Positions 1-64,000 of a stretch of 64,000 nt of DNA are shown here, piece after piece. The translations under genes and the position numbers were made by a program. The notes below the pieces were generated by a model, which was not told where the DNA came from, ran no database searches, and was given only the letters and a program-made list of their open reading frames with translations. Positions within the stretch are counted from its first letter, which is position 1; each line of letters opens with the position of its first letter. This stretch comes from Marsupella aquatica (taxonomy: Eukaryota > Plantae > Marchantiophyta), in contig OZ316895.1 in assembly GCA_973895155.1 (NCBI GenBank), positions 19,482,803-19,546,802 of the forward strand. The letters run 5' to 3'.

Positions 1-168
1 TCGTCGTGCAGACCTAGCAAGGTTCATAGGCTTGCAGATGATTTGGAGCATATGGAGAAGGTGTACAGCAAAACGTTAGAGCTAGTGGGTCTCCCTGAAG
101 ATTACCTTAGACAGAGCTTGGGCAACAAGACTGCCGCGAACCCGGTGGATGAAGTAAAAGATGAATAA
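1..168 (+). CDS. 3' end of an unidentified protein-coding gene (partial)
   Basis: Frame 1 is open from the window start to TAA at 166-168 (SSCRPSKVHRLADDLEHMEKVYSKTLELVGLPEDYLRQ...KDE*), followed by AT-rich UTR-like sequence. No family recognised. Confidence 0.4.
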   Translation, partial: SSCRPSKVHRLADDLEHMEKVYSKTLELVGLPEDYLRQSLGNKTAANPVDEVKDE

Positions 169-342
169 ATCCGATGTAAGATGATGTGCACCTTTTTGAT
201 GATTATCATGAATCTTGAAATTGTTTTACCACTGGTATCTAATGAGCGCTAGGTGAAGGCAAATTGCCCTAAGATGAAGTTTTCAGCTTCTGTGAAAAGC
301 CCGAGACATCAAATTATCGCCTGAGCATCTTACTAATAAAGT

Positions 343-650
343 GTCAACTACAAGCTAGATTGGGCCCTAGTTTTCTAGAGTGAAGCTTCTAGATCTTAAC
401 TCCATGACCCACCATGTGGATGGAAAACTCATGATTATGATGTCAATTACAAGCTAGATTGGAGCCTAGGTTTCTAAAGTGACATGTGGCTGGAAAAGTC
501 ATGGTTATGATTTCAATTACAAGCTTGTTTGGAGACTAGGTTTCTAAAGTGAAGTCTCTCGACCTTAACTCCATGGTTCATCATGTGGACCTTAACTCCA
601 TGGTTCATCATGTGGACGAGAAAACTCATGTTTATGATATATGTCAATTG
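343..650. repeat. Degenerate tandem repeats
   Basis: tcaa(c/t)tacaagct..ttgg..ctag.tttcta.agtga occurs at ~344, ~442 and ~512; gaccttaactccatggttcatcatgtg is duplicated at 561-615. Confidence 0.7.
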
Positions 651-3600
651 ATAATAGTGCATGAGTTTTGTAATGATTTATATTCACATTAAAAAAATAG
701 GCTCTATCGCTCCACCATAACATGTGTATGGAAAGAGGGATGTGCATAGAAAAGAGGATGATATGTTAGATATGATTGTTAAAATGATGACATGTATGAT
801 GATTTCTTTATCATTTCATTAACTTTCAAAGAATGTGAAAAGAGAATATATTTTGTTGACACTATTATTATCCTCTCCATTATTCACATTCAAAGAACGG
901 GTAGTTAGGGCTAGTGTTCTATAAACTAAAGCTGACTAGAGTAACTTGGCTCTTGGCTACAACTGGGAACTTCTACTCCCCTTGCCCAAAGCCTCATTTA
1001 AATATAGCAGAGAGAGAAACAGGTAAACCCCACATGGGAGTGAATAAACAAAGCCCTCCCCCCACTCTCCTGTCCCACCGTCCTTGCCTTTTGCACCCCC
1101 CATGACCCACTCATAGTCCAGATTCCTGACTTACCCCTAACTCTTGTTTCTCTGTGCCCCAGTGCACCCAACAAGAGGCCCATGACAAGCACAAAGCTCC
1201 TGACTGGACAAACCCCAAGCTGTAGGAAAATGCAAGAAACAAGTTTGAAGTAGGACAACAACAAGCTGGAGTTAAATAATTGGAAGTCGCCTTGTCGCTA
1301 TGAGGACAATGTTAGGTCAGACCATGCAAGGTGCAATAAGGGCCCTAATTTGGGAGCTTTGACTCATGCATGGACATATTGGAAATAGTAGTCATTTTCT
1401 ATTCTAAATTCATCTGCTGTTGATACTTGATAGCCAGGATGTTCAAGGTTTGAGGTACTGATCTTTAATATATACTCACGGCATGTAAACTAGGCCCTAC
1501 TATAATCACTGTCATATGTTTGGAAAATATCAGAGAATGAATTCCTCACTCTCAAGTCACCATTTCTCACACCAAGTACTATGGCTACATAGGCAAGGCA
1601 AAGCAGAAAACCAAATTAATCCGTGGACCCCCATGTTATTTTAGAGGCAGTTATCTAGGCACTGAAGCCAGATGGACCTCCAAATCTGAAGGAAAAAAAT
1701 TCAAAAATGAACAAGTCAATTTTTGACACTTGAAACAGTTGTCAAACTTACCAAGGCAATCATAATTAAAATCAATCACAAAACTAGCTGTAATGTGAAC
1801 TAGTGTTTAATGTGTGGGTAGTTTAATTGCCCACTTCAGCAAAACCGTGCTCAACGGTTTCCTCCATGTTATTGAAGGGATGCTGGATGCACTCAAGTTG
1901 CATCGAAAGTAATCACTTTTCAATTCCTACACACAAATAGACGGTGTCATCAAATCACTAACCTTGCAAAATTGTTTAAGACAAAAAGTTTCATGGAACA
2001 AATCTCCAATTGTGGGATTCGGAATGGATCGAAAGCTAGAGAAGTTTAGAAACTCATGACCACTTTAGTACTTGATAAAATCTCCCAATGTCACATTCAT
2101 TGGAAAGGTAGAGAACATTGGAAACTTATAATCTCCTCACAACTCAACTAAATCTATCAATGTTAACTTCATTAAAAAGCTAAAAAATTCTAAAACTTGA
2201 TAAAATCTGTCAATTTTAGGTTCATTCTCATGGAAGGGCTCAACGTTTCAAGGGTTATACAACAAAGATTTCTATTCGCATTAGAGATTACAAAATCATG
2301 GGTAAAATGGTGACAATACTGAGCTCATTAGGACCGTCTCTTCAAGATCTTTCCAACGCCATATTATATGTGAGTTTTCATTATGGTTTGACTCAGCAAT
2401 GTCAAATTGAAGATTCTTGTCGGGAAAATTTTATGTTTTGAATAAAATCAAAATGGAAATAAACTTGTTATTGAGAGTAGTTTTACCTCAATCTTTTGTC
2501 TTTTGATTTGCATGTCAGTTGTTTTTACATTCTTTTTTACGGCATGGCGTCCCAATTTTTACAGCAAAGTTGCCACAAATACGTGTAGAAGTTAAATTTA
2601 TCCAAAAACAAGTAACTTCCTGTTTGCGGCATGCCATGATGATGTGGCGCGCTGTGGAGCCAGGAATTTTGGAAAGGACCTCTAATGGGGTCCGTAATGA
2701 ACTTTGAGGTAGAATATCCCTACCTCAACCAAGGCCTTGTGCAAAGCAATACTAGTTGAGTCAATCAATCAATTGCTATGGTCTAAATTCTGATAAAAGT
2801 AAGAAATACTGAGTAATACTCTACAGTTGGGTCGCTATTAGTGTTACTCGAGTAATTTAGATTAGGGTCACTTAGGTCACTAGGATAATTATCCCCTAGA
2901 TTGTTCACAAAATCAACTCTTTTGTCATTAGATAAAAGTACCAGTTTCAATCAGACTTATTTGATCCAGAAGAACTGGGTGCTTTATAACTTGACACAAT
3001 CTTAATGTGACTCAATAACATTCTCTTGCTGGCAATCAAATATGAGTTGGTGTCCAATTGGAAGCAATAACATTTTTGGTTTTCATTTTGGTGTGATATC
3101 TATTACTAACTTTAAGTGGTCTAGGAAATTGCCTAAGACGTTTAAGACCTGTCACAGGTCTCTCAAAACCTTCATTTTTATTTCTTTATGGGAAGAGGGA
3201 CAAGTGCCCAATACAAATCTAGGAAGCATGGACAAACCAATAGTCAGACATATATGTGATCACTTAGACATTCAAAGCACTATTGTTTTATTTCCTAAAA
3301 GTATGGGTTGAGTTGATTGGAATGCTTATCCAAATCCGCTTCTTAAGGCATCTATATAAGAATGAACCAAAATAATGAAGACTTGGTCTAGAAACTTCCA
3401 TTGAAAGAGGATGAAACATTCTACTTTGGTCATGGGCTGTGATGTAAACGGTTATGAACCAGCTCAAGAGATGGTTTACCACTATTTGTGTTAGTGGCCA
3501 TAATTTTACAATGAAAGACTCGGTAAGACTTGATACACTAACCTTGAGATGCCCTGAGTTTTTGTAATATCATAGAAAAAGGGGACAGAGCCCAACTGTA

Positions 3601-4191
3601 GCAAGCAAGGGGGTGAAAGCCACCAATGCAAAGGGCCCTATTGTAGACCGTTAACACCTATTGGTAAAATGTCAACAGTTGAAACAATTGGAGGACTATA
3701 CAGTTGTTTGCCATAGGCATTGTGGAGAAAAACCCTAGCCCAAGTGTCACCCTCAGGCCAAGGATTACAGCTCCCACAGTAATACAGGAAAGAACTTCAT
3801 GATTGTAAACTCCATTTTCTTTGGCTGAACTTTCACTTGAAGTCATGGGGCCATAAGAATGGCCCCCACAATAATGTATTGTAGGAAAGTGACAATTGAA
3901 CTGTATTGTTCAGCCCCACAGTGACCACCTGGGTTTGGTTGGTCATAAGCCTGGTTTATATGGTCGGTTTCCATTTCTAGGAGTAACACCTTGATGATAA
4001 GACAGAGAAGCAAGGGAAGGGCGCTGTCGAGAGGGAAAAGCTCTCTCCAAAACAAGCAGAAATAGAAAATAGTTTTTAAGTACATTGTCACTAAAGATGT
4101 TAGAATTTACAATACTATCACTATTTTTTTGTATTTACAAAAATGTCACAATTTTTGTACATAGTTCCTCTGATTATCTTGGTAAGATTGT

Positions 4192-4266
4192 CATCCATAT
4201 ACTAAACAGTGACATTGTTATAAATACAATCCATATACTAAATAGTGACATTGTTATAAATACAAC
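4192..4266. repeat. 36-bp tandem duplication
   Basis: tccatatactaaa(c/t)agtgacattgttataaatacaa occurs twice (IHILNSDIVINT x2 in the ORF track). Confidence 0.85.
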
Positions 4267-5955
4267 AAAAAAATAGTGGCAATATTGTCAATTAGAACCA
4301 TTAGTGGCAACTTAATTAAAAACTGAAATAGAAAAATAAAAAAATCCATGCTGAATTAACCTCTACCATGCATGGGTGGAAATTAGTGCTAGATGAATAC
4401 AACTTTTTACTAAGTCCCCCCCAAAAAATTAATTCTCAACCTATCCCCATTTCATAGATGGGTTACCACTAACTTAACCATGGTTACTCTGGTGAATATT
4501 CAAACTCTTGAGTAGTATCTTGGTTCGAACCACGTCACACGTCGGTCCCCGTTCGAACCGCCTCTCCAACACTCGGGTTCCAGCAGATCCCTCCTTCTGC
4601 CATGTGAAAGCGTGTCCAGTATTTCAACCAAAAAACCACGGCAGTATAAAATCCTTGCGTGACAGGAGAATCCGCCAACGAATTGCTTCAAACCAACCGA
4701 TCAATCCAAGTCGGCACTGCACCGCTCTGCCCCCACGGTAGACGATTCACGCACTGCATGTAAACTGTCGTCCTCCCCTGTCGAGAAGACTCGCAGGAAA
4801 CCGAAGGAGTGAAAGTGCACCCGGTAGCAGAGAGGGAATTCGATTGAACCCCACAACGCGATTTCAGCTCCCGGTTGAAGGACGGAAAAGCGCTGTAAGA
4901 ACTGGAAAGGTGAGCAAATCTCATTGGTGAATTTATTCGAGTATGAGCTGTCGAATACATGGAATCTGTGGACTGGAAGTACATTGACTGAATGATAGGC
5001 ATCAATCTTCGGTTCCTGACAACTATTGGCTTCTTGATATGACGCAGATCTCCGCCTGGATTGCTCGTCGTTCGCGTGGGTTACGGAGCTGTTGGTGACC
5101 TCTTCTTTTTCTGCGGACGGGTGTTGACGAAGAAGCTGAGTTGTGAGAAGCAGATTTTGCAGAGGTTTTGAGCTCTTCCCACTGGCGGAATCGTTTTCGG
5201 CTGCAATTTTGAGGTCGGTGATTTGTGGAGATAAGAATTACCCTATATTCTTATATCTCATATCAAACTGCCCTGTTCTGCCCCTAAACCGTCAGACTAA
5301 AATGAACTGACGTAGTGCTTTTGAGATATGAGAGCGACTAAAAGGGATTCCATGCTTCAGAGGTCTGAGAAACGCTGCACATGACTTACTTGATTCTTGG
5401 GAGTCGTGAGAGAGATTGTCAATGACTTATCACCTTATGTTTCTGAGTCTTTAGAGAGGCTGGGGACAATTTGCTGAACGCTTCTAACTCGTGAGAGAGA
5501 GCGCAAGGAAATGGTTTGCTGCTTTGAAGCCGTAAGATCCAGAATGTAATCCGCTCATTGTGAAGTTTGGAGAGGAAAATATTGAAAGAATGGATTATAA
5601 AGTACACGAAATAAAACCGAAGCAGAAACAGGAGTAATTGCGTGTTTCCGATGTAGATGGGCTCCCTGGGAAGCAACGAGTGAATGAGCGTTGCCGTGGT
5701 AGAAGAGCTCCCTAAAGTGAGTGACAGAGCGAGACAAACAGAGAGGGAGAGGTACCAGTGATTATTGCTTGCCAGTGATTATTGCTTGCCACAAGCATTC
5801 GACAGAAGGAGAGGAAGTCGAGGCAAGGGCGATTGTTATTTCCGAAATGGCCAGGACCTGTATCGCTGGCTACGTAAATTTGTGTGTGGGTTTCTATCAC
5901 CCGAAGTACTGACAGGCATTGGTTTTGTGGGTTGTTGATTAGTCATTGAGACAAG

Positions 5956-7529
5956 ATGGGGAGTAGCAGCGAAAGCAAAGTATTAGACGGAATAGAACAG
6001 GGAGGTATGGAGTACCTGTCGGACGACAAGTGGGTGCCATCAAGTTCTGCTCACACTTCTCCCGTAGTGACGGTCTCAGAACCCAGCGGATCTTTTTGTC
6101 AAATGGATTCTCGATTCTCAGTTCCACTGCCACCAGATGCCGTTTATGAGATCATCATCGATCCAAACAACAGACGTGTGTTCAAGAATGTCAAGGTGAC
6201 TTTTCGCTTTGGGACTCTGGTGCCTTTGATAAACAAGGTGGGGTGGGACAGCCTTGAGAGTCATGCTTTGAGCTAAGGCCTTAGTGATCTATCCAAATTT
6301 TGGGAGATGACGATAAAAATTTGCTCTGGTTCTTACTGTTATTTGAGATCAGCTAGATGGACTTGATGTTTGGACCATCCCCTATTTCACCCTTATACTT
6401 TCTCTATTCGGTTTTAATAATTTTTTACCTTTTCTCAACTTATTTCCGCTATATTCATATTTCCTTCCAGTAATGAGGACTATGTTTAAATTGTGGATAT
6501 AGAAATGATATTAGACACTACTGTCAACAGGGATTCCTTGATTTGGTTCTACGGAGAGATTCTATTACAGTATGTGCTTTTGGATTCTCTCTGTAGTTGG
6601 GTTCAATGTGTTTGAGAAGAATTTACCTCAAATCACCTGCTCGTCCTGGTAGGATCGTACTAAATCTTAATGGTTGTATTCCAGGAAGTAACATACAGAA
6701 AAGTCTTAGAAGATGATGGCAATCGTCAGCTAGTTGAGGTGGAGCAGCTTGGGCGGTGGCAGTTCTTGATGTTCAACGGAGTATTTGCCTGTCGAGTGAA
6801 AGTTGAGCAGAATCGTCAGGAGCATTCAGTACGTTAGTCTTTCCTCCCTTCCATGCAGAATTTCAGGAAGACCGAATATTGGTGGAACTAGCGGTGAGGG
6901 GGCATTTATGTTCCACTATCTGGCTTTTGTGTCTCTAGCTCACTTTTGTTGTGGTACTAATGACTAGAGTAATGCCTCCAAATGGTGAGTTATGCTAGAC
7001 TGGTATGGTTCTTATGGCAGTTGGTTGCTTGACGAGCTTCAGAGAGTGGAGCCGATAATAGTAAATACGCTATGAAATATTTGGTGAACACGTGACTAGT
7101 GTCAAGGGATTCACGGCACCTCCTACATCTCGGGCTAAGATGTTGTCCTTTGCTCCCCAGATGAGTTATAATCTTGCTCAACAAGGTATGATGAAGAAAT
7201 TCATGGGCAGTTGGAAGATTGATCCCAAGTATGAAGAAGATGCAAACTTGACCTCTTCAAATGCTTCTAGTAGTGGCGATTCTTCATTTACGTCAGAAAC
7301 TGAGAAAGCCGGTAAAGGCAGGTTGACGGGTTCATGGGTCACTCTCCATCAAGTGGTTCAACCAGCTTTTATACCACCCTGGCCATTGAAGAGATATGTT
7401 AGAGGTATTTGTGGTCAGACTGTTCAGGATATTTGCGTTGACCTTCAACTAGAAGCCATCCGGCTAGCTGAACTCAAGTCTACACCTGCACTCAAGTCGC
7501 AGAACTCCGACATGTATGAAGTCGATTAG
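5956..7529 (+). CDS. Polyketide cyclase/dehydrase (START/SRPBCC) superfamily protein; exons 5956-6195, 6685-6828, 7161-7529
   Basis: Phase-0 GT-AG introns join an open frame: ...LPPDAVYEIIIDPNNRRVFKNVK|EVTYRKVLEDDGNRQLVEVEQLGRWQFL...|MSYNLAQQGMMKKFMGSWKIDP...SWVTLHQVVQPAFIPPWPLKRYVRGI. These motifs are typical of the plant START-like family. Confidence 0.85.
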
Positions 7530-10500
7530 CGATAAGACCTTGACGACGCTTGAACATATAGTTAATCTGAGATAGACAGTATTTGACATTTTTCTGTACA
7601 GCGCTAGTGATATGCCCATAAAGTTCGCAATGTTCGCCACATTTAGGACATCAGCAAGGTGATCACAGAATGGTGGGCGTCAATTGATATAGCAGAAACT
7701 ATGTTACAATATATATTTGAAACAACCCTCAAGGTCGAACCGTTGTGGGTGACCCCACCTGTCATACAGGGGACCTTGACTGATTTGTTAATGCATTGTT
7801 TATATCAAGGACATCTGTTTTAAAAGTCATTTTTATGTTTGAGATTTTATCTTATTGAAACAGATATTTGTGCTCGAGACTTCTTATATGCCATTGTGGA
7901 AAACTGGTTGGGTAGAATGATTGGGAAAGGTCAGATGAGGAACGGGAAAGGACGCTTAATTGTGCTTTTCTTAGCAAGTATAGTAATGTGTCTTCGTGAC
8001 TGCCTCCAAAGGATCTTGCTTATGTCCCCCTAAGGCACTTTGGGGTCCATCCTGAAAGAAACCAACTATGCAGTCTCGAACCCATCCACTGTAGAATCTT
8101 AATTTGCTTGCATACAGCGGTAAGGTTCGTTGGATTCCATCCTGATAACCTACCAACTATGCCTATTATAAGAGGAAAACGAAATTCACAGTTTTAGTTG
8201 ACAGTTTTAGACGCAGGAGGAATAACGTTGCCGGAGCATAATTTGGGACCAGTTCATTGCCTCTTACAATTGGAAAAAATCTACTTCTCGTTTTTTCTTC
8301 GAAGGGGCATCAAGGAACATACTTTACTCAGATGTCGAGACGATGCGACCACTACTACATCGAGGTAAAGTAGCGAACATATGGCTTGTTTGCGTTGACA
8401 ACGTCAATAGGAGCACATTGAAAGAAGTTCGATGATCACCTGGTGCTCCAACATAGTGTTGACTGGGTCAACGACGTGAAATCTGATCTGTCACTAGGGA
8501 AAGCACGCAATGGCTTCGGGTTTGTGAGCCTCTTCGCCATTTGCTAACTCCGAAGTCTTTGTGATTCTAGATGAGTCAATCCTCAAGGGACAATTCCACA
8601 ACTTAAACGAGCACAGGAAAAAGCTTCAACCTGTTGAACCAACGAGCACCCTAGTATTCACTCAACACTTAGACGACGAATTTACTTGTTTTCGCCATAC
8701 CATTTCACCCGTTATTGACAAAGCCACGGAATGATGTTGCTGTGGTAAACCTTACATTCTGATGATGTGCGACATAGACCCAATATTAGCTGATCGGCCA
8801 TTACAAACTTGAAAAGTTCACCTAGCTAGTTCTCTTCAAAGGTATCCTGGACAGAGGGACAAGAGTGTCGACAAACAAGACTCTGGTAAGGAGCGATTTG
8901 CAAATTGATATATTTTACAATACTGACATCAAGAAAAAGCAAGATTATCTGTATAAAGCAATCCTGGCAATATCTTGGGCTTATCAGTTGCTTGCCGGAA
9001 AATTAGCTCGTCCGCTGTAGTAAACTGGTGACTTGGCTGGCTTAGATATTGGAGCCACTGCCAAATAGGCAACTCTCCTCGCGTCTCACCGACACCGTTC
9101 GTAGTCTTTCCCAAAAGAGGAATGAGGACAACGAAGAGCCCATGCTCTCCAGACCAATACAAAATACTTCTACCATGCAAAATGGTGCCGATACAAAGAA
9201 GCCTAGTGCATCATACTGCCACCACTTTAAGCAATCAACTCGTCCTTCTCGGCTGTCAATTTATATGAGGCTCATCCGGGTGTTGCTCAGAAAGGCTCAG
9301 GAAAGCAATTTGTATGTACACAAGTTCCTCGACGAATTTCGATGCTCAAGGGTGAGGGAAAGTATCACAGTGATGAAAATATTGCTCGAGACGCTCTGAT
9401 CAGTGTACCTTCAGCTTCCCAACCGGGCCCTCTATCAAAACCTTTGCCTTTTCTTCGATCAACTCCTGGGATACCTTCCAAAGACTAGCGGCGTATAGTC
9501 CAGCAGCAGCCTGCATGCATAAAAGCAAGTACGATTAAGAAACTCGTCCTTCTCGACACGCATTATGGGTGACACCAAAGTAAATCGCACCCAACAAGCA
9601 ACATTCCAAAATTCCTAATTCGTTGCCTACACAATCGTACTACTGGTATTTCCGTGCTCGATGGTCAAACTCCTGCACCTAAATATTCCTCGGTCCAAAA
9701 CTACAAATAACTTCTCTACTCCATAGACTACAGTCATATCTGGCATTATAGTCACACCACTCTGACAACTCCTTGTCTATTGGTCCGACTGCAGACCACA
9801 GGGGGACTTCTAAGGAAAAGAAAACGAAAAAGACAGGTAAGGAAAGAAATAATGACAACCATCACTTTTCCGCGCGTGACCTCTCTTCTGATGCAAAGAG
9901 GACCGGAACCACCATAGAAAGGGACCAACACACAAGACTGAAACCCAAAAGTCGTCGAAACCAATAAGCGTCTATTGCAGCTTAATATGAGATAGAGCAC
10001 ATCTGCGAGAAAGAGCAAGGGACGGGGCACGAGCGAGAGAACTTACAAGTCTGTCCCACGTGTTGGATCTCGAGAACTCAGCTTTGCAGCGAGCCCGGCC
10101 CCTTTCCAAGAGCTCCGGGGACAGAGGGGGTGTGGTTGCCATAGGCAGAGAACTCTGTTGCAAGGCACTACTGCAAGAAGCCATGCCAGAAGTTTGTATG
10201 CTGTCTTTGTGAATGGAATTCAAAAAGATCTTTCAAGGCAAAAAAGAAGCCATGCCAGAACGAGCCACAAGTTCCGAACCAATATCAGACGGGCAGAGGC
10301 GGCCCACTAGGTGAGAAAGCACAACAATACGCACTCAAACCTGGACATGTGCGAATATAACAGGGTAGAACTTCTACAGCTGTCCGGTATATCCAGGGCA
10401 GCGAGGGGTCCGGTATATCTGGGCAGCGAGAGTAAGGAAGGTGCACACAGATTGCAATCTGGTGGAACTCCAGGAGTACCAATCAGACAGTGAGGAAGTC

Positions 10501-10911
10501 GGTTAGCATTGCAAGTGCTCATGGAGAGAAGTAAACTGTGTAAAACTCTATCAGCTGAGCACTCTATATGAGTCAATCCGTCAGTCTATCCGTCCATCAG
10601 AGATAAACCACTGTACCTACCTATAGCTCTTCGACCGATTATAAGTCCCACGTCCTCCTGATTCACTTCTACCCTATAACCCTGCCCAACTACCCCGACC
10701 CCATGCTCCATCTCTTGAAACTCGCCCTCCATAATTTATCGCTCAAATGATGGATAGCGATTGCATTCCTTCAAAACGAAAATCTCGTTCCTCCACCTTC
10801 CGTCTTGGTCTACCATGACTGCGGCAAGTGTTGTTGATTGATTTTGGGTTGGCCACCAACTACCGGGCCTTCGTTTGTTTTCGACAGACAGAACACTCAA
10901 GCATGTTGAAC

Positions 10912-11073
10912 TGGGGAGTCACATTGGATCACGGAGTGGAGGTTTCCAGGTCGAAACATGACCCATTTCCTCGTTCAGACTGTACTGCTTGGGGAGTCAC
11001 ATTGGATTCAGAGAGTGGAGATTTCCAGGTCAAACCATATCCCACTTTCTCGCTCAGACTGTACTGCTTTGGG
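10912..11073. repeat. ~79-bp tandem duplication
   Basis: ggggagtcacattggat...tttccaggtc...cagactgtactgctt occurs twice. Confidence 0.8.
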
Positions 11074-11865
11074 AAATGATAAACTAAAAAATTGTACTAT
11101 CCCCGCCCACGATTCCCGCCCCAATGAAGCATTGATACCCACGATTCCCGCCCACGATTCCCGCCCATTGATTGATCAATGCTTCATCATCAATGCTGCC
11201 AGAATGGATGGGTTTGACGGTCCACGAACTTTCCATCATATTTATGAATTTTATCAAACCAGCACACTTGAGTATTGTATCCCACCATCGTACCAACCAA
11301 TTACAGTATCAAACTCCTCGTCCTCTCACATAAAGCACGGGCCTTATAAGAGCATGCCCACCCGTCCTCTCACATAAAGCACGGGCCTTATAAGAGCATG
11401 CCCACCCGTCCTGTAAACAACTGGCCGGGGCCCATTTTGGCTGTTCTCCTTTGTCTGCCCGAAAATGAGTCGCCCACCGAGGGCCGGCCTTGCTCTGGCC
11501 AGTGAGGAGGCCCGCCTAAATTTGAGTGTGCTCCGCCACATTCAACCCATAGTGGTGGGCCGTGGCCCCATCGACCACCATTTGCCATCCAGATCCTGCG
11601 GTCAGCGATTGCCCAGAAGGGACCACCTGGATGACGATCTCCCATTGCCCCAGACCACCATTTTCCCCTCTGGATCGTGGCCGTTGCATCTTCCCATGCC
11701 CTGCTACAGTTCCCACTCGACTTTCTCGTGACTCCCTTGCTACAGTTCCCACTTGATCGATCCTTCCCCTCGTGTTTGAGATACTTTCTTGTGACTCCAT
11801 CGTTGCTTGTATTGTTCAGCTCTCTGACATCCTTGCCTAGCAATGGCAGAAGGTGGGAGATCGAG

Positions 11866-12736
11866 AGGTTCCAATTTCGCAAAAGCTGAACTCAATCAGC
11901 TCTCCTACTCGTGGATGCATATCTCCCAGGATCCTATTGTAGGCTCTGCTCAAAAGATTCAAACATTTTGGCAGTACACTGCAATTCGAATCGACCTACA
12001 AGCATGCAAGAGCGACCTAGCAGATCATTGGAGAGCAAGTGGGGTGAGTTGAAGCACGACGTTGCAAAATTTTCTGGGACATATGCCACTGTAGTTGACT
12101 TGAGGATTTCGGGGATGAACACTGATGACACATTGAAGAAGGCTCACGAATTGTTTGTGACCAAGCACCTGAAGAGCAAAAGCTTTCAACACATTGATTG
12201 TTGGTATTTGCTAAAGGATTGCCCACGGTTTGTTGTGGCAGTGGAGGACATAGCCAACAAGGAGAAGGGCAAGGGCAAGGGCAAATTAAGGGAATGTCAA
12301 CAAGGAGAATGTGCCTCCTAATGCACAACAGCCTGAAGTTGTTGTGTTGGATACCAATAGCTTTGATTCAGTGGAAGTAGCTGAAGGCAACATCATGCGC
12401 AGGCCAGTTCCGCTCCAGGCAAATGGTTGGCCGATTGGAAACAAGACAGCAAAGAAATTGAGAGGGGAGGAGTGTGCCATGAGAATTGCTGCCTGTGCCC
12501 AACGAGACATATTGGGAGTGAATTCGAAGAGGTTGAAATTGATGGCAGATAAGAACCTTCAGAACTTGTTTGCATTCAAGGCTGCAGATATTGATGAGGA
12601 CTGTAGGGAGTACTTTGTCATGAGCAGAAGACGGAAGCTCCAGAAATGGAAGGTTGAATTGGCTGACAAAATTGAGGACGAGAATAGGGCTGCACGGAGA
12701 ACTGTAGCGAGATCAACACTGCCTTCACCTGACTAA
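11866..12736 (+). pseudogene. Harbinger ORF1 (Myb/SANT-like plus NAM-associated C-terminal domain), frameshifted
   Basis: SWMHISQDPIVGSAQKIQTFW, RSLESKWGELKHDVAKFSG, FQHIDCWYLLKDCPRF and PIGNKTAKK are spread over three frames. Confidence 0.8.
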
Positions 12737-13251
12737 AGTTCTACGCATACAATGCAAGATCCTACCCTTTCAAGAGAACCAGATTTGGCTCAACAATTTG
12801 CTGAACAGGAATCCTCACCAGAAGTGGCAATTGGCCATGTAGTGGATAATGATGAGCCAGCATGGATGAGAGATTAGATTTTTTCTAGGAACATCCATCT
12901 CATTTGGAATTCAATTTTCCATATATTTGGTTTGGAAGTGGATTGAGAATTCTGGTCAAATGAGAAATTTTGGTGTCTGGCCCGATGAGCAATTTTGATG
13001 TTGTTCAGAAGTACTCTTGAGCAATTTTGTAGCAATAGCATAGTCAAATAGTCTATGCTCTTGAGCAATTTTGTAGAAATAACATAGTGGAGTAGTATAG
13101 GCATTGAAGTGGTAGTTCCATATGATTCTCCTATACAGTTAGAAATTGTATTTCAGAAAGCAGCCACAAAAATAAATTTGCTTTGTATTACTTTGAGAAT
13201 ATGAATCCTTGGATTCAAGCACAATTTTTGAATCTAATCTTGATTCCCAAC

Positions 13252-13527
13252 CTACTCAAATAGGTGTCCCTGCCCTTTAAGATTCCACAAGTGAGCCACT
13301 AGATCATTGCGTAGCATAAAGTGAGTATCAGTATCTTCAATCACTCTGGTCACATTCAAATACTCCTGCCAATTTGAGGATGGCAACCACTGCCCTTCTC
13401 TGGACCTGGCCCTTCCATGTACTATAGTCCCAATCAAATGGTAGATGGTCCAATCGTTCATCTTCCACAATCATATTGTGGAGGATTGCACAGGCAAGCA
13501 ACATATCTTTAATATCACTTTGCTGGT
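13252..13527 (-). pseudogene. Harbinger DDE transposase C-terminus, truncated by the insertion at 13528
   Basis: The reverse strand reads DIKDMLLACAILHNMIVEDER and, after a frameshift, HFMLRNDLVAHLW. Both are hallmark plant Harbinger nuclease motifs. Confidence 0.85.
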
Positions 13528-13837
13528 TGTGACGCCGCCAGCATGGCTGGTAATGAGTAATACGGCTTAACCCGTGCTAAGCACGTACGAAGTAGACTTA
13601 GGAGTCCGTAGTTATTAGCATGGCAACACAAATTAGCTAGTCATGATGTTTAGGACAGGTTTAGTAAATAATGAACATTCACGCCCGGGCTGGCGGCACT
13701 GCACCTAACATACCGTCGGATTAGGGTGCATTATGGCCGTCCACCTCGGATCTGTATAATTGATCTGGAGGCGGTCCACTGGCACGCCCTGACCCGGACT
13801 TGAGGGGTGGTCGGTACACTTTGGGCGTGAGGGCTTG
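13528..13837 (+). mobile_element. 5' part of a probable LTR (TGTGACGCC...), resuming at 54858
   Basis: An abrupt TGT start falls exactly where Harbinger coding stops. Removing 13838-54853 joins it to sequence with a TATA box (TATAAAAGG ~54904) that leads toward the Gypsy gag-pol. The LTR 3' end and PBS were not located. Confidence 0.55.
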
Positions 13838-14105
13838 AACCCCAATTTAAGGAAAACCGAACTTTGGAAATTCCGAAAATCACTAAATATTATTATTTTA
13901 ATAAAAAGGGGGCGACATGACGCGTGGCTGTGCGTGAAACCCTGAAAATGACTGCAATGTCACATTTTAACCAATCCAACTTGACGGGACCAAGAGACAT
14001 GCTCACGCAAATAATAATAATAGAGAAATAAATCTTTGAGATCCTTTATATATGATAACCAGTATATAAGGAGTTTACAAATGGTTTCTAGAACGACAAT
14101 ACAAA

Positions 14106-14834
14106 TTAATCTGATCTCATGCCGACTATTATTTTGGAAGCATCCAAAATTGGGCGTCTGTTAAATTGCTCTACTAGATATCTATCTCCATGCCTCTGAA
14201 TCACAAGGTCTTCCCATAGAGTATGATTATAATCATAATCTCTAAAAATAGATTTAACTGACCAATCTGGATAATCTCTTCCATTGGCAATGACAAGCGG
14301 CTCACAAGAGTTTGCTAGCTTGCTAAGATACGGAATCAGCAAGTTAATCAGGAAACTGTCGTCGACCGACCCAAAATATTTGGGCGGAAATAATGATCCA
14401 ACAACAGGATCTAAACAAGCATGAAATGCATCGGATTTGATAAACATTATATTTTGCTGCAGATATGCCTTCGTATAAATTCCAACCTTCTCAAAACACT
14501 TCAAAAATATCCGCTTATTTGATGTCACCCCATCGCATAAGTAACAATGAGACTGATCCCAAATATACTTAAATGAGGCCATTTCCATCGCAGTAAAAAT
14601 AGATGCTAAAATCTGATCTAAAAGGTTCTTCCCAAGAGAGGACCAGATCCCTACATCGAAATTCTCAAAACAGAATCTCAAGAATTCGTGAAGATGAGGC
14701 CTTGGAAAAATGTATATATTCCCAATCCGAATTCCAGTTGAGACCGCCATCAGTCGGGAATGCGGTGCAGTGTAACAGAGTAGATGCTCCACGTCTAAAA
14801 CTATGAGCCCGTTTTCTCTGCTGCAATGAATCTC
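14106..14834 (-). CDS. FCP1/NIF-type HAD phosphatase-like domain, copy 3 (probable alternative terminal exon)
   Basis: LIVLDVEHLL...RPHLHEFLRFCFENFDVGIWSS...YIWDQSHC...FLK. Phase-0 acceptor tttctctacag| at 14835. The DxDxT motif is degenerate. Confidence 0.75.
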   Translation of the reverse strand, partial: EIHCSRENGLIVLDVEHLLCYTAPHSRLMAVSTGIRIGNIYIFPRPHLHEFLRFCFENFDVGIWSSLGKNLLDQILASIFTAMEMASFKYIWDQSHCYLCDGVTSNKRIFLKCFEKVGIYTKAYLQQNIMFIKSDAFHACLDPVVGSLFPPKYFGSVDDSFLINLLIPYLSKLANSCEPLVIANGRDYPDWSVKSIFRDYDYNHTLWEDLVIQRHGDRYLVEQFNRRPILDASKIIVGMRSD

Positions 14835-14920
14835 CTGTAGAGAAACACAAGAAGATGCATGAGCCCGTATGGATGTAGTCACGCGAATGGTCACGTCACA
14901 TATTACAAAGAAAACATCCT

Positions 14921-15628
14921 CTACACTCTGGCCATTGATAAGTGACGTTTGTTGAAGTGCTTGATAAGAACTTGATCCACATGTCTCTGCACGTACAGAT
15001 GCTCCCATATATCCTCGTTCAGATCCCAATCTCGATGTAGATTTCTAATCGACCAGATGGGATAATCGAACTTATTAGCGAACGCAAGACAAAGCCCTGA
15101 ATTTGATAGCTTTCGTAAATATGGAATGAGGTCATCCCTCAAAAAGACATCATCCAACGATCCTTGAAATGACTTAGCGAACAATAATCCGCATACAGCT
15201 GTCTGGCATGTATGGGAAGGACAGACATCAATCTGGATTATATTCTCTGGTCGATAATCTTGAAACATATCACGTAGTCTCTCGATAGATTTGAAGACAA
15301 CAGTCTTATAATTTTTCTTCACATAACCAAGATTCCAGCAATGATCCCGCGTGAACACATATATCAGCTGCGACAGGTCGGTGCTCGACAACACTTCTGA
15401 AAGTATCTGATAAACCAGTTTATCATCGAGAATAGACCAGACCATCACATCAAAATGATCATAACAAAATTTTATAAGATCATGAAGATGCAGCCTCAAA
15501 ACGACACATAGAGATCCGATACGAATTCCGGGTGCCGACTTGAGCTGAGGAGTATATTTTGAAACAGAGCACAGGAAGTTTTCCAGTCCTAAAACTAGAA
15601 GTTGACGCGACCTGCTTCACTTAGACAC
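14921..15628 (-). pseudogene. FCP1/NIF HAD-like domain, copy 2 (probable alternative terminal exon)
   Basis: LLVLGLENFL...RLHLHDLIKFCYDHFDVMVWS...FTRDHC...ENIIQIDV. Phase-0 acceptor catttacag| at 15629, with an in-frame TGA at codon 4. Confidence 0.7.
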
Positions 15629-15753
15629 CTGTAAATGAACAATTCGATTCTCATATTATGCAATTGCAAACAACCACGCGACCGGGCGCGTCACTCCCAA
15701 AAGTTCAATTTCAATCAATTTATAAATAATAATTGATAATAAACAATAAACAT

Positions 15754-18700
15754 TTACTTATTGGACTTATCCCGGGCTTCTATAGCACGGTCTTTTTTGG
15801 CAAATAAGTATTTCATAAATTCGTCAAACTTTTCTAAATGGTCTTTATTCCCCTGATTACGAATGATCACGTTTCTCCTCCAAAGATTCGTCTTATCAAT
15901 ATAATCTTTCTCAAGATTTCTTGAGAGAACGTTGGAATCCCATATCCACTAAGGAGCTCGCGGAATGTCAACTTGTCAATTGACATGTCGCATAGATATG
16001 GATATAGTTTCTTTCTAAAACATAGGTCATCATCGAGCCCAGAATATGCATCGGGATACAACGATGAATAGAAGTCATTAAGGCTCATCTTATATGCAGC
16101 GTCATCGATAAGAATGACATTCTCGATGTTGTAATCTTTAATATCGGCGGCAATGTCCGAGAGACATTTGACAAATAAAGGGATGTCATTATTATTCTTC
16201 CCAATAAGTCGAGTTGATTCTTGTCCCCATATAAATTTAATACGTTTCAAAACTTCGGGTCGAAGTATCAGCCTTACACAAGATAGAATATTCCGTTTGA
16301 ACATGCACGACCAGATCGCAATGTCGTATAGATCTGCCACCTTCTCAAGAAATTCCATTAAATCAGGCCTTGGATAGATAACCTTGTGCATCTGTCTCAC
16401 ACCCCTTGACCGAATGGGCATCCCAGGGCTAATCTTCTCTGACCAGATAAGTACCCGATTCAGATCAAAAATTACAAGTCTCTTCTGAACCGGTGACTTC
16501 TTTGCCGATGGATTAGGCGCCATCTGTACCTGTGATTTTTGTGCCGCAGGTTTGGTCTGTTTGTTTCCCGCCTCCGGACGATCATCAGACTTCCGGACTG
16601 GTGCCTTCGATACTCGATCAGGGAGTTTCGGGATAGGCTTCTGTAAAACATTAAGAAATGAAAATAAGTTTATAACGCGAATGGTCGTGTGACTACAAAG
16701 AGAGACACTAAAATGAAGTGTATTACCTGTACAAGACGGTCATTCAGTGCTGGAATTCCACCGGAAATGTCAATCATAGCAGCACGGATCCTGGTAACTA
16801 GGTTACTTGCGGACGTCGGCTTGCGGAAGTCCATGTCAAATAACGACAAGACTATCTCCCTACGGAATTTCTCAATTTGATCCGCGGCAAAATTAATTCC
16901 GTTTCCTTGACACAAGCACTTGGCGTATCTCAAGATAAACACACCACAACTGTGGCCGTCACTCTGGTGAGGAATATCATTCCGATATATCCGTTCCCAA
17001 CCTGAGAGATCCAAGTTGACACCAGTTCTCCAGCCAATTTCGTCGGCGTAGTACTTCCCAACAATATCTAGCACCCTAGGATTTTGACGATTATGAACTA
17101 GAGAATCTAGGTACTCCAGCCGTTTCTCCTTCGGATACAAGACTACCAATGACTAATGTTCTTTCACAGCATTGTGTACTGGAAAGACCAGTTTCTCGTA
17201 TTCACTGATTTTTAGCGGAAACTCCTTTGTCCAAGCTGCTCTCTCCTCGTCGAAAATGGTAGGATCCATGGAGAGAAGCTCAAAATGGTGTGTTTGGAAG
17301 AATTTCACAAGGTCTGACTTTCCAACTCTATCGAGAATCAGTTCGAGAAAACTCAAATAAGCGTTAATTATATCATCGGTGAGCAACTCGCGCGGTCTTA
17401 GACACATCATATGTTTCCTCTTGATCGAGTGTTGTAAGAACTTGGTCAATAGCTCTTCCATATCCTTAGAAGGATCAAGGCGTTGATCTATTCGACTAGC
17501 CAAATTTTCAAAAAACTGCAAAAAATAGAGATTTCAGAACGCCTTCAAATAACGTACTGAGGTTGTAGCCTAAGGGTTGTAGCCTCAGAAAACAGAAACA
17601 ATAATAGATCAATACTAAAATAATGACATCTATAATAGAAACTTTAAGCTTATAGCTTGCGAATGACCTTTGGATTGGGTGGATCCGGCCTTTTCGCAGC
17701 TGATCTCTTGGGTGCCTCAATCGCAACAACATCCTTCAGCCCTCCTCGAGACCGTAGTGATCGCTCCACCGGACCAGTTTGCGAAGGTTGGAGCGATGAG
17801 GCGGGAAGACCTTCAAATGGTTGTGGCATTTGATTCAAATATTCCACAATCTGGGAATCCGATTCCAAAATATCCGGTGCCACAATTTCTGCGCGAGTCA
17901 CCTCTGCAATATATCGGGGTCGAGACCACGAACCCGGTCGCGTCAAGTCAGCTATTAGTCTCTTAACGACTTGAGCCGAGTCTGGTGCCAAAAACGTTCC
18001 CAGGTCTTGCACTCGATTCTCAGAAAAGCGGACATTATTGATGATTGTCTCCATTCAGGATGCAGTGGCAGTCTTCTCCTCGGTAATCAAAAGACCCTTC
18101 CAATATTGCAAAGCAAGGACTGCCTGGACTTGGAGCTGCTCCGGTGAATATTTATTCCAATCATCCAACGACACCGTACTTAAGGGTGGATCGTTAAATT
18201 CAAACTCCGGGCGAAGAAAATAGTCTAATATTTTCTTCTTAACTGCAACTGAGGGTGAAGAAGGCTTCTTCAAATTCAGCTGTATTTTTGGTAGACGTTG
18301 TGCCTTAGGAATAAGCGAAAGATCCTTGGCCCTCTCGGCCTCCTTCCTCGCTGCCTCCAGTCTTGCGGCTTCTTCTCTCTCCAGTCTTGCGGAATCCACC
18401 TTTTCCGCCTCCAACTTCTCCGCCTCCACCCTCTCCGGTCTTGCGGTCTCGTCCGCCATCCTCTCGGCCAGAAGCCTCTCAGCCGCCTCACTCTCCGCCT
18501 TGGCCCTATTTTCCTCTGTCACTAAAAGGACTCTCGCAGCCTCCGCTTTCTCAGCTTGGGCTTTCTCAGCCTGGGCTTTCTCCGCCTGGGCTTTCTCCGC
18601 ATGGGCTTTCTCAGCCTGGGCTTTCTCGGCCTCCACTTTCTCGGCCTCCGCTTTCTGAGCCTGGGCTTTCTCGGCCTCCGCTTTCTCAGCCTGGGCTTTC

Positions 18701-21700
18701 TCGGCCTCCGCTTTCTGAGCTTGGGCTTTCTGAGCCTGGGCTTTCTCAGCCTCCGCTTTCTCAACCTGGGCTTTCTCGGCCTCCTGGGCTTTCTGAGCCT
18801 TGGCTTTCTCAGCCTTCGCTTTCTCAGCCTGGGCTTTCTCGGCCTCCGCTTTCTCAGCCTCGGCTTTCTCCTTCTTCTTCGCGGCAATTGCTTTTCTAGC
18901 TGCTGCCTTTTTCTTCTTAACCTCCTTCTTTTGAAGCTGCTCTTGTCGGGCCGCCTCTTGTCGGGCCGCCTCCTCCTGCCGGGCCGCTTCCTTCTTTTGA
19001 AGCTCCTCTTGCCGGGCCGCCTCCTGCCGGGCCTCCTCCAGCCTGGCCTCCTCCTGCCGGGCCGCCTCGTGCCGGGCCTCCTCCTGCCGGGCCGCCTCCT
19101 CTCTGGCCTCCTCCTTCCGGGCCGCCTCCTCTTGGTCCACCTCATGTTGAGGCTCCTGTGTGGCCTCTTCATCAGAGTCCTCAGCATCCTCGAAACCCTC
19201 CATCTCCTCGTCCTCTTCATCAGCGTCCTCAGCGTCCTTCATCTCCTCTCCGTCACTCTCTTCATCTCCTCTATTGTCGGAATCTCCGACGTCGTTCTGC
19301 GTATCGGTCATCCACTCTGGATCTTGGTCATTGACATCCCCATCCACGTCACCTTCCGCGTCACCTTCCCCCTCACCATCCGCATCACCATTGCTCCCTG
19401 CATCCTCAACATTGAAGCCGCAGTCGACTTGATTTGAATAAAATCAGATCATTTGATAAGAATGACTCACGCGTGAAAAGAAATGTTATGAATGTCCACG
19501 CGCATGTTCGCGTGACGCAATAAAAAGTAAGAGGTTTCAAAAGTAACTTACCTTGGATTGGCCCACTAGGGTACTCCGTTGGTCGAATGTACAATCGATC
19601 GGAATCTTTAGAGAGTGCATACTCTTGCAATAATTGATTACAAATATTATCAGGGATATGTTGTTCGTGGAGGACATCCAAAACATCAGCCCTGAGAGCA
19701 GTTACGGATGGACAGTACTTCATTAATTTATCTACACATTTTTCTATACTAGCCCGTACTGGGTCAATCAATGATAGCGTTGTATCAATTGTCGCCGTGG
19801 TGTGTTGCAAGAAACAAGACAACTCCCTATGCGTTGCCACAGGGCAGTAATATTTTACATTGGATCCAGCATCCTGTAAAAAAGCCGAAATTAGTTCACA
19901 ATATTAATTGAGAATATAATAATCTAAATAATCTTAAAATCGAAACCCCAAAATATAAATCTCAAAACTTACCATTAAGCACTGGATCAAGTTCGTTCCC
20001 TCACCGAAGCATATAGCCCATTCCCCACATTGGACGAATTGACTAACAATACTTTCAAAGAATGGAAGTATCTTTTCTGGGGAAGGTGTCGTGAACTCGT
20101 CGCTCTCTTCAAAATTGGATATTTTTTCAATCTGATATTTGGAGACCAATTGGAACTCGAGGGCTTGTGGATCGCCCATTGTGCTGAAGGCCAAGCTGTG
20201 AAAAGTGTAGGTTACAATAAGCTTCTTCTCCTTCGGCCTCTTCTGAATATAATGGCTATCGATAGCAACGTAGTGTGTGTACTTCCCTAATTCCCGTTTG
20301 ATTAAGTAAGACTCAACAGGAGAGGCTACAATAATAACCACATGGTGTGGTTTTGCCCCTATCTCGCTAGTAGCACGAAATAACCCCTCATAGAATGAGC
20401 AATTTGGCGGACGCAAATCTCCCATTGATGAGGGATCAAAATAAATCAAGCTTGCAAGGTTCTTGTCTTCACGTATGATACAGTCTACAAACCCAGCATT
20501 TTGTATATCCTGCAGGGATCGCAATTTCAGCCTCTCACCGACCGGCCGCACTAGTTGGTTTCCTTGACTATCAATTGATTTCTGTATTCCTTCTACCAAC
20601 CTATAGAATATAGGGTCGATCTCCTTCAACAAATTATCATTACTAATATTTACATTTAAGCACTTCTTCAAATAACCACTCAACGCATCTCTCAACTGCT
20701 TCAGCACCATCTTGTCAAGCTTAAAGCGATCAATCATTCCTTTGACCCGCAATTTCCACGCTGAATCTGTCAGACTTTTCAGCTCCGTCCGGGTGGATGT
20801 TTCCCCGTTGAGTTTACTCAATAATAAAATCTCAAACTCAACTTTCGTCTTCTTCTTTATACAGAATTGCTCCAAACTCATGCTGGTCGTTGACAACACT
20901 GGAGCCTCAGAGGACTTCCTCGCCTTCCCAGATTTCACTTTGATGCTTCGGTTTTTGAGTATAGACAGTCTTCCGCTCAACATATATTCCGCTGCCTTTC
21001 GAAGAACCGAGTCTGAGCACCCTTGACAAGAACGGAACGTCTTCTTCAGAAGATGATAAGCACATGGATTATCCGCAATTTTGACGGCGTCCCTCTGTAA
21101 AATTCCGTTGTAAATTACAAGCTCTCCTGTCCTTGATAGTTTGTAGACCTCCATCCACTTCTTGAATGTTTCGTCCTCCATTGTAAAGAGAAACGGAGCC
21201 AATTCTCCAAATTTCATCATTTTGTTCTTCCCCATTTGAGCCCATGGGCAGACAAAACTCGTAGCTCTCATAAATACCTGAAAAACAATGGAAACATGAC
21301 AATTCTAAGCTTGACGCGACCGTTTGCATGACAAAAGTTTATACGATAATGTGATCGAAGAGGGTTATTTATATACCTTCCAATTTGGATGACGATAATG
21401 TGATCCAGACCGCCCAAATGAGTTCCAGATATTACGACACTGTCGTACAATGGTGAGAAACTGTCCTTCTTCCATTGATGTTTGATGATAGTGGTTCAGA
21501 GCTTTCGATAATCCCATCAAATGAACATTATTGTCGTTGTTGAGCGTTGCCCAAAACATTACAGCTTCTACAGTACCGCAAGCGTCTCGTACAACTTGGC
21601 TGACTTTGTCGTCCTCTCTCAGCAATTTGTACGCCATTATTGTGTGCTGGCCTCCGAGTATCCAGAAATGACTGGTCATAATGTCCTCCTCCTTTGGCGA

Positions 21701-22615
21701 TGAATCATAGGGCGTCCCATTGTAGTCGGGATCTCTGTCGGCCTCCGACTGAACCCACTTCATAGGGACTAAAAAGTAGCATCGCTTCTTAAACTTTATA
21801 GCCGAATGAGAGAGGAGTGAATTCTTTAGCCTATCTGTGTAATCCTGATTCCACTCTCGGCACTTGATGTGGTCCGGTGCAAGATGACAACGTGATGTCT
21901 CAACAAAAAATGACTTGCTGTTAAATATATTCACAACACTATATTCTTTGAGGAAAGAATCGAACAGAGCCCCGACATTCGCTGAGGTAATTACTTTCGG
22001 AAGACTCTCCGCCGAGTATACTTCAACCTTGCTCACTGGCGGGGCCTTTCCCAAGCGAAATCCCTGGTTGAAAGGAACTCTCTGGAACTCAAGTACGTCA
22101 ATAATGTATTGACAAATCAAATCTCCCGTTGATGCCTCTGGATCGGAAGGATATCCCACACTAGTAACCTTTTCCAAGGCGTGCCTTGCACCTAGAAGAT
22201 CATCGATTCTGGGCTGATTGAAGGTTACATATTGCGTTCAATCCAAACAAATGCTTATTTTGTCTTCCTGCTGGTCGTCGCTGACTAGCAGAACCAATCT
22301 CTCTGTACACTCTTTAACTTTCATGTTCTTCTCAAAGAAACACCCAAGAATTTTTGATCTCTCCAAAACTGTAGCTTTATCATTTCTTGCCACCACAAGA
22401 CGGACAGCCCCATTGCGAACGACTATTCCAAAATCGGATATCTCAGTCGATTCAGAGAGATGGATACTCTTTGTCTCCGTTGTTCTCTCTCTGATTGACT
22501 TTCCTTGATATGCAAGTATGAATGTCTCCGCGGGAGTCATTTTTGTCTTGGCTTTCTTTCGAGAAGCAGCTTTAGACGAGTCTCTTTTCCGCTTTGAGGT
22601 TCCGGTAGGATCCAT
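15754..22615 (-). pseudogene. Spliced ~2,100-aa cargo polyprotein: ParB-like / degenerate beta-class MTase-like / acidic and coiled-coil repeats / Ulp1 (C48) protease / FCP1-HAD copy 1
   Basis: Exons 22615-21377, 21277-19973, 19873-19552, 19427-17668, 17515-16727 and 16640-15754 are all GT-AG and phase-compatible. Motifs: FWILGGQHT; ASLIYFDPSS and PEK..FFESIVSQFVQCGEWAICFGEG; DDIINAYL, PVH..EH*SLVV, YLDSL, QSDGHSCGVF; LVIFDLN, RPDLMEFL, VILIDD. Nonsense codons at 22238, 18055 and 17153, and a frameshift at ~15925. Confidence 0.75.
18536..19135 (-). repeat. Coding 15-bp tandem repeats (EKAQA/EKAEA; EEAARQ)
   Basis: Arrays such as gctttctc(a/g)gcctgg and ctcctgccgggccgc encode a charged coiled coil inside the polyprotein. 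Confidence 0.9.
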
Positions 22616-22690
22616 TCTGAAACAGACAAATATTGAAAGTTAAACGTTTATTATAAAATACTAACACGCGCATGGTCGCGTCGTGCTGAA

Positions 22691-23221
22691 TTACATTTTA
22701 GGAACATTTATCCTGACCCAATCTTCTCGCTCATCTTCATCTAACCAAAACCAAAGGTTCCTAAACGTGTCAAGTTCAGATCCTTCAAATCCACCCAGAA
22801 TGTCCAGCGGTGGGAGAGTTCTGATGGATTCTGTAAATCTTAATGCTACACTCCGTGAAGTCAAATGCCTTCGAAGCAATTCATATCCTGGTCTATCAGT
22901 GAAGTCGTAAGCTACCAAGGTGACCGTCGCCCATGTACTACTATAAGTAACTATGTGGCACCACTTCTTACTGACTATTCGAATGGCGATCAAGTCCATG
23001 ACCCGATTTTTAATCGCAGTATCCGACAGATTCCCAAGACAGTGGAAAAACTCTTTGACTAATGGCCAAATATATTTCTCGACAATATCGTCCGGAAGAC
23101 CGGGTATCAGGTCTTCAGCTTGACTCCATATCATGTTTCGGTTCATAACCTTTGCACGTGCAATGCGCTCCATCATCATTTGACGATGAGATTTTCGATT
23201 CATGTCAAAGGACTGCAGCAT
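22691..23221 (-). CDS. F-box-like protein, paralog 1
   Basis: LIPGLPDDIVEKYIWP...IRIVSKKWCHIV: an F-box N-terminal motif as in plant F-box/kelch proteins, with an insertion. Confidence 0.6.
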   Translation of the reverse strand: MLQSFDMNRKSHRQMMMERIARAKVMNRNMIWSQAEDLIPGLPDDIVEKYIWPLVKEFFHCLGNLSDTAIKNRVMDLIAIRIVSKKWCHIVTYSSTWATVTLVAYDFTDRPGYELLRRHLTSRSVALRFTESIRTLPPLDILGGFEGSELDTFRNLWFWLDEDEREDWVRINVPKM

Positions 23222-23255
23222 AATATGGAAAAGATTAAGAACAAGAACCTATCCA

Positions 23256-23822
23256 TTAAGAACTGGGACCACCGAGATTCTGAGAAAATCTACCAAACCT
23301 TTCGATTAGGACATCTCGTTCTTCCTCATCTAAATTCTTATATTTGTTCGTAAACAATGCGATTTCGTCAGAAGTAGTAGTCCCAAGAACAGATATTTCT
23401 GGAAGCATAGAAATATCCTGTCGAATAACTCGACAGACTGAGTCAAACTCCAACTCCTCAGTTTCGGGTATGTCGTAAAGAGCATCATTTGCGACATCGA
23501 CAATCCGGTTTGCTTGTTTGAGGATAGCCCATAACCTTGTATTTGTAACTAAAAAGTTCCACTTCTTGCTACAAGCTCCAAGCCGAATAAGGTCTCGGAC
23601 CCTATCGATAACCAAATCATTATCGAGGTGTCGATATCCACGCAATCTTTCAATTGAAATAAAGTGTTCATAGAGTATTGGCCAAATGTTTGAAATGACC
23701 AAAACATCTGGTATTCCTCCAATGAGACTAGAGGAGGTTTCATCCAGCGTATACCATATTGTTTTCTGTTTCTTTTCATGAGATGAAAGGAAATCTCGAG
23801 CCTCATTCAAAAGTTGGCTCAT
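23256..23822 (-). CDS. F-box-like protein, paralog 2
   Basis: LIGGIPDVLVISNIWP...LGACSKKWNFLV; shares the C-terminal LDEEERD with paralog 1 (LDEDERED). Confidence 0.6.
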   Translation of the reverse strand: MSQLLNEARDFLSSHEKKQKTIWYTLDETSSSLIGGIPDVLVISNIWPILYEHFISIERLRGYRHLDNDLVIDRVRDLIRLGACSKKWNFLVTNTRLWAILKQANRIVDVANDALYDIPETEELEFDSVCRVIRQDISMLPEISVLGTTTSDEIALFTNKYKNLDEEERDVLIERFGRFSQNLGGPSS

Positions 23823-23887
23823 CCTGCTTTTATCATATCACAAAACATTGTTAGAAGACATACGATGCGCTTCGTCACGTAAGTTAA

Positions 23888-24439
23888 CTAGAATTCCTTA
23901 AAAGCGTAGATGTCACCCTCAAGGTATCCAACTTCGTGGCATCTGACTGTAAATTTCCATTTTTCAAGAGGGTGAAGAGCATTTTAAGTCTTCGTGAAGA
24001 GTTCCCTAAGATCTCTGGACATTGACCCCATGAATTTAATTCTTGGGTATTTCTGGAAGAAACTTTGAACTGTCGATGAGAGAGACTCATTTCCGATCGG
24101 TTTAGTAGGATTTCCTGGGAAAGCCAAATCTAATAAACTCAACTTGATTACACCCAAAAGATAGGTATTCCCAACAAGGTGGCGCCATCTACGACACACC
24201 GAAGATAGTCCTACAAACTCATCCAATTCCTTTATTGAGAAATTTCCTGCATTAGCCGAGGAATTAAAAGTCTCCTGGATCCGAGGCCATATCAATTCCG
24301 CGACAATGAAATCTGGAAGTCCAGGTAGTAGTGTTTCAACAAATACAGAATATCCCGCAAGTAGACCATCTTGGCTTCTGTCCAAAACGTTAAATATTGG
24401 GCATAGATATCTGAAGCTCTCCAGACCAGGTTCGCCCAT
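23888..24439 (-). pseudogene. F-box-like protein, paralog 3 (probable premature stop at 23984)
   Basis: LLPGLPDFIVAELIWP...LSSVCRRWRHLV. The frame continues past TAA (NALHPLEKWKF...) to TAG at 23888. Confidence 0.55.
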
Positions 24440-24576
24440 GACTCTTTTCAGCCAAATGATATATCCCAGAGATTATTTTCACGCGACTGGTCGCGTCTAC
24501 AAATCAGAATGCATAAACAATTTTTTGAGAGACTGATTTTTTCGGGTCACAACGTGAAATCATAAATGTTGCTTCG

Positions 24577-25245
24577 TCCTCTAACAGAACCAGTCAATGA
24601 GAGAGCAACCTCAGACGCGATTGGTCGCGTCAACTGAACCTAAACAACTATATCCACTGAACCTTCTGTGGAGATTTGGATATGGTACGCGCTCAGTAAA
24701 TCTATCCAGTTTCCTTCTCACACGTGACTGGTCGCGTCAACTGGTCCTAAAAGGAACCTTACCTCCTCTAACAGAGCCAGTCAATGAGAGATCTACGTCA
24801 GACGCGACTAGTCACGTCAACTGGTCCTAAAAGGAACCTTACCTCCTCTAACAGAACCAGTCAATGAGAGAGCAACCTCAGACGCGACTAGTCGCGTCAA
24901 CTGAACCTTAACAACTATATCCACTGAACCTTCCTTGTGGAGATTTGGATATGGTATGCGCTCAGTAAATCTATCCAGTTTCCTTCTCACATGCGACTGG
25001 TCGCGTCAACTGGTCCTAAAAGGAACCTTACCTCCTCTAACAGAACCAGTCAATGAGAGAGCAACCTCAGACGCGACTGGTCGCGTCAACTGAACCTAAA
25101 CAACTATATCCACTGAACCTTCTGTGGAGATTTGGATATGGTACGCGCTCAGTAAATCTATCCAGTTTCCTTCTCACATGCGATTGGTCGCGTCAACTGG
25201 TCCTAAAAGGAACCTCACAGTATTTTCATGCGACTGGTTGCGTCA
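24577..25245. repeat. Compound tandem repeat (~80- and ~185-bp units) carrying the ACGCGACTGGTCGCGT palindrome
   Basis: cctctaacagaaccagtcaatgagagagcaacctcagacgcg... occurs four times; ORFs at 24597 and 25053 are near-identical. Confidence 0.9.
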
Positions 25246-28200
25246 ACAGCTCAAACAACTTTTGGACAATAGGATAATACAGTGATACAACTGTGATTAC
25301 TGACCCGTACGGACAAGGAAATCCGAGGAAGCATAATCATTCATTTGTATTCATTCATGAACTTTACAATAATTCAGATGTTTGAGCTCTGTCATTGTGA
25401 AACTATTATATATTAGAAGTTTAGAGAATGATCCACCTAAGATGATTCAATTTAGCAGTCTACTGGTTGTATTCGTCAATTAAAGGATTCAGTGTAATGA
25501 GATTCACATAACATGAGAGTTTATATGATTAAATTCACAGCATGCAAGTTTGTAATGACTTACTTAAGACGATTCAGGTTGTATTTTAATTAGTGAGTTT
25601 GTATGATTCACACATATTTGAGTTTACAAACAAACCGCATTATGAAAACTGTGCTTAACAATCAAGAGAAATTTTAGCAAACCACAATCAACACCAGCAG
25701 AAAATGTAGAAATTACACCTGAATTCTGAAAAATTGATGTAATCGTCTGAGAGATTGACGTCCAAGCACTTGAACACCTTGCTGCGGCATTCCAAAAAGT
25801 AAATATAAGATTGAAGATATTAATATGCTAAGCAACAACAACACAGCTTCTATACTTCTATACATAGAGCTTCGCTGCCACCAATTGAATAACATGTGCT
25901 TAATGCTCAGGAGCTCATTATGTCGAGTTAAAAAGACTCTTTGAGAAGTACAATCAAAGTTGTGGATAGGCAAACTGAGCATGAATAAAAGCGCACTAAA
26001 CCTGAAGATTCAAAGAGGTGAAACAAACCTGAATGCTGAATGGAAGGAGCTAAAACAAGCTGCCAAAAAGTAGTTCGAGCTGCTGAAACACGTTGATCGA
26101 GCTGATATGAGCTTAAAATTGGCTGACACGAGCTGATACAAGCACTCCCAAAAAGCTAGCTGCAACGAACTAGCAAACTAGAAGTGAATACGAGCTGTAA
26201 ATGCGAGCTGCAATGCGCCGACAAGCACCTAACCACAACAAATGAGCTGCAACGACAAAAATGAAATCCAGGGCAGGAGCGAGAGCGAGAGTGAGAGCGA
26301 GAGCGAGAGCGATGAGAGCAGGCGCGCAAAAGTCTAGGGAGTGAGAAACAACAACAATGAACAATGAACTCGAGACCGTGGGCGCCGACACTAAGGAAGG
26401 ACTAATTAGGGTATTGTTTTAGCATAACCCTAATAACAGCCTAGCGACAGGAAGGTTCCAGATGATCTCCGTACACTCCACCATCGACTGAACAAACTAT
26501 GCAATCGTGAAAAAAAGATTACCGGATTCCTTTTGATTTTCCGTACTAAAGGAGATTTCTATTTGATGGCCAATTTGAAATTTAAACCGGTAATTATGCA
26601 ACTGCGAAAGATTGTTAGTGGGGACCCCCGGATCCGGATCCGGATGCGTATCTTCACAATATCTGCCAATTCAAATCCAAAATGTGAACGAACGACAACT
26701 TTCTCACGATCGTTCCATCACGTAGTGGAGGCAAACTTCAAAATCATTCCATTTTGGTAGTGGAGACCGTCGGATCCGGATCCGTACTCCACTCTCTATC
26801 TTGCCAATTCAAACCCTTACTCTAAACAACGTAAAATGATTCTCACGGTCGGGGAGAACCGATATTCAAAATCAATCCTGTACAATGATTCTCACGACTG
26901 GAGACTCAACCAATTTTCAAAATCAAAATCGAGTCCAGATGAACACATCCTCCATGGAGTCAATAGACTGATCTCATTGCTCACGGATCATTCTTCATTT
27001 TCAGTTTCTCCTGACCAGGATACTAGCTGGGCTCTCAGCGGAGGCTGATCCAAGGCACATTTGAGGTGGAGCAGATTGGATCATTCGACTATTCCAGTCG
27101 GAGGCGGAGCTCATTCAAGCAATGCTGGCGCAGTTCTTGTTGTATCACCTTCAATCTTGGGGAGAGCACATCCGATCAAGCGGGAGAGTTGTGACGAAGC
27201 GAGATGACAAACATTTAGAACCTCCATAGTCTGCCTCATTCATCAAAGCATTCTAGCGGACCAACAAAGAGCGGCTATTCTGAAATCACAGTCTGGTCGA
27301 GGATTTTGATCTTGATACGATCAACAAGTTGTCATTCTCTGGTGGTGGGATTCGATCACGATACTCAAGGAAATTGGAGTTCGAAGGAGGAGGCTTAGTT
27401 GGCTGGGACGAGGAGGGTACGCTGGAAGGAAGAGGCTTGGCTGGGAGGAGGGTTTCCGCCAACATCGGAGGGTTGCTGCCAACATTGCTGAGACCACATG
27501 TAGTTTGCCATAGAGAACCAAAAATCACATTTTAAAGTCTCTAAACTCGGTATTCGTTCCCTTTAAGAACAAGATGGGGTTGGTTTGATGTAATAAACTA
27601 AAAACAAAGCTTTAAGCTCTTGTGTCACACATAGTAATCAATCTTGACTACTTTAATCAGGTACTTTGAAGATCGCTCCACAGCGGTGAGTAGTTTTTGA
27701 TGATAACTCAACATCAGATAACCTTCAATTAAGCAAAAGATTGCAATTAACAAAACACAAGGAAAAATCTCTCAGAGTATGCTTAAGGGAGTCTGGAATA
27801 GACCAAGGTTACTCCTTAGACATAAGTAATAATGGAATGACTTTAAAGGGAATCCAAATCCACACGGCTTTTCAGATCTAAACTGCATACTAGAGTATCC
27901 TTTTAAAATGCCGGCAACATGTCTTGACCTTTCTTCCTAAGTGATACTTAGTCAAGATCTAAAAGGATAAATACTTCAGCATTTAGATGGTACTAAGCAA
28001 CATGAAGGTGAAAACATCATTTCCAATGCAACTTAAACTCAATGAGTTAACTCTAAGAACTTGTGAGATTACAATGTGTCACCAAAGCGGAATCTGACAT
28101 TATAATTCACGAGATTCATAACTGAGGTTTTACTTCAAGTATTTGGGTTCCAAAATACAAGAAGGAGGTAAGTCTCTCCAAATGTTAAACCTGATCTCGA

Positions 28201-28409
28201 ACTCATAGATTCATGATCAACTAGTTTAACACAAGGGAGAGGCAAAACTGCAAAACTTAACCATCTCTCTACACTAGGGGAAGAGGTATAAATAGTGATG
28301 AACTACAGAATAAGAGGTCACAGGGTCGAAGAGACATGCCTCTTCATAACCCTCAAAAAGTCAAAACGACGATTCAATAAGTGGAAAGCCGGAAAAAATG
28401 GCTAAGTAT

Positions 28410-28500
28410 GAACTCTTAAACTCTTAAAAACTTAAACTCTTAAAAACGTAAAAACTTAAACTCTTAAAAACGTAAAAACTTAAACTCTTAAACTCTTAAT
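28410..28500. repeat. AACTCTTA-type short tandem array
   Basis: aactcttaa / aaacttaa / aaacgtaa units. Confidence 0.8.
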
Positions 28501-28704
28501 TTCGGTATACTAAAAATTGAGTAGATTCAACTATTTTTAACTTTCTACTCCTGGTTCGGAAAACTCTGAAATTTTTCCAGCAGGGTTTCCTAGGTACAGA
28601 CTACAGCCTAAAGAAGTCTCATAGCTTTTAAAGCTCTACAACACATTTAGAAAAATTGGTAAAAGTACTATACTTTTCAATACTAGCTAAAAATATAGTC
28701 TCCT

Positions 28705-31101
28705 TCAAGCTTGTTGTCGAATATCATCGGGTTCGAGCAGCTCCACGTAGGTGACAGTCCGATTCTGTGTTACCTCCATCAGCTCAGTCTGACGTGGTGA
28801 TCCTCGAGAGTAGGGTAGGCACCTTAGTTGTCTCTCAGGATACATCAAAGGCATTCGCTTCATCAAATAACAGGAATTTATACGAAGAGCTTCTCTGTAT
28901 ATCCCTAGTACATCATAGTTGTTGCAGGTGGCAGCATATACTTGGGGATAGTGATGCAGAAACTCATCACTATTCATCATCCTGGAATAGAAGGGTCGAA
29001 GTCTCCATCTGACATCCTTAAAATATCGGTTGAAATGAGCCAGGGTCTGAGTAGTGACATTATTCCAGATCCTCTGTTTCTCAGCTAGGGAACTGGTGGA
29101 AACAAGGACAACCTTCGGCTCTCGTGGGATGTAAGAGTTCTGGTGAGAAGTGGATTTCTTACTCTGCATGAGAAAAGAAATCACAAAGTCCAGAGCGTAA
29201 GCTGCAAAATTCCCGAAATAGGCCAAAACCAAATCTGGATCTTCTACTTCTACATCCCCTTGAAGTAGCATCATAGCAAGGATGGGTCGGAAGTAGATTG
29301 AGTCAGCCCAGAACTCATCAAATTGAGCCATCTCCACTCTTGAAGTTCCGAAACTTCTGAGGTCAAATATGTAACTGGCCTCAGTCTTCTTAAGGTAGTA
29401 GTATCTCCAAAACTCTCCAATTGGGGGTCTGTTGGCCTGCATTATCTTACAAGTCTCCACGTACCTCTGCACTTGAGACTCTGGATGTCGTGTATATCTT
29501 TTCTCAATGACAGAATACCGGGGTGTTTGAGTAGAGGAGGTGACAACTGCCACTAAATTTGGATCAGATCTTAAGGTAGTGTCAACATCCTCAAATCCTT
29601 GCCTTGGTGACGACTCGACAGAGTTGTCATAAGATCGGATGGAATCAAAATCAGAGGGTGGATCAGAATCCTCAGGAAGATCCTGTCTAACAGAAGGATG
29701 TTCATACTGTGGTTGGGTATAAATAGGTCCCTCGGTTGGCTCATAATTGGAATCTGGACTATAAATGCAGTCACCCGGGTTGGAAGGGCCTTTGAATTCT
29801 GTGTACTTCGGAATTAAGTTACTAACCACAGAGATTATCTCCTCAGGTTCACACTGAAGCAATTCCAGTAGGTCAGTTACAATTGCAACACAACTTGTGT
29901 TTCCTATCCTTGAGACAGGTTCACTTGGCTCTGGAGGTAGATTCTGTGGGACAGTAGGAGTGAGAGCAACAAATTCTTCTGGTGCTGACCTCTCAATGGG
30001 AGAAGCGGTCCTGACAGGGGTTAGCTGATCTGGAAATGGAGAGGATAAGCTAACTGCCTCGGATCTCAAATCACAGACAACATCGTAGAGTTCAACATCA
30101 CTGCAACCGAAGAGAGAGATTAACTTATCAATAAGCTGCTGATTTGACTCTGCTTTCGAAAAAGGGGGCATGGTGACTCCTCGTATGGCAGTAATAGTTG
30201 GTTCAACAACGACTTCTTGTTGCTCAGGAAAAATCTCGTCTCCTTCAGCTTCAAGTTGATCTGCTCCACTGATTTCTCTTGGAGAGTATAAAATGACCTC
30301 CATGTTGTGTTCAGGGGGAAATTCCGAACCATCTATCGAGACATCCTCCATATTAACATCCTGATCAGTGGAATTCAGCAGAATGTCCTGTTCTGATTCT
30401 GCTACACTAATTTCTTCCTCAATGTCCAACTCGATCAGAAGTAATCCCCTTTCTGTTTTCTCCTCCGGATGTAAACAGTCATGTGCTTGATACAGCTGAG
30501 ATAGATAGACTTGTAGACAAGTAGGTCTGCCTGCCTTCATACTTCTCACCTGATCGTGCATCACATTGAAAAGTAACAACGCCCAATTTACTTGAATAGC
30601 TCCACTGTGAGAAGCTACGATAGTATTCGCCAATGCCACAGGGCAGATAGTTGGTCTCTTCGGATGGAGAATGGGCACTAGAAATTCTAAAAGAATCCTC
30701 AAATCCGGATAGGTACATTGTGTCACATTCCAGCCATTGGTAGGATGGCGAATCCCTGAAAAGTAAGGAGTGGACAAATCTTTTTTCTTTGAATATAATC
30801 CTTCTCCATCTAAGGGGCAGCGGAAGGCATGAGCTACTTGCTCAACTGTCCATAAACTTGGCCGAGCTCGAATGGTTTGTCGAAATTCAGGGGCAATCAG
30901 TGATCCTCTCACAAAATCCTGTAAATAAGAGTCGAGCTCCACATTCCAAGGGATTGCGAGTAGATGTTCCAATCCGAGCTGCTGTAACGATGTTCTCAAA
31001 TTTTCACAACTGTCGGGCGCCAAAGGAATTCGAGCGACCACACTCTTAGGAATTGCCAGAGTTTGAACACGATACTGTGCATCAGCGTTCAAGTCAGCCA
31101 T
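28705..31101 (-). CDS. 798-aa uninterrupted ORF of unknown function; N-terminus resembles TE-associated bryophyte hypothetical proteins
   Basis: LEFLVPILHPKRPT..ANTI..VNWALL..PTCLQVYLSQLY recalls, from memory only, a repetitive Marchantia hypothetical protein family. The middle is acidic and Pro-rich. Confidence 0.6.
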   Translation of the reverse strand: MADLNADAQYRVQTLAIPKSVVARIPLAPDSCENLRTSLQQLGLEHLLAIPWNVELDSYLQDFVRGSLIAPEFRQTIRARPSLWTVEQVAHAFRCPLDGEGLYSKKKDLSTPYFSGIRHPTNGWNVTQCTYPDLRILLEFLVPILHPKRPTICPVALANTIVASHSGAIQVNWALLLFNVMHDQVRSMKAGRPTCLQVYLSQLYQAHDCLHPEEKTERGLLLIELDIEEEISVAESEQDILLNSTDQDVNMEDVSIDGSEFPPEHNMEVILYSPREISGADQLEAEGDEIFPEQQEVVVEPTITAIRGVTMPPFSKAESNQQLIDKLISLFGCSDVELYDVVCDLRSEAVSLSSPFPDQLTPVRTASPIERSAPEEFVALTPTVPQNLPPEPSEPVSRIGNTSCVAIVTDLLELLQCEPEEIISVVSNLIPKYTEFKGPSNPGDCIYSPDSNYEPTEGPIYTQPQYEHPSVRQDLPEDSDPPSDFDSIRSYDNSVESSPRQGFEDVDTTLRSDPNLVAVVTSSTQTPRYSVIEKRYTRHPESQVQRYVETCKIMQANRPPIGEFWRYYYLKKTEASYIFDLRSFGTSRVEMAQFDEFWADSIYFRPILAMMLLQGDVEVEDPDLVLAYFGNFAAYALDFVISFLMQSKKSTSHQNSYIPREPKVVLVSTSSLAEKQRIWNNVTTQTLAHFNRYFKDVRWRLRPFYSRMMNSDEFLHHYPQVYAATCNNYDVLGIYREALRINSCYLMKRMPLMYPERQLRCLPYSRGSPRQTELMEVTQNRTVTYVELLEPDDIRQQA

Positions 31102-31304
31102 AGCTCAAATTCTGCTCACTGAGCTACGCGAAGAATTGTTTGGAGTCGAGAGCGATGAAAGATGCAGCGGAAGAGAAGTCAGGAGTGAGCGCCTATGTTC
31201 TGGATTCCTCCCCCTTCAAGGCCTGCTCCTCGTTTTGTTGCAAAGTCCCGTTGGAGTTAGCCGTAGCCTGTCACAATCGCGGGGCTCGCCAGTTCGCAAG
31301 TCGC

Positions 31305-31480
31305 AACTCTTAAAGTCGTAAAGTCTTAAAGTAGGGTTTACTCGTAAACCCTTAAACTCTTAAACTATTAAACACTTCAACTCTTCAACTCTTCAACTCT
31401 TAAACTATTAAAGTAGGGTTTACTCGTAAACCCATAAACTCTTAAACACTTCAACTCTTCAACTCTTAAACTCTTAATCT
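31305..31480. repeat. AACTCTT(C/A) short tandem array
   Basis: Same unit family as 28410-28500; the two arrays flank the 798-aa ORF. Confidence 0.8.
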
Positions 31481-31809
31481 TCGGCAGAGTTTAGTTTACT
31501 CGAGTTATCAGCAAATATAGTTTAACTACTTCAAAAATTTAAAAATTTTCCGGTTTTCTTCATGACTTTGGAATTACTGCCTATCTACACCACACGCAAC
31601 TAAATAACTTGTAAGTATCAATCAGCATGAATTCCACAATAAATGAGGAGAGTAGTTGCCTTAAATCACGCATTCAATGCATGAATTGAGTCAATGAAGT
31701 TATGGTCCAATTTCTCACTTTGATTTTGATCAATCCGTGTTTCAAGTCCAATACAGAAGCAATGTATCAGAAGTACTAGTAGAGGATCCGAATGAATTCT
31801 CTAGTCTAA

Positions 31810-32430
31810 ATGTTAGTTACCTATTTTTTGGTTACACATGTAGTTCGTCACGCGCACAGTCGCGTGAACCAATTTATCTCGTGTCTTTTGATAATGTTTA
31901 TTGTAGTCGAAAGCCTAGAGAATTGGCCAGAAATCTATTTTGAAACCGAGTTCTGATTCACGCGAGTCCCGGTCGCGTTAATGTTTTAGAGGTCAGCGAA
32001 AGCTCTGCACTCTTAGACGTAATCGCCCTTTATTTCTCATATCTTTCTGATCTCAACTTGTTAGTAGGATGACCTGTTTTTTGGGTTACACATGTAGTTC
32101 ATCACGCGCACAGTCGCGTGAACCAATTTATCTTGATATTGTTTATTGTAGTCGACTGCCCAGCAAATTGGCCAGAAATATATTTTAAAACCGAGGTCTT
32201 CGTTTCATCACGCGCCCGGTCGCGTTAATGTTTTAGAGGTCAGCGAAAGCTCTGCACTCTTAGACGTAATCGCCCTTTATTTCTCAGATCTGCCTGATCT
32301 CAACTTGTTAGTAGGATGACCTGTTTTTTGTTACACATGTAGGTCATCACGCGCACAGTCGCATGAACCAATTTATCTCAGGTCTTTTTGATATTATTTA
32401 TTATAGTCGACAGCCTAGCGAATTGTCAGT
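31810..32430. repeat. ~250-bp tandem repeat, about 2.5 copies
   Basis: gttacacatgtag.tc.tcacgcgcacagtcgc.tgaaccaatttatc at ~31830, ~32085 and ~32330. Confidence 0.85.
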
Positions 32431-32627
32431 CAGAGGAATCTCGATTTTTCCTTGATTGCAAAAATGGTTACATCGATCCCGAAGGACTTCGGATGTGGAA
32501 TCCATATCCACTAGCACTATCCAGGAATTTAAGCTACACAGTATCTATAACAAGTTCTAACTTGAACTACTCTTGAATCTGTAGTTCTAATCTTCGACTA
32601 CTCAAAATATTGTTGACTTCGATCGAG

Positions 32628-33170
32628 TCAGTCATTCCAAGATGAAGGCATCCACTCATCGGTGTCTGGTGTGGATTCCCTTGAATCCAGAAATTCTTCC
32701 TTTGCCCAAGTCCTAACGTCCATAGATTTTCTCGGCTTGCTCTTTCTGTAATACAAATCAGAATCTTTGTTCATCTCTAATTGCCTTTTCTTTGGTGCGT
32801 CCACTTTCTTGGCCTCCTTCTTGACTGTCTTAGCGTCTGCTGCTGCTTCCCCCAAAATGGATTCGATGCATGCTCTGGCCTTCAACTTCTCCCCCCTCGA
32901 AATGGATTCCACGAGGGCTTTGCCCTTTAACTTCTCCCCTGATGCCATCTTTGTAGTCATCTCTGTCGGATTGGTCTCCATCTGATCTTCCATCGACAAA
33001 TGTGGCGAACAATATCGTCTCTCACAAAACATTTGACCCGATTTAGTCACCGTAAACATTATATTACATCGCTGACACATTCTGTAAGGAGTACCCCGAA
33101 TTTGATACGTCGAACCTTCTGAATCGTCCGTCAAAACATCCTCATTCTTTGAGCTCAGCGGAGTAGTCAT
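32628..33170 (-). CDS. 180-aa hypothetical protein with a possible Cys4 zinc ribbon
   Basis: CQRC...CERRYC, followed by an internal duplication (GEKLK x2) and a basic/acidic tail. Confidence 0.5.
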   Translation of the reverse strand: MTTPLSSKNEDVLTDDSEGSTYQIRGTPYRMCQRCNIMFTVTKSGQMFCERRYCSPHLSMEDQMETNPTEMTTKMASGEKLKGKALVESISRGEKLKARACIESILGEAAADAKTVKKEAKKVDAPKKRQLEMNKDSDLYYRKSKPRKSMDVRTWAKEEFLDSRESTPDTDEWMPSSWND

Positions 33171-33404
33171 CGCCCTTCAAACAAGAGATGCTGACTGAGA
33201 CTAAGAATTGGAAATGAGAGAGTTGATGTGCGAATAGATTATCCAGTAGCCAGAAAGTGGAATGCGTGGGGGAATGAGCAATAGAGATCATCTCAATGCT
33301 TTATACTGTTTAGTCTCCACTAGTCATTGTACATAGTGGTTTCTAGAAGAGGGTGCGCGTTTGATTGGCGCGTATTAGAATTGGCGGGAAGTTCAGTTGT
33401 CCGG

Positions 33405-34160
33405 TGTCCACTCATTGGTAAACTGGTATGTCCACCCATTTTTCCTGAGTGGAGTTGAAATGATTGTTCGTAATCGATTGTAGTCGTTCTCATTCACTTG
33501 AAATGACTGACGGACCATGCATTATCTTTACCGGTATGTGTGATGCCTTTAGATCCGTAATTGTATCTTCCTGTCTCGCGCGCAATCGTATCTTACTTAT
33601 GAAGTACCAATTACGAGCTAGAGTTTGGGCCTAGCCTTCTAGCTTCTATGTCATAGACCATGTACCCTCTGACTAAGGTCACGCGACATGCCTTTAGATC
33701 CGTAATTGTATCTTCCTATCTCACACGCAATCGTATCTTACTTATGAAGTACCAAGTACGAGCTAGAGTTTGGGCCTAGCCTTCTAGCTTCTACGTCGTA
33801 GACCCTGTTATCCCTACACCCTCTGACTAAGGTCACGCGACTAGTCGCGTGCAGGGCAGTGCATTGACTACATTCTGCCTACTTATTGACGGTTGTGATA
33901 GGACAATGCAGTTCATAGACGTTTTACTGGCGCTTATTAGCACTACTGTCCTCAGTAGTTACTGACTGTCCACTCATTTGTTCTGAGTGGATGTGAAATG
34001 ATTGATCGTAATCGATTGTGGTCATTCTCATTCATTTGACATGACTGACGGACCATGCATAGTCTGTTGCCGGTATGTGTGGTACCTCTAGGGTCACGCG
34101 ACCAGTCGCGTGCAGCGTAGTGCATTGACTACATTCTGCTTATTGACCGACGTGACAGGA
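33405..34160. repeat. Duplicated blocks in the divergent spacer between cargo and transposase
   Basis: A ~145-bp tandem (atgcctttagatccgtaattg...) at 33543 and 33688; ctgagtgga..tgaaatgattg..cgtaatcgattg at 33445 and 33983; ggtcacgcgac.agtcgcgtgcag at 33831 and 34092. Confidence 0.8.
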
Positions 34161-34729
34161 CAGTGCAGTGAAATTGATGGACGTGACAAGACTATACGCT
34201 TACAATGATATTCTCTGATGTGCAAGGTCATAATTATTATGGTGACATCGACAGTCTGGATCAGGGAAGGCGGACAAGTAATTATAGGCATACGTGAGAA
34301 ACAGGTTGGAAAAGGTCGCGTGATAAGTCTTGATCCTTCCAGGGTTTGTCACAATGTTCCTCTTGGGGCGGACAAAGTTCTTCTTCTATTGGAGGAAGTT
34401 TTTGACGAGACCATTCTATGCGAAGATGGCGAACTTTTGAAGGACATGATTGGGGGTTACCTTGTATGGGAAAGGAATCAGCTTTTTCGAGCTCCCATGG
34501 AATCGGAGGATGTGTTTGGCACTGTTGGTGATGATCAAGATCCAGTCAATCAAAATTCTGATGGGAACAACCATAATGAGAGTCGGTCTGGTGTGGAAGT
34601 AGTTTTACCAAAGGCCTTGTGGATGGGCATGCCTGTAAAGGTGGTGGATGAGAACAAGTTGATATTTGCAGTGGCAACTATACATGTTCTAGATCCTATA
34701 GTCAAGCTTGGGGATGTCACCCTTGGGAA

Positions 34730-35150
34730 TGTTGAGCATAGACGACGATCGCAACGGCAAGCCCATGAACCATCCAACGCACAATAGTCGACACAAGAGA
34801 TACGTGGTTCACCTCCTTGAGGCTACGTCCACGGGAACACACAAGAGAGCTTTACTGAACTCTAAGCCCGTCGGCTATACCGAGTCTCCACAGTGTAAGC
34901 TCTCCCTATCTCTCAAGTGGCTCCATAACAATGAGCCTTGGTTCTACCTCTCCAAGCACACATGCCTCTTATGATATAGTGTGCAACTTAGTTGTACCTA
35001 ACCACATAGTTGTACCTAATCACGTAGTTGTACCTAACCACATAGTTGTACCTAATCACGTAGTTGTACCTAACCACGTAGTTGTACCAACCCACGTTGT
35101 TGTACCAACCACGTCATACCTAACCTAGACGTAAGAGTAAATACCCAACA
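34730..35150 (-). repeat. Copia 3' LTR with internal 18-bp tandem array
   Basis: gttgtacctaa(c/t)cac(a/g)ta occurs ~7 times. Confidence 0.95.
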
Positions 35151-35341
35151 ATCTTCCCCTTGACTCTGGTCTAGGGGAGAGTAATACTGCCAATGTATAT
35201 GATCCCTCAGCGGGAAGTTCTGGACAGAAACCAAACCGGTTTCCCTCTCTAACTAGAGCAAACCAGAACTAAGCCGTAGCCTAATACATAGGAATGAGGA
35301 AGAGCATATATCAGTAATTACAATGAATGTTTAAGAAAACT

Positions 35342-38300
35342 CTACTTGTGATGCAATTGCAAAACCTGCAATACGTCACGGTGTCTAGAGAAACTCTCCA
35401 AAGGAATCACTTTGGTAAATGCGTCAGCCGGGTTGAGTTTACCATCAATCTTGACTAGCTCAAACAAATTATCAGACACAGCCTGCCTGATAAAATGGTA
35501 CCTGACGTCAATGTGCTTCACTCTGCTGTCCATCACCTGGTTCACAGCAAGGTGGAGCGCACTTTGACTATCACAATGGAGCTTCACATTCCCCTGTGGC
35601 AATCCCATTTCAGTGATAAGTCTATCCAACCAAATCGCTTCCTTTGCTGCTTCTACAGCTGCAACATACTCCGCTTCTGTAGTAGACTGAGCAATACACT
35701 TCTGCAAAGTAGATCTCCAACTTATGCATCCACCGCCAAGTGTGAACACGTATCCTGTTGTTGATCTCCTTCGGTCCAAATCTTGTCCATAGTCAGAATC
35801 TACATAGCCAATCAATGATCTAGCATTCTTTGCATTCGCATCAAATAAAAGACCATGATCCACGGTACCCTTCAAGTACCTGATAATCCACTTCACTGCT
35901 TCCCAGTGTACCTTCCCTGGATTCGACATGTACCTGCTCACCTTGCCCATAGCCATGGCAAGATCAGGTCTAGTGCAAGTCATCAAATACATGAGACTCC
36001 CCACTGCCTTGTCATATGGAACCTTTGACATCAACCCCTTCTCTGTGTCATCCGTAGGACAGAACGCTGATGATAACTTGAAGTGTGGAGCCAACGGGGT
36101 ACTTACTGGCTTGCTATTCTCCATGTTGAACCTTGCAATTACCTTCCTCGCATAACTGCTCTGCGTCAACCATAGCTTGCCAGCCTCCAAGTCCCTAGTG
36201 ATCTCCATACCCAAAATCCTCTTAGCTGGCCCTAAGTCCTTCATCTTAAACTCTGCACTAAGCAGTGCCTTGAGCTTAACAATCTCAGACCTATCCTTGG
36301 CTGCAATTAGCATGTCATCCACATAAAGTACTAAAACAATGAACCCAAAGACAACATTCTTCACCGGTTTTAAATACACACAAGGGTCAAATACACTTCT
36401 GTGAAAACCTTGTGACCGAATCCAATCGTCAAACCGCTTGTTCCACTGTCTTGGTGACTGCTTCAACCCATACAAGGATTTCAGCAATCTGCAAACCAAT
36501 TCCTCCTGTCCTCTCTTCACAAAACCTAGCGGTTGTCTCATGAAGATCACCTCTTCCAATGTGCCATAGAGGAAAGCTGTGACAACATCCATCTGATCTA
36601 GGAGCAGACCAAACATTACAACAAGTACACACAATAGTCGTATTGTAGAGTACTTAGCAACTGGTGAGAAGACCTCATTGTAATCCACACCTTTCTCTTG
36701 TGTGAATCCCTTTGCTACCAATCTAGCCTTGTAGACCTTCGATCCACCTCCTATGGAATTATCCTTCAGCTTGTAAATCCACTTGCTGTCCACCACTTGC
36801 TGACCCTTAGGCAGCTTAACAAGCTCCCAAGTTTTGTTGTCCTTTAGTGACTGCATCTCCGTTTGCATTGCTGCAGTCCACTTCTGCTTCTCTTTTGAAG
36901 CACTTGCCTCATGAAATGAAGAAGGTTCTCCTTCTTCCAAAATTAACGCATCACCCTCATCATCAGCTGTAAAATCATCCTCTTGCAGTTGAGATGAATC
37001 AACCCACTGTCCATACCTTGATGGAGCGCGTACAGTGCGACCAGATGTTCTTCTAGCCGATGACTCCGGTTGATCTGCGTGTGCTGGTACAATTTGAAGC
37101 TCAACAGCATCCACTTGTTGCTCACCAGCATCAACAAACTCCTCTGGTTCCTCTGGCACAGGAACCAGCTCCATAATTGGAGCAACTCCTTCTCTCCGGT
37201 CATGCACCTCATAACCAATCTCCCCCTCAACGAGATCCGGGATAGGAGATTTTCCTTTGTCAGTACGGGAGACCTGAGTATTCTCCCCCTCCTTCAATAA
37301 TCTGGATTCATTGAAGGAAACATCCCTACTAACAACGAGCTTATAGGCAATAGGATCCCATAGCCTATAGGCTTTCACACCACTCTGGTACCCAAGAAAA
37401 ACACATTTCCTGGAGGTAGGATCCAACTTGGTCCTATTCTGCTTTGGTGTGAGAGCATATGCATCACTTCCAAAAACTACCAAGCCATGATAGTCTGCTT
37501 GCCGCTTATAGCGCATCTCAAACGGCGTTTTGAAATTGATAGCACTAGAAGGAGAAAGATTTACCAAATAAGCTGCGGTATTGACAGCTTCTGCCCAAAA
37601 TTCTTGTGGTAAACCTGATTGGCTCAACATACTCCGTGACCGCTCCAACAGTGTCCGATTGAGCCTCTCAGCGACACCATTCTGCTGCGGAGTATAAACT
37701 GTGGTGAGATGGCGAGTTATCCCCTGTTCTGAACAGTACTCTTCAAATTCCATTGAAGTGTACTCCCCGCCGTTGTCTGACCTCAGACTCTTCACCCTTG
37801 TATCCAAACACTTGATCGTGTTTCCAGTCTGATTCTCCACCTGGGCCTTCCACTTCTTAAAAATGGACAAGACATCAGACTTATGCGTCATGAAATAAAT
37901 CCACACAAATCTTGAGTAATCATCAATAAATGATACATAGTACAACTTTCCAGAGTGTGAGGGAGTCGGGGATGGACCCCACACGTCACTATGTATGTAC
38001 TCAAGAACCGCTTTGGAACGATGAGTTCCAACACCAAAAGCACGACGATGCTGCTTTCCAAGAATGCAATGCTCACAAAACTCTAATTTACAAGATTGCA
38101 AATCAGAAATGAGTCCATTCTTCCGTAAGATAGCCAAACCCTTCTCACTCATGTGGCCTAGCCGTGAATGCCACAGTTGAGTCATCTCCTCGTGAGACTT
38201 GGTTACATTGGCCTCTCCACATACAGTATTGCCCTGTAACACATACAAATTCTTTTGTCTACTCCCCTTCAAAATCACTGTCTCTCCCGACCTGACTTGA

Positions 38301-38614
38301 AGTTCACCATCAATAACGCTCCATTGATGACCATTTGAATCCAACACACCGAGTGAAATCAGATTCTTACACATGCCAGGTACATACCTGACTCCGGATA
38401 CTGTGCGCACAGCGCCATCAAACATTTGAATCTTCACAGACCCAATTCCCTCAATTTGACAGGAGTGATCATTTCCCATCAGAACTGAACCGTTTGAAAC
38501 AGAGTAAGAACTGAAAAACTCACGAATGTAACAAATATGAAAAGAGCAAGCACAATCAAGAATCCACACATCATCTGCTCTCCTAGATGACGTGCACAGG
38601 GCATACCCCCGGCT
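35342..38614 (-). CDS. pol: Copia Pol (PR-INT-RT-RNaseH)
   Basis: WILDCACSFH, LWHSRLGH, HSDVWGP, RSDNGGEY, QNGVAER, YKARLVAKG, LYVDDML, YVDSDY, HIDVRYH. Confidence 0.95.
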   Translation of the reverse strand, partial: SRGYALCTSSRRADDVWILDCACSFHICYIREFFSSYSVSNGSVLMGNDHSCQIEGIGSVKIQMFDGAVRTVSGVRYVPGMCKNLISLGVLDSNGHQWSVIDGELQVRSGETVILKGSRQKNLYVLQGNTVCGEANVTKSHEEMTQLWHSRLGHMSEKGLAILRKNGLISDLQSCKLEFCEHCILGKQHRRAFGVGTHRSKAVLEYIHSDVWGPSPTPSHSGKLYYVSFIDDYSRFVWIYFMTHKSDVLSIFKKWKAQVENQTGNTIKCLDTRVKSLRSDNGGEYTSMEFEEYCSEQGITRHLTTVYTPQQNGVAERLNRTLLERSRSMLSQSGLPQEFWAEAVNTAAYLVNLSPSSAINFKTPFEMRYKRQADYHGLVVFGSDAYALTPKQNRTKLDPTSRKCVFLGYQSGVKAYRLWDPIAYKLVVSRDVSFNESRLLKEGENTQVSRTDKGKSPIPDLVEGEIGYEVHDRREGVAPIMELVPVPEEPEEFVDAGEQQVDAVELQIVPAHADQPESSARRTSGRTVRAPSRYGQWVDSSQLQEDDFTADDEGDALILEEGEPSSFHEASASKEKQKWTAAMQTEMQSLKDNKTWELVKLPKGQQVVDSKWIYKLKDNSIGGGSKVYKARLVAKGFTQEKGVDYNEVFSPVAKYSTIRLLCVLVVMFGLLLDQMDVVTAFLYGTLEEVIFMRQPLGFVKRGQEELVCRLLKSLYGLKQSPRQWNKRFDDWIRSQGFHRSVFDPCVYLKPVKNVVFGFIVLVLYVDDMLIAAKDRSEIVKLKALLSAEFKMKDLGPAKRILGMEITRDLEAGKLWLTQSSYARKVIARFNMENSKPVSTPLAPHFKLSSAFCPTDDTEKGLMSKVPYDKAVGSLMYLMTCTRPDLAMAMGKVSRYMSNPGKVHWEAVKWIIRYLKGTVDHGLLFDANAKNARSLIGYVDSDYGQDLDRRRSTTGYVFTLGGGCISWRSTLQKCIAQSTTEAEYVAAVEAAKEAIWLDRLITEMGLPQGNVKLHCDSQSALHLAVNQVMDSRVKHIDVRYHFIRQAVSDNLFELVKIDGKLNPADAFTKVIPLESFSRHRDVLQVLQLHHK

Positions 38615-39649
38615 TCATAAAACATACTCATCATTGAGTAAATCAGCTTCTCCATCAGCCCTAGCCACATTTGCCGATGAAGTTTCCGCTGCCTTTCCCT
38701 TACAGTCTTGCTTGAAGTGTCCAACTTGGTTGCACTTCCAACATGTCACCTGCCTCCTCTGAGGGGATTTACCCTTGGACTTAGATCTGGATTTAGATCT
38801 AAACTGGGTTCTACGGTCCCCAGTTGGTCGCTGCATACTCCTCCCACGGTTAACATTGAGGGCAGCACCAGATGATGAAGGCTGTGACGTGATGTGCATC
38901 TTCTGCTGAAGATCATCACTAAGCAAAGAACTTACCACGTCATTGTATGAAATGGTATCCCTATCACGATGCAACAACACTCGTGATAGGGACTGGTAAG
39001 ATGGAGGCAATGAACTAAGAAGCTGCAGAGCCTTCGTCTCATCATTCAAAGTCTCCCCAAGGTTTTCCAAGTCAACGACCATGTCGTTGAAAGCATCCAC
39101 ATGGTCTTGCAACTTCGTACCAGATTCCTTCATCCTGAAACTCATCAGTTTGTAGGAAGTGTAGAGCCGGTTCGACAACTCCTTGCGGTGATACTTGCTC
39201 TGCAATTCCGCAAACAAGGACATGCAATCCTTATGTGCACCTAACTGCTTGATGATGGGAGGCATGAGATAGAGTGTAACACACCACACTCCCTGCTCCT
39301 GCATGCGGTCCCATTGTTTCTCATCAACATCGTCTTCACGAGGGCTCAGCAGTTGGCCCATCCCTGACGCATAAAGCACTCCCTTCACCTGCTTCTCCCA
39401 TAGCAAGTAGTCAGAGCGCCCATCATACTTTGTCACTTCATACTTGGGTCCCCCAAGCTTGAAAGTCCCCATCTTCTTCTTTACCGTGAGCTCCGGTAGT
39501 AGTACTGCTTCCTCCACCACACGCCGCACCGGTGATGGTATCGGTGTCACGTGCTCTTCCTCCTGCTCCTCTCTCTGCCCCTGAAACCTCCGTGGTGATC
39601 CTCGTGCTTCAAGTTCCACGTCTTCGAAAAACTCCTCCGAATCACTCAT
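38615..39649 (-). CDS. gag: Copia Gag
   Basis: KYDGRSDYLLW, LLSSLPPSY, zinc knuckle CWKCNQVGHFKQDC; separated from pol by one in-frame TGA. Confidence 0.93.
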   Translation of the reverse strand: MSDSEEFFEDVELEARGSPRRFQGQREEQEEEHVTPIPSPVRRVVEEAVLLPELTVKKKMGTFKLGGPKYEVTKYDGRSDYLLWEKQVKGVLYASGMGQLLSPREDDVDEKQWDRMQEQGVWCVTLYLMPPIIKQLGAHKDCMSLFAELQSKYHRKELSNRLYTSYKLMSFRMKESGTKLQDHVDAFNDMVVDLENLGETLNDETKALQLLSSLPPSYQSLSRVLLHRDRDTISYNDVVSSLLSDDLQQKMHITSQPSSSGAALNVNRGRSMQRPTGDRRTQFRSKSRSKSKGKSPQRRQVTCWKCNQVGHFKQDCKGKAAETSSANVARADGEADLLNDEYVL

Positions 39650-40355
39650 ATGAGAAAGTCACAAAAAATGTTGTTTTTCACAACTTCTCAAAAAACTCGA
39701 AACTCAACACCGCCACGTAGCCCACAAAGCTAGGAGTCCAATACTGAAAACCAAAATCAAAATCGAAATTTGACGGAAAAGTTATTCAAATTTCGGTCGA
39801 GGTGGGTAAAACCTTGGGAAACTCCCCCGTTTTGACCACCTCAGGGAATAACCGAAATACCAAGTACAACCCGTTGTCGGAATTGCGATGTGATTGGTGC
39901 GCTGCATTGCCAACTTCAATGGCTACGACCTCACTTGTCAACAACGAATGTTGATCAATTGCACTTGGTGCCGTCACCAAGTCCAACAAGGTAATTGATT
40001 TTGCTTAGCCTTCCTCTTTGCATCAAAGAGCCAATCCCGGACTCAAAAACAATCGTCTTGCCTCAATCTCTCCGTTGAGTCAAAACACTTGACGCTTCTC
40101 CCTCCGAGTCGATTGCCAACTTTCTTCACAAAATCCAGAACGACGAAAACTTAGATCTCTCTGCACCACGAGCTCCGTTCAACGATTTCTTCACACCGTT
40201 AGAAAGCTCTTGCCCTGATCTATCCGTTGAGCCCATAAACTCCAAGTTCCATGCGATGGAACTCTGGAAAATCCACCAACACTCAACGCTGGAAAAACCG
40301 TCATGAAATCCCGTCACGAACACACGTCACCTCCCAAGCATGCTCTGATACCAAT

Positions 40356-40776
40356 TGTTGAGCATAGACGACGATCGCAACGGCAAGCCCATGAACCATC
40401 CAACGCACAATAGTCGACACAAGAGATACGTGGTTCACCTCCTTGAGGCTACGTCCACGGGAACACACAAGAGAGCTTTACTGAACTCTAAGCCCGTCGG
40501 CTATACCGAGTCTCCACAGTGTAAGCTCTTCCTATCTCTCAAGTGGCTCCATAACAATGAGCCTTGGTTCTACCTCTCCAAGCACACATGCCTCTTATGA
40601 TATAGTGTGCAACTTAGTTGTACCTAACCACATAGTTGTACCTAATCACGTAGTTGTACCTAACCACATAGTTGTACCTAATCACGTAGTTGTACCTAAC
40701 CACGTAGTTGTACCAACCCACGTTGTTGTACCAACCACGTCATACCTAACCTAGACGTAAGAGTAAATACCCAACA
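40356..40776 (-). repeat. Copia 5' LTR
   Basis: Matches 34730-35150 and lies next to the tRNA-iMet PBS. Confidence 0.95.
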
Positions 40777-43739
40777 GGGAATACACATGTGGGAATTCTG
40801 ATCAACAATTTTGTCGAGGGAGCTACCATAGATCATCTGAAGCATAGAGATTGCTTAAAAGCTTGGTCGATGGACCAACTCATTGCCAAGGATGGCAACT
40901 TGTTGTCTTTCCACAACATCAGGCAAGCTGTGGGAGGGAACACATCTCCAACAAGTGGCAAGCGGTCCTACGTCCATAAAAGTAGGAAAAGAAAGAGTCC
41001 ATCTTCCCAGACATCTAGAAGAGACACATCTTTGGCACGTCAAGATGTGTTGTTGATAAACACTAAGGACTATTGTAGTGAACATTGTTGCCAATATTTG
41101 GACCGCAACTTGGCTATGGCAATTAGGCAAAAGTGGTGGTCAAAATCTTTTGCGGAGCGCAAGGAGGAGGAAATCAAGGCGGTACTGGAGAAAGGATTCT
41201 AGCAGTGGAGGGCAAAGTATTGTGCTTGGAGGCATGGAGAATCATTCATTCAAGAGGAAAGACTCAATTTTATGCCTTGAAGAAGACTGTGATGGTTGGA
41301 ATGAACATAGGTACCCATGGTAATGCTGGAAAAAGGCGTATGTCCGAGAAAGTATCTCAAGCGTTCATGTCAATGAAAGAGATTATTGAGGAGGCAGCTG
41401 ATCATCATCCAGCCAAGTTGAGAACCATGGCAGATAATACAAGGATGGTTTTGAGGGAATTGCCAACAAATCTTACTTGGGAGAATATTAGAAACAGGGT
41501 TAATGTTGTCAACCAGGAGGCTGGTCTTCCTCCAATTTCCCAACCCACCTTGAGTCATCTACATCAGATGTATTTCAGGGAGTTCTCACGTCACAAAAAG
41601 GGCAACAACTTTTCAAAGTGTACAACTTGTAGTGAGTTGCTTCAACGGAAAGCAAACCTTACAGGAGCTAAGGAAGAGTTAGAGGGCCTAAGGCGTGACG
41701 AGGAGGAACATCACCAAGACCACACACAACAAAGAATGTGCTATCATACCTGGAGATATGAGTCCATCCATCGTCCAAAGGAAGTGTTATGCCTTATTCA
41801 TGATAAGATGGATCATTCAAAGACAGCTCTCCCAAGAATGCCCTTCAATCCTAAGCACGTGGATGGTGCCCAAAAGTTCCCAATTACTGTCACTGGTATC
41901 CTTACTCATGGTCATGGTCCCAAGGCCATAGCCCAATATCATGTTGGAGTGTGGCCAGGTGATGTCAACATCACTATTGGGTCAATTGATTCAATACTAA
42001 GGATGTTGGAAAACCCAAATCCAATGATCAAATCACTTGTGGAGGGGCCAGACTCGACAAGTCTTTTTAAAGACCTCCTTTTTGGGAGAGCAGATATCTT
42101 GGAGGCAAGTGTCCTTAGAGCATTTGAGGATGACATTGCCTACATCTCAAGCCTAGGTACTTTACTCACAATCCTTTAATTTATTATTATTTAATAATAT
42201 AAGCTCTCACACACTGACACTCTACTTTGTGTAGTTGTTGCTCCTCCTAGCCAAGGTTTCATTAATAGGGTTTAAACCCTAAACCCTAAATTGGGGTTTA
42301 GGGTCTGACTAGGGTTTTGTTTAAAAGCATTCTGAGATTGTTACATTGTGATGCAGCACCTGAGGCACCAAAGTTCAGGCCCCTTCCACGAGTATTGAAG
42401 CTACAACTGGATAATTGTGCCTCAGACAACAAGAACAGATATATGATGGCTTATTTGTCATTGTTGACGGCGAGGGAGGTGTTTGAAGAGGTTCATCTTG
42501 GTTTTATGGTGGTTGGGCATACTCATGAGGACGTTGACGGTATGTTCGGGCATTTTTCAGAGTCTATGATGCATAACCCCACATACTCATTGCCTGAGTT
42601 AATGTCCTTGTTCATGAGAGCAAGGACACTCAATGCAGTCCCACATTTTCTACAGGAGGTCCCAGATTTCAAAAACTACTTAGCTCCATTCATGTTGAAG
42701 GGCCCTGAGGCATTGGTGGGGCATTTAAAACCCAGGCTGTTTAGGTTCTATGTTCGTCATGATAGTATGCCATGCTTCCAATACAAAATGAAGTCAACTG
42801 ATCAGGGATGGTTACCCAAGGAAGGTATTGAAATGTGGTCATGGAAAGATGACAAAAGTCCTCACATCCCAATTGGGGTGCCCAAACGGCTACCAATGAT
42901 GGAGTTGAAAATTGTTCCTGAAGTGCTGACAGGGTTGAAGAAGCATGTGTCATTCTTTGAGTTTATTCTAAAGCGAACAAAAGAGGAAGAACCAAAGCGA
43001 CGTTGGACAACTCTCATCAATTATTGGAATGACATTGTAGATACTCTACAGGGTGAGCAGGTGCAATATGAACCTGAAGGTGCACACAACTTGGAATACG
43101 GGTTTTGGCCTTTATCAATATGGAGAGAGCACGTTCCACCAGAATATCGAAATGTGGCATGTGAGTTGGAGGCAACAGTGGATTATGTGGGACCAGCAAA
43201 AGATAAACCTCCTGAGAGTTTTAACCCTAGGGTTGATGTTGTGAAGGGCTGTTATGTGTTGGTACGGCCGGACGACTCAGACCTGGATGTTTATCCCGTC
43301 CATATGGGGTTAGTTGTTACAGATGTGGTAGAAGGACCAGTGAATGAACAAAACCTTCTTACTCATGTATGTGGCGTTGAGTGGTTTAGACCATTTATGG
43401 CAAAGAAGCAACGTGGTCAATCAGACTGGCAGCCAAGAGAGCGGTGGGCAGATTCTTGGTATAAGAAATGGGAACATGATCCATCTCCAATATACAAGGA
43501 AGCTGAGACAATAGATGTTTCCTCTGCCTTGTGATGTTTCAAAACACGCAAAGGACCAATGACAGGGCTGGTAGGAATTCCAAAGAATGTTGCTGTCAAG
43601 GCAAGAGACTATCTCTTGACATGCATAGCAAGTGACAAATCCTAGACAGTAATGAAGCATGTAGTTTAGCATACAGTTTAAAAGGCAACTCAGAATAGTA
43701 GTAGCCAGAGAACTCAAGTTTAGACAAGTCTTATCGTCT

Positions 43740-44316
43740 AAGTTAGTTAGTTGGTTAGTTTATTTAAGATATAATATTAGTTAGTGGGGCCTTAGTTTGG
43801 TGATATTAAGGCATGATATTATTGACATTCAAATGAATGTCCAGTAGACATTGTAATATACAACAATCCTATTAATAAATAATAATTATAGTTACACCCT
43901 CAAGTGAACTCAACTTTCAATGATTTCTGATTTTATATGGTTCCATGCCTGATTGAGTCAAAGCAATAGAAACTAACTAATTAAAGGGTGATACTATAAT
44001 TGTAGGTCACGCACCCTGGTGCGTGTCAATCTTTTTTGTATTCAACCCTATAGTAATTAAATAGACAAGTTAGTTAGTTGGTTAGTTTATTTAAGATATA
44101 ATATTAGTTAGTGGGCCCTTAGTTTGGTGATATTAAGGCATGATATTATTGACATTCAAATGAATGTCCAGTAGACATTGTAATATACAACAATCCTATT
44201 AATTGTTGTAAAGAAACTAATTAATTAAAGGGTGGTACTTACTATGATTGTAGGTCACGCACCCTGGTGCGTGTCAATCTTTTTTGTATTCAACCCTATA
44301 ATAATTAAATAGACAA
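43740..44316. repeat. Duplicated AT-rich blocks downstream of the transposase
   Basis: agttagttagttggttagtt...caatcctattaat at 43741 and 44068; tgtaggtcacgcaccctggtgcgtgtcaatc at 44001 and 44249. Confidence 0.85.
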
Positions 44317-45317
44317 TTGAAACAATGAATGATAGTTTAATTAAGGATTTGTGCATGGATCAAGAGATACTTGATGTCATTTAGTGATGCATTGTTATAA
44401 AGATCTTGTAACAAAACATTTGAAGTTTTTGACTATCCCACCAAATGTTAAAGAGGTTGATCATTCACACTAGTACATTTTCGGGCCTTTATTCGATAGG
44501 ATTTACATCGGATCCCTTCAGGAAAATTGCCGCAAAAATTTCTATCATCCGATGCAATTCCCAACGCACTTTGCGATGCACAAACCATCGCATATCGACC
44601 ATCGGACTTCCATCGGACTTTCCGATATTTTGGACAACGGACGTTCCGTTGTAACGTGTTACGGATATTTGATGTCCGATGTAAAATGGATCGGATACTT
44701 AACACGCGACGGAACACAACGATTTCCTATGTCCGATTCTATTTAAATCGGGATGTCCGATATATTTGATATGGCAATTTGTGAAGTAATTTGTATCGGA
44801 CATTGCGTTATTTATATTAACGGAAAGTGCATTATTTTTTGTATCGGACTATCCGATATATTTAAGATGGGAACCTTGAAGGAGGGGTCCGATGCGTTGG
44901 GGATGGGAAAGTTCGAAGGCAACAGAATCGGACACTGCTATATTACCGATACGGACGGTAACGGACTTGCAACGGATTATCAAATGTTCTGGGGGTGGAA
45001 TACAGGGTTTCATGGGTGGTTTTTTGGGGGTTTGGGTATTGGTTTAGGGTTGAAGGTGACATACACCAATTAGGAACCAAAGATAATGCTATAAACACGA
45101 GGTCAAAATATCAGATTCAAAAAGGGGATCACCCCAATATGTACAAAATGGATTAGGCCTACTGGGTAGACCCATCCTGGTCGTGATGGCACGATAGAAG
45201 ATGTAAAGTGAGCTTTGACTAGAGACTACACTGAGCTATATACAAGGTACCTCCTAGTGAGTGTCTAATCAAAGCTGTCTAGCACTAGATACCCGGCCAC
45301 CTAAATGCAACTAACCT

Positions 45318-47791
45318 CTAAAAAGGTGTGTTGCGTCCCTTCTTCTTCTTTGGGCGAGAACGAAGGGTGGGTACAGGTCTAGCATCATGAGAGCCCTCCT
45401 CCCTCTGGCTGCCCACAACCGTGGCAGCCACCTGCTCACCAGATGGCATGGGTTGGCCTGATGCAGGCCTAGACCCTGACCCACTAGATGCACCGCTAGG
45501 GTGGTCAGGCAAGGTAGATGTCCCACCAACCCCCGACATGGCAGAGTGAAAGGACGCCTCAGCTCCTCCCGCAGACCTGCTAGAGTGATGGGATGGTGCG
45601 CCGATAGATCCTGTGGGTGGCCCATGTCGTGTTGTACTCCCACCAGACTCACGAGATGGTGCGCGCCCTCTAGATCCACCATCCGGCACGTCGCCACTAC
45701 CTCGTCGGGAAGGGCCACCTGCACCAGATACTCCTACGCGATCGCCTCGTCCCATGCCATCACCTCTACTACCCCCTGAGTGCTTGGGCCCCGCACCCCG
45801 TGATGCTCCAAAGCGATGGGAGCCCACACCATCAGCAGCATGTGACCCACCCCTCCCTGCTGATGGGGCAACGGCACCAGATGGGGCAACAACACCTCGG
45901 GCCTGAGAAGTAGGGGTCACTGTGGGCACCCTCCCCAACCCTGCCTCAGCATCCTGCTCAGAATCTGAGTCCAACTCCTCCGACCCAGACCCCTCCTCAT
46001 CCTGCGCAATAGGGTTTAATTGCAATTAGAATGAATGGTCCCGACCATAACTCTAACAAATTCATGACAACCTTAAACATTATATCACCCTAGGATGAAC
46101 ACTTACCTCTCCCAACTCATCCTCAAGGTGGCGCTTTAGAGCGCGGGGTCCATCCGTCTTTGCCAAATTCCTCTCCAATGGCGCAATAGGGCGACCATAC
46201 TCCCGCTCCTGAAATTTAAAGATCCAAACCATAGAGGCCAGGTTAATATCAAATCTAGTATTAGCGTGCCCTACCCTAAACCAAGCCACCCTACATAGCC
46301 CTAATGTAACCTTAAACCATAGTTCACCCTAAATTATACTCTACCCTAGTAAAAAATTAACGTTAAGTACGTTCATTCAAAAATTTAAATGTTTTGCCGA
46401 GGGGTCCGATGCAGAGTCCGATACAGCCTGCATCGGACGTCTATCGGATGCGTAACCAAAAAATGGCATGACACGGTGTCCAATGCTGCTTCCGATGCAA
46501 AACCTATCGGATGAGTATCGGAAAGAACAGGCCCGAGAGCAAAAATGAGTTTTGCAAAGGGTTTAAACAAAAGACATAAGGCACAAACAACTCATTCTTT
46601 GTGCGAGGAGTCAGGTGATCAGGGAGTCGAGGTGGGGAGCAGAGGGAGGGCACTTACAAACTCAGCCTTCAATCGATTGGAGCCGCCTTGCCCCATCCGG
46701 TGAATGATGGTTGGCCTCCCCTGCACTCTCTCCAATGCTGCTATGATGTGCCTTGGTGGTTTGGGGAGTCTTGCTGCCTGAGCTGCCCATTGTTGCAGGT
46801 TCTGTTGAAGGGGGAGGATATCAACATTCTCCCCAGCCTTTCGCTTCTCCTCTGCCAGCCTAATTTTGTTGTCCCAATGTCTTCTTTTCAGCCAAGCACG
46901 GACTGAGAGTTCCTCCTCAAGCCAAGCCGCCCACTCATCCGGGGAAACATCGTCTGGACAACCCTCCTCCCTGATCACCTCTGCATCCACTGCCATATCT
47001 CCAAGGTACTTTCTGAATTTGTCTCGCTGATGATTGCGCATGTCTGAGAGTGATGCTGAAATTCATTTGTTTAGGAACCTGTCATCAATGTAGGCCCCGT
47101 TCCTGAACCGTTCCTTCACCTGCTCTCTGATTCTCAATCTCTCTTCCTCCTTCTTCTTGCCCCAGTAATCCAGTGGCCCCAAATTGGCCCTCAGCACCTG
47201 CTTGAATTGGCTTTGGAATAGATGGTAGCTCTTAGGCAATGGACCACCACCCGAATTGAGAGCTAGCTTAGGCCTGAGAGCTCTCTCTGCCTCCTTTCGC
47301 CTCTGCTCCTCCAATCGCACCTTCTCAATTGCCCTAGCTTCTTTTCAAAGCTTTTTCTCGCGTTTTCTTGGAGACAGTGTCTCCTCTGCATCCCCCTTGC
47401 CTCTCTTTGCCTCTTTCTTCCTCTTCTTTGCCTCCTTCTCACTTGCAATGCTTGCAGCAGCAGTCTTCTCTGCCTCACGCCGAGAGGCATCAATCAGCGT
47501 TTGGAGGAGTGGGACTACTCTCTATGCGTCCTCCACACTCAACCCTGCCTTGGCCACAAAAATGTCCCTCATAACTTCATTGTATGGCTGGGACGGTCCC
47601 CCTTGCTCTCCACCACCACCTGATCCCCCTTCGTCTCCCCCACCACCTGATCCCCCGCCCCCCTCCATCTCTCCTCCTCCTTCAAGCTCTCCTCCTTGAT
47701 CCAGCTTCAAAAAATTTGAAAAACACCAAGTGCGAAACGGGGCCCAACGCGCGGGTCTTCGCACCTGCATCGGTTCTTTTTTCCGAAACAA
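45318..47791 (-). pseudogene. CACTA TnpA-like accessory gene, multi-exon and disrupted
   Basis: Gly-rich N-terminus, coiled coil, PDDVSPDEWAAW and HRMGQGG (Ptta/Transposase_24-like), Gly/Ser-rich tail; internal stops. Exon structure is approximate. Confidence 0.55.
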
Positions 47792-48329
47792 AACCTGCTG
47801 CTTCCGATTCTTTCTGTTTCAGACTTTGCGAAACCAAAGGTATCGGACACGCAATCGGACATTCCGAAACTATCTGCTTTGGACCCCTCGTCCTTTTCTT
47901 GTGGCCGTGTATTTACCAAGTGTGGCCCGTTTCCTATTGCATCGGACCCCTCATGAAGTTATATCGGATACCTCTTGGCTTTCCCCGAGGGGGTCCAATA
48001 TAATGTTTTGAATTTGGGTTGGGTATGGGATTGGAGGGTTTAGAGTATAATTTAGGATATTTAGGTTTTGTATGGGGTAAGGGCACATGGTTGGAGTTAT
48101 TATTTGCTTTCATATTTGAATCCGCGTTTTGTAGGGCTCTACATATGTGAACGGGACAGTGAACGTGTCATGCATGTAGAGGGACCTCTTGCAAGTTTCT
48201 TTGTTGCGGAGAACAAATTTTGGGATTTGTACCGGACTATGTAGTTTTTTTGATAAGCTATGGTCTTGCATGCTTAATATATTGGGCTCTAATTAATGAT
48301 GCAATTGTGTATGGAGTCTTGGTGTTTTA

Positions 48330-49040
48330 GGGGTGGTTGTGGTGATGGGAACTCAATACTATGATATGTAATATAGGATCAAGAAAATACTACAAGAAGT
48401 TTTTGTATGAACCATTTTTGGGTTAAAGCCTTTTGTTTCATTTCTTTATAGGGGATTATGGGTGTACGTAGAGGTTTTATTAGTATAACATTATACCTTT
48501 TGTTAGGATAATATTAAACCCCTTCATTAGGCTAATCTTTGTGTTTGGATTTGATGTGTAGTACCTTGCTTTTGGAGGGGTGGTTAACTTTTTTTGAGGG
48601 GGTAGGGAGGTTTCGATTTTGGACAATGCACTATGCATGAAACCGTGCATCCAGGAGGTATGATGTCCTCTTGCAAGTTCCTTGCAAGTTTAGGGATGGT
48701 TGTGGTGATGGGAACTCAATACTATGATATATGATAGACAAAATACTACAAGAAGTTTTTGTACGAACCATTTCTTGGTGAAAGCTATTTGGATCATTTC
48801 TTTGGAGGGGTTTATGGGCTTAGGGTTATGGGGTTTTACTAGGATAAGGTTACACCTTTTCTTAGGATAAGGTTCAACCTCCATATATATTAGCTAGGCT
48901 AATGGTTGTGTTGGATTTGATGCACAGTACCTTGCGTTTGGAGGGGTGGTTCAATGTTTGTGAGGGGGTAGATAGGTTTTGTTTTGGACAATGCACTATG
49001 CATAGTGTGAGACCGCGCATCCAGGAGGTATGATGTCCCC
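48330..49040. repeat. ~360-bp tandem duplication in the CACTA divergent spacer
   Basis: ggttgtggtgatgggaactcaatactatgatat...catccaggaggtatgatgtcc occurs twice. Confidence 0.85.
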
Positions 49041-49326
49041 GCTTCACGAGCCGCATCATTTACACTTAATTTGTATGTTGGAATTTTTTTATATGTGGTG
49101 TGTTCTTCCTACACTCTTTCGCACTTACAGATTATGTATGCTCATTAGCAAAATGCTCACCCATATATGCAGAGATTTTGGATGTCCCACACCTTGTGTG
49201 TAGAAAATACGACACAATAGGCTGGCAAAGCGCGGGTATCATTGAGGTACAACAGACTTTTGTATCTCATGCATTAATTAATTCTATTTTGATACTCCAA
49301 CACTTGTCTTCTTTTATGCAGCTTAC

Positions 49327-50682
49327 ATGAATTCAGAGTGTACTTCATGCATGCAGATGTCTACTTCTGATAGTTCCACGTCAGATTCAGACTCAGACAC
49401 AAGCTTGTCTGAGGGGGAGGTTCCTCCACCCCCTCCTCCAGATCGTCCTCGTGCTCCACTAGGACCCATACCTTGCTGGTGTGTGAGATGTAAGGGACTT
49501 GTGGTTCGACATGCGTGGGAGACTTGTGAGCACATCGAGAACTATGGCCGCCACAAGGGTGATATGCCAGGGTATTTTCCTAGCCAGGTACAGATATGTT
49601 TATGTCCCCTATTCATTCCATATATGCATTCCAATTTAGGGTATTGCTTAATTATCTTGCATTTACATCCTGGCACTACTTAATTTATTGATTTTTGTAA
49701 AACCATTGTACGTGTGTTGAAATAGGTGCCTCGTAGGCCCCCACCTCCTTTGGTTCCTGAAGCTGTGTGGTTGGAAGGGTTTCTAGCAAGGGCCAGGGAG
49801 TTGCTTGCAGTTCCTCCTGCCCAGATGCCTCTTAGCCCACCTGCTCCTATCCCCACTCCCATGCCCACACATGAGCATGTAGAGGGGGAACCGGTCTCTC
49901 GGCCCGAAGTTGTGACTAGTAGGGTCCTACGTACACGACCACGATCTGGTAGACGTAGACGACAGTATGGACCACTGGACCAGGTAGACAGACGAGAGGA
50001 GGTGTTAGGTACTAGTGATCGACCAGCCGGTAACGTAGATTATATTTGCGTTGAGGGCAGGTTTGGACTATCCTATCTCACTGGTAGGGCTGCCGAAGTT
50101 TTGAAGGACTTTTCTCCAAGTCTCTTCAAATTTCCAGATTTTATTCCTACAGATGAACCAGTTCAGATATGGGGTCGCCCTTGGATAGTGAAGGCATCCT
50201 CTATTGATCCTGATATAGGATATGGTCTTTTTGCTTTGGAGGATATTGTGGTCCCTCCAAAGCCATGGAGACGTGGTTATGATGGAGAGCACCTCTTTCC
50301 TTACATTGGGGCTGTATATAACTCCAAGAGTTGGAATATTTTGTTGCGTCAACACCCAAGTTGGGGGGTGTATGCACTGAGGATGGACTCAGACCCGGAT
50401 GAGGTCTTCACTAGGCCGTGGCATTGCCGGATGATTGATGGTGATCCTATTCGGAACGGTAATTTAGCAGGGTACATCAATAGTACCACAGGTAGAGATA
50501 GAGGTTTGGAGGCTAATGTAGAGTGGATTCAAATGTTTGGTCCACCTAGACATCCATATTTTGTGAAACATATGGACGACCATATCATGACAGTAGCTGT
50601 TAGGATCATTAGAGCTGGTGAGGAGTTATTGTGTGAGTATGAGTGGGATGCACCAAAATTGTCCTTGCGTTGTCGTCCATGA
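49327..50682 (+). CDS. Transposase-associated Zn domain fused to a SET-domain protein; exons 49327-49587 and 49726-50682
   Basis: Exon 1: PCWCVRCKG..EHIENYG. Phase-0 intron gtacag..aatag. SET motifs IGYGLFALEDI, GNLAGYINS and IRAGEELLCEY. No stops. Confidence 0.8.
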
Positions 50683-50809
50683 TAGTTTCTTGGACTTACA
50701 TACATGTATATATATATATATGTCAGTTTATTTTACATGTTTACATGAGAATGATGTTGTTCAGCAGTGCATGTGTTGATGAGATTAATTAATTGATGTT
50801 GTATGATAG

Positions 50810-53800
50810 AATCAATATGTAACGCCTGATATTGGGGTAATATCACGAGCTATGCGACAACACCTTGTTGAGGCCATGGTGGCCAACCGTGGGCATGAAC
50901 CGCAAAGGCAAGAGGATGGGGTACGACATGATGGTGATGATCCTATCCAAGACCATCTTGATGAGGAGAGGGCCATGGATGAGCTCATGGACCAATTCTA
51001 TGATGATCACGATGACATTGGTTTGGAGGACATTGGTTCAACCCATGAAAGGACTAGTCATCCACATCCTTCTAGGGGGTCCCAAGACAAGCAATGGGAG
51101 GAGGCGCAACGTCATGCCCGTACTCGCATATTCGAGGGGAGTAGGTTATCTCGGCTCTCATCAATAATGTTGTTGCTCAACTTGCAGCAAAGACATGGGG
51201 CAAGCTAGCAATCTACTTTTGGATGATGTTTTCCGTACCTTGCATGATCGTATTTTGCCAGTATGCAATGCATTGCCAGCCTCTTGGAAAGAGGCTAAAC
51301 AGGTGTTGAGGTCCATTGGCCTGAAGTATGAGGTGATACATGCATGTGTGGATGATTGCATTCTTTTTAGGGGTGAGCATGAAAATGCCACTACATGTCC
51401 TAAATGTCAGAAGCCACGGTACCGTGATGACATGTTGACGGGGAAGGTACCGCAAAAGGTTATGAGGTACTTTCCTCTTATCCCTCGATTGCGACATCAA
51501 TTACGATGTGCAGAGTTGGTTGAGATGATGGTATGGCACTCACAAAATCGTTCTGATATGGCTGTACCCTCTAGTGCCATGCGGATGATGGTTGACTCTC
51601 CTGCCAATCGATTTGTAGAGGATAGATGAGGAGAGTTCAAAATTGACCCACGACATGTTCGACTAGGCTTGGCAGCAGACGGTATCAGCCCTTTTGCATT
51701 GACAGGAAAAGCCAAACCATATTCGGTGTGGCCAGTAGTGTTGACAAACTACAACATCCCTCCTTGGATGGCCATGAAGAAAGGTCACCTACTACTCTCC
51801 ATGATTATTCCGGGTCCTAAGCAAGTTAAAAAGATTGATGTGTACTTGCAGCCATTGATTGATGAGTTGATACAACTGTGGAGAGGAGTGGATTGTTATG
51901 ATGGACGTCACAACACAGGAGGTTTATCCCGCGTATTTACTCTAAAGGCCATCCTTATGTGGACCATGCATGACTTACCAGGTATGGTAAACCCTTATTT
52001 CCTCTAGTACCTAAACCTTGTATTTAATTGCAATTATGCAGATTTTTGCCTTGATGAACCTTATTTTATGAATGTGTTTTCTATGCACTGGGCAGGGTTT
52101 GGATATGTTTCTGGATTGCAAACATCAGGCTATCGAGCTTGCTCTACACGTGGACCCGATTTGGAGGGGGTGGCCAGGCCCAAGTCAAGTACTCTGCAAA
52201 AAATTGTTTACATTGGTCATACTAAATATCTTCCACCAGACCATCCTTGGAGGAGTGATCCATTCCTTTATGATACTGATGAGGGCCAACCTGATATTCG
52301 TCCTCAACCTTAGCGGAAGAATCCAGCATATTGGAGAGAGGTATGGGGGAGAGTTCAGGATCCGAGTGATCCATTACCATTATTCAGATGTGGCATGACC
52401 CGTTTGTCTGCATTGTCACAATTGCCATATTGGTCAGATATGCCCATTAATCACTTGTTAGACCCTATGCACATTGAGGGGAATGTGGGGAAATCATTGA
52501 TTCGCCATCTATATGGGGAGAAAAATAACAATTGGAGAGAAAGTTGTGAGGAGATGGGGATGCATGGTCTTTTGGGTTTTTGGCCATCTTTGGACCCCCC
52601 TGGTGCTCCCCCTAGCATCCATCCTCCTTGGGTTTTGACAAGGGCAGAGCGCATTGAGTTTCACAGACGTATTGGGTTGATGAGGTTTCCCACAGGTTAT
52701 GGTACCAATCTTCGGAAGGCATTTGGGGGGGAGGATTCTCCAAAATGGCCATCTTTCTTGAAGACACATGATTATCATCGGTTGCTTGAACATGTTCTTC
52801 CAGTTGCTATTATTGGATTGGGTAGTGAGGAACTTCGTGATGCCCTTTGGTCATTGGGTAAGCTCTTAAGATGGGTATGTCAAAAGGAGGTACAGGAGTT
52901 TGATGACATTGCTGCTATGGAGATATTTGGAGTAGAGGTTGTCTGCAAGTTGGAGAAGGCACTCCCTCCCTCATTCTTTGATGGTCAGGTTCATTTCCTC
53001 ATACATTTAGTGCGCGAGGTTGCAATTGCAGGCCCAGTACATTGTCGATGGATGTATTGGGTAGAGCGTTATATGGGGGTGATGAAGTCATATGTCTTTA
53101 ATCGCGCTAGGGTGGAAGGTAGCATTGCGGAGCGTCATCTTGGAGCAGAGAGTATGTTTTACTGTACAAACATAGTTGCCACACTAGATCCTAGTGCTCC
53201 TAGGGGATGGATAGATGAGGCGGCACGAGAGGCTGACTACGAGGATGATAGACTCACTGGGGCATCTGGAGAGCGTCTCATAGGCTCAGCAGAGCGTTTA
53301 CAGTTCACAACATTTATGTTGTATAACTCACCCGAGGTTGTCGGGGAGTGGACAACATTTTATGAGGAGGAGAAGCAAAATAGTCGATGCCCACAGTTAT
53401 TTCCCAAGTTTCACCCATACATGAAGGAGAAGTTGTTAGAAGTGGATACCCTGGTGGGTACCGAGGAGAGTGTATTACACTACCCAAACGTGACAGATAA
53501 ACTTCGTACCTTGGTTCATGGTCCACTACTTATAGTCACGACTCGGACTGCCATGTGGTCAAAGGGGAGACATTTTCGTGTGGAACGACTTGATGAGAAG
53601 AGGGCAGCTACACAGGATTGTGGGGTGATGGGTTGGTTCACCCAAGATTCCCAGAGTAGCATGTCAGACATGAATCCCATTCGCTCCACCGTGGCCCATT
53701 ATGGGAAGATTGAGGAGATCCTAACAGTGAAGTACCATGCACATACTACTTTGGAGGAAGTGGTATTCAAGTGCAAATGGTTCAAGATGAATCTTGTAGG

Positions 53801-54059
53801 CCACAATCGTACTTGTGAAGATGATGCATGCGGTTTTACTCATTTGAAGACATCCGCAAATAGTGTCATCAGTTCCAACTGGAGGTCCTCAGATCCCTTT
53901 GCTTTCCCCCATCACCTTGAGCAATGCTTTTACCTACCCTATCCCAATGACCCCGAGTGGTCCATTGTCATGCCGTATATTCCCAGATCACGGTCCATAG
54001 TCCAAGAGAGACCCAATGTAGTTGTGGTGGAAGATAGAGACATACCCCCCACGAGTTAG
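50810..54059 (+). pseudogene. CACTA TnpD/Tnp2 (Transposase_21) transposase
   Basis: IHACVDDCILF, CPKC, YFPLIPRL, GLAADGISPF, SVWPVVL, DVYLQPLIDEL, HDLPG, DPMHIEGN, KTHDYH, WMYWVERYM. Intron 51982-52095, frameshift ~51200, stops at 51627 and 52311. Confidence 0.92.
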
Positions 54060-55370
54060 TATAAATTGTAGACCCCACCATTTTCATGTATATTTTTACC
54101 GGCACTATCTTTTTATCGGCATTCTACGATTTTTCTCATTGTCCACAATTTCATGCAGTATACATATCTATTGCTTAAAGTATGCCCCATATATGAATCC
54201 ATTAATTCCATGCAACCTACACATTGTAAAACACTAAAGTCCCATATGTCCCATTCAAATACCATCGGAAACATATCGGACACACATCAGTACTGCCAAA
54301 GCAAAAAACCCCTTCCCATCCTCAAAGTATCGGACTTTCCGATACTATAACAATCGGAACTCACTATCCGATACTCCACAGATCGGACACTTAAGCCAGA
54401 GCCCAAGGAGGGGTCCGATAGCAATTTCAACGGATAGTAACCGATACCTTAGCCTTCGCAAATAATTTCTGTTGCAACTAGTATCGCAAAAATATGTCCG
54501 ATAACACTTCTATCGGTAAATGTCCGAAACCAAACCTATCGGAATTAGCTTTCGATACTATTATTATCGGATGTCTGAAAAACATGTCGGCTCTCAATTT
54601 GCGATACAGGATGTTTCGGACATTGTCCGATATAATGGGTATTGGATAAAGTTTTCGATACAAAACATATCGGATAATAATGTCCGATTTTGGTAGTATC
54701 GGAAGTGTTCCGTTGTGTTTAGTATCGGGCGCATTGAGAAACGCGTGTTTTTAATATCGGAAAAGTGCCTAAAATGTACTAGTGTCATTAACTAATAATA
54801 TTTAGATAAAATTGGAATTAATCTAATACTTCAGTATTCCTTAAATTGGGGTTCTTGGCCTATCAGAGCAGGAGGAGCTAACCAGTCAAAACATCGCAAG
54901 GGTATAAAAGGCAAGCTCTTCCCCATCTCAAAATCACCAGTTCACTCCGCACGTCAGCTTTGCTCCCAGCTCCTCTGTTTCCCCCTTAGCGATCTTGCAC
55001 ACCTTGCCATATGTCTATCACGGTTATGTCTAGTTTTGCCATTTGCTTTGGGTTCCACTTTTTAAGCATTGGTAACCATCTTGCAGCCTCGCTCGCCAAG
55101 CACAACCCGCGCAAGTACAAAGCCAAATGGCATTACAAGCGGCTTATTTGTTTGAACGGGCATTCGCACTACAATAATGACCTAAATCTTCCGTTTGAAA
55201 GCAAGTATTGTTGGGATGAAGAAATAGTCAAGTTCTTCTTTGAGGGATCCAAGTACCTCGGCTTCAGAGAAGCGCTCTTTTGACTCCCAGACGAGGTCTT
55301 CAAGATCTTACAGCGCCATCACTTTGATGATATACCGGCCAGGGTGTAGTCCTTCCTTTGTCACACCATT

Positions 55371-57750
55371 TGTCACGCGATTGACATGGGTCTTAACACC
55401 AAAAACGTCACTATGGGTGCCAAAACCATCTCCTTGTACCTGAGGATCACGAAGGGATGCTGTGAATGCCGGTAAACACCAGTTTATGCCCTTAACACCA
55501 GACTATCATAGCAAGACTCTATCACACATCACCCAAGCTCAATCCCAAGGAACCGAGGTTGGGGATCAGATCTGCACTCATGATAGTTCTGGTGAGAAGG
55601 GGTCTTCATATCGGGCCCGTACACACAGGGCCTAGCGCTACGGTGCGCATAGGTCTATACATATGCTTACTGTCATAGGTATGTTTCTATTCCGCCGCCG
55701 GAATGTACCCATAAACCAGTGACTCCTGACTGATTCCCGACTTAGGGACTTCTAAGCCATTGCCCCACCACTCTGCCATTCCACTCTCAACAATCAGAGC
55801 TATGACAGTCCTCACCCAGCCCGCTTCAATGCACCCGGTACACCTCTCAGTGGCGCTGCTAGTTCCATCATACACTCAGATTGCCTCACACACACACACA
55901 TCCATGAGAGAAATGAGGCCTGAGAGGAAAACTCAATTAGATTCAAAGATGTGCACAATAGTTCACTGAGAACACTTGATCCGAACACTAGGGCCGAAGG
56001 CTGTCTCCTCCAGATTGTGACGTGCTTGCCCTGCAAGCCCCGTGCTTGCCATGCAAGCTCAATCCTGAACTCAACCTCCTTCACTGCACTTCATTCTTGG
56101 GGGCACATACAGATCTCACACCTCCAATTCAGAACGTCAAGTTACGCATGCATAGTTGACTCGACTTCAAAGCTGGTACCAGGCCTAACGGCGATCTACC
56201 CCAGACTGCAATGAGGCCCGGCCTCACGCTTGCCCTACAAGCTCAGCTCTGGCCATAGATCCCTTAGTGCTCTCCACCAGACAAAGGCCGGGACTCCCCA
56301 TGGGTCACGTAGCCTTGCCAGACTGAACTGTAAATGCTCCTCCTGCTGCCCCTTAATCAGTACCTCAGCCTCCCTAATGTGCCCACCGCAAATCGAATTG
56401 AAATCCTCCCCACAGTTTACAATCACCAATACATCACCTATCACCAAGGCTCTGTATCGGGGGAAAAGAACCCAGTTGTGCTGCCCGCTAGAAAGAGCCA
56501 CAATCCAGCTCGCAAACCTAGCAACCCGTTGCTGTGAAGCTTGGTTGATTACTCCCTGAGTATAGCACAACCAAGCTCTCCCCAACACGCAGCGTCCAAG
56601 TCCAGCCTTGCTTGCACAGAGCTCCTCCCCGCTACTCAGTCTAAGTGAGATCACACAACTGAAGTCCCCCCCCTGCCTCTACCGGAGGGATGCTCTATAT
56701 ACTCTCTCATTGAGCCCAAATGGGTGGATGCTACGCTGCTGGAGCCCCATCCCAGCCCTAATAGAGCCGCCACTATCTCTAACTACTGAACCCTAACTCG
56801 CAACTTTATTTCTATCTCGAATTGGCTATGTACTTCGGATTCGGCCCTCCTCCATAGTTTTCGCGAGCTTGCGCCTCCTCTCCCGATTTCTCTATTTAAC
56901 CATTTTCTGCGTGGATAGCAGCGTTGGAAGCGGCTTGAGCTCCTCTTTCCAACGAGGTCAATTATAGCCGATTTGGTCAAATACACAGAGAGTTATGCCC
57001 CCGTAACCGAGAGGGGGTACTCACTGTTGCGCTAACCCGAGTTACATAGCTAACCCGAGTTCGGCTAACCTAGCTATCCTATCTAACCCGAGTAGAGCTA
57101 ACCTGTGGTCTCGGGTTAGGCCGTCACCCGCTATCCGCTATCCGCTATCCTAGCCTAAGCTGAGCCCGAACCCGAGCTTACCTATGCTAACCTGACCCCG
57201 AGTTAAGTCTAACCCGGGATCAATCTAATCCGAACCCGGGTTAAGCCTAAGCTGAAGCCGTGCTTACCTAAGCTAAGCTGAAGCCGTGCTTACCTGAGCT
57301 AAGCTGAAGCCGTGCTGACCTAAGCTAAGTTGAAGCCGTGCTGACCTGAGCTAAGCTGAAGCCGTGCTCACATAAGCTAAGCCGTGGTCGAGCTTGGGTT
57401 AACCCGAAACTGAAGCCGAATCCGCTAATTCCGGCCACAAGTTAACCCGTCACACTAATCAGGCCGTATCTTTCTTAATACACCTCCGTTTCCCGAGTGT
57501 TTTATATCGATTTTACTCGCCTTGACCAGATCTTTCCAATGCTCTTTACAGATCCGGATTTGGTGACATATTGAAAGAGATATGGTCGCCGACCACCTGC
57601 GACATAGCTTTTATTTCCCTACTCTTAACGCCATGATTGCCCTTATTCTTGCCATCTTGCTAATTGTTATGCAATATCAATAGCTACTCCTTGCATACAG
57701 CAACCTACTTAATCAGATTACAAAATAAGGACCATGTCATTGGCGTCACA
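55371..57750. mobile_element. 2,380-bp TG..CA element with 5-bp TSD, probably a solo LTR
   Basis: TSD CCATT at 55366-70 and 57751-55. The start TGTCACGCGATTGACATGGGTCTTA matches the reverse complement of the end, TGTGACGCCAATGACATGGTCCTTA, at 20/25. Confidence 0.75.
57030..57420. repeat. TAACCCGAG and 26-bp AAGCTGAAGCCGTGCT.ACCT.AGCT tandem arrays
   Basis: Directly visible; about five copies of the 26-mer at 57249-57385. Confidence 0.85.
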
Positions 57751-59564
57751 CCATTCCAGGTAGTGTTAGAGTGTATCGTACTATCTAGATCCGTATGTTT
57801 GGTATGTGTGCTATATGAGCCGACAAGGTTCCATCAAGTTTGTGTGAGAGGGTACTTCTCACTTGTGAGGCATTGAAAGGTCATCTTTCAATGTTGAGCC
57901 TTGGAGAGGGGAGCTTGTGTGGTGGCTATGGTGGCTGAGAGCTCTCTCTCTATGTAGCGTGGATTCCTTGAGTGCAAGGTGCGTTGGCTCGACATACATG
58001 TGTGATCGGATCGGACGGGATTGAGTGCGTATTGTTGGAGTCAATCGTTGTGCCGATTGTATTGAGATTACATTGAAAGATCGCTCGAACTTGCTACTGT
58101 ACGGACAGAGCTTTGATTGGAGGTTGTGTATTGGCGACGGTTTGTGGTAGTTCAAATCGATCGTGTTGTGTTGAAGAGGATTCGTGGTAGCTCGGATCTT
58201 ATTGTTGACATTGTGTTGGAAGATCTATTCTGCTAGGGAGCTGTTGTTTAAGCTTTCGACAGTTCCCAAAGGGCTCTAAGATGTGTTGATCGACAGCAGA
58301 GGGATCTATGCCCGTGTTTGTAGATCTGTTGGACAGGTCTGGACGGTGTAGTCAACCTTGCTGCGATCTGTGACAGTAGCAATCGGATTTGACAGGGCCG
58401 ACTATGGCGCTGCTGTTTTGATGAAGGAAACGGAGATCAAACTTTGAATGTTGCATTTTGCGTCACTAGTGTTTCCATTCGATCATGTGTATGTTGTCGT
58501 CGCCAAGCTGCAATTTTGCGTGAAGGGAACCGGCAGCCACGAAGTCAATGTTTTGTGAGGGAAATTGAGTCTGGATGTTGCGAGATCAAACTGCTGTTGT
58601 TTCTGTCGGACTGCTACTGCTATTTGTAATTTCGCGAAGGGAACCGGGAGGCAGAAGCTGGATGTTGCCAAATCTGATTGTGTGATCCGGCGTATCGGTC
58701 GCATTTCTGTGAAGGGAAACCGAGGGGCGGAACCTGAATGTTTGCCGAATCTGAAACTTGATCCGGCGTAGCGACGCATTGCGGGCGTGAAGGGCTCATC
58801 TCGGCGTTTCGAGGCTTCGAGGCAACTCGGGATGAGGGGCGTGAGGGCGGAGCAGGAGCGGGCGGGCTAGCAAGGCAGCTTGCTGGTACGTGAGGAGAAT
58901 TGCAAGTGCTGCCATTTTGGAGTGGCAGATTTGGTGCATAATGACAAGTGAGAGGTCACCCATCCCAAAGCTATTCCTCCCCTCATGAGCTTAACTAGCA
59001 AGTTCCTATGTGGTGCATTGTACATGCTTCCTTCCACACTTGGTGTCCAAGGAATGAAGCCCTAGGGGTTTTATGCACTTTTGAATTCATCTAGATACTC
59101 TGTTTTAGCTAGTTTGCGATGGATTCTTGAATATTTGATGCGGGATTCTTGAGGCCTATTATGAAGGCCCTACATTGAACTATATGCACATTATTTTCAT
59201 GTATTTCTGATTGATTGGTGTGGAGATTTGTGGTAAATCCTCTTCTTGTTGTTGGATCCTCTCCACACATGCTTCCTGTTTATGCGCCATGTTGGTTTGG
59301 CGTGGGCGCTTGATTCTATAGGAGTGATCCGGGTTTGCAACCGGACATTCTAGTTGTGCTACGTATTTCTCTCCTGATGATGTTGGAGTGATGCCCAACA
59401 CACCATGGTGAGTGCTTGTGTTGCTGACAGGGACAGATTGCCCTTAGGGTTAGCATATAGATTAGGTTAGGTTGGTCACCACGGATTCTTCTGGTGCTGC
59501 TGGGTTACCCGATGGATGACGGACCGGTTTCACTCGGAGTGGGGCACATTTTTGGCCAGCGACA

Positions 59565-62500
59565 TTGGTAGCAGTCAGCAGCACAGCTTCAGACAGTGAT
59601 TCTGACGAGGACTCTGTGAGCAGTTCTCCTCGTCATCAGGTGATTGCACCTTTGTTGTGGGATATGGAAGAGATGTACGGGGCACCAAAGGCTGCATCTA
59701 CATCCACACCACAACCTACTGCACAAAAGAGCCAGAGGGAGAAGCCTACTGCACGAGAGTCTACCAGCCAGAGACCTATGCCCTCTTATGTTGGACAGCA
59801 GTCAGGATGTTGGACCTGTGGTGGGGATCATGCACAGAGATATTGCCCAGATCATAGTGGATCAGGGGGAGCATCAGCGCCTGATCAGCAACAATGTGAT
59901 CACTGTGGAGCTCCTGGACACACCAAGGATAGGTGTTTCTCACTCCATCCTGAGTTACGGAGAGGAGGATCACGTACATATGATCAGGGAAGAGGAGGAG
60001 GTAGAGGTGGTGGACATGGTCGTGGCATGCCACATGCAGGGAGACAGGGAGGTGACGCTGCCCCTACTGTAACCATAGATCCAAAGGATGCTAAGATTGC
60101 TCAATTGGAGCAACAGCTAGTTGCCATGGCTAGTTCCCAGGTGAGACCTACTTTTGGTGATGGGGCATCTACATCCTATGGACCTTCCACATCCCATGGT
60201 CCTTCCACATCTTATGGAGCTGATGGAGACCTTGCCACCATGGGATTCATGTGTGGCACTGCACATATTGATGCATCAGTAGCTTTGACACGTGGGGCAA
60301 CTAAAGCTCTTAAGCCCCGAGGAGCAGTAGTGGAGTTAGATCCACAAAGGGGGGATGCACGTCGGCAGACAAAGCTTCCTCAGTCTTTTACATTGTCAGA
60401 GGCAGTTCAGACTGCCTCTATGAACCCGATTTGGACAAACCCTGGCATGGGTAAGTTGGCAGAATCAGGTAGTGATGCAGCAGGGATGACAGGTACCCTG
60501 TTGGGGGTGGCTATTGCCATGGTATGCACCCCATTATTTTCAGCGACAGACATGCTGAACTTGGGAGTTGGTCCTGCAAAGGTGTTCAGATTGGCAGCTA
60601 CACTCTGTGAGGACACTCCAGTGGTTGCTTCCCATGCAGAAGCAACTTGCAGTGTTAAAGCAGTGAAGACCATGCCACCTACTACTAGTGAGACATGGCA
60701 TGCAGCAGCAGCGAGGTTGGTGGATTTACCAGCACGCCCTGCATTTGAGAGGACTAGATTTAAACCTAGTGTTGTCTCATTGGATAATCAAAGTGGGATC
60801 TTCCGATTAGTTGGGCCTTTTGGAGCAGTATACCAGCCAGAGAGGGTGTTACTGGATACTGGTGCTCAGCCCTTGATGTTGGGAAAGTCTGCCATACGTG
60901 GATTGGGATTGCGTCCAGATGATTTGGAGGATTGTCCCTTTCCCATTCAAACTTCATTGGGGGGACCTACACCTACACAGCACATTACCAGGAGACCTCT
61001 TGATTTGAGGATTCAGGAAGGTCATACCATAGATAGCTCACAGATACAAGCACGAGCTATTTTGACTAAGGCAGAGTCATATGATGTGTTGGTGGGATGT
61101 ACAGTGCTCTACCCCATGGGATTTATTCTTGATTTTTGGGAGGAATCAGTGTCATATAGACCTGATTGGCAGTCAAGAGATGCTCGATTGAGCAAATTGC
61201 CAGTGAGATTTAGTGGACCTGTGGGAGGCCCTAAATCCACACCATTATCTTTGGTAGCATTCAGTGGTCTAATTGCTGGACCTGATGATTTGATTGAGGG
61301 TAATGCGCATGCAACAGATGTTCCACCATTGGAGGAGTCTCATGAGGAGCACATCATGCGAGGATTACCTAATGGCAGTGTTGTGCCACCAGTGTGGGGC
61401 ATTGCACAGGCCTTGCCACAGACAGCAGCACGATTGGTACATGATGCATGACGTCATGCTTTTACACCACAGTCAGGAGTAGAGCAGTCTCTCGCAGATG
61501 GACCTGTGACTCTTTCACTATTGGATACCACTCCTATTGCTTGGCAGTATCCACCGGAGGGTATTTGTTTGTTGGATCTTTTTTGTGGGAGTAGCACTGG
61601 ATTGGCTGCTATTCTTCAGGCAGGAATTCCTGTGCGTCGTTATTTGTATGTGGAGACAGATGAGACAGCACGGAGGGTCTCATTGCGACATGTGGCTATG
61701 TTGGTGGATAGATATCCATAGTTGCTGCCAGTGGATGCTGTTCGTGGTTATCAGCATGCACTACCTGCTAATATTTCATTGTTGGGGGCGGATCATCTGC
61801 ATCGTGTTGGCCCCATTGATTTGGTGATTGCTGGTTGGCCATGTTAGGGCTGGCCAATCTAGAGCTGGCGTTGGGCATGGACTTCATGATCCACGCTCTG
61901 CATTGTTTTGGGAGATGTTACGGGTGCTGCATCATCTCCAGCTACATCAGACATAGTCTCCAGCATACATTTTGGAGAATGTGCCATTGTTAGGTGATGA
62001 TCGTAGTCGGATTGTTGCCAGTGTTCACCAGGTGAGGTCTTGGATTGGACCTGCTGTGTTATTGGATGTTGCACGTGTGGGTTCTCGTGCACATCGTCCA
62101 CACTTGTGGTGGACTAATTTGATCCCATGTGAGGTGCTGAAGCGCGCATTTGACAGCATTCCACGCTCACCCGCCTTAGTGGTGGATGATATTTTGGATC
62201 CAGGGCGTCGTGCACAGGGTGTGACCCAACCTGATAGACCTCCATTGGCAATGGTCAATGCAGTTGGGCGCCCACGTTGTGCATTACCCACTCTTGTAAG
62301 CCACTTTGCTTCATATGCATTCAGAGTAGGTGGCCCAGGACTTGTGTGGGACACAACTCTCCAACAGTTAGTGGAACCTACTGCTGATGAGAGAGAGCGT
62401 GCTATGGGATTTTTGATTGGCACCACTGCAGTTGCCTCTATGTTAGAGGGTTTGCGGCGCCAGGTTCTTGGTCAAGTAATGGACCTGAATTGTTTGACTT

Positions 62501-64000
62501 GGATTATCAGCTTGGGAGTAGCTGAATAGTTATGGATGCGCTCTGCTGGAATTACTGATTGTCCCTTGGTGAGCTTGCGGTCCACTAAGATAGTACTGAC
62601 CACAGCTGGGGGTGAGCAGATAGTCCATGGACCTATGGCATGATTGGCCAAGGCTGGACAGATTGTTGAGTAGGAAGGGACTACTCAATCTACTGCTAAA
62701 TAGCAATCATTGGCTATCTCTTCTACCCTACAAAGAGATATTAGGGATTTGGTGGAGAGTTGGGAACCATAGCTTGGCCCTAAGTTGACAGGGGAGGAGA
62801 GACGTCGCATGCATCAATTTCTGAAGAGTTACTGGAATTGTTTTGCATTTAGCATGAAGGATTTGGGGACATTAAAGGATCCTGGTATTCAGATTGAATT
62901 GGCTAGTGATGCGCCAATCTTTTGTAGGCCATACCGTTATAGTGACATGGAAAGAGCTCTGATTCAAAGCAGAACTCAAGATTTGTTGGAGGCTGGATTG
63001 GTGGAGATTCATATGGGGAGTATGCATCTGCCACAGTGATGCCAGCCAAGAAAGATGTGCATGGCAATTACACAGATAGGCGCATGTGTGGTGATTACAG
63101 ACCCATTAATCGCCAGACAAAATCTGATAGATATGCCATGCCCACACCTGAGGAGATCTTTGATGTTGTGGGGCATGCAAAGGTTTTCAGTTCATTGGAT
63201 CTGAGGGCAGGGTACCATTAGCTTCCAATTAGGCATGCTGACAGGTCCAAGACAGCATTCTGGGGGATTGCTTCTTATGGCAAAGATCGTTTGTATCAGT
63301 GGTTATTCTTACCATTTGGGTTGAAGAATGCACCAGTTGAGTTCCAGAGAGTCATGGATCGAATCCTTGCAGGTTTGGAATTTGTCAGATGTTATATTGA
63401 TGATATTTTGGTCTATTCTTCTACAGTGGAAGAACATCAGCAACACTTGCAGATTGTGTTGGAGAGATTGAGAGCACATGGGTTGAAGCTCCATCCTAGC
63501 AAGTGTAAGTTCTTCCAAGACCAGATTGAGTATTTGGGCCACACTATATACCCAGGGGGATTGGGTGTACAGCAGACTAAAGTGGAGGCCATTACCCAGA
63601 TTCCTTGTCCTACTGATGTGAGTAGAGTTCGTGCATTCTTGGGATTGGCGAGCTACTACAGGAGGTATGTTAAAGGATTTAGCCAGCTTGCTAAACCTTT
63701 GACCATACTCACTAAGTTGGATCAGGAATGGATTTGGGGTGATGACCAGGAGCATGCCTTCCAGGAGTTGAAGCAAAGGTTGGCATCATCCCTTATTTTG
63801 AGAAGACCCATTTTTGGCAGACCATTTCAGCTACACACTGATTGGAGTGGAGTAGGACTTGGAGCAGTGTTGACTCAGAAGGATGATGAGAGGAATGAGT
63901 TTGTTGTGGCTTATGCCAGTAGATCAAACAATTTCAGTAGAGGCTAAGTATAGCTCTTATGAGGGAGAGTGTTTGGCGCAGTGTGGGCTGTTGCACACTT
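59565..64000 (+). pseudogene. Ty3/Gypsy gag-PR-DNMT-RT-RNaseH polyprotein, degenerate; runs off the window
   Basis: Zinc knuckles CWTCGGDHAQRYC and CDHCGAPGHTKDRC; protease VLLDTGAQ; RT RMCGDYRPIN, LDLRAGYH, PFGLKNAP, YIDDILV; RNaseH FQLHTDWSGVGLGAVL. Several stops and frameshifts. Confidence 0.92.
61560..62529 (+). pseudogene. C5-cytosine DNA methyltransferase domain within the Gypsy polyprotein
   Basis: Ordered motifs: I LDLFCGSSTG, II YVETD, IV DLVIAGWPC*G (CAG>TAG at 61845), VI YILENV, VIII AHRPHLWWTN, IX ERERAMGF, X LGQVM. Confidence 0.88.

Follow-up and report, generated by a model that had tools for sequence, protein, structure and literature searches.

The analysed window, a 64,000-nucleotide stretch of the liverwort Marsupella aquatica, carries at 13838-54853 a dead member of a cut-and-paste transposon family, 20.5 kb in size and likely of the Sola1 type. 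The family is probably of liverwort origin. A transposase gene occupies the plus strand, and about five genes lie on the opposite strand, namely one eight-exon accessory gene, three F-box-like ORFs and one ORF of 182 aa. This cargo diverges from the transposase, as the original prediction had stated, and the gene heads meet at 33.2-34.2 kb. The features, in window coordinates, are the following.

13834..13837, no strand: left target site duplication (TSD), CTTG, from sequence
13838..13854, +: left terminal inverted repeat (TIR), perfect over 17 bp and imperfectly matched out to about 60 bp, from sequence
14106..22615, -: accessory gene with eight predicted exons, the splice sites taken from the sequence
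14106..16640, -: exons 6-8, three FCP1/NIF-like domains
16727..17515, -: exon 5, SUMO-protease domain of Ulp1/SENP type, having the residues His, Asp and Gln-x5-Cys; an in-frame TAG follows the His
19973..21277, -: exon 2, conserved domain without assigned fold
21377..22615, -: exon 1, ParB/sulfiredoxin-fold domain (predicted fold), motif ILGGQHT
22694-23224, 23259-23822, 23987-24439, -: three tandem paralogous F-box-like ORFs, 24-31% alike
24481..25243, no strand: tandem array situated upstream of the F-box-like ORFs and containing 8 palindromes (<=1 mismatch)
27499..31589, no strand: nested insertion of 4,091 bp, TG..CA ends (TGTAG..CTACA), 5-bp duplication CCACA, 799-aa ORF (-), from contigs and sequence
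31819..32378, no strand: tandem array, period 247, with 4 palindromes
32628..33170, -: ORF of about 180 aa, Cys-rich start
33835..34111, no strand: pair of perfect palindromes where the heads of the divergent genes face each other
34218..43534, +: Sola-type (DUF7869) transposase gene, about 1,040 codons, from motifs and Pfam
34730..40776, -: nested Ty1/copia retrotransposon within the transposase frame, LTRs of 421 bp with a single difference, GGGAA duplication
44468..54784, +: nested CACTA transposon, duplication TCA, Tnp2 transposase and SET-domain ORF
54837..54853, -: right TIR, 17 bp, from sequence
54854..54857, no strand: right TSD, CTTG, from sequence

Boundaries, transposase and copies

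The perfect 17-bp TIRs and CTTG TSD of the original prediction are present at both ends, and among the perfect 17-bp inverted repeats of the window only the 13838/54853 pair has a flanking 4-bp duplication. Beyond 17 bp the similarity between the TIRs is weaker, reaching about 60 bp. The TIR and 4-bp TSD expected of a Sola element are thus seen in one copy, where a reading with TT duplicated and a TIR of 18 bp fits the sequence as well and leaves an identical empty site. The 17-bp reading is favoured because Sola1-1 of Ectocarpus has an AACC terminus and a 4-bp TSD (PMC12477816, in the portion available). The termini, AACCC..GGGTT as against AACCG..CGGTT in Sola1-1_Ec32, resemble those of described Sola1 (same portion of PMC12477816). 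The CTTG target, a single site, differs from AWWT, a preference stated for dictyostelid Sola2. The left terminus had no match in 96 related loci, and where related loci showed short TIR and duplication pairs, these resembled random AT-rich matches.

Removal of three nested insertions leaves a core of 20,548 bp. The previously estimated core of about 24.6 kb is too large, since it allowed for two insertions (Copia and CACTA) and 27499-31589 is also nested; contigs in 3 of 4 runs lack this insertion and pass straight across. Its 799-aa minus-strand ORF was accordingly rejected as cargo. The SET ORF was likewise rejected as part of the nested CACTA and, being the sole SET (chromatin) domain, takes with it the earlier claim of chromatin-type cargo.

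The transposase displays the motifs HDKMD, QLDNC..NKN and GHTHEDVD, bearing out the DDD transposase proposed before, and matches Pfam DUF7869 (E 5e-36). These motifs, or DUF7869, we take to denote Sola1. The closest named relative is from Calypogeia fissa. The gene is broken in this copy, with a reading frame split by the Copia element and a frameshift near 41,150-41,200; one intron is predicted at about 42,160-42,356. The catalytic motifs of Sola2, DFKEN and HGKS..D, carried by two dictyostelid sequences in the available part of PMC3627910, were not matched by eye in this transposase, and PMC6431247 makes no mention of Sola.

In three runs the contigs show a roughly even depth over 13.8-27.1 kb and over 31.1-31.8 kb; run X5 (low depth over the cargo) was left out. 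Moreover, X2 contigs at a depth of 430-490 are about 1% divergent from the window, compared with a depth of about 15 for diverged single contigs, all of these being rough figures that do not equal copy number. The earlier overall reading of a large multi-copy Sola-type family is supported, apart from its size and gene count, and it had missed the ParB/Srx fold and the palindromes described below. Among 80 related loci, three have an FCP1-like ORF divergent from the transposase, which amounts to one of the 63 distinct loci, and the relative with this linkage has 42% transposase identity.

The accessory gene and its neighbours

About eight non-transposase ORFs had been claimed, most of which turn out to be exons of one gene. 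In order, this gene carries a ParB/Srx fold, an unassigned domain, an acidic/charged repeat tract, an Ulp1 protease and three FCP1/NIF-like domains. The exon 1-2 junction is supported by spliced homologues, and later junctions, with the borders of exons 3-8, follow our reading of the sequence. The exons are predicted to encode one polyprotein through the Ulp1 and three FCP1-like domains. In the present copy the gene is interrupted by four in-frame stops and probably also by a frameshift; the exon 1 stop at 22238-22240 is missing from most contigs of three runs.

Exon 1 is predicted to have the ParB/Srx core fold. Its AlphaFold model (pLDDT 78) aligns to KorB with a VIA-align Z of 8.3 (94 aligned, rmsd 2.9), borderline for the range that the tool rates as common, and all 8 of 48,161 chains at Z>=5 are of ParB/Srx type. 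The top Foldseek rows are ParB, PadC, Noc and Srx (best E 0.004; none at E<=0.001). Furthermore, the ParB CTPase arginine motif, GxxRxxA, reads GGQHTIMA here, and the family alignment has GGQH(T/S) without the arginine. No helix-turn-helix was identified in the protein. Given both observations, DNA specificity and CTP clamping are hypothetical. By Atlas features exon 1 is nearest to DUF3723 (0.95, weak recognition 2014), with no Pfam DUF3723 match.

Homologues with 25-57% identity keep the frame and the motif, and one of them is a Calypogeia fissa gene annotated as spliced. Genes of Calypogeia fissa related to the element include CAM6097985.1 and CAM6127292.1-like ones. There were 26 representative matches, of which 24 were aligned after exclusion of P0096 and P0109 as repeat-driven chance. 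Longer ParB relatives were found among none of 903 candidates, and homologues in none of 39 stretches of viral contigs. Sixteen GTDB matches, mostly on short MAG contigs and none with a cargo homologue, are probably misbinned eukaryotic DNA. Additionally, the ParB profile had no match in the 96 related loci, though these carry their own palindrome.

Exon 2 had no match in Pfam, NCBIfam, PDB or Atlas, and its single-sequence model (pLDDT 36) is too poor for fold comparison. An assignment as methyltransferase, suggested at first by a visual likeness to motifs of that family, was not supported: against 15 PF01555 proteins the hhalign probability was 0.9%, equalled by 1 of 30 shuffles. Exon 5 has the His-Asp-Cys triad and Gln of Ulp1/C48 (PF02902 E 4e-10; SENP2 E 1e-9). 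The three FCP1-like domains all exceed the PF03031 cut-off, yet read DLNRV, GLENF and DVEHL where DxDxT is expected and so lack DxDx(T/V), which we take to be the FCP1/SCP catalytic motif. The F-box-like ORFs (Pfam E 0.002-0.011) fall below the Pfam cut-off, and no family was found for the 182-aa ORF. Of the SUMO, ubiquitin and phosphatase effectors first proposed, the SUMO protease is upheld, and the other two are better called F-box-like, below cut-off, and phosphatase-like, without the catalytic motif.

Palindromes, CpG footprint and competing readings

The core contains a palindrome, ACGCG-N6-CGCGT, a 16-bp site. All 20 matches in the window (<=1 mismatch; 0.2 expected) lie inside the core, a count equalled by 0 of 100 shuffles. 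Exons make up 63% of the core and hold no match (0 of 9 independent clusters, p 1.4e-4); the palindromes occupy introns, spacers and tandem arrays and run through all core segments. Related loci bear another palindrome, of the GGTGGCCACC type, with 58 occurrences in 29 of 63 distinct loci versus 0-3 in 10 shuffles, the motif having been chosen after inspection of the same loci.

The two halves of the element also differ in CpG content. At silent sites across codon junctions, CpG observed/expected is 0.85 in the cargo (119/140) and 0.33 in its own transposase (18/53.8; p 1.6e-4), and the NCG share is 0.21 versus 0.056 (p 6e-8). CpG loss is common to this transposase and every other transposon of the window (Copia 0.40, CACTA 0.29, Gypsy 0.12). 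Host DUF220 exons (CpG 12/13.9) are preserved like the cargo; since host genes also retain CpG, ordinary transcription could yield the same footprint. The cargo of this copy has stops at TGA codons, indicating that dead copies do decay.

We give about even chances to the reading that the ParB-fold accessory protein binds ACGCG-N6-CGCGT and thereby shields the cargo half of a Sola1-like family from CG methylation. The transposase would cut at the TIRs, producing 4-bp duplications, and docking on the palindromes would fall to the ParB domain or to some other region of the accessory protein. There the Ulp1 domain might strip SUMO from silencing factors, as suggested for Ulp1-bearing VANC (KIU) proteins, and the FCP1-like domains, which lack the catalytic motif, could serve as decoys together with the F-box-like proteins. 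The cargo half would thus likely be kept free of CG methylation, and the transposase exons, which have no palindrome, would stay methylated in the majority of cells, with loss of CpG as the outcome. The present copy was presumably killed by point mutation, the three insertions coming afterwards.

The palindromes could instead be sites for a host transcription factor of the CGCG-box type, with the cargo unmethylated through host-like transcription and the ParB-fold protein doing something else. The equal CpG retention of host DUF220 exons, the palindrome arrays ahead of each gene head and the lack of an identified helix-turn-helix suit this account, but none of the 20 matches falls in the 43 kb outside the core, and the relatives' different palindrome better suits a fast-changing element-encoded reader than a conserved host factor; we regard it as rather unlikely. 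A role in transposition seems distinctly improbable; here the palindromes would be loaded with either the transposase or the ParB-fold protein, and the 20-kb element would be compacted or bridged to bring its short TIRs together. ParB clamps spread on DNA, the TIRs are merely 17 bp, palindrome-like sites with 2 mismatches occur close to both ends (at a distance of 70-80 bp on the left, at 44009/44257 on the right), and the GGTGGCCACC-type palindromes cluster near the transposase, 1-3 kb downstream of the catalytic region. Such a role alone, however, leaves the CpG contrast, the intron placement and the SUMO-protease fusion unexplained.

A Pack-type origin of the cargo, as host or foreign DNA that was captured not long ago, has no function and has yet to lose its CpG, would accord with the stops and frameshift and with the lack of ParB cargo in the 96 related loci. 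The conserved frame and motif of the homologues, including the spliced Calypogeia fissa gene, the absence of the 22240 stop from contigs of other copies and the FCP1-like linkage in the 42% relative make it very improbable. We see the slightest chance for an incidental TIR pair around a heap of unrelated insertions: the 10-kb CACTA does separate the right end from the transposase, and the ends of a single copy stand behind the pair, but the TIR and duplication, the AACC terminus shared with Sola1-1_Ec32, one palindrome through all core segments and the flat depth oppose it.

Under the preferred reading of self-protection by a ParB-fold protein, the element supplies one specific protein, one specific 16-bp site and a CpG footprint that can be measured, its own transposase being the internal control. 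The plant group has a transformable model. The ParB accessory-gene proposal made for algae would become testable, and a new sequence-specific tool for local demethylation may result. More tentatively, and with somewhat less than even confidence, this could be a second, independently evolved anti-silencing system of land plants, in which a prokaryote-type ParB fold that recognises parS-like palindromes, joined to a SUMO protease and polymerase-CTD-phosphatase decoys, keeps giant Sola elements unmethylated, the palindrome changes per family, and the ParB module is common to algal giants and perhaps fungal Starships.

Relation to known transposons

Bao et al. in 2009 reportedly described a moss Sola1 of about 15 kb whose second ORF is FCP1/NIF-like, and we know of no ParB, Ulp1, F-box or palindrome in Physcomitrella Sola1. 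It is likewise a bryophyte Sola1 and is named in a table of PMC9033089 (available in part).

Sola1-1_Ec32 of the brown alga Ectocarpus, 21.5 kb long, has moss Sola1 as its best match and shares with the liverwort element a size of about 21 kb, AACC termini, a 4-bp TSD, a ParB-like gene opposite the transposase, nested insertions and proposed self-binding (available portion of PMC12477816). It differs in a 282-bp imperfect TIR and in its ParB-methylase of 1104 aa (ParB with N4/N6 methyltransferase), whereas the liverwort element has a 17-bp TIR, a predicted ParB fusion to an unassigned domain, Ulp1 and three FCP1-like domains, and F-box-like ORFs; that portion mentions no palindrome or CpG footprint. 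Plavaka (EnSpm) of the red alga Bostrychia similarly has a ParB-like accessory gene, PAG3, which adjoins tandem inverted-repeat arrays and is proposed to bind and modify its own element, but superfamily and host differ, the partner is a 2OG oxygenase, and intron motifs are not mentioned in the text available (bioRxiv 10.1101/2025.02.11.637652). In fungi, DUF3723 is a conserved passenger of giant Starships, which are tyrosine-recombinase elements; the likeness lies in the Atlas features of exon 1 (bioRxiv 10.1101/2021.12.13.472469, in part).

VANDAL/VANC and Kaonashi of Arabidopsis share a family-specific short motif in introns, intergenic or terminal non-coding DNA and tandem repeats, and an accessory protein, sometimes with Ulp1, causes loss of methylation (PMC5735166, PMC13317346, both in part). 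VANDAL, however, belongs to the Mutator superfamily, has no TIR and uses a 9-bp non-palindromic motif, with a function proven there and presumed here (same portions). The liverwort transposase is DUF7869, not Mutator, and its cargo has no VANC family match in Pfam. VANC also acts over whole elements, and the CpG-poor transposase counts against a VANC-like reading. By analogy, a Sola1-type family with VANDAL/VANC-like self-protection is still the best reading, for which we infer binding and demethylation. The original view that such an element was not described in plants needs qualification: a brown alga has a giant Sola1 whose ParB gene sits on the strand opposite the transposase (PMC12477816, in part), and no description of the land-plant version, its domain set or CpG footprint was found in the literature searched. 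The design is partly published, in Ectocarpus Sola1-1 and red-algal Plavaka, and its land-plant version, domain set and CpG footprint appear to be new.

Termini, nested insertions and copies

The element is real, and the termini proposed in the original prediction are borne out: a perfect 17-bp inverted repeat at 13838 and 54853 carries CTTG at either side. Among the perfect 17-bp inverted repeats in the window, this pair is the only one with a flanking 4-bp duplication, and a chance pairing of the ends is considered extremely improbable. An alternative fit of the same bases is a TIR of 18 bp flanked by a TT duplication, for which the predicted empty site is identical. The 17-bp reading is favoured because Ectocarpus Sola1-1 has AACCG-CGGTT termini and a 4-bp TSD according to the supplement of PMC12477816. 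A second inverted repeat of 17-20 bp (10322-10341 / 58018-58037) is devoid of flanking duplication. Three nested insertions, each with its own ends and duplication, leave a core of 20,548 bp instead of the predicted ~24.6 kb:

34730-40776, nested Copia; duplication GGGAA; LTRs differ at 1/421
44468-54784, nested CACTA; duplication TCA
27499-31589, nested TG..CA repeat of 4,091 bp; duplication CCACA

Contigs in three of the four runs join 27492 directly to 31589. Depth is approximately level across the compared core segments and the contigs of high depth show ~1% divergence from the window, which together suggest tens of young family copies, contig depth being no copy count. Additionally, a contig ~85% like the window joins 14726 to 22484 in 3/4 runs; it is a family member with an internal deletion that has lost most of the accessory gene.

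The nested CACTA (10.3 kb) features a SET-domain ORF (49726-50679, PF00856 above cut-off) and further minus-strand ORFs without family assignment; accessory genes of SET type have been reported in Plavaka elements of red algae (bioRxiv 10.1101/2025.02.11.637652). The 4.1-kb repeat at 27499-31589 resembles a very long solo LTR in its TG..CA ends and 5-bp duplication; the 799-aa ORF inside it is intact and has no family match, and high-depth contigs match the repeat near-exactly. A decayed element at 11890-13528, which we take from its motifs to be Harbinger-like, is interrupted at 13529 by a TG-starting repeat, itself the insertion target of the Sola element; loose contig ends in run X5 mark the border at 13528.

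Transposase and cargo genes

The transposase (~1,040 codons, in four pieces) matches DUF7869, bears the motifs HDKMD, QLDNC..NKN and GHTHEDVD, and is collinear with homologues 938-1100 aa long; among its 26 matches the sole one with a name comes from Calypogeia fissa, a liverwort (65%), which points to a liverwort as the likely host. The transposase motifs are unlike those of two Sola2 sequences in the PMC3627910 supplement, and the transposon is likely a Sola1 member; that it represents a cargo-carrying Sola-type family is held with high confidence. Inside the predicted transposase intron, plant telomere-like repeats at 42268-42309 surround a sequence nearly identical to the TIR core.

The predicted eight-exon accessory gene, running from 22615 to 14106, was built from reading frames and GT-AG sites, junctions after the first being predicted from these. 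Homologues continue across intron 1 and across the in-frame stop at 22240, and the stop is absent in most contigs of three runs. Exon 1 has 26 matches among 1.84 billion representatives (24 aligned), and its predicted model (pLDDT 78) structurally matches ParB, PadC, Noc, KorB and sulfiredoxin. CTP-binding ParB proteins have an arginine patch, which exon 1 lacks. Exon 2 is conserved (2 matches) but has no family assignment; a comparison failed to support it as a methyltransferase. Exon 5 is a Ulp1 protease domain, and exons 6-8 are FCP1-like with the DxDxT motif missing. Furthermore, the cargo includes three mutually paralogous F-box-like ORFs scoring under the Pfam cut-off.

Palindromes and CpG footprint

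The palindrome ACGCG-N6-CGCGT occurs 20 times in the window at ≤1 mismatch against 0.2 expected, with 20/20 inside the core and none exonic; at two mismatches, 28 of 38 fall inside the core, two of them exonic. Sites occupy introns 3, 5, 6 and 7 (also intron 1 at two mismatches), and are found in front of every gene head, close to the left end and within tandem arrays. When each array is counted once, 0/9 clusters are exonic (p 1.4e-4). This layout is the same as that reported for VANC targets (PMC5735166, PMC13317346).

With palindrome motifs masked, exon CpG o/e is 0.70-1.05 in the cargo vs 0.29-0.51 in the transposase. At silent positions the cargo reaches 0.85 vs 0.33 for the element's own transposase, with 0.40 for Copia, 0.29 and 0.46 for CACTA, 0.12 for Gypsy and 0.52 for the ORF of the 27499-31589 insert. 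In the lineage of active copies, the palindrome-bearing half therefore seems to have been free of methylation for a long time; the footprint does not tell by what means. Host DUF220 exons show 12 CpG against 13.9 expected, a small sample, and a low NCG share (5/54). Within the window, CpG depletion is greatest in the decayed Gypsy-type gag-pol at 59520-63944 (o/e 0.12).

That the accessory protein guards the element against silencing via its palindromes is a reading to which we give even chances. The palindromes might instead be host-factor sites, which seems unlikely, or might help bring the transposon ends together, for which the prospects are poorer; some do lie close to the left end. The view that the cargo is inert captured DNA appears highly doubtful.

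Relatives and known systems

From 475 metagenome stretches, 80 relatives were kept (63 distinct, mostly decayed, many short-flanked). One distinct locus (3/80) has an FCP1-like ORF on the opposite strand, 5.5 kb upstream; no ParB, Ulp1 or F-box homologues were found in these often short-flanked loci. Across 1.0 Mb of related loci there is a single occurrence of the window's palindrome, and the GGTGGCCACC-type palindrome, discovered in the same data where it was counted, occurs 58 times in 29/63 loci vs 0-3 in shuffles. The latter is arrayed between the two genes of the FCP1-bearing relative L032 and could alternatively serve the transposase as a site or belong to a separate repeat. A DUF220-like host gene adjoins both the element (gene at window 5950-7526) and the L032 locus (gene at 13808-15649), with opposite relative orientations, probably by coincidence. 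In a bacterium-labelled bin (L092 / G002), a 589-kb contig bears a DUF7869 transposase with intron-like gaps, and there are 19 N4/N6 methylase matches; this DNA may come from a eukaryote or a giant virus.

The largely open-access literature searched, without Repbase, yielded no Sola of a land plant that has ParB, Ulp1 or palindromes. Bao reportedly described in 2009 a moss Sola1 of 15 kb with an FCP1-like ORF, in which case the novelty of that domain would be lower. A second, independently evolved land-plant anti-silencing system, combining a ParB fold and palindromes in a giant Sola, is put forward tentatively. The element design is anticipated by Ectocarpus Sola1-1 (PMC12477816) and Bostrychia Plavaka (bioRxiv 10.1101/2025.02.11.637652), and the anti-silencing function proposed for the present element has been demonstrated in VANDAL/Kaonashi (PMC5735166, PMC13317346).
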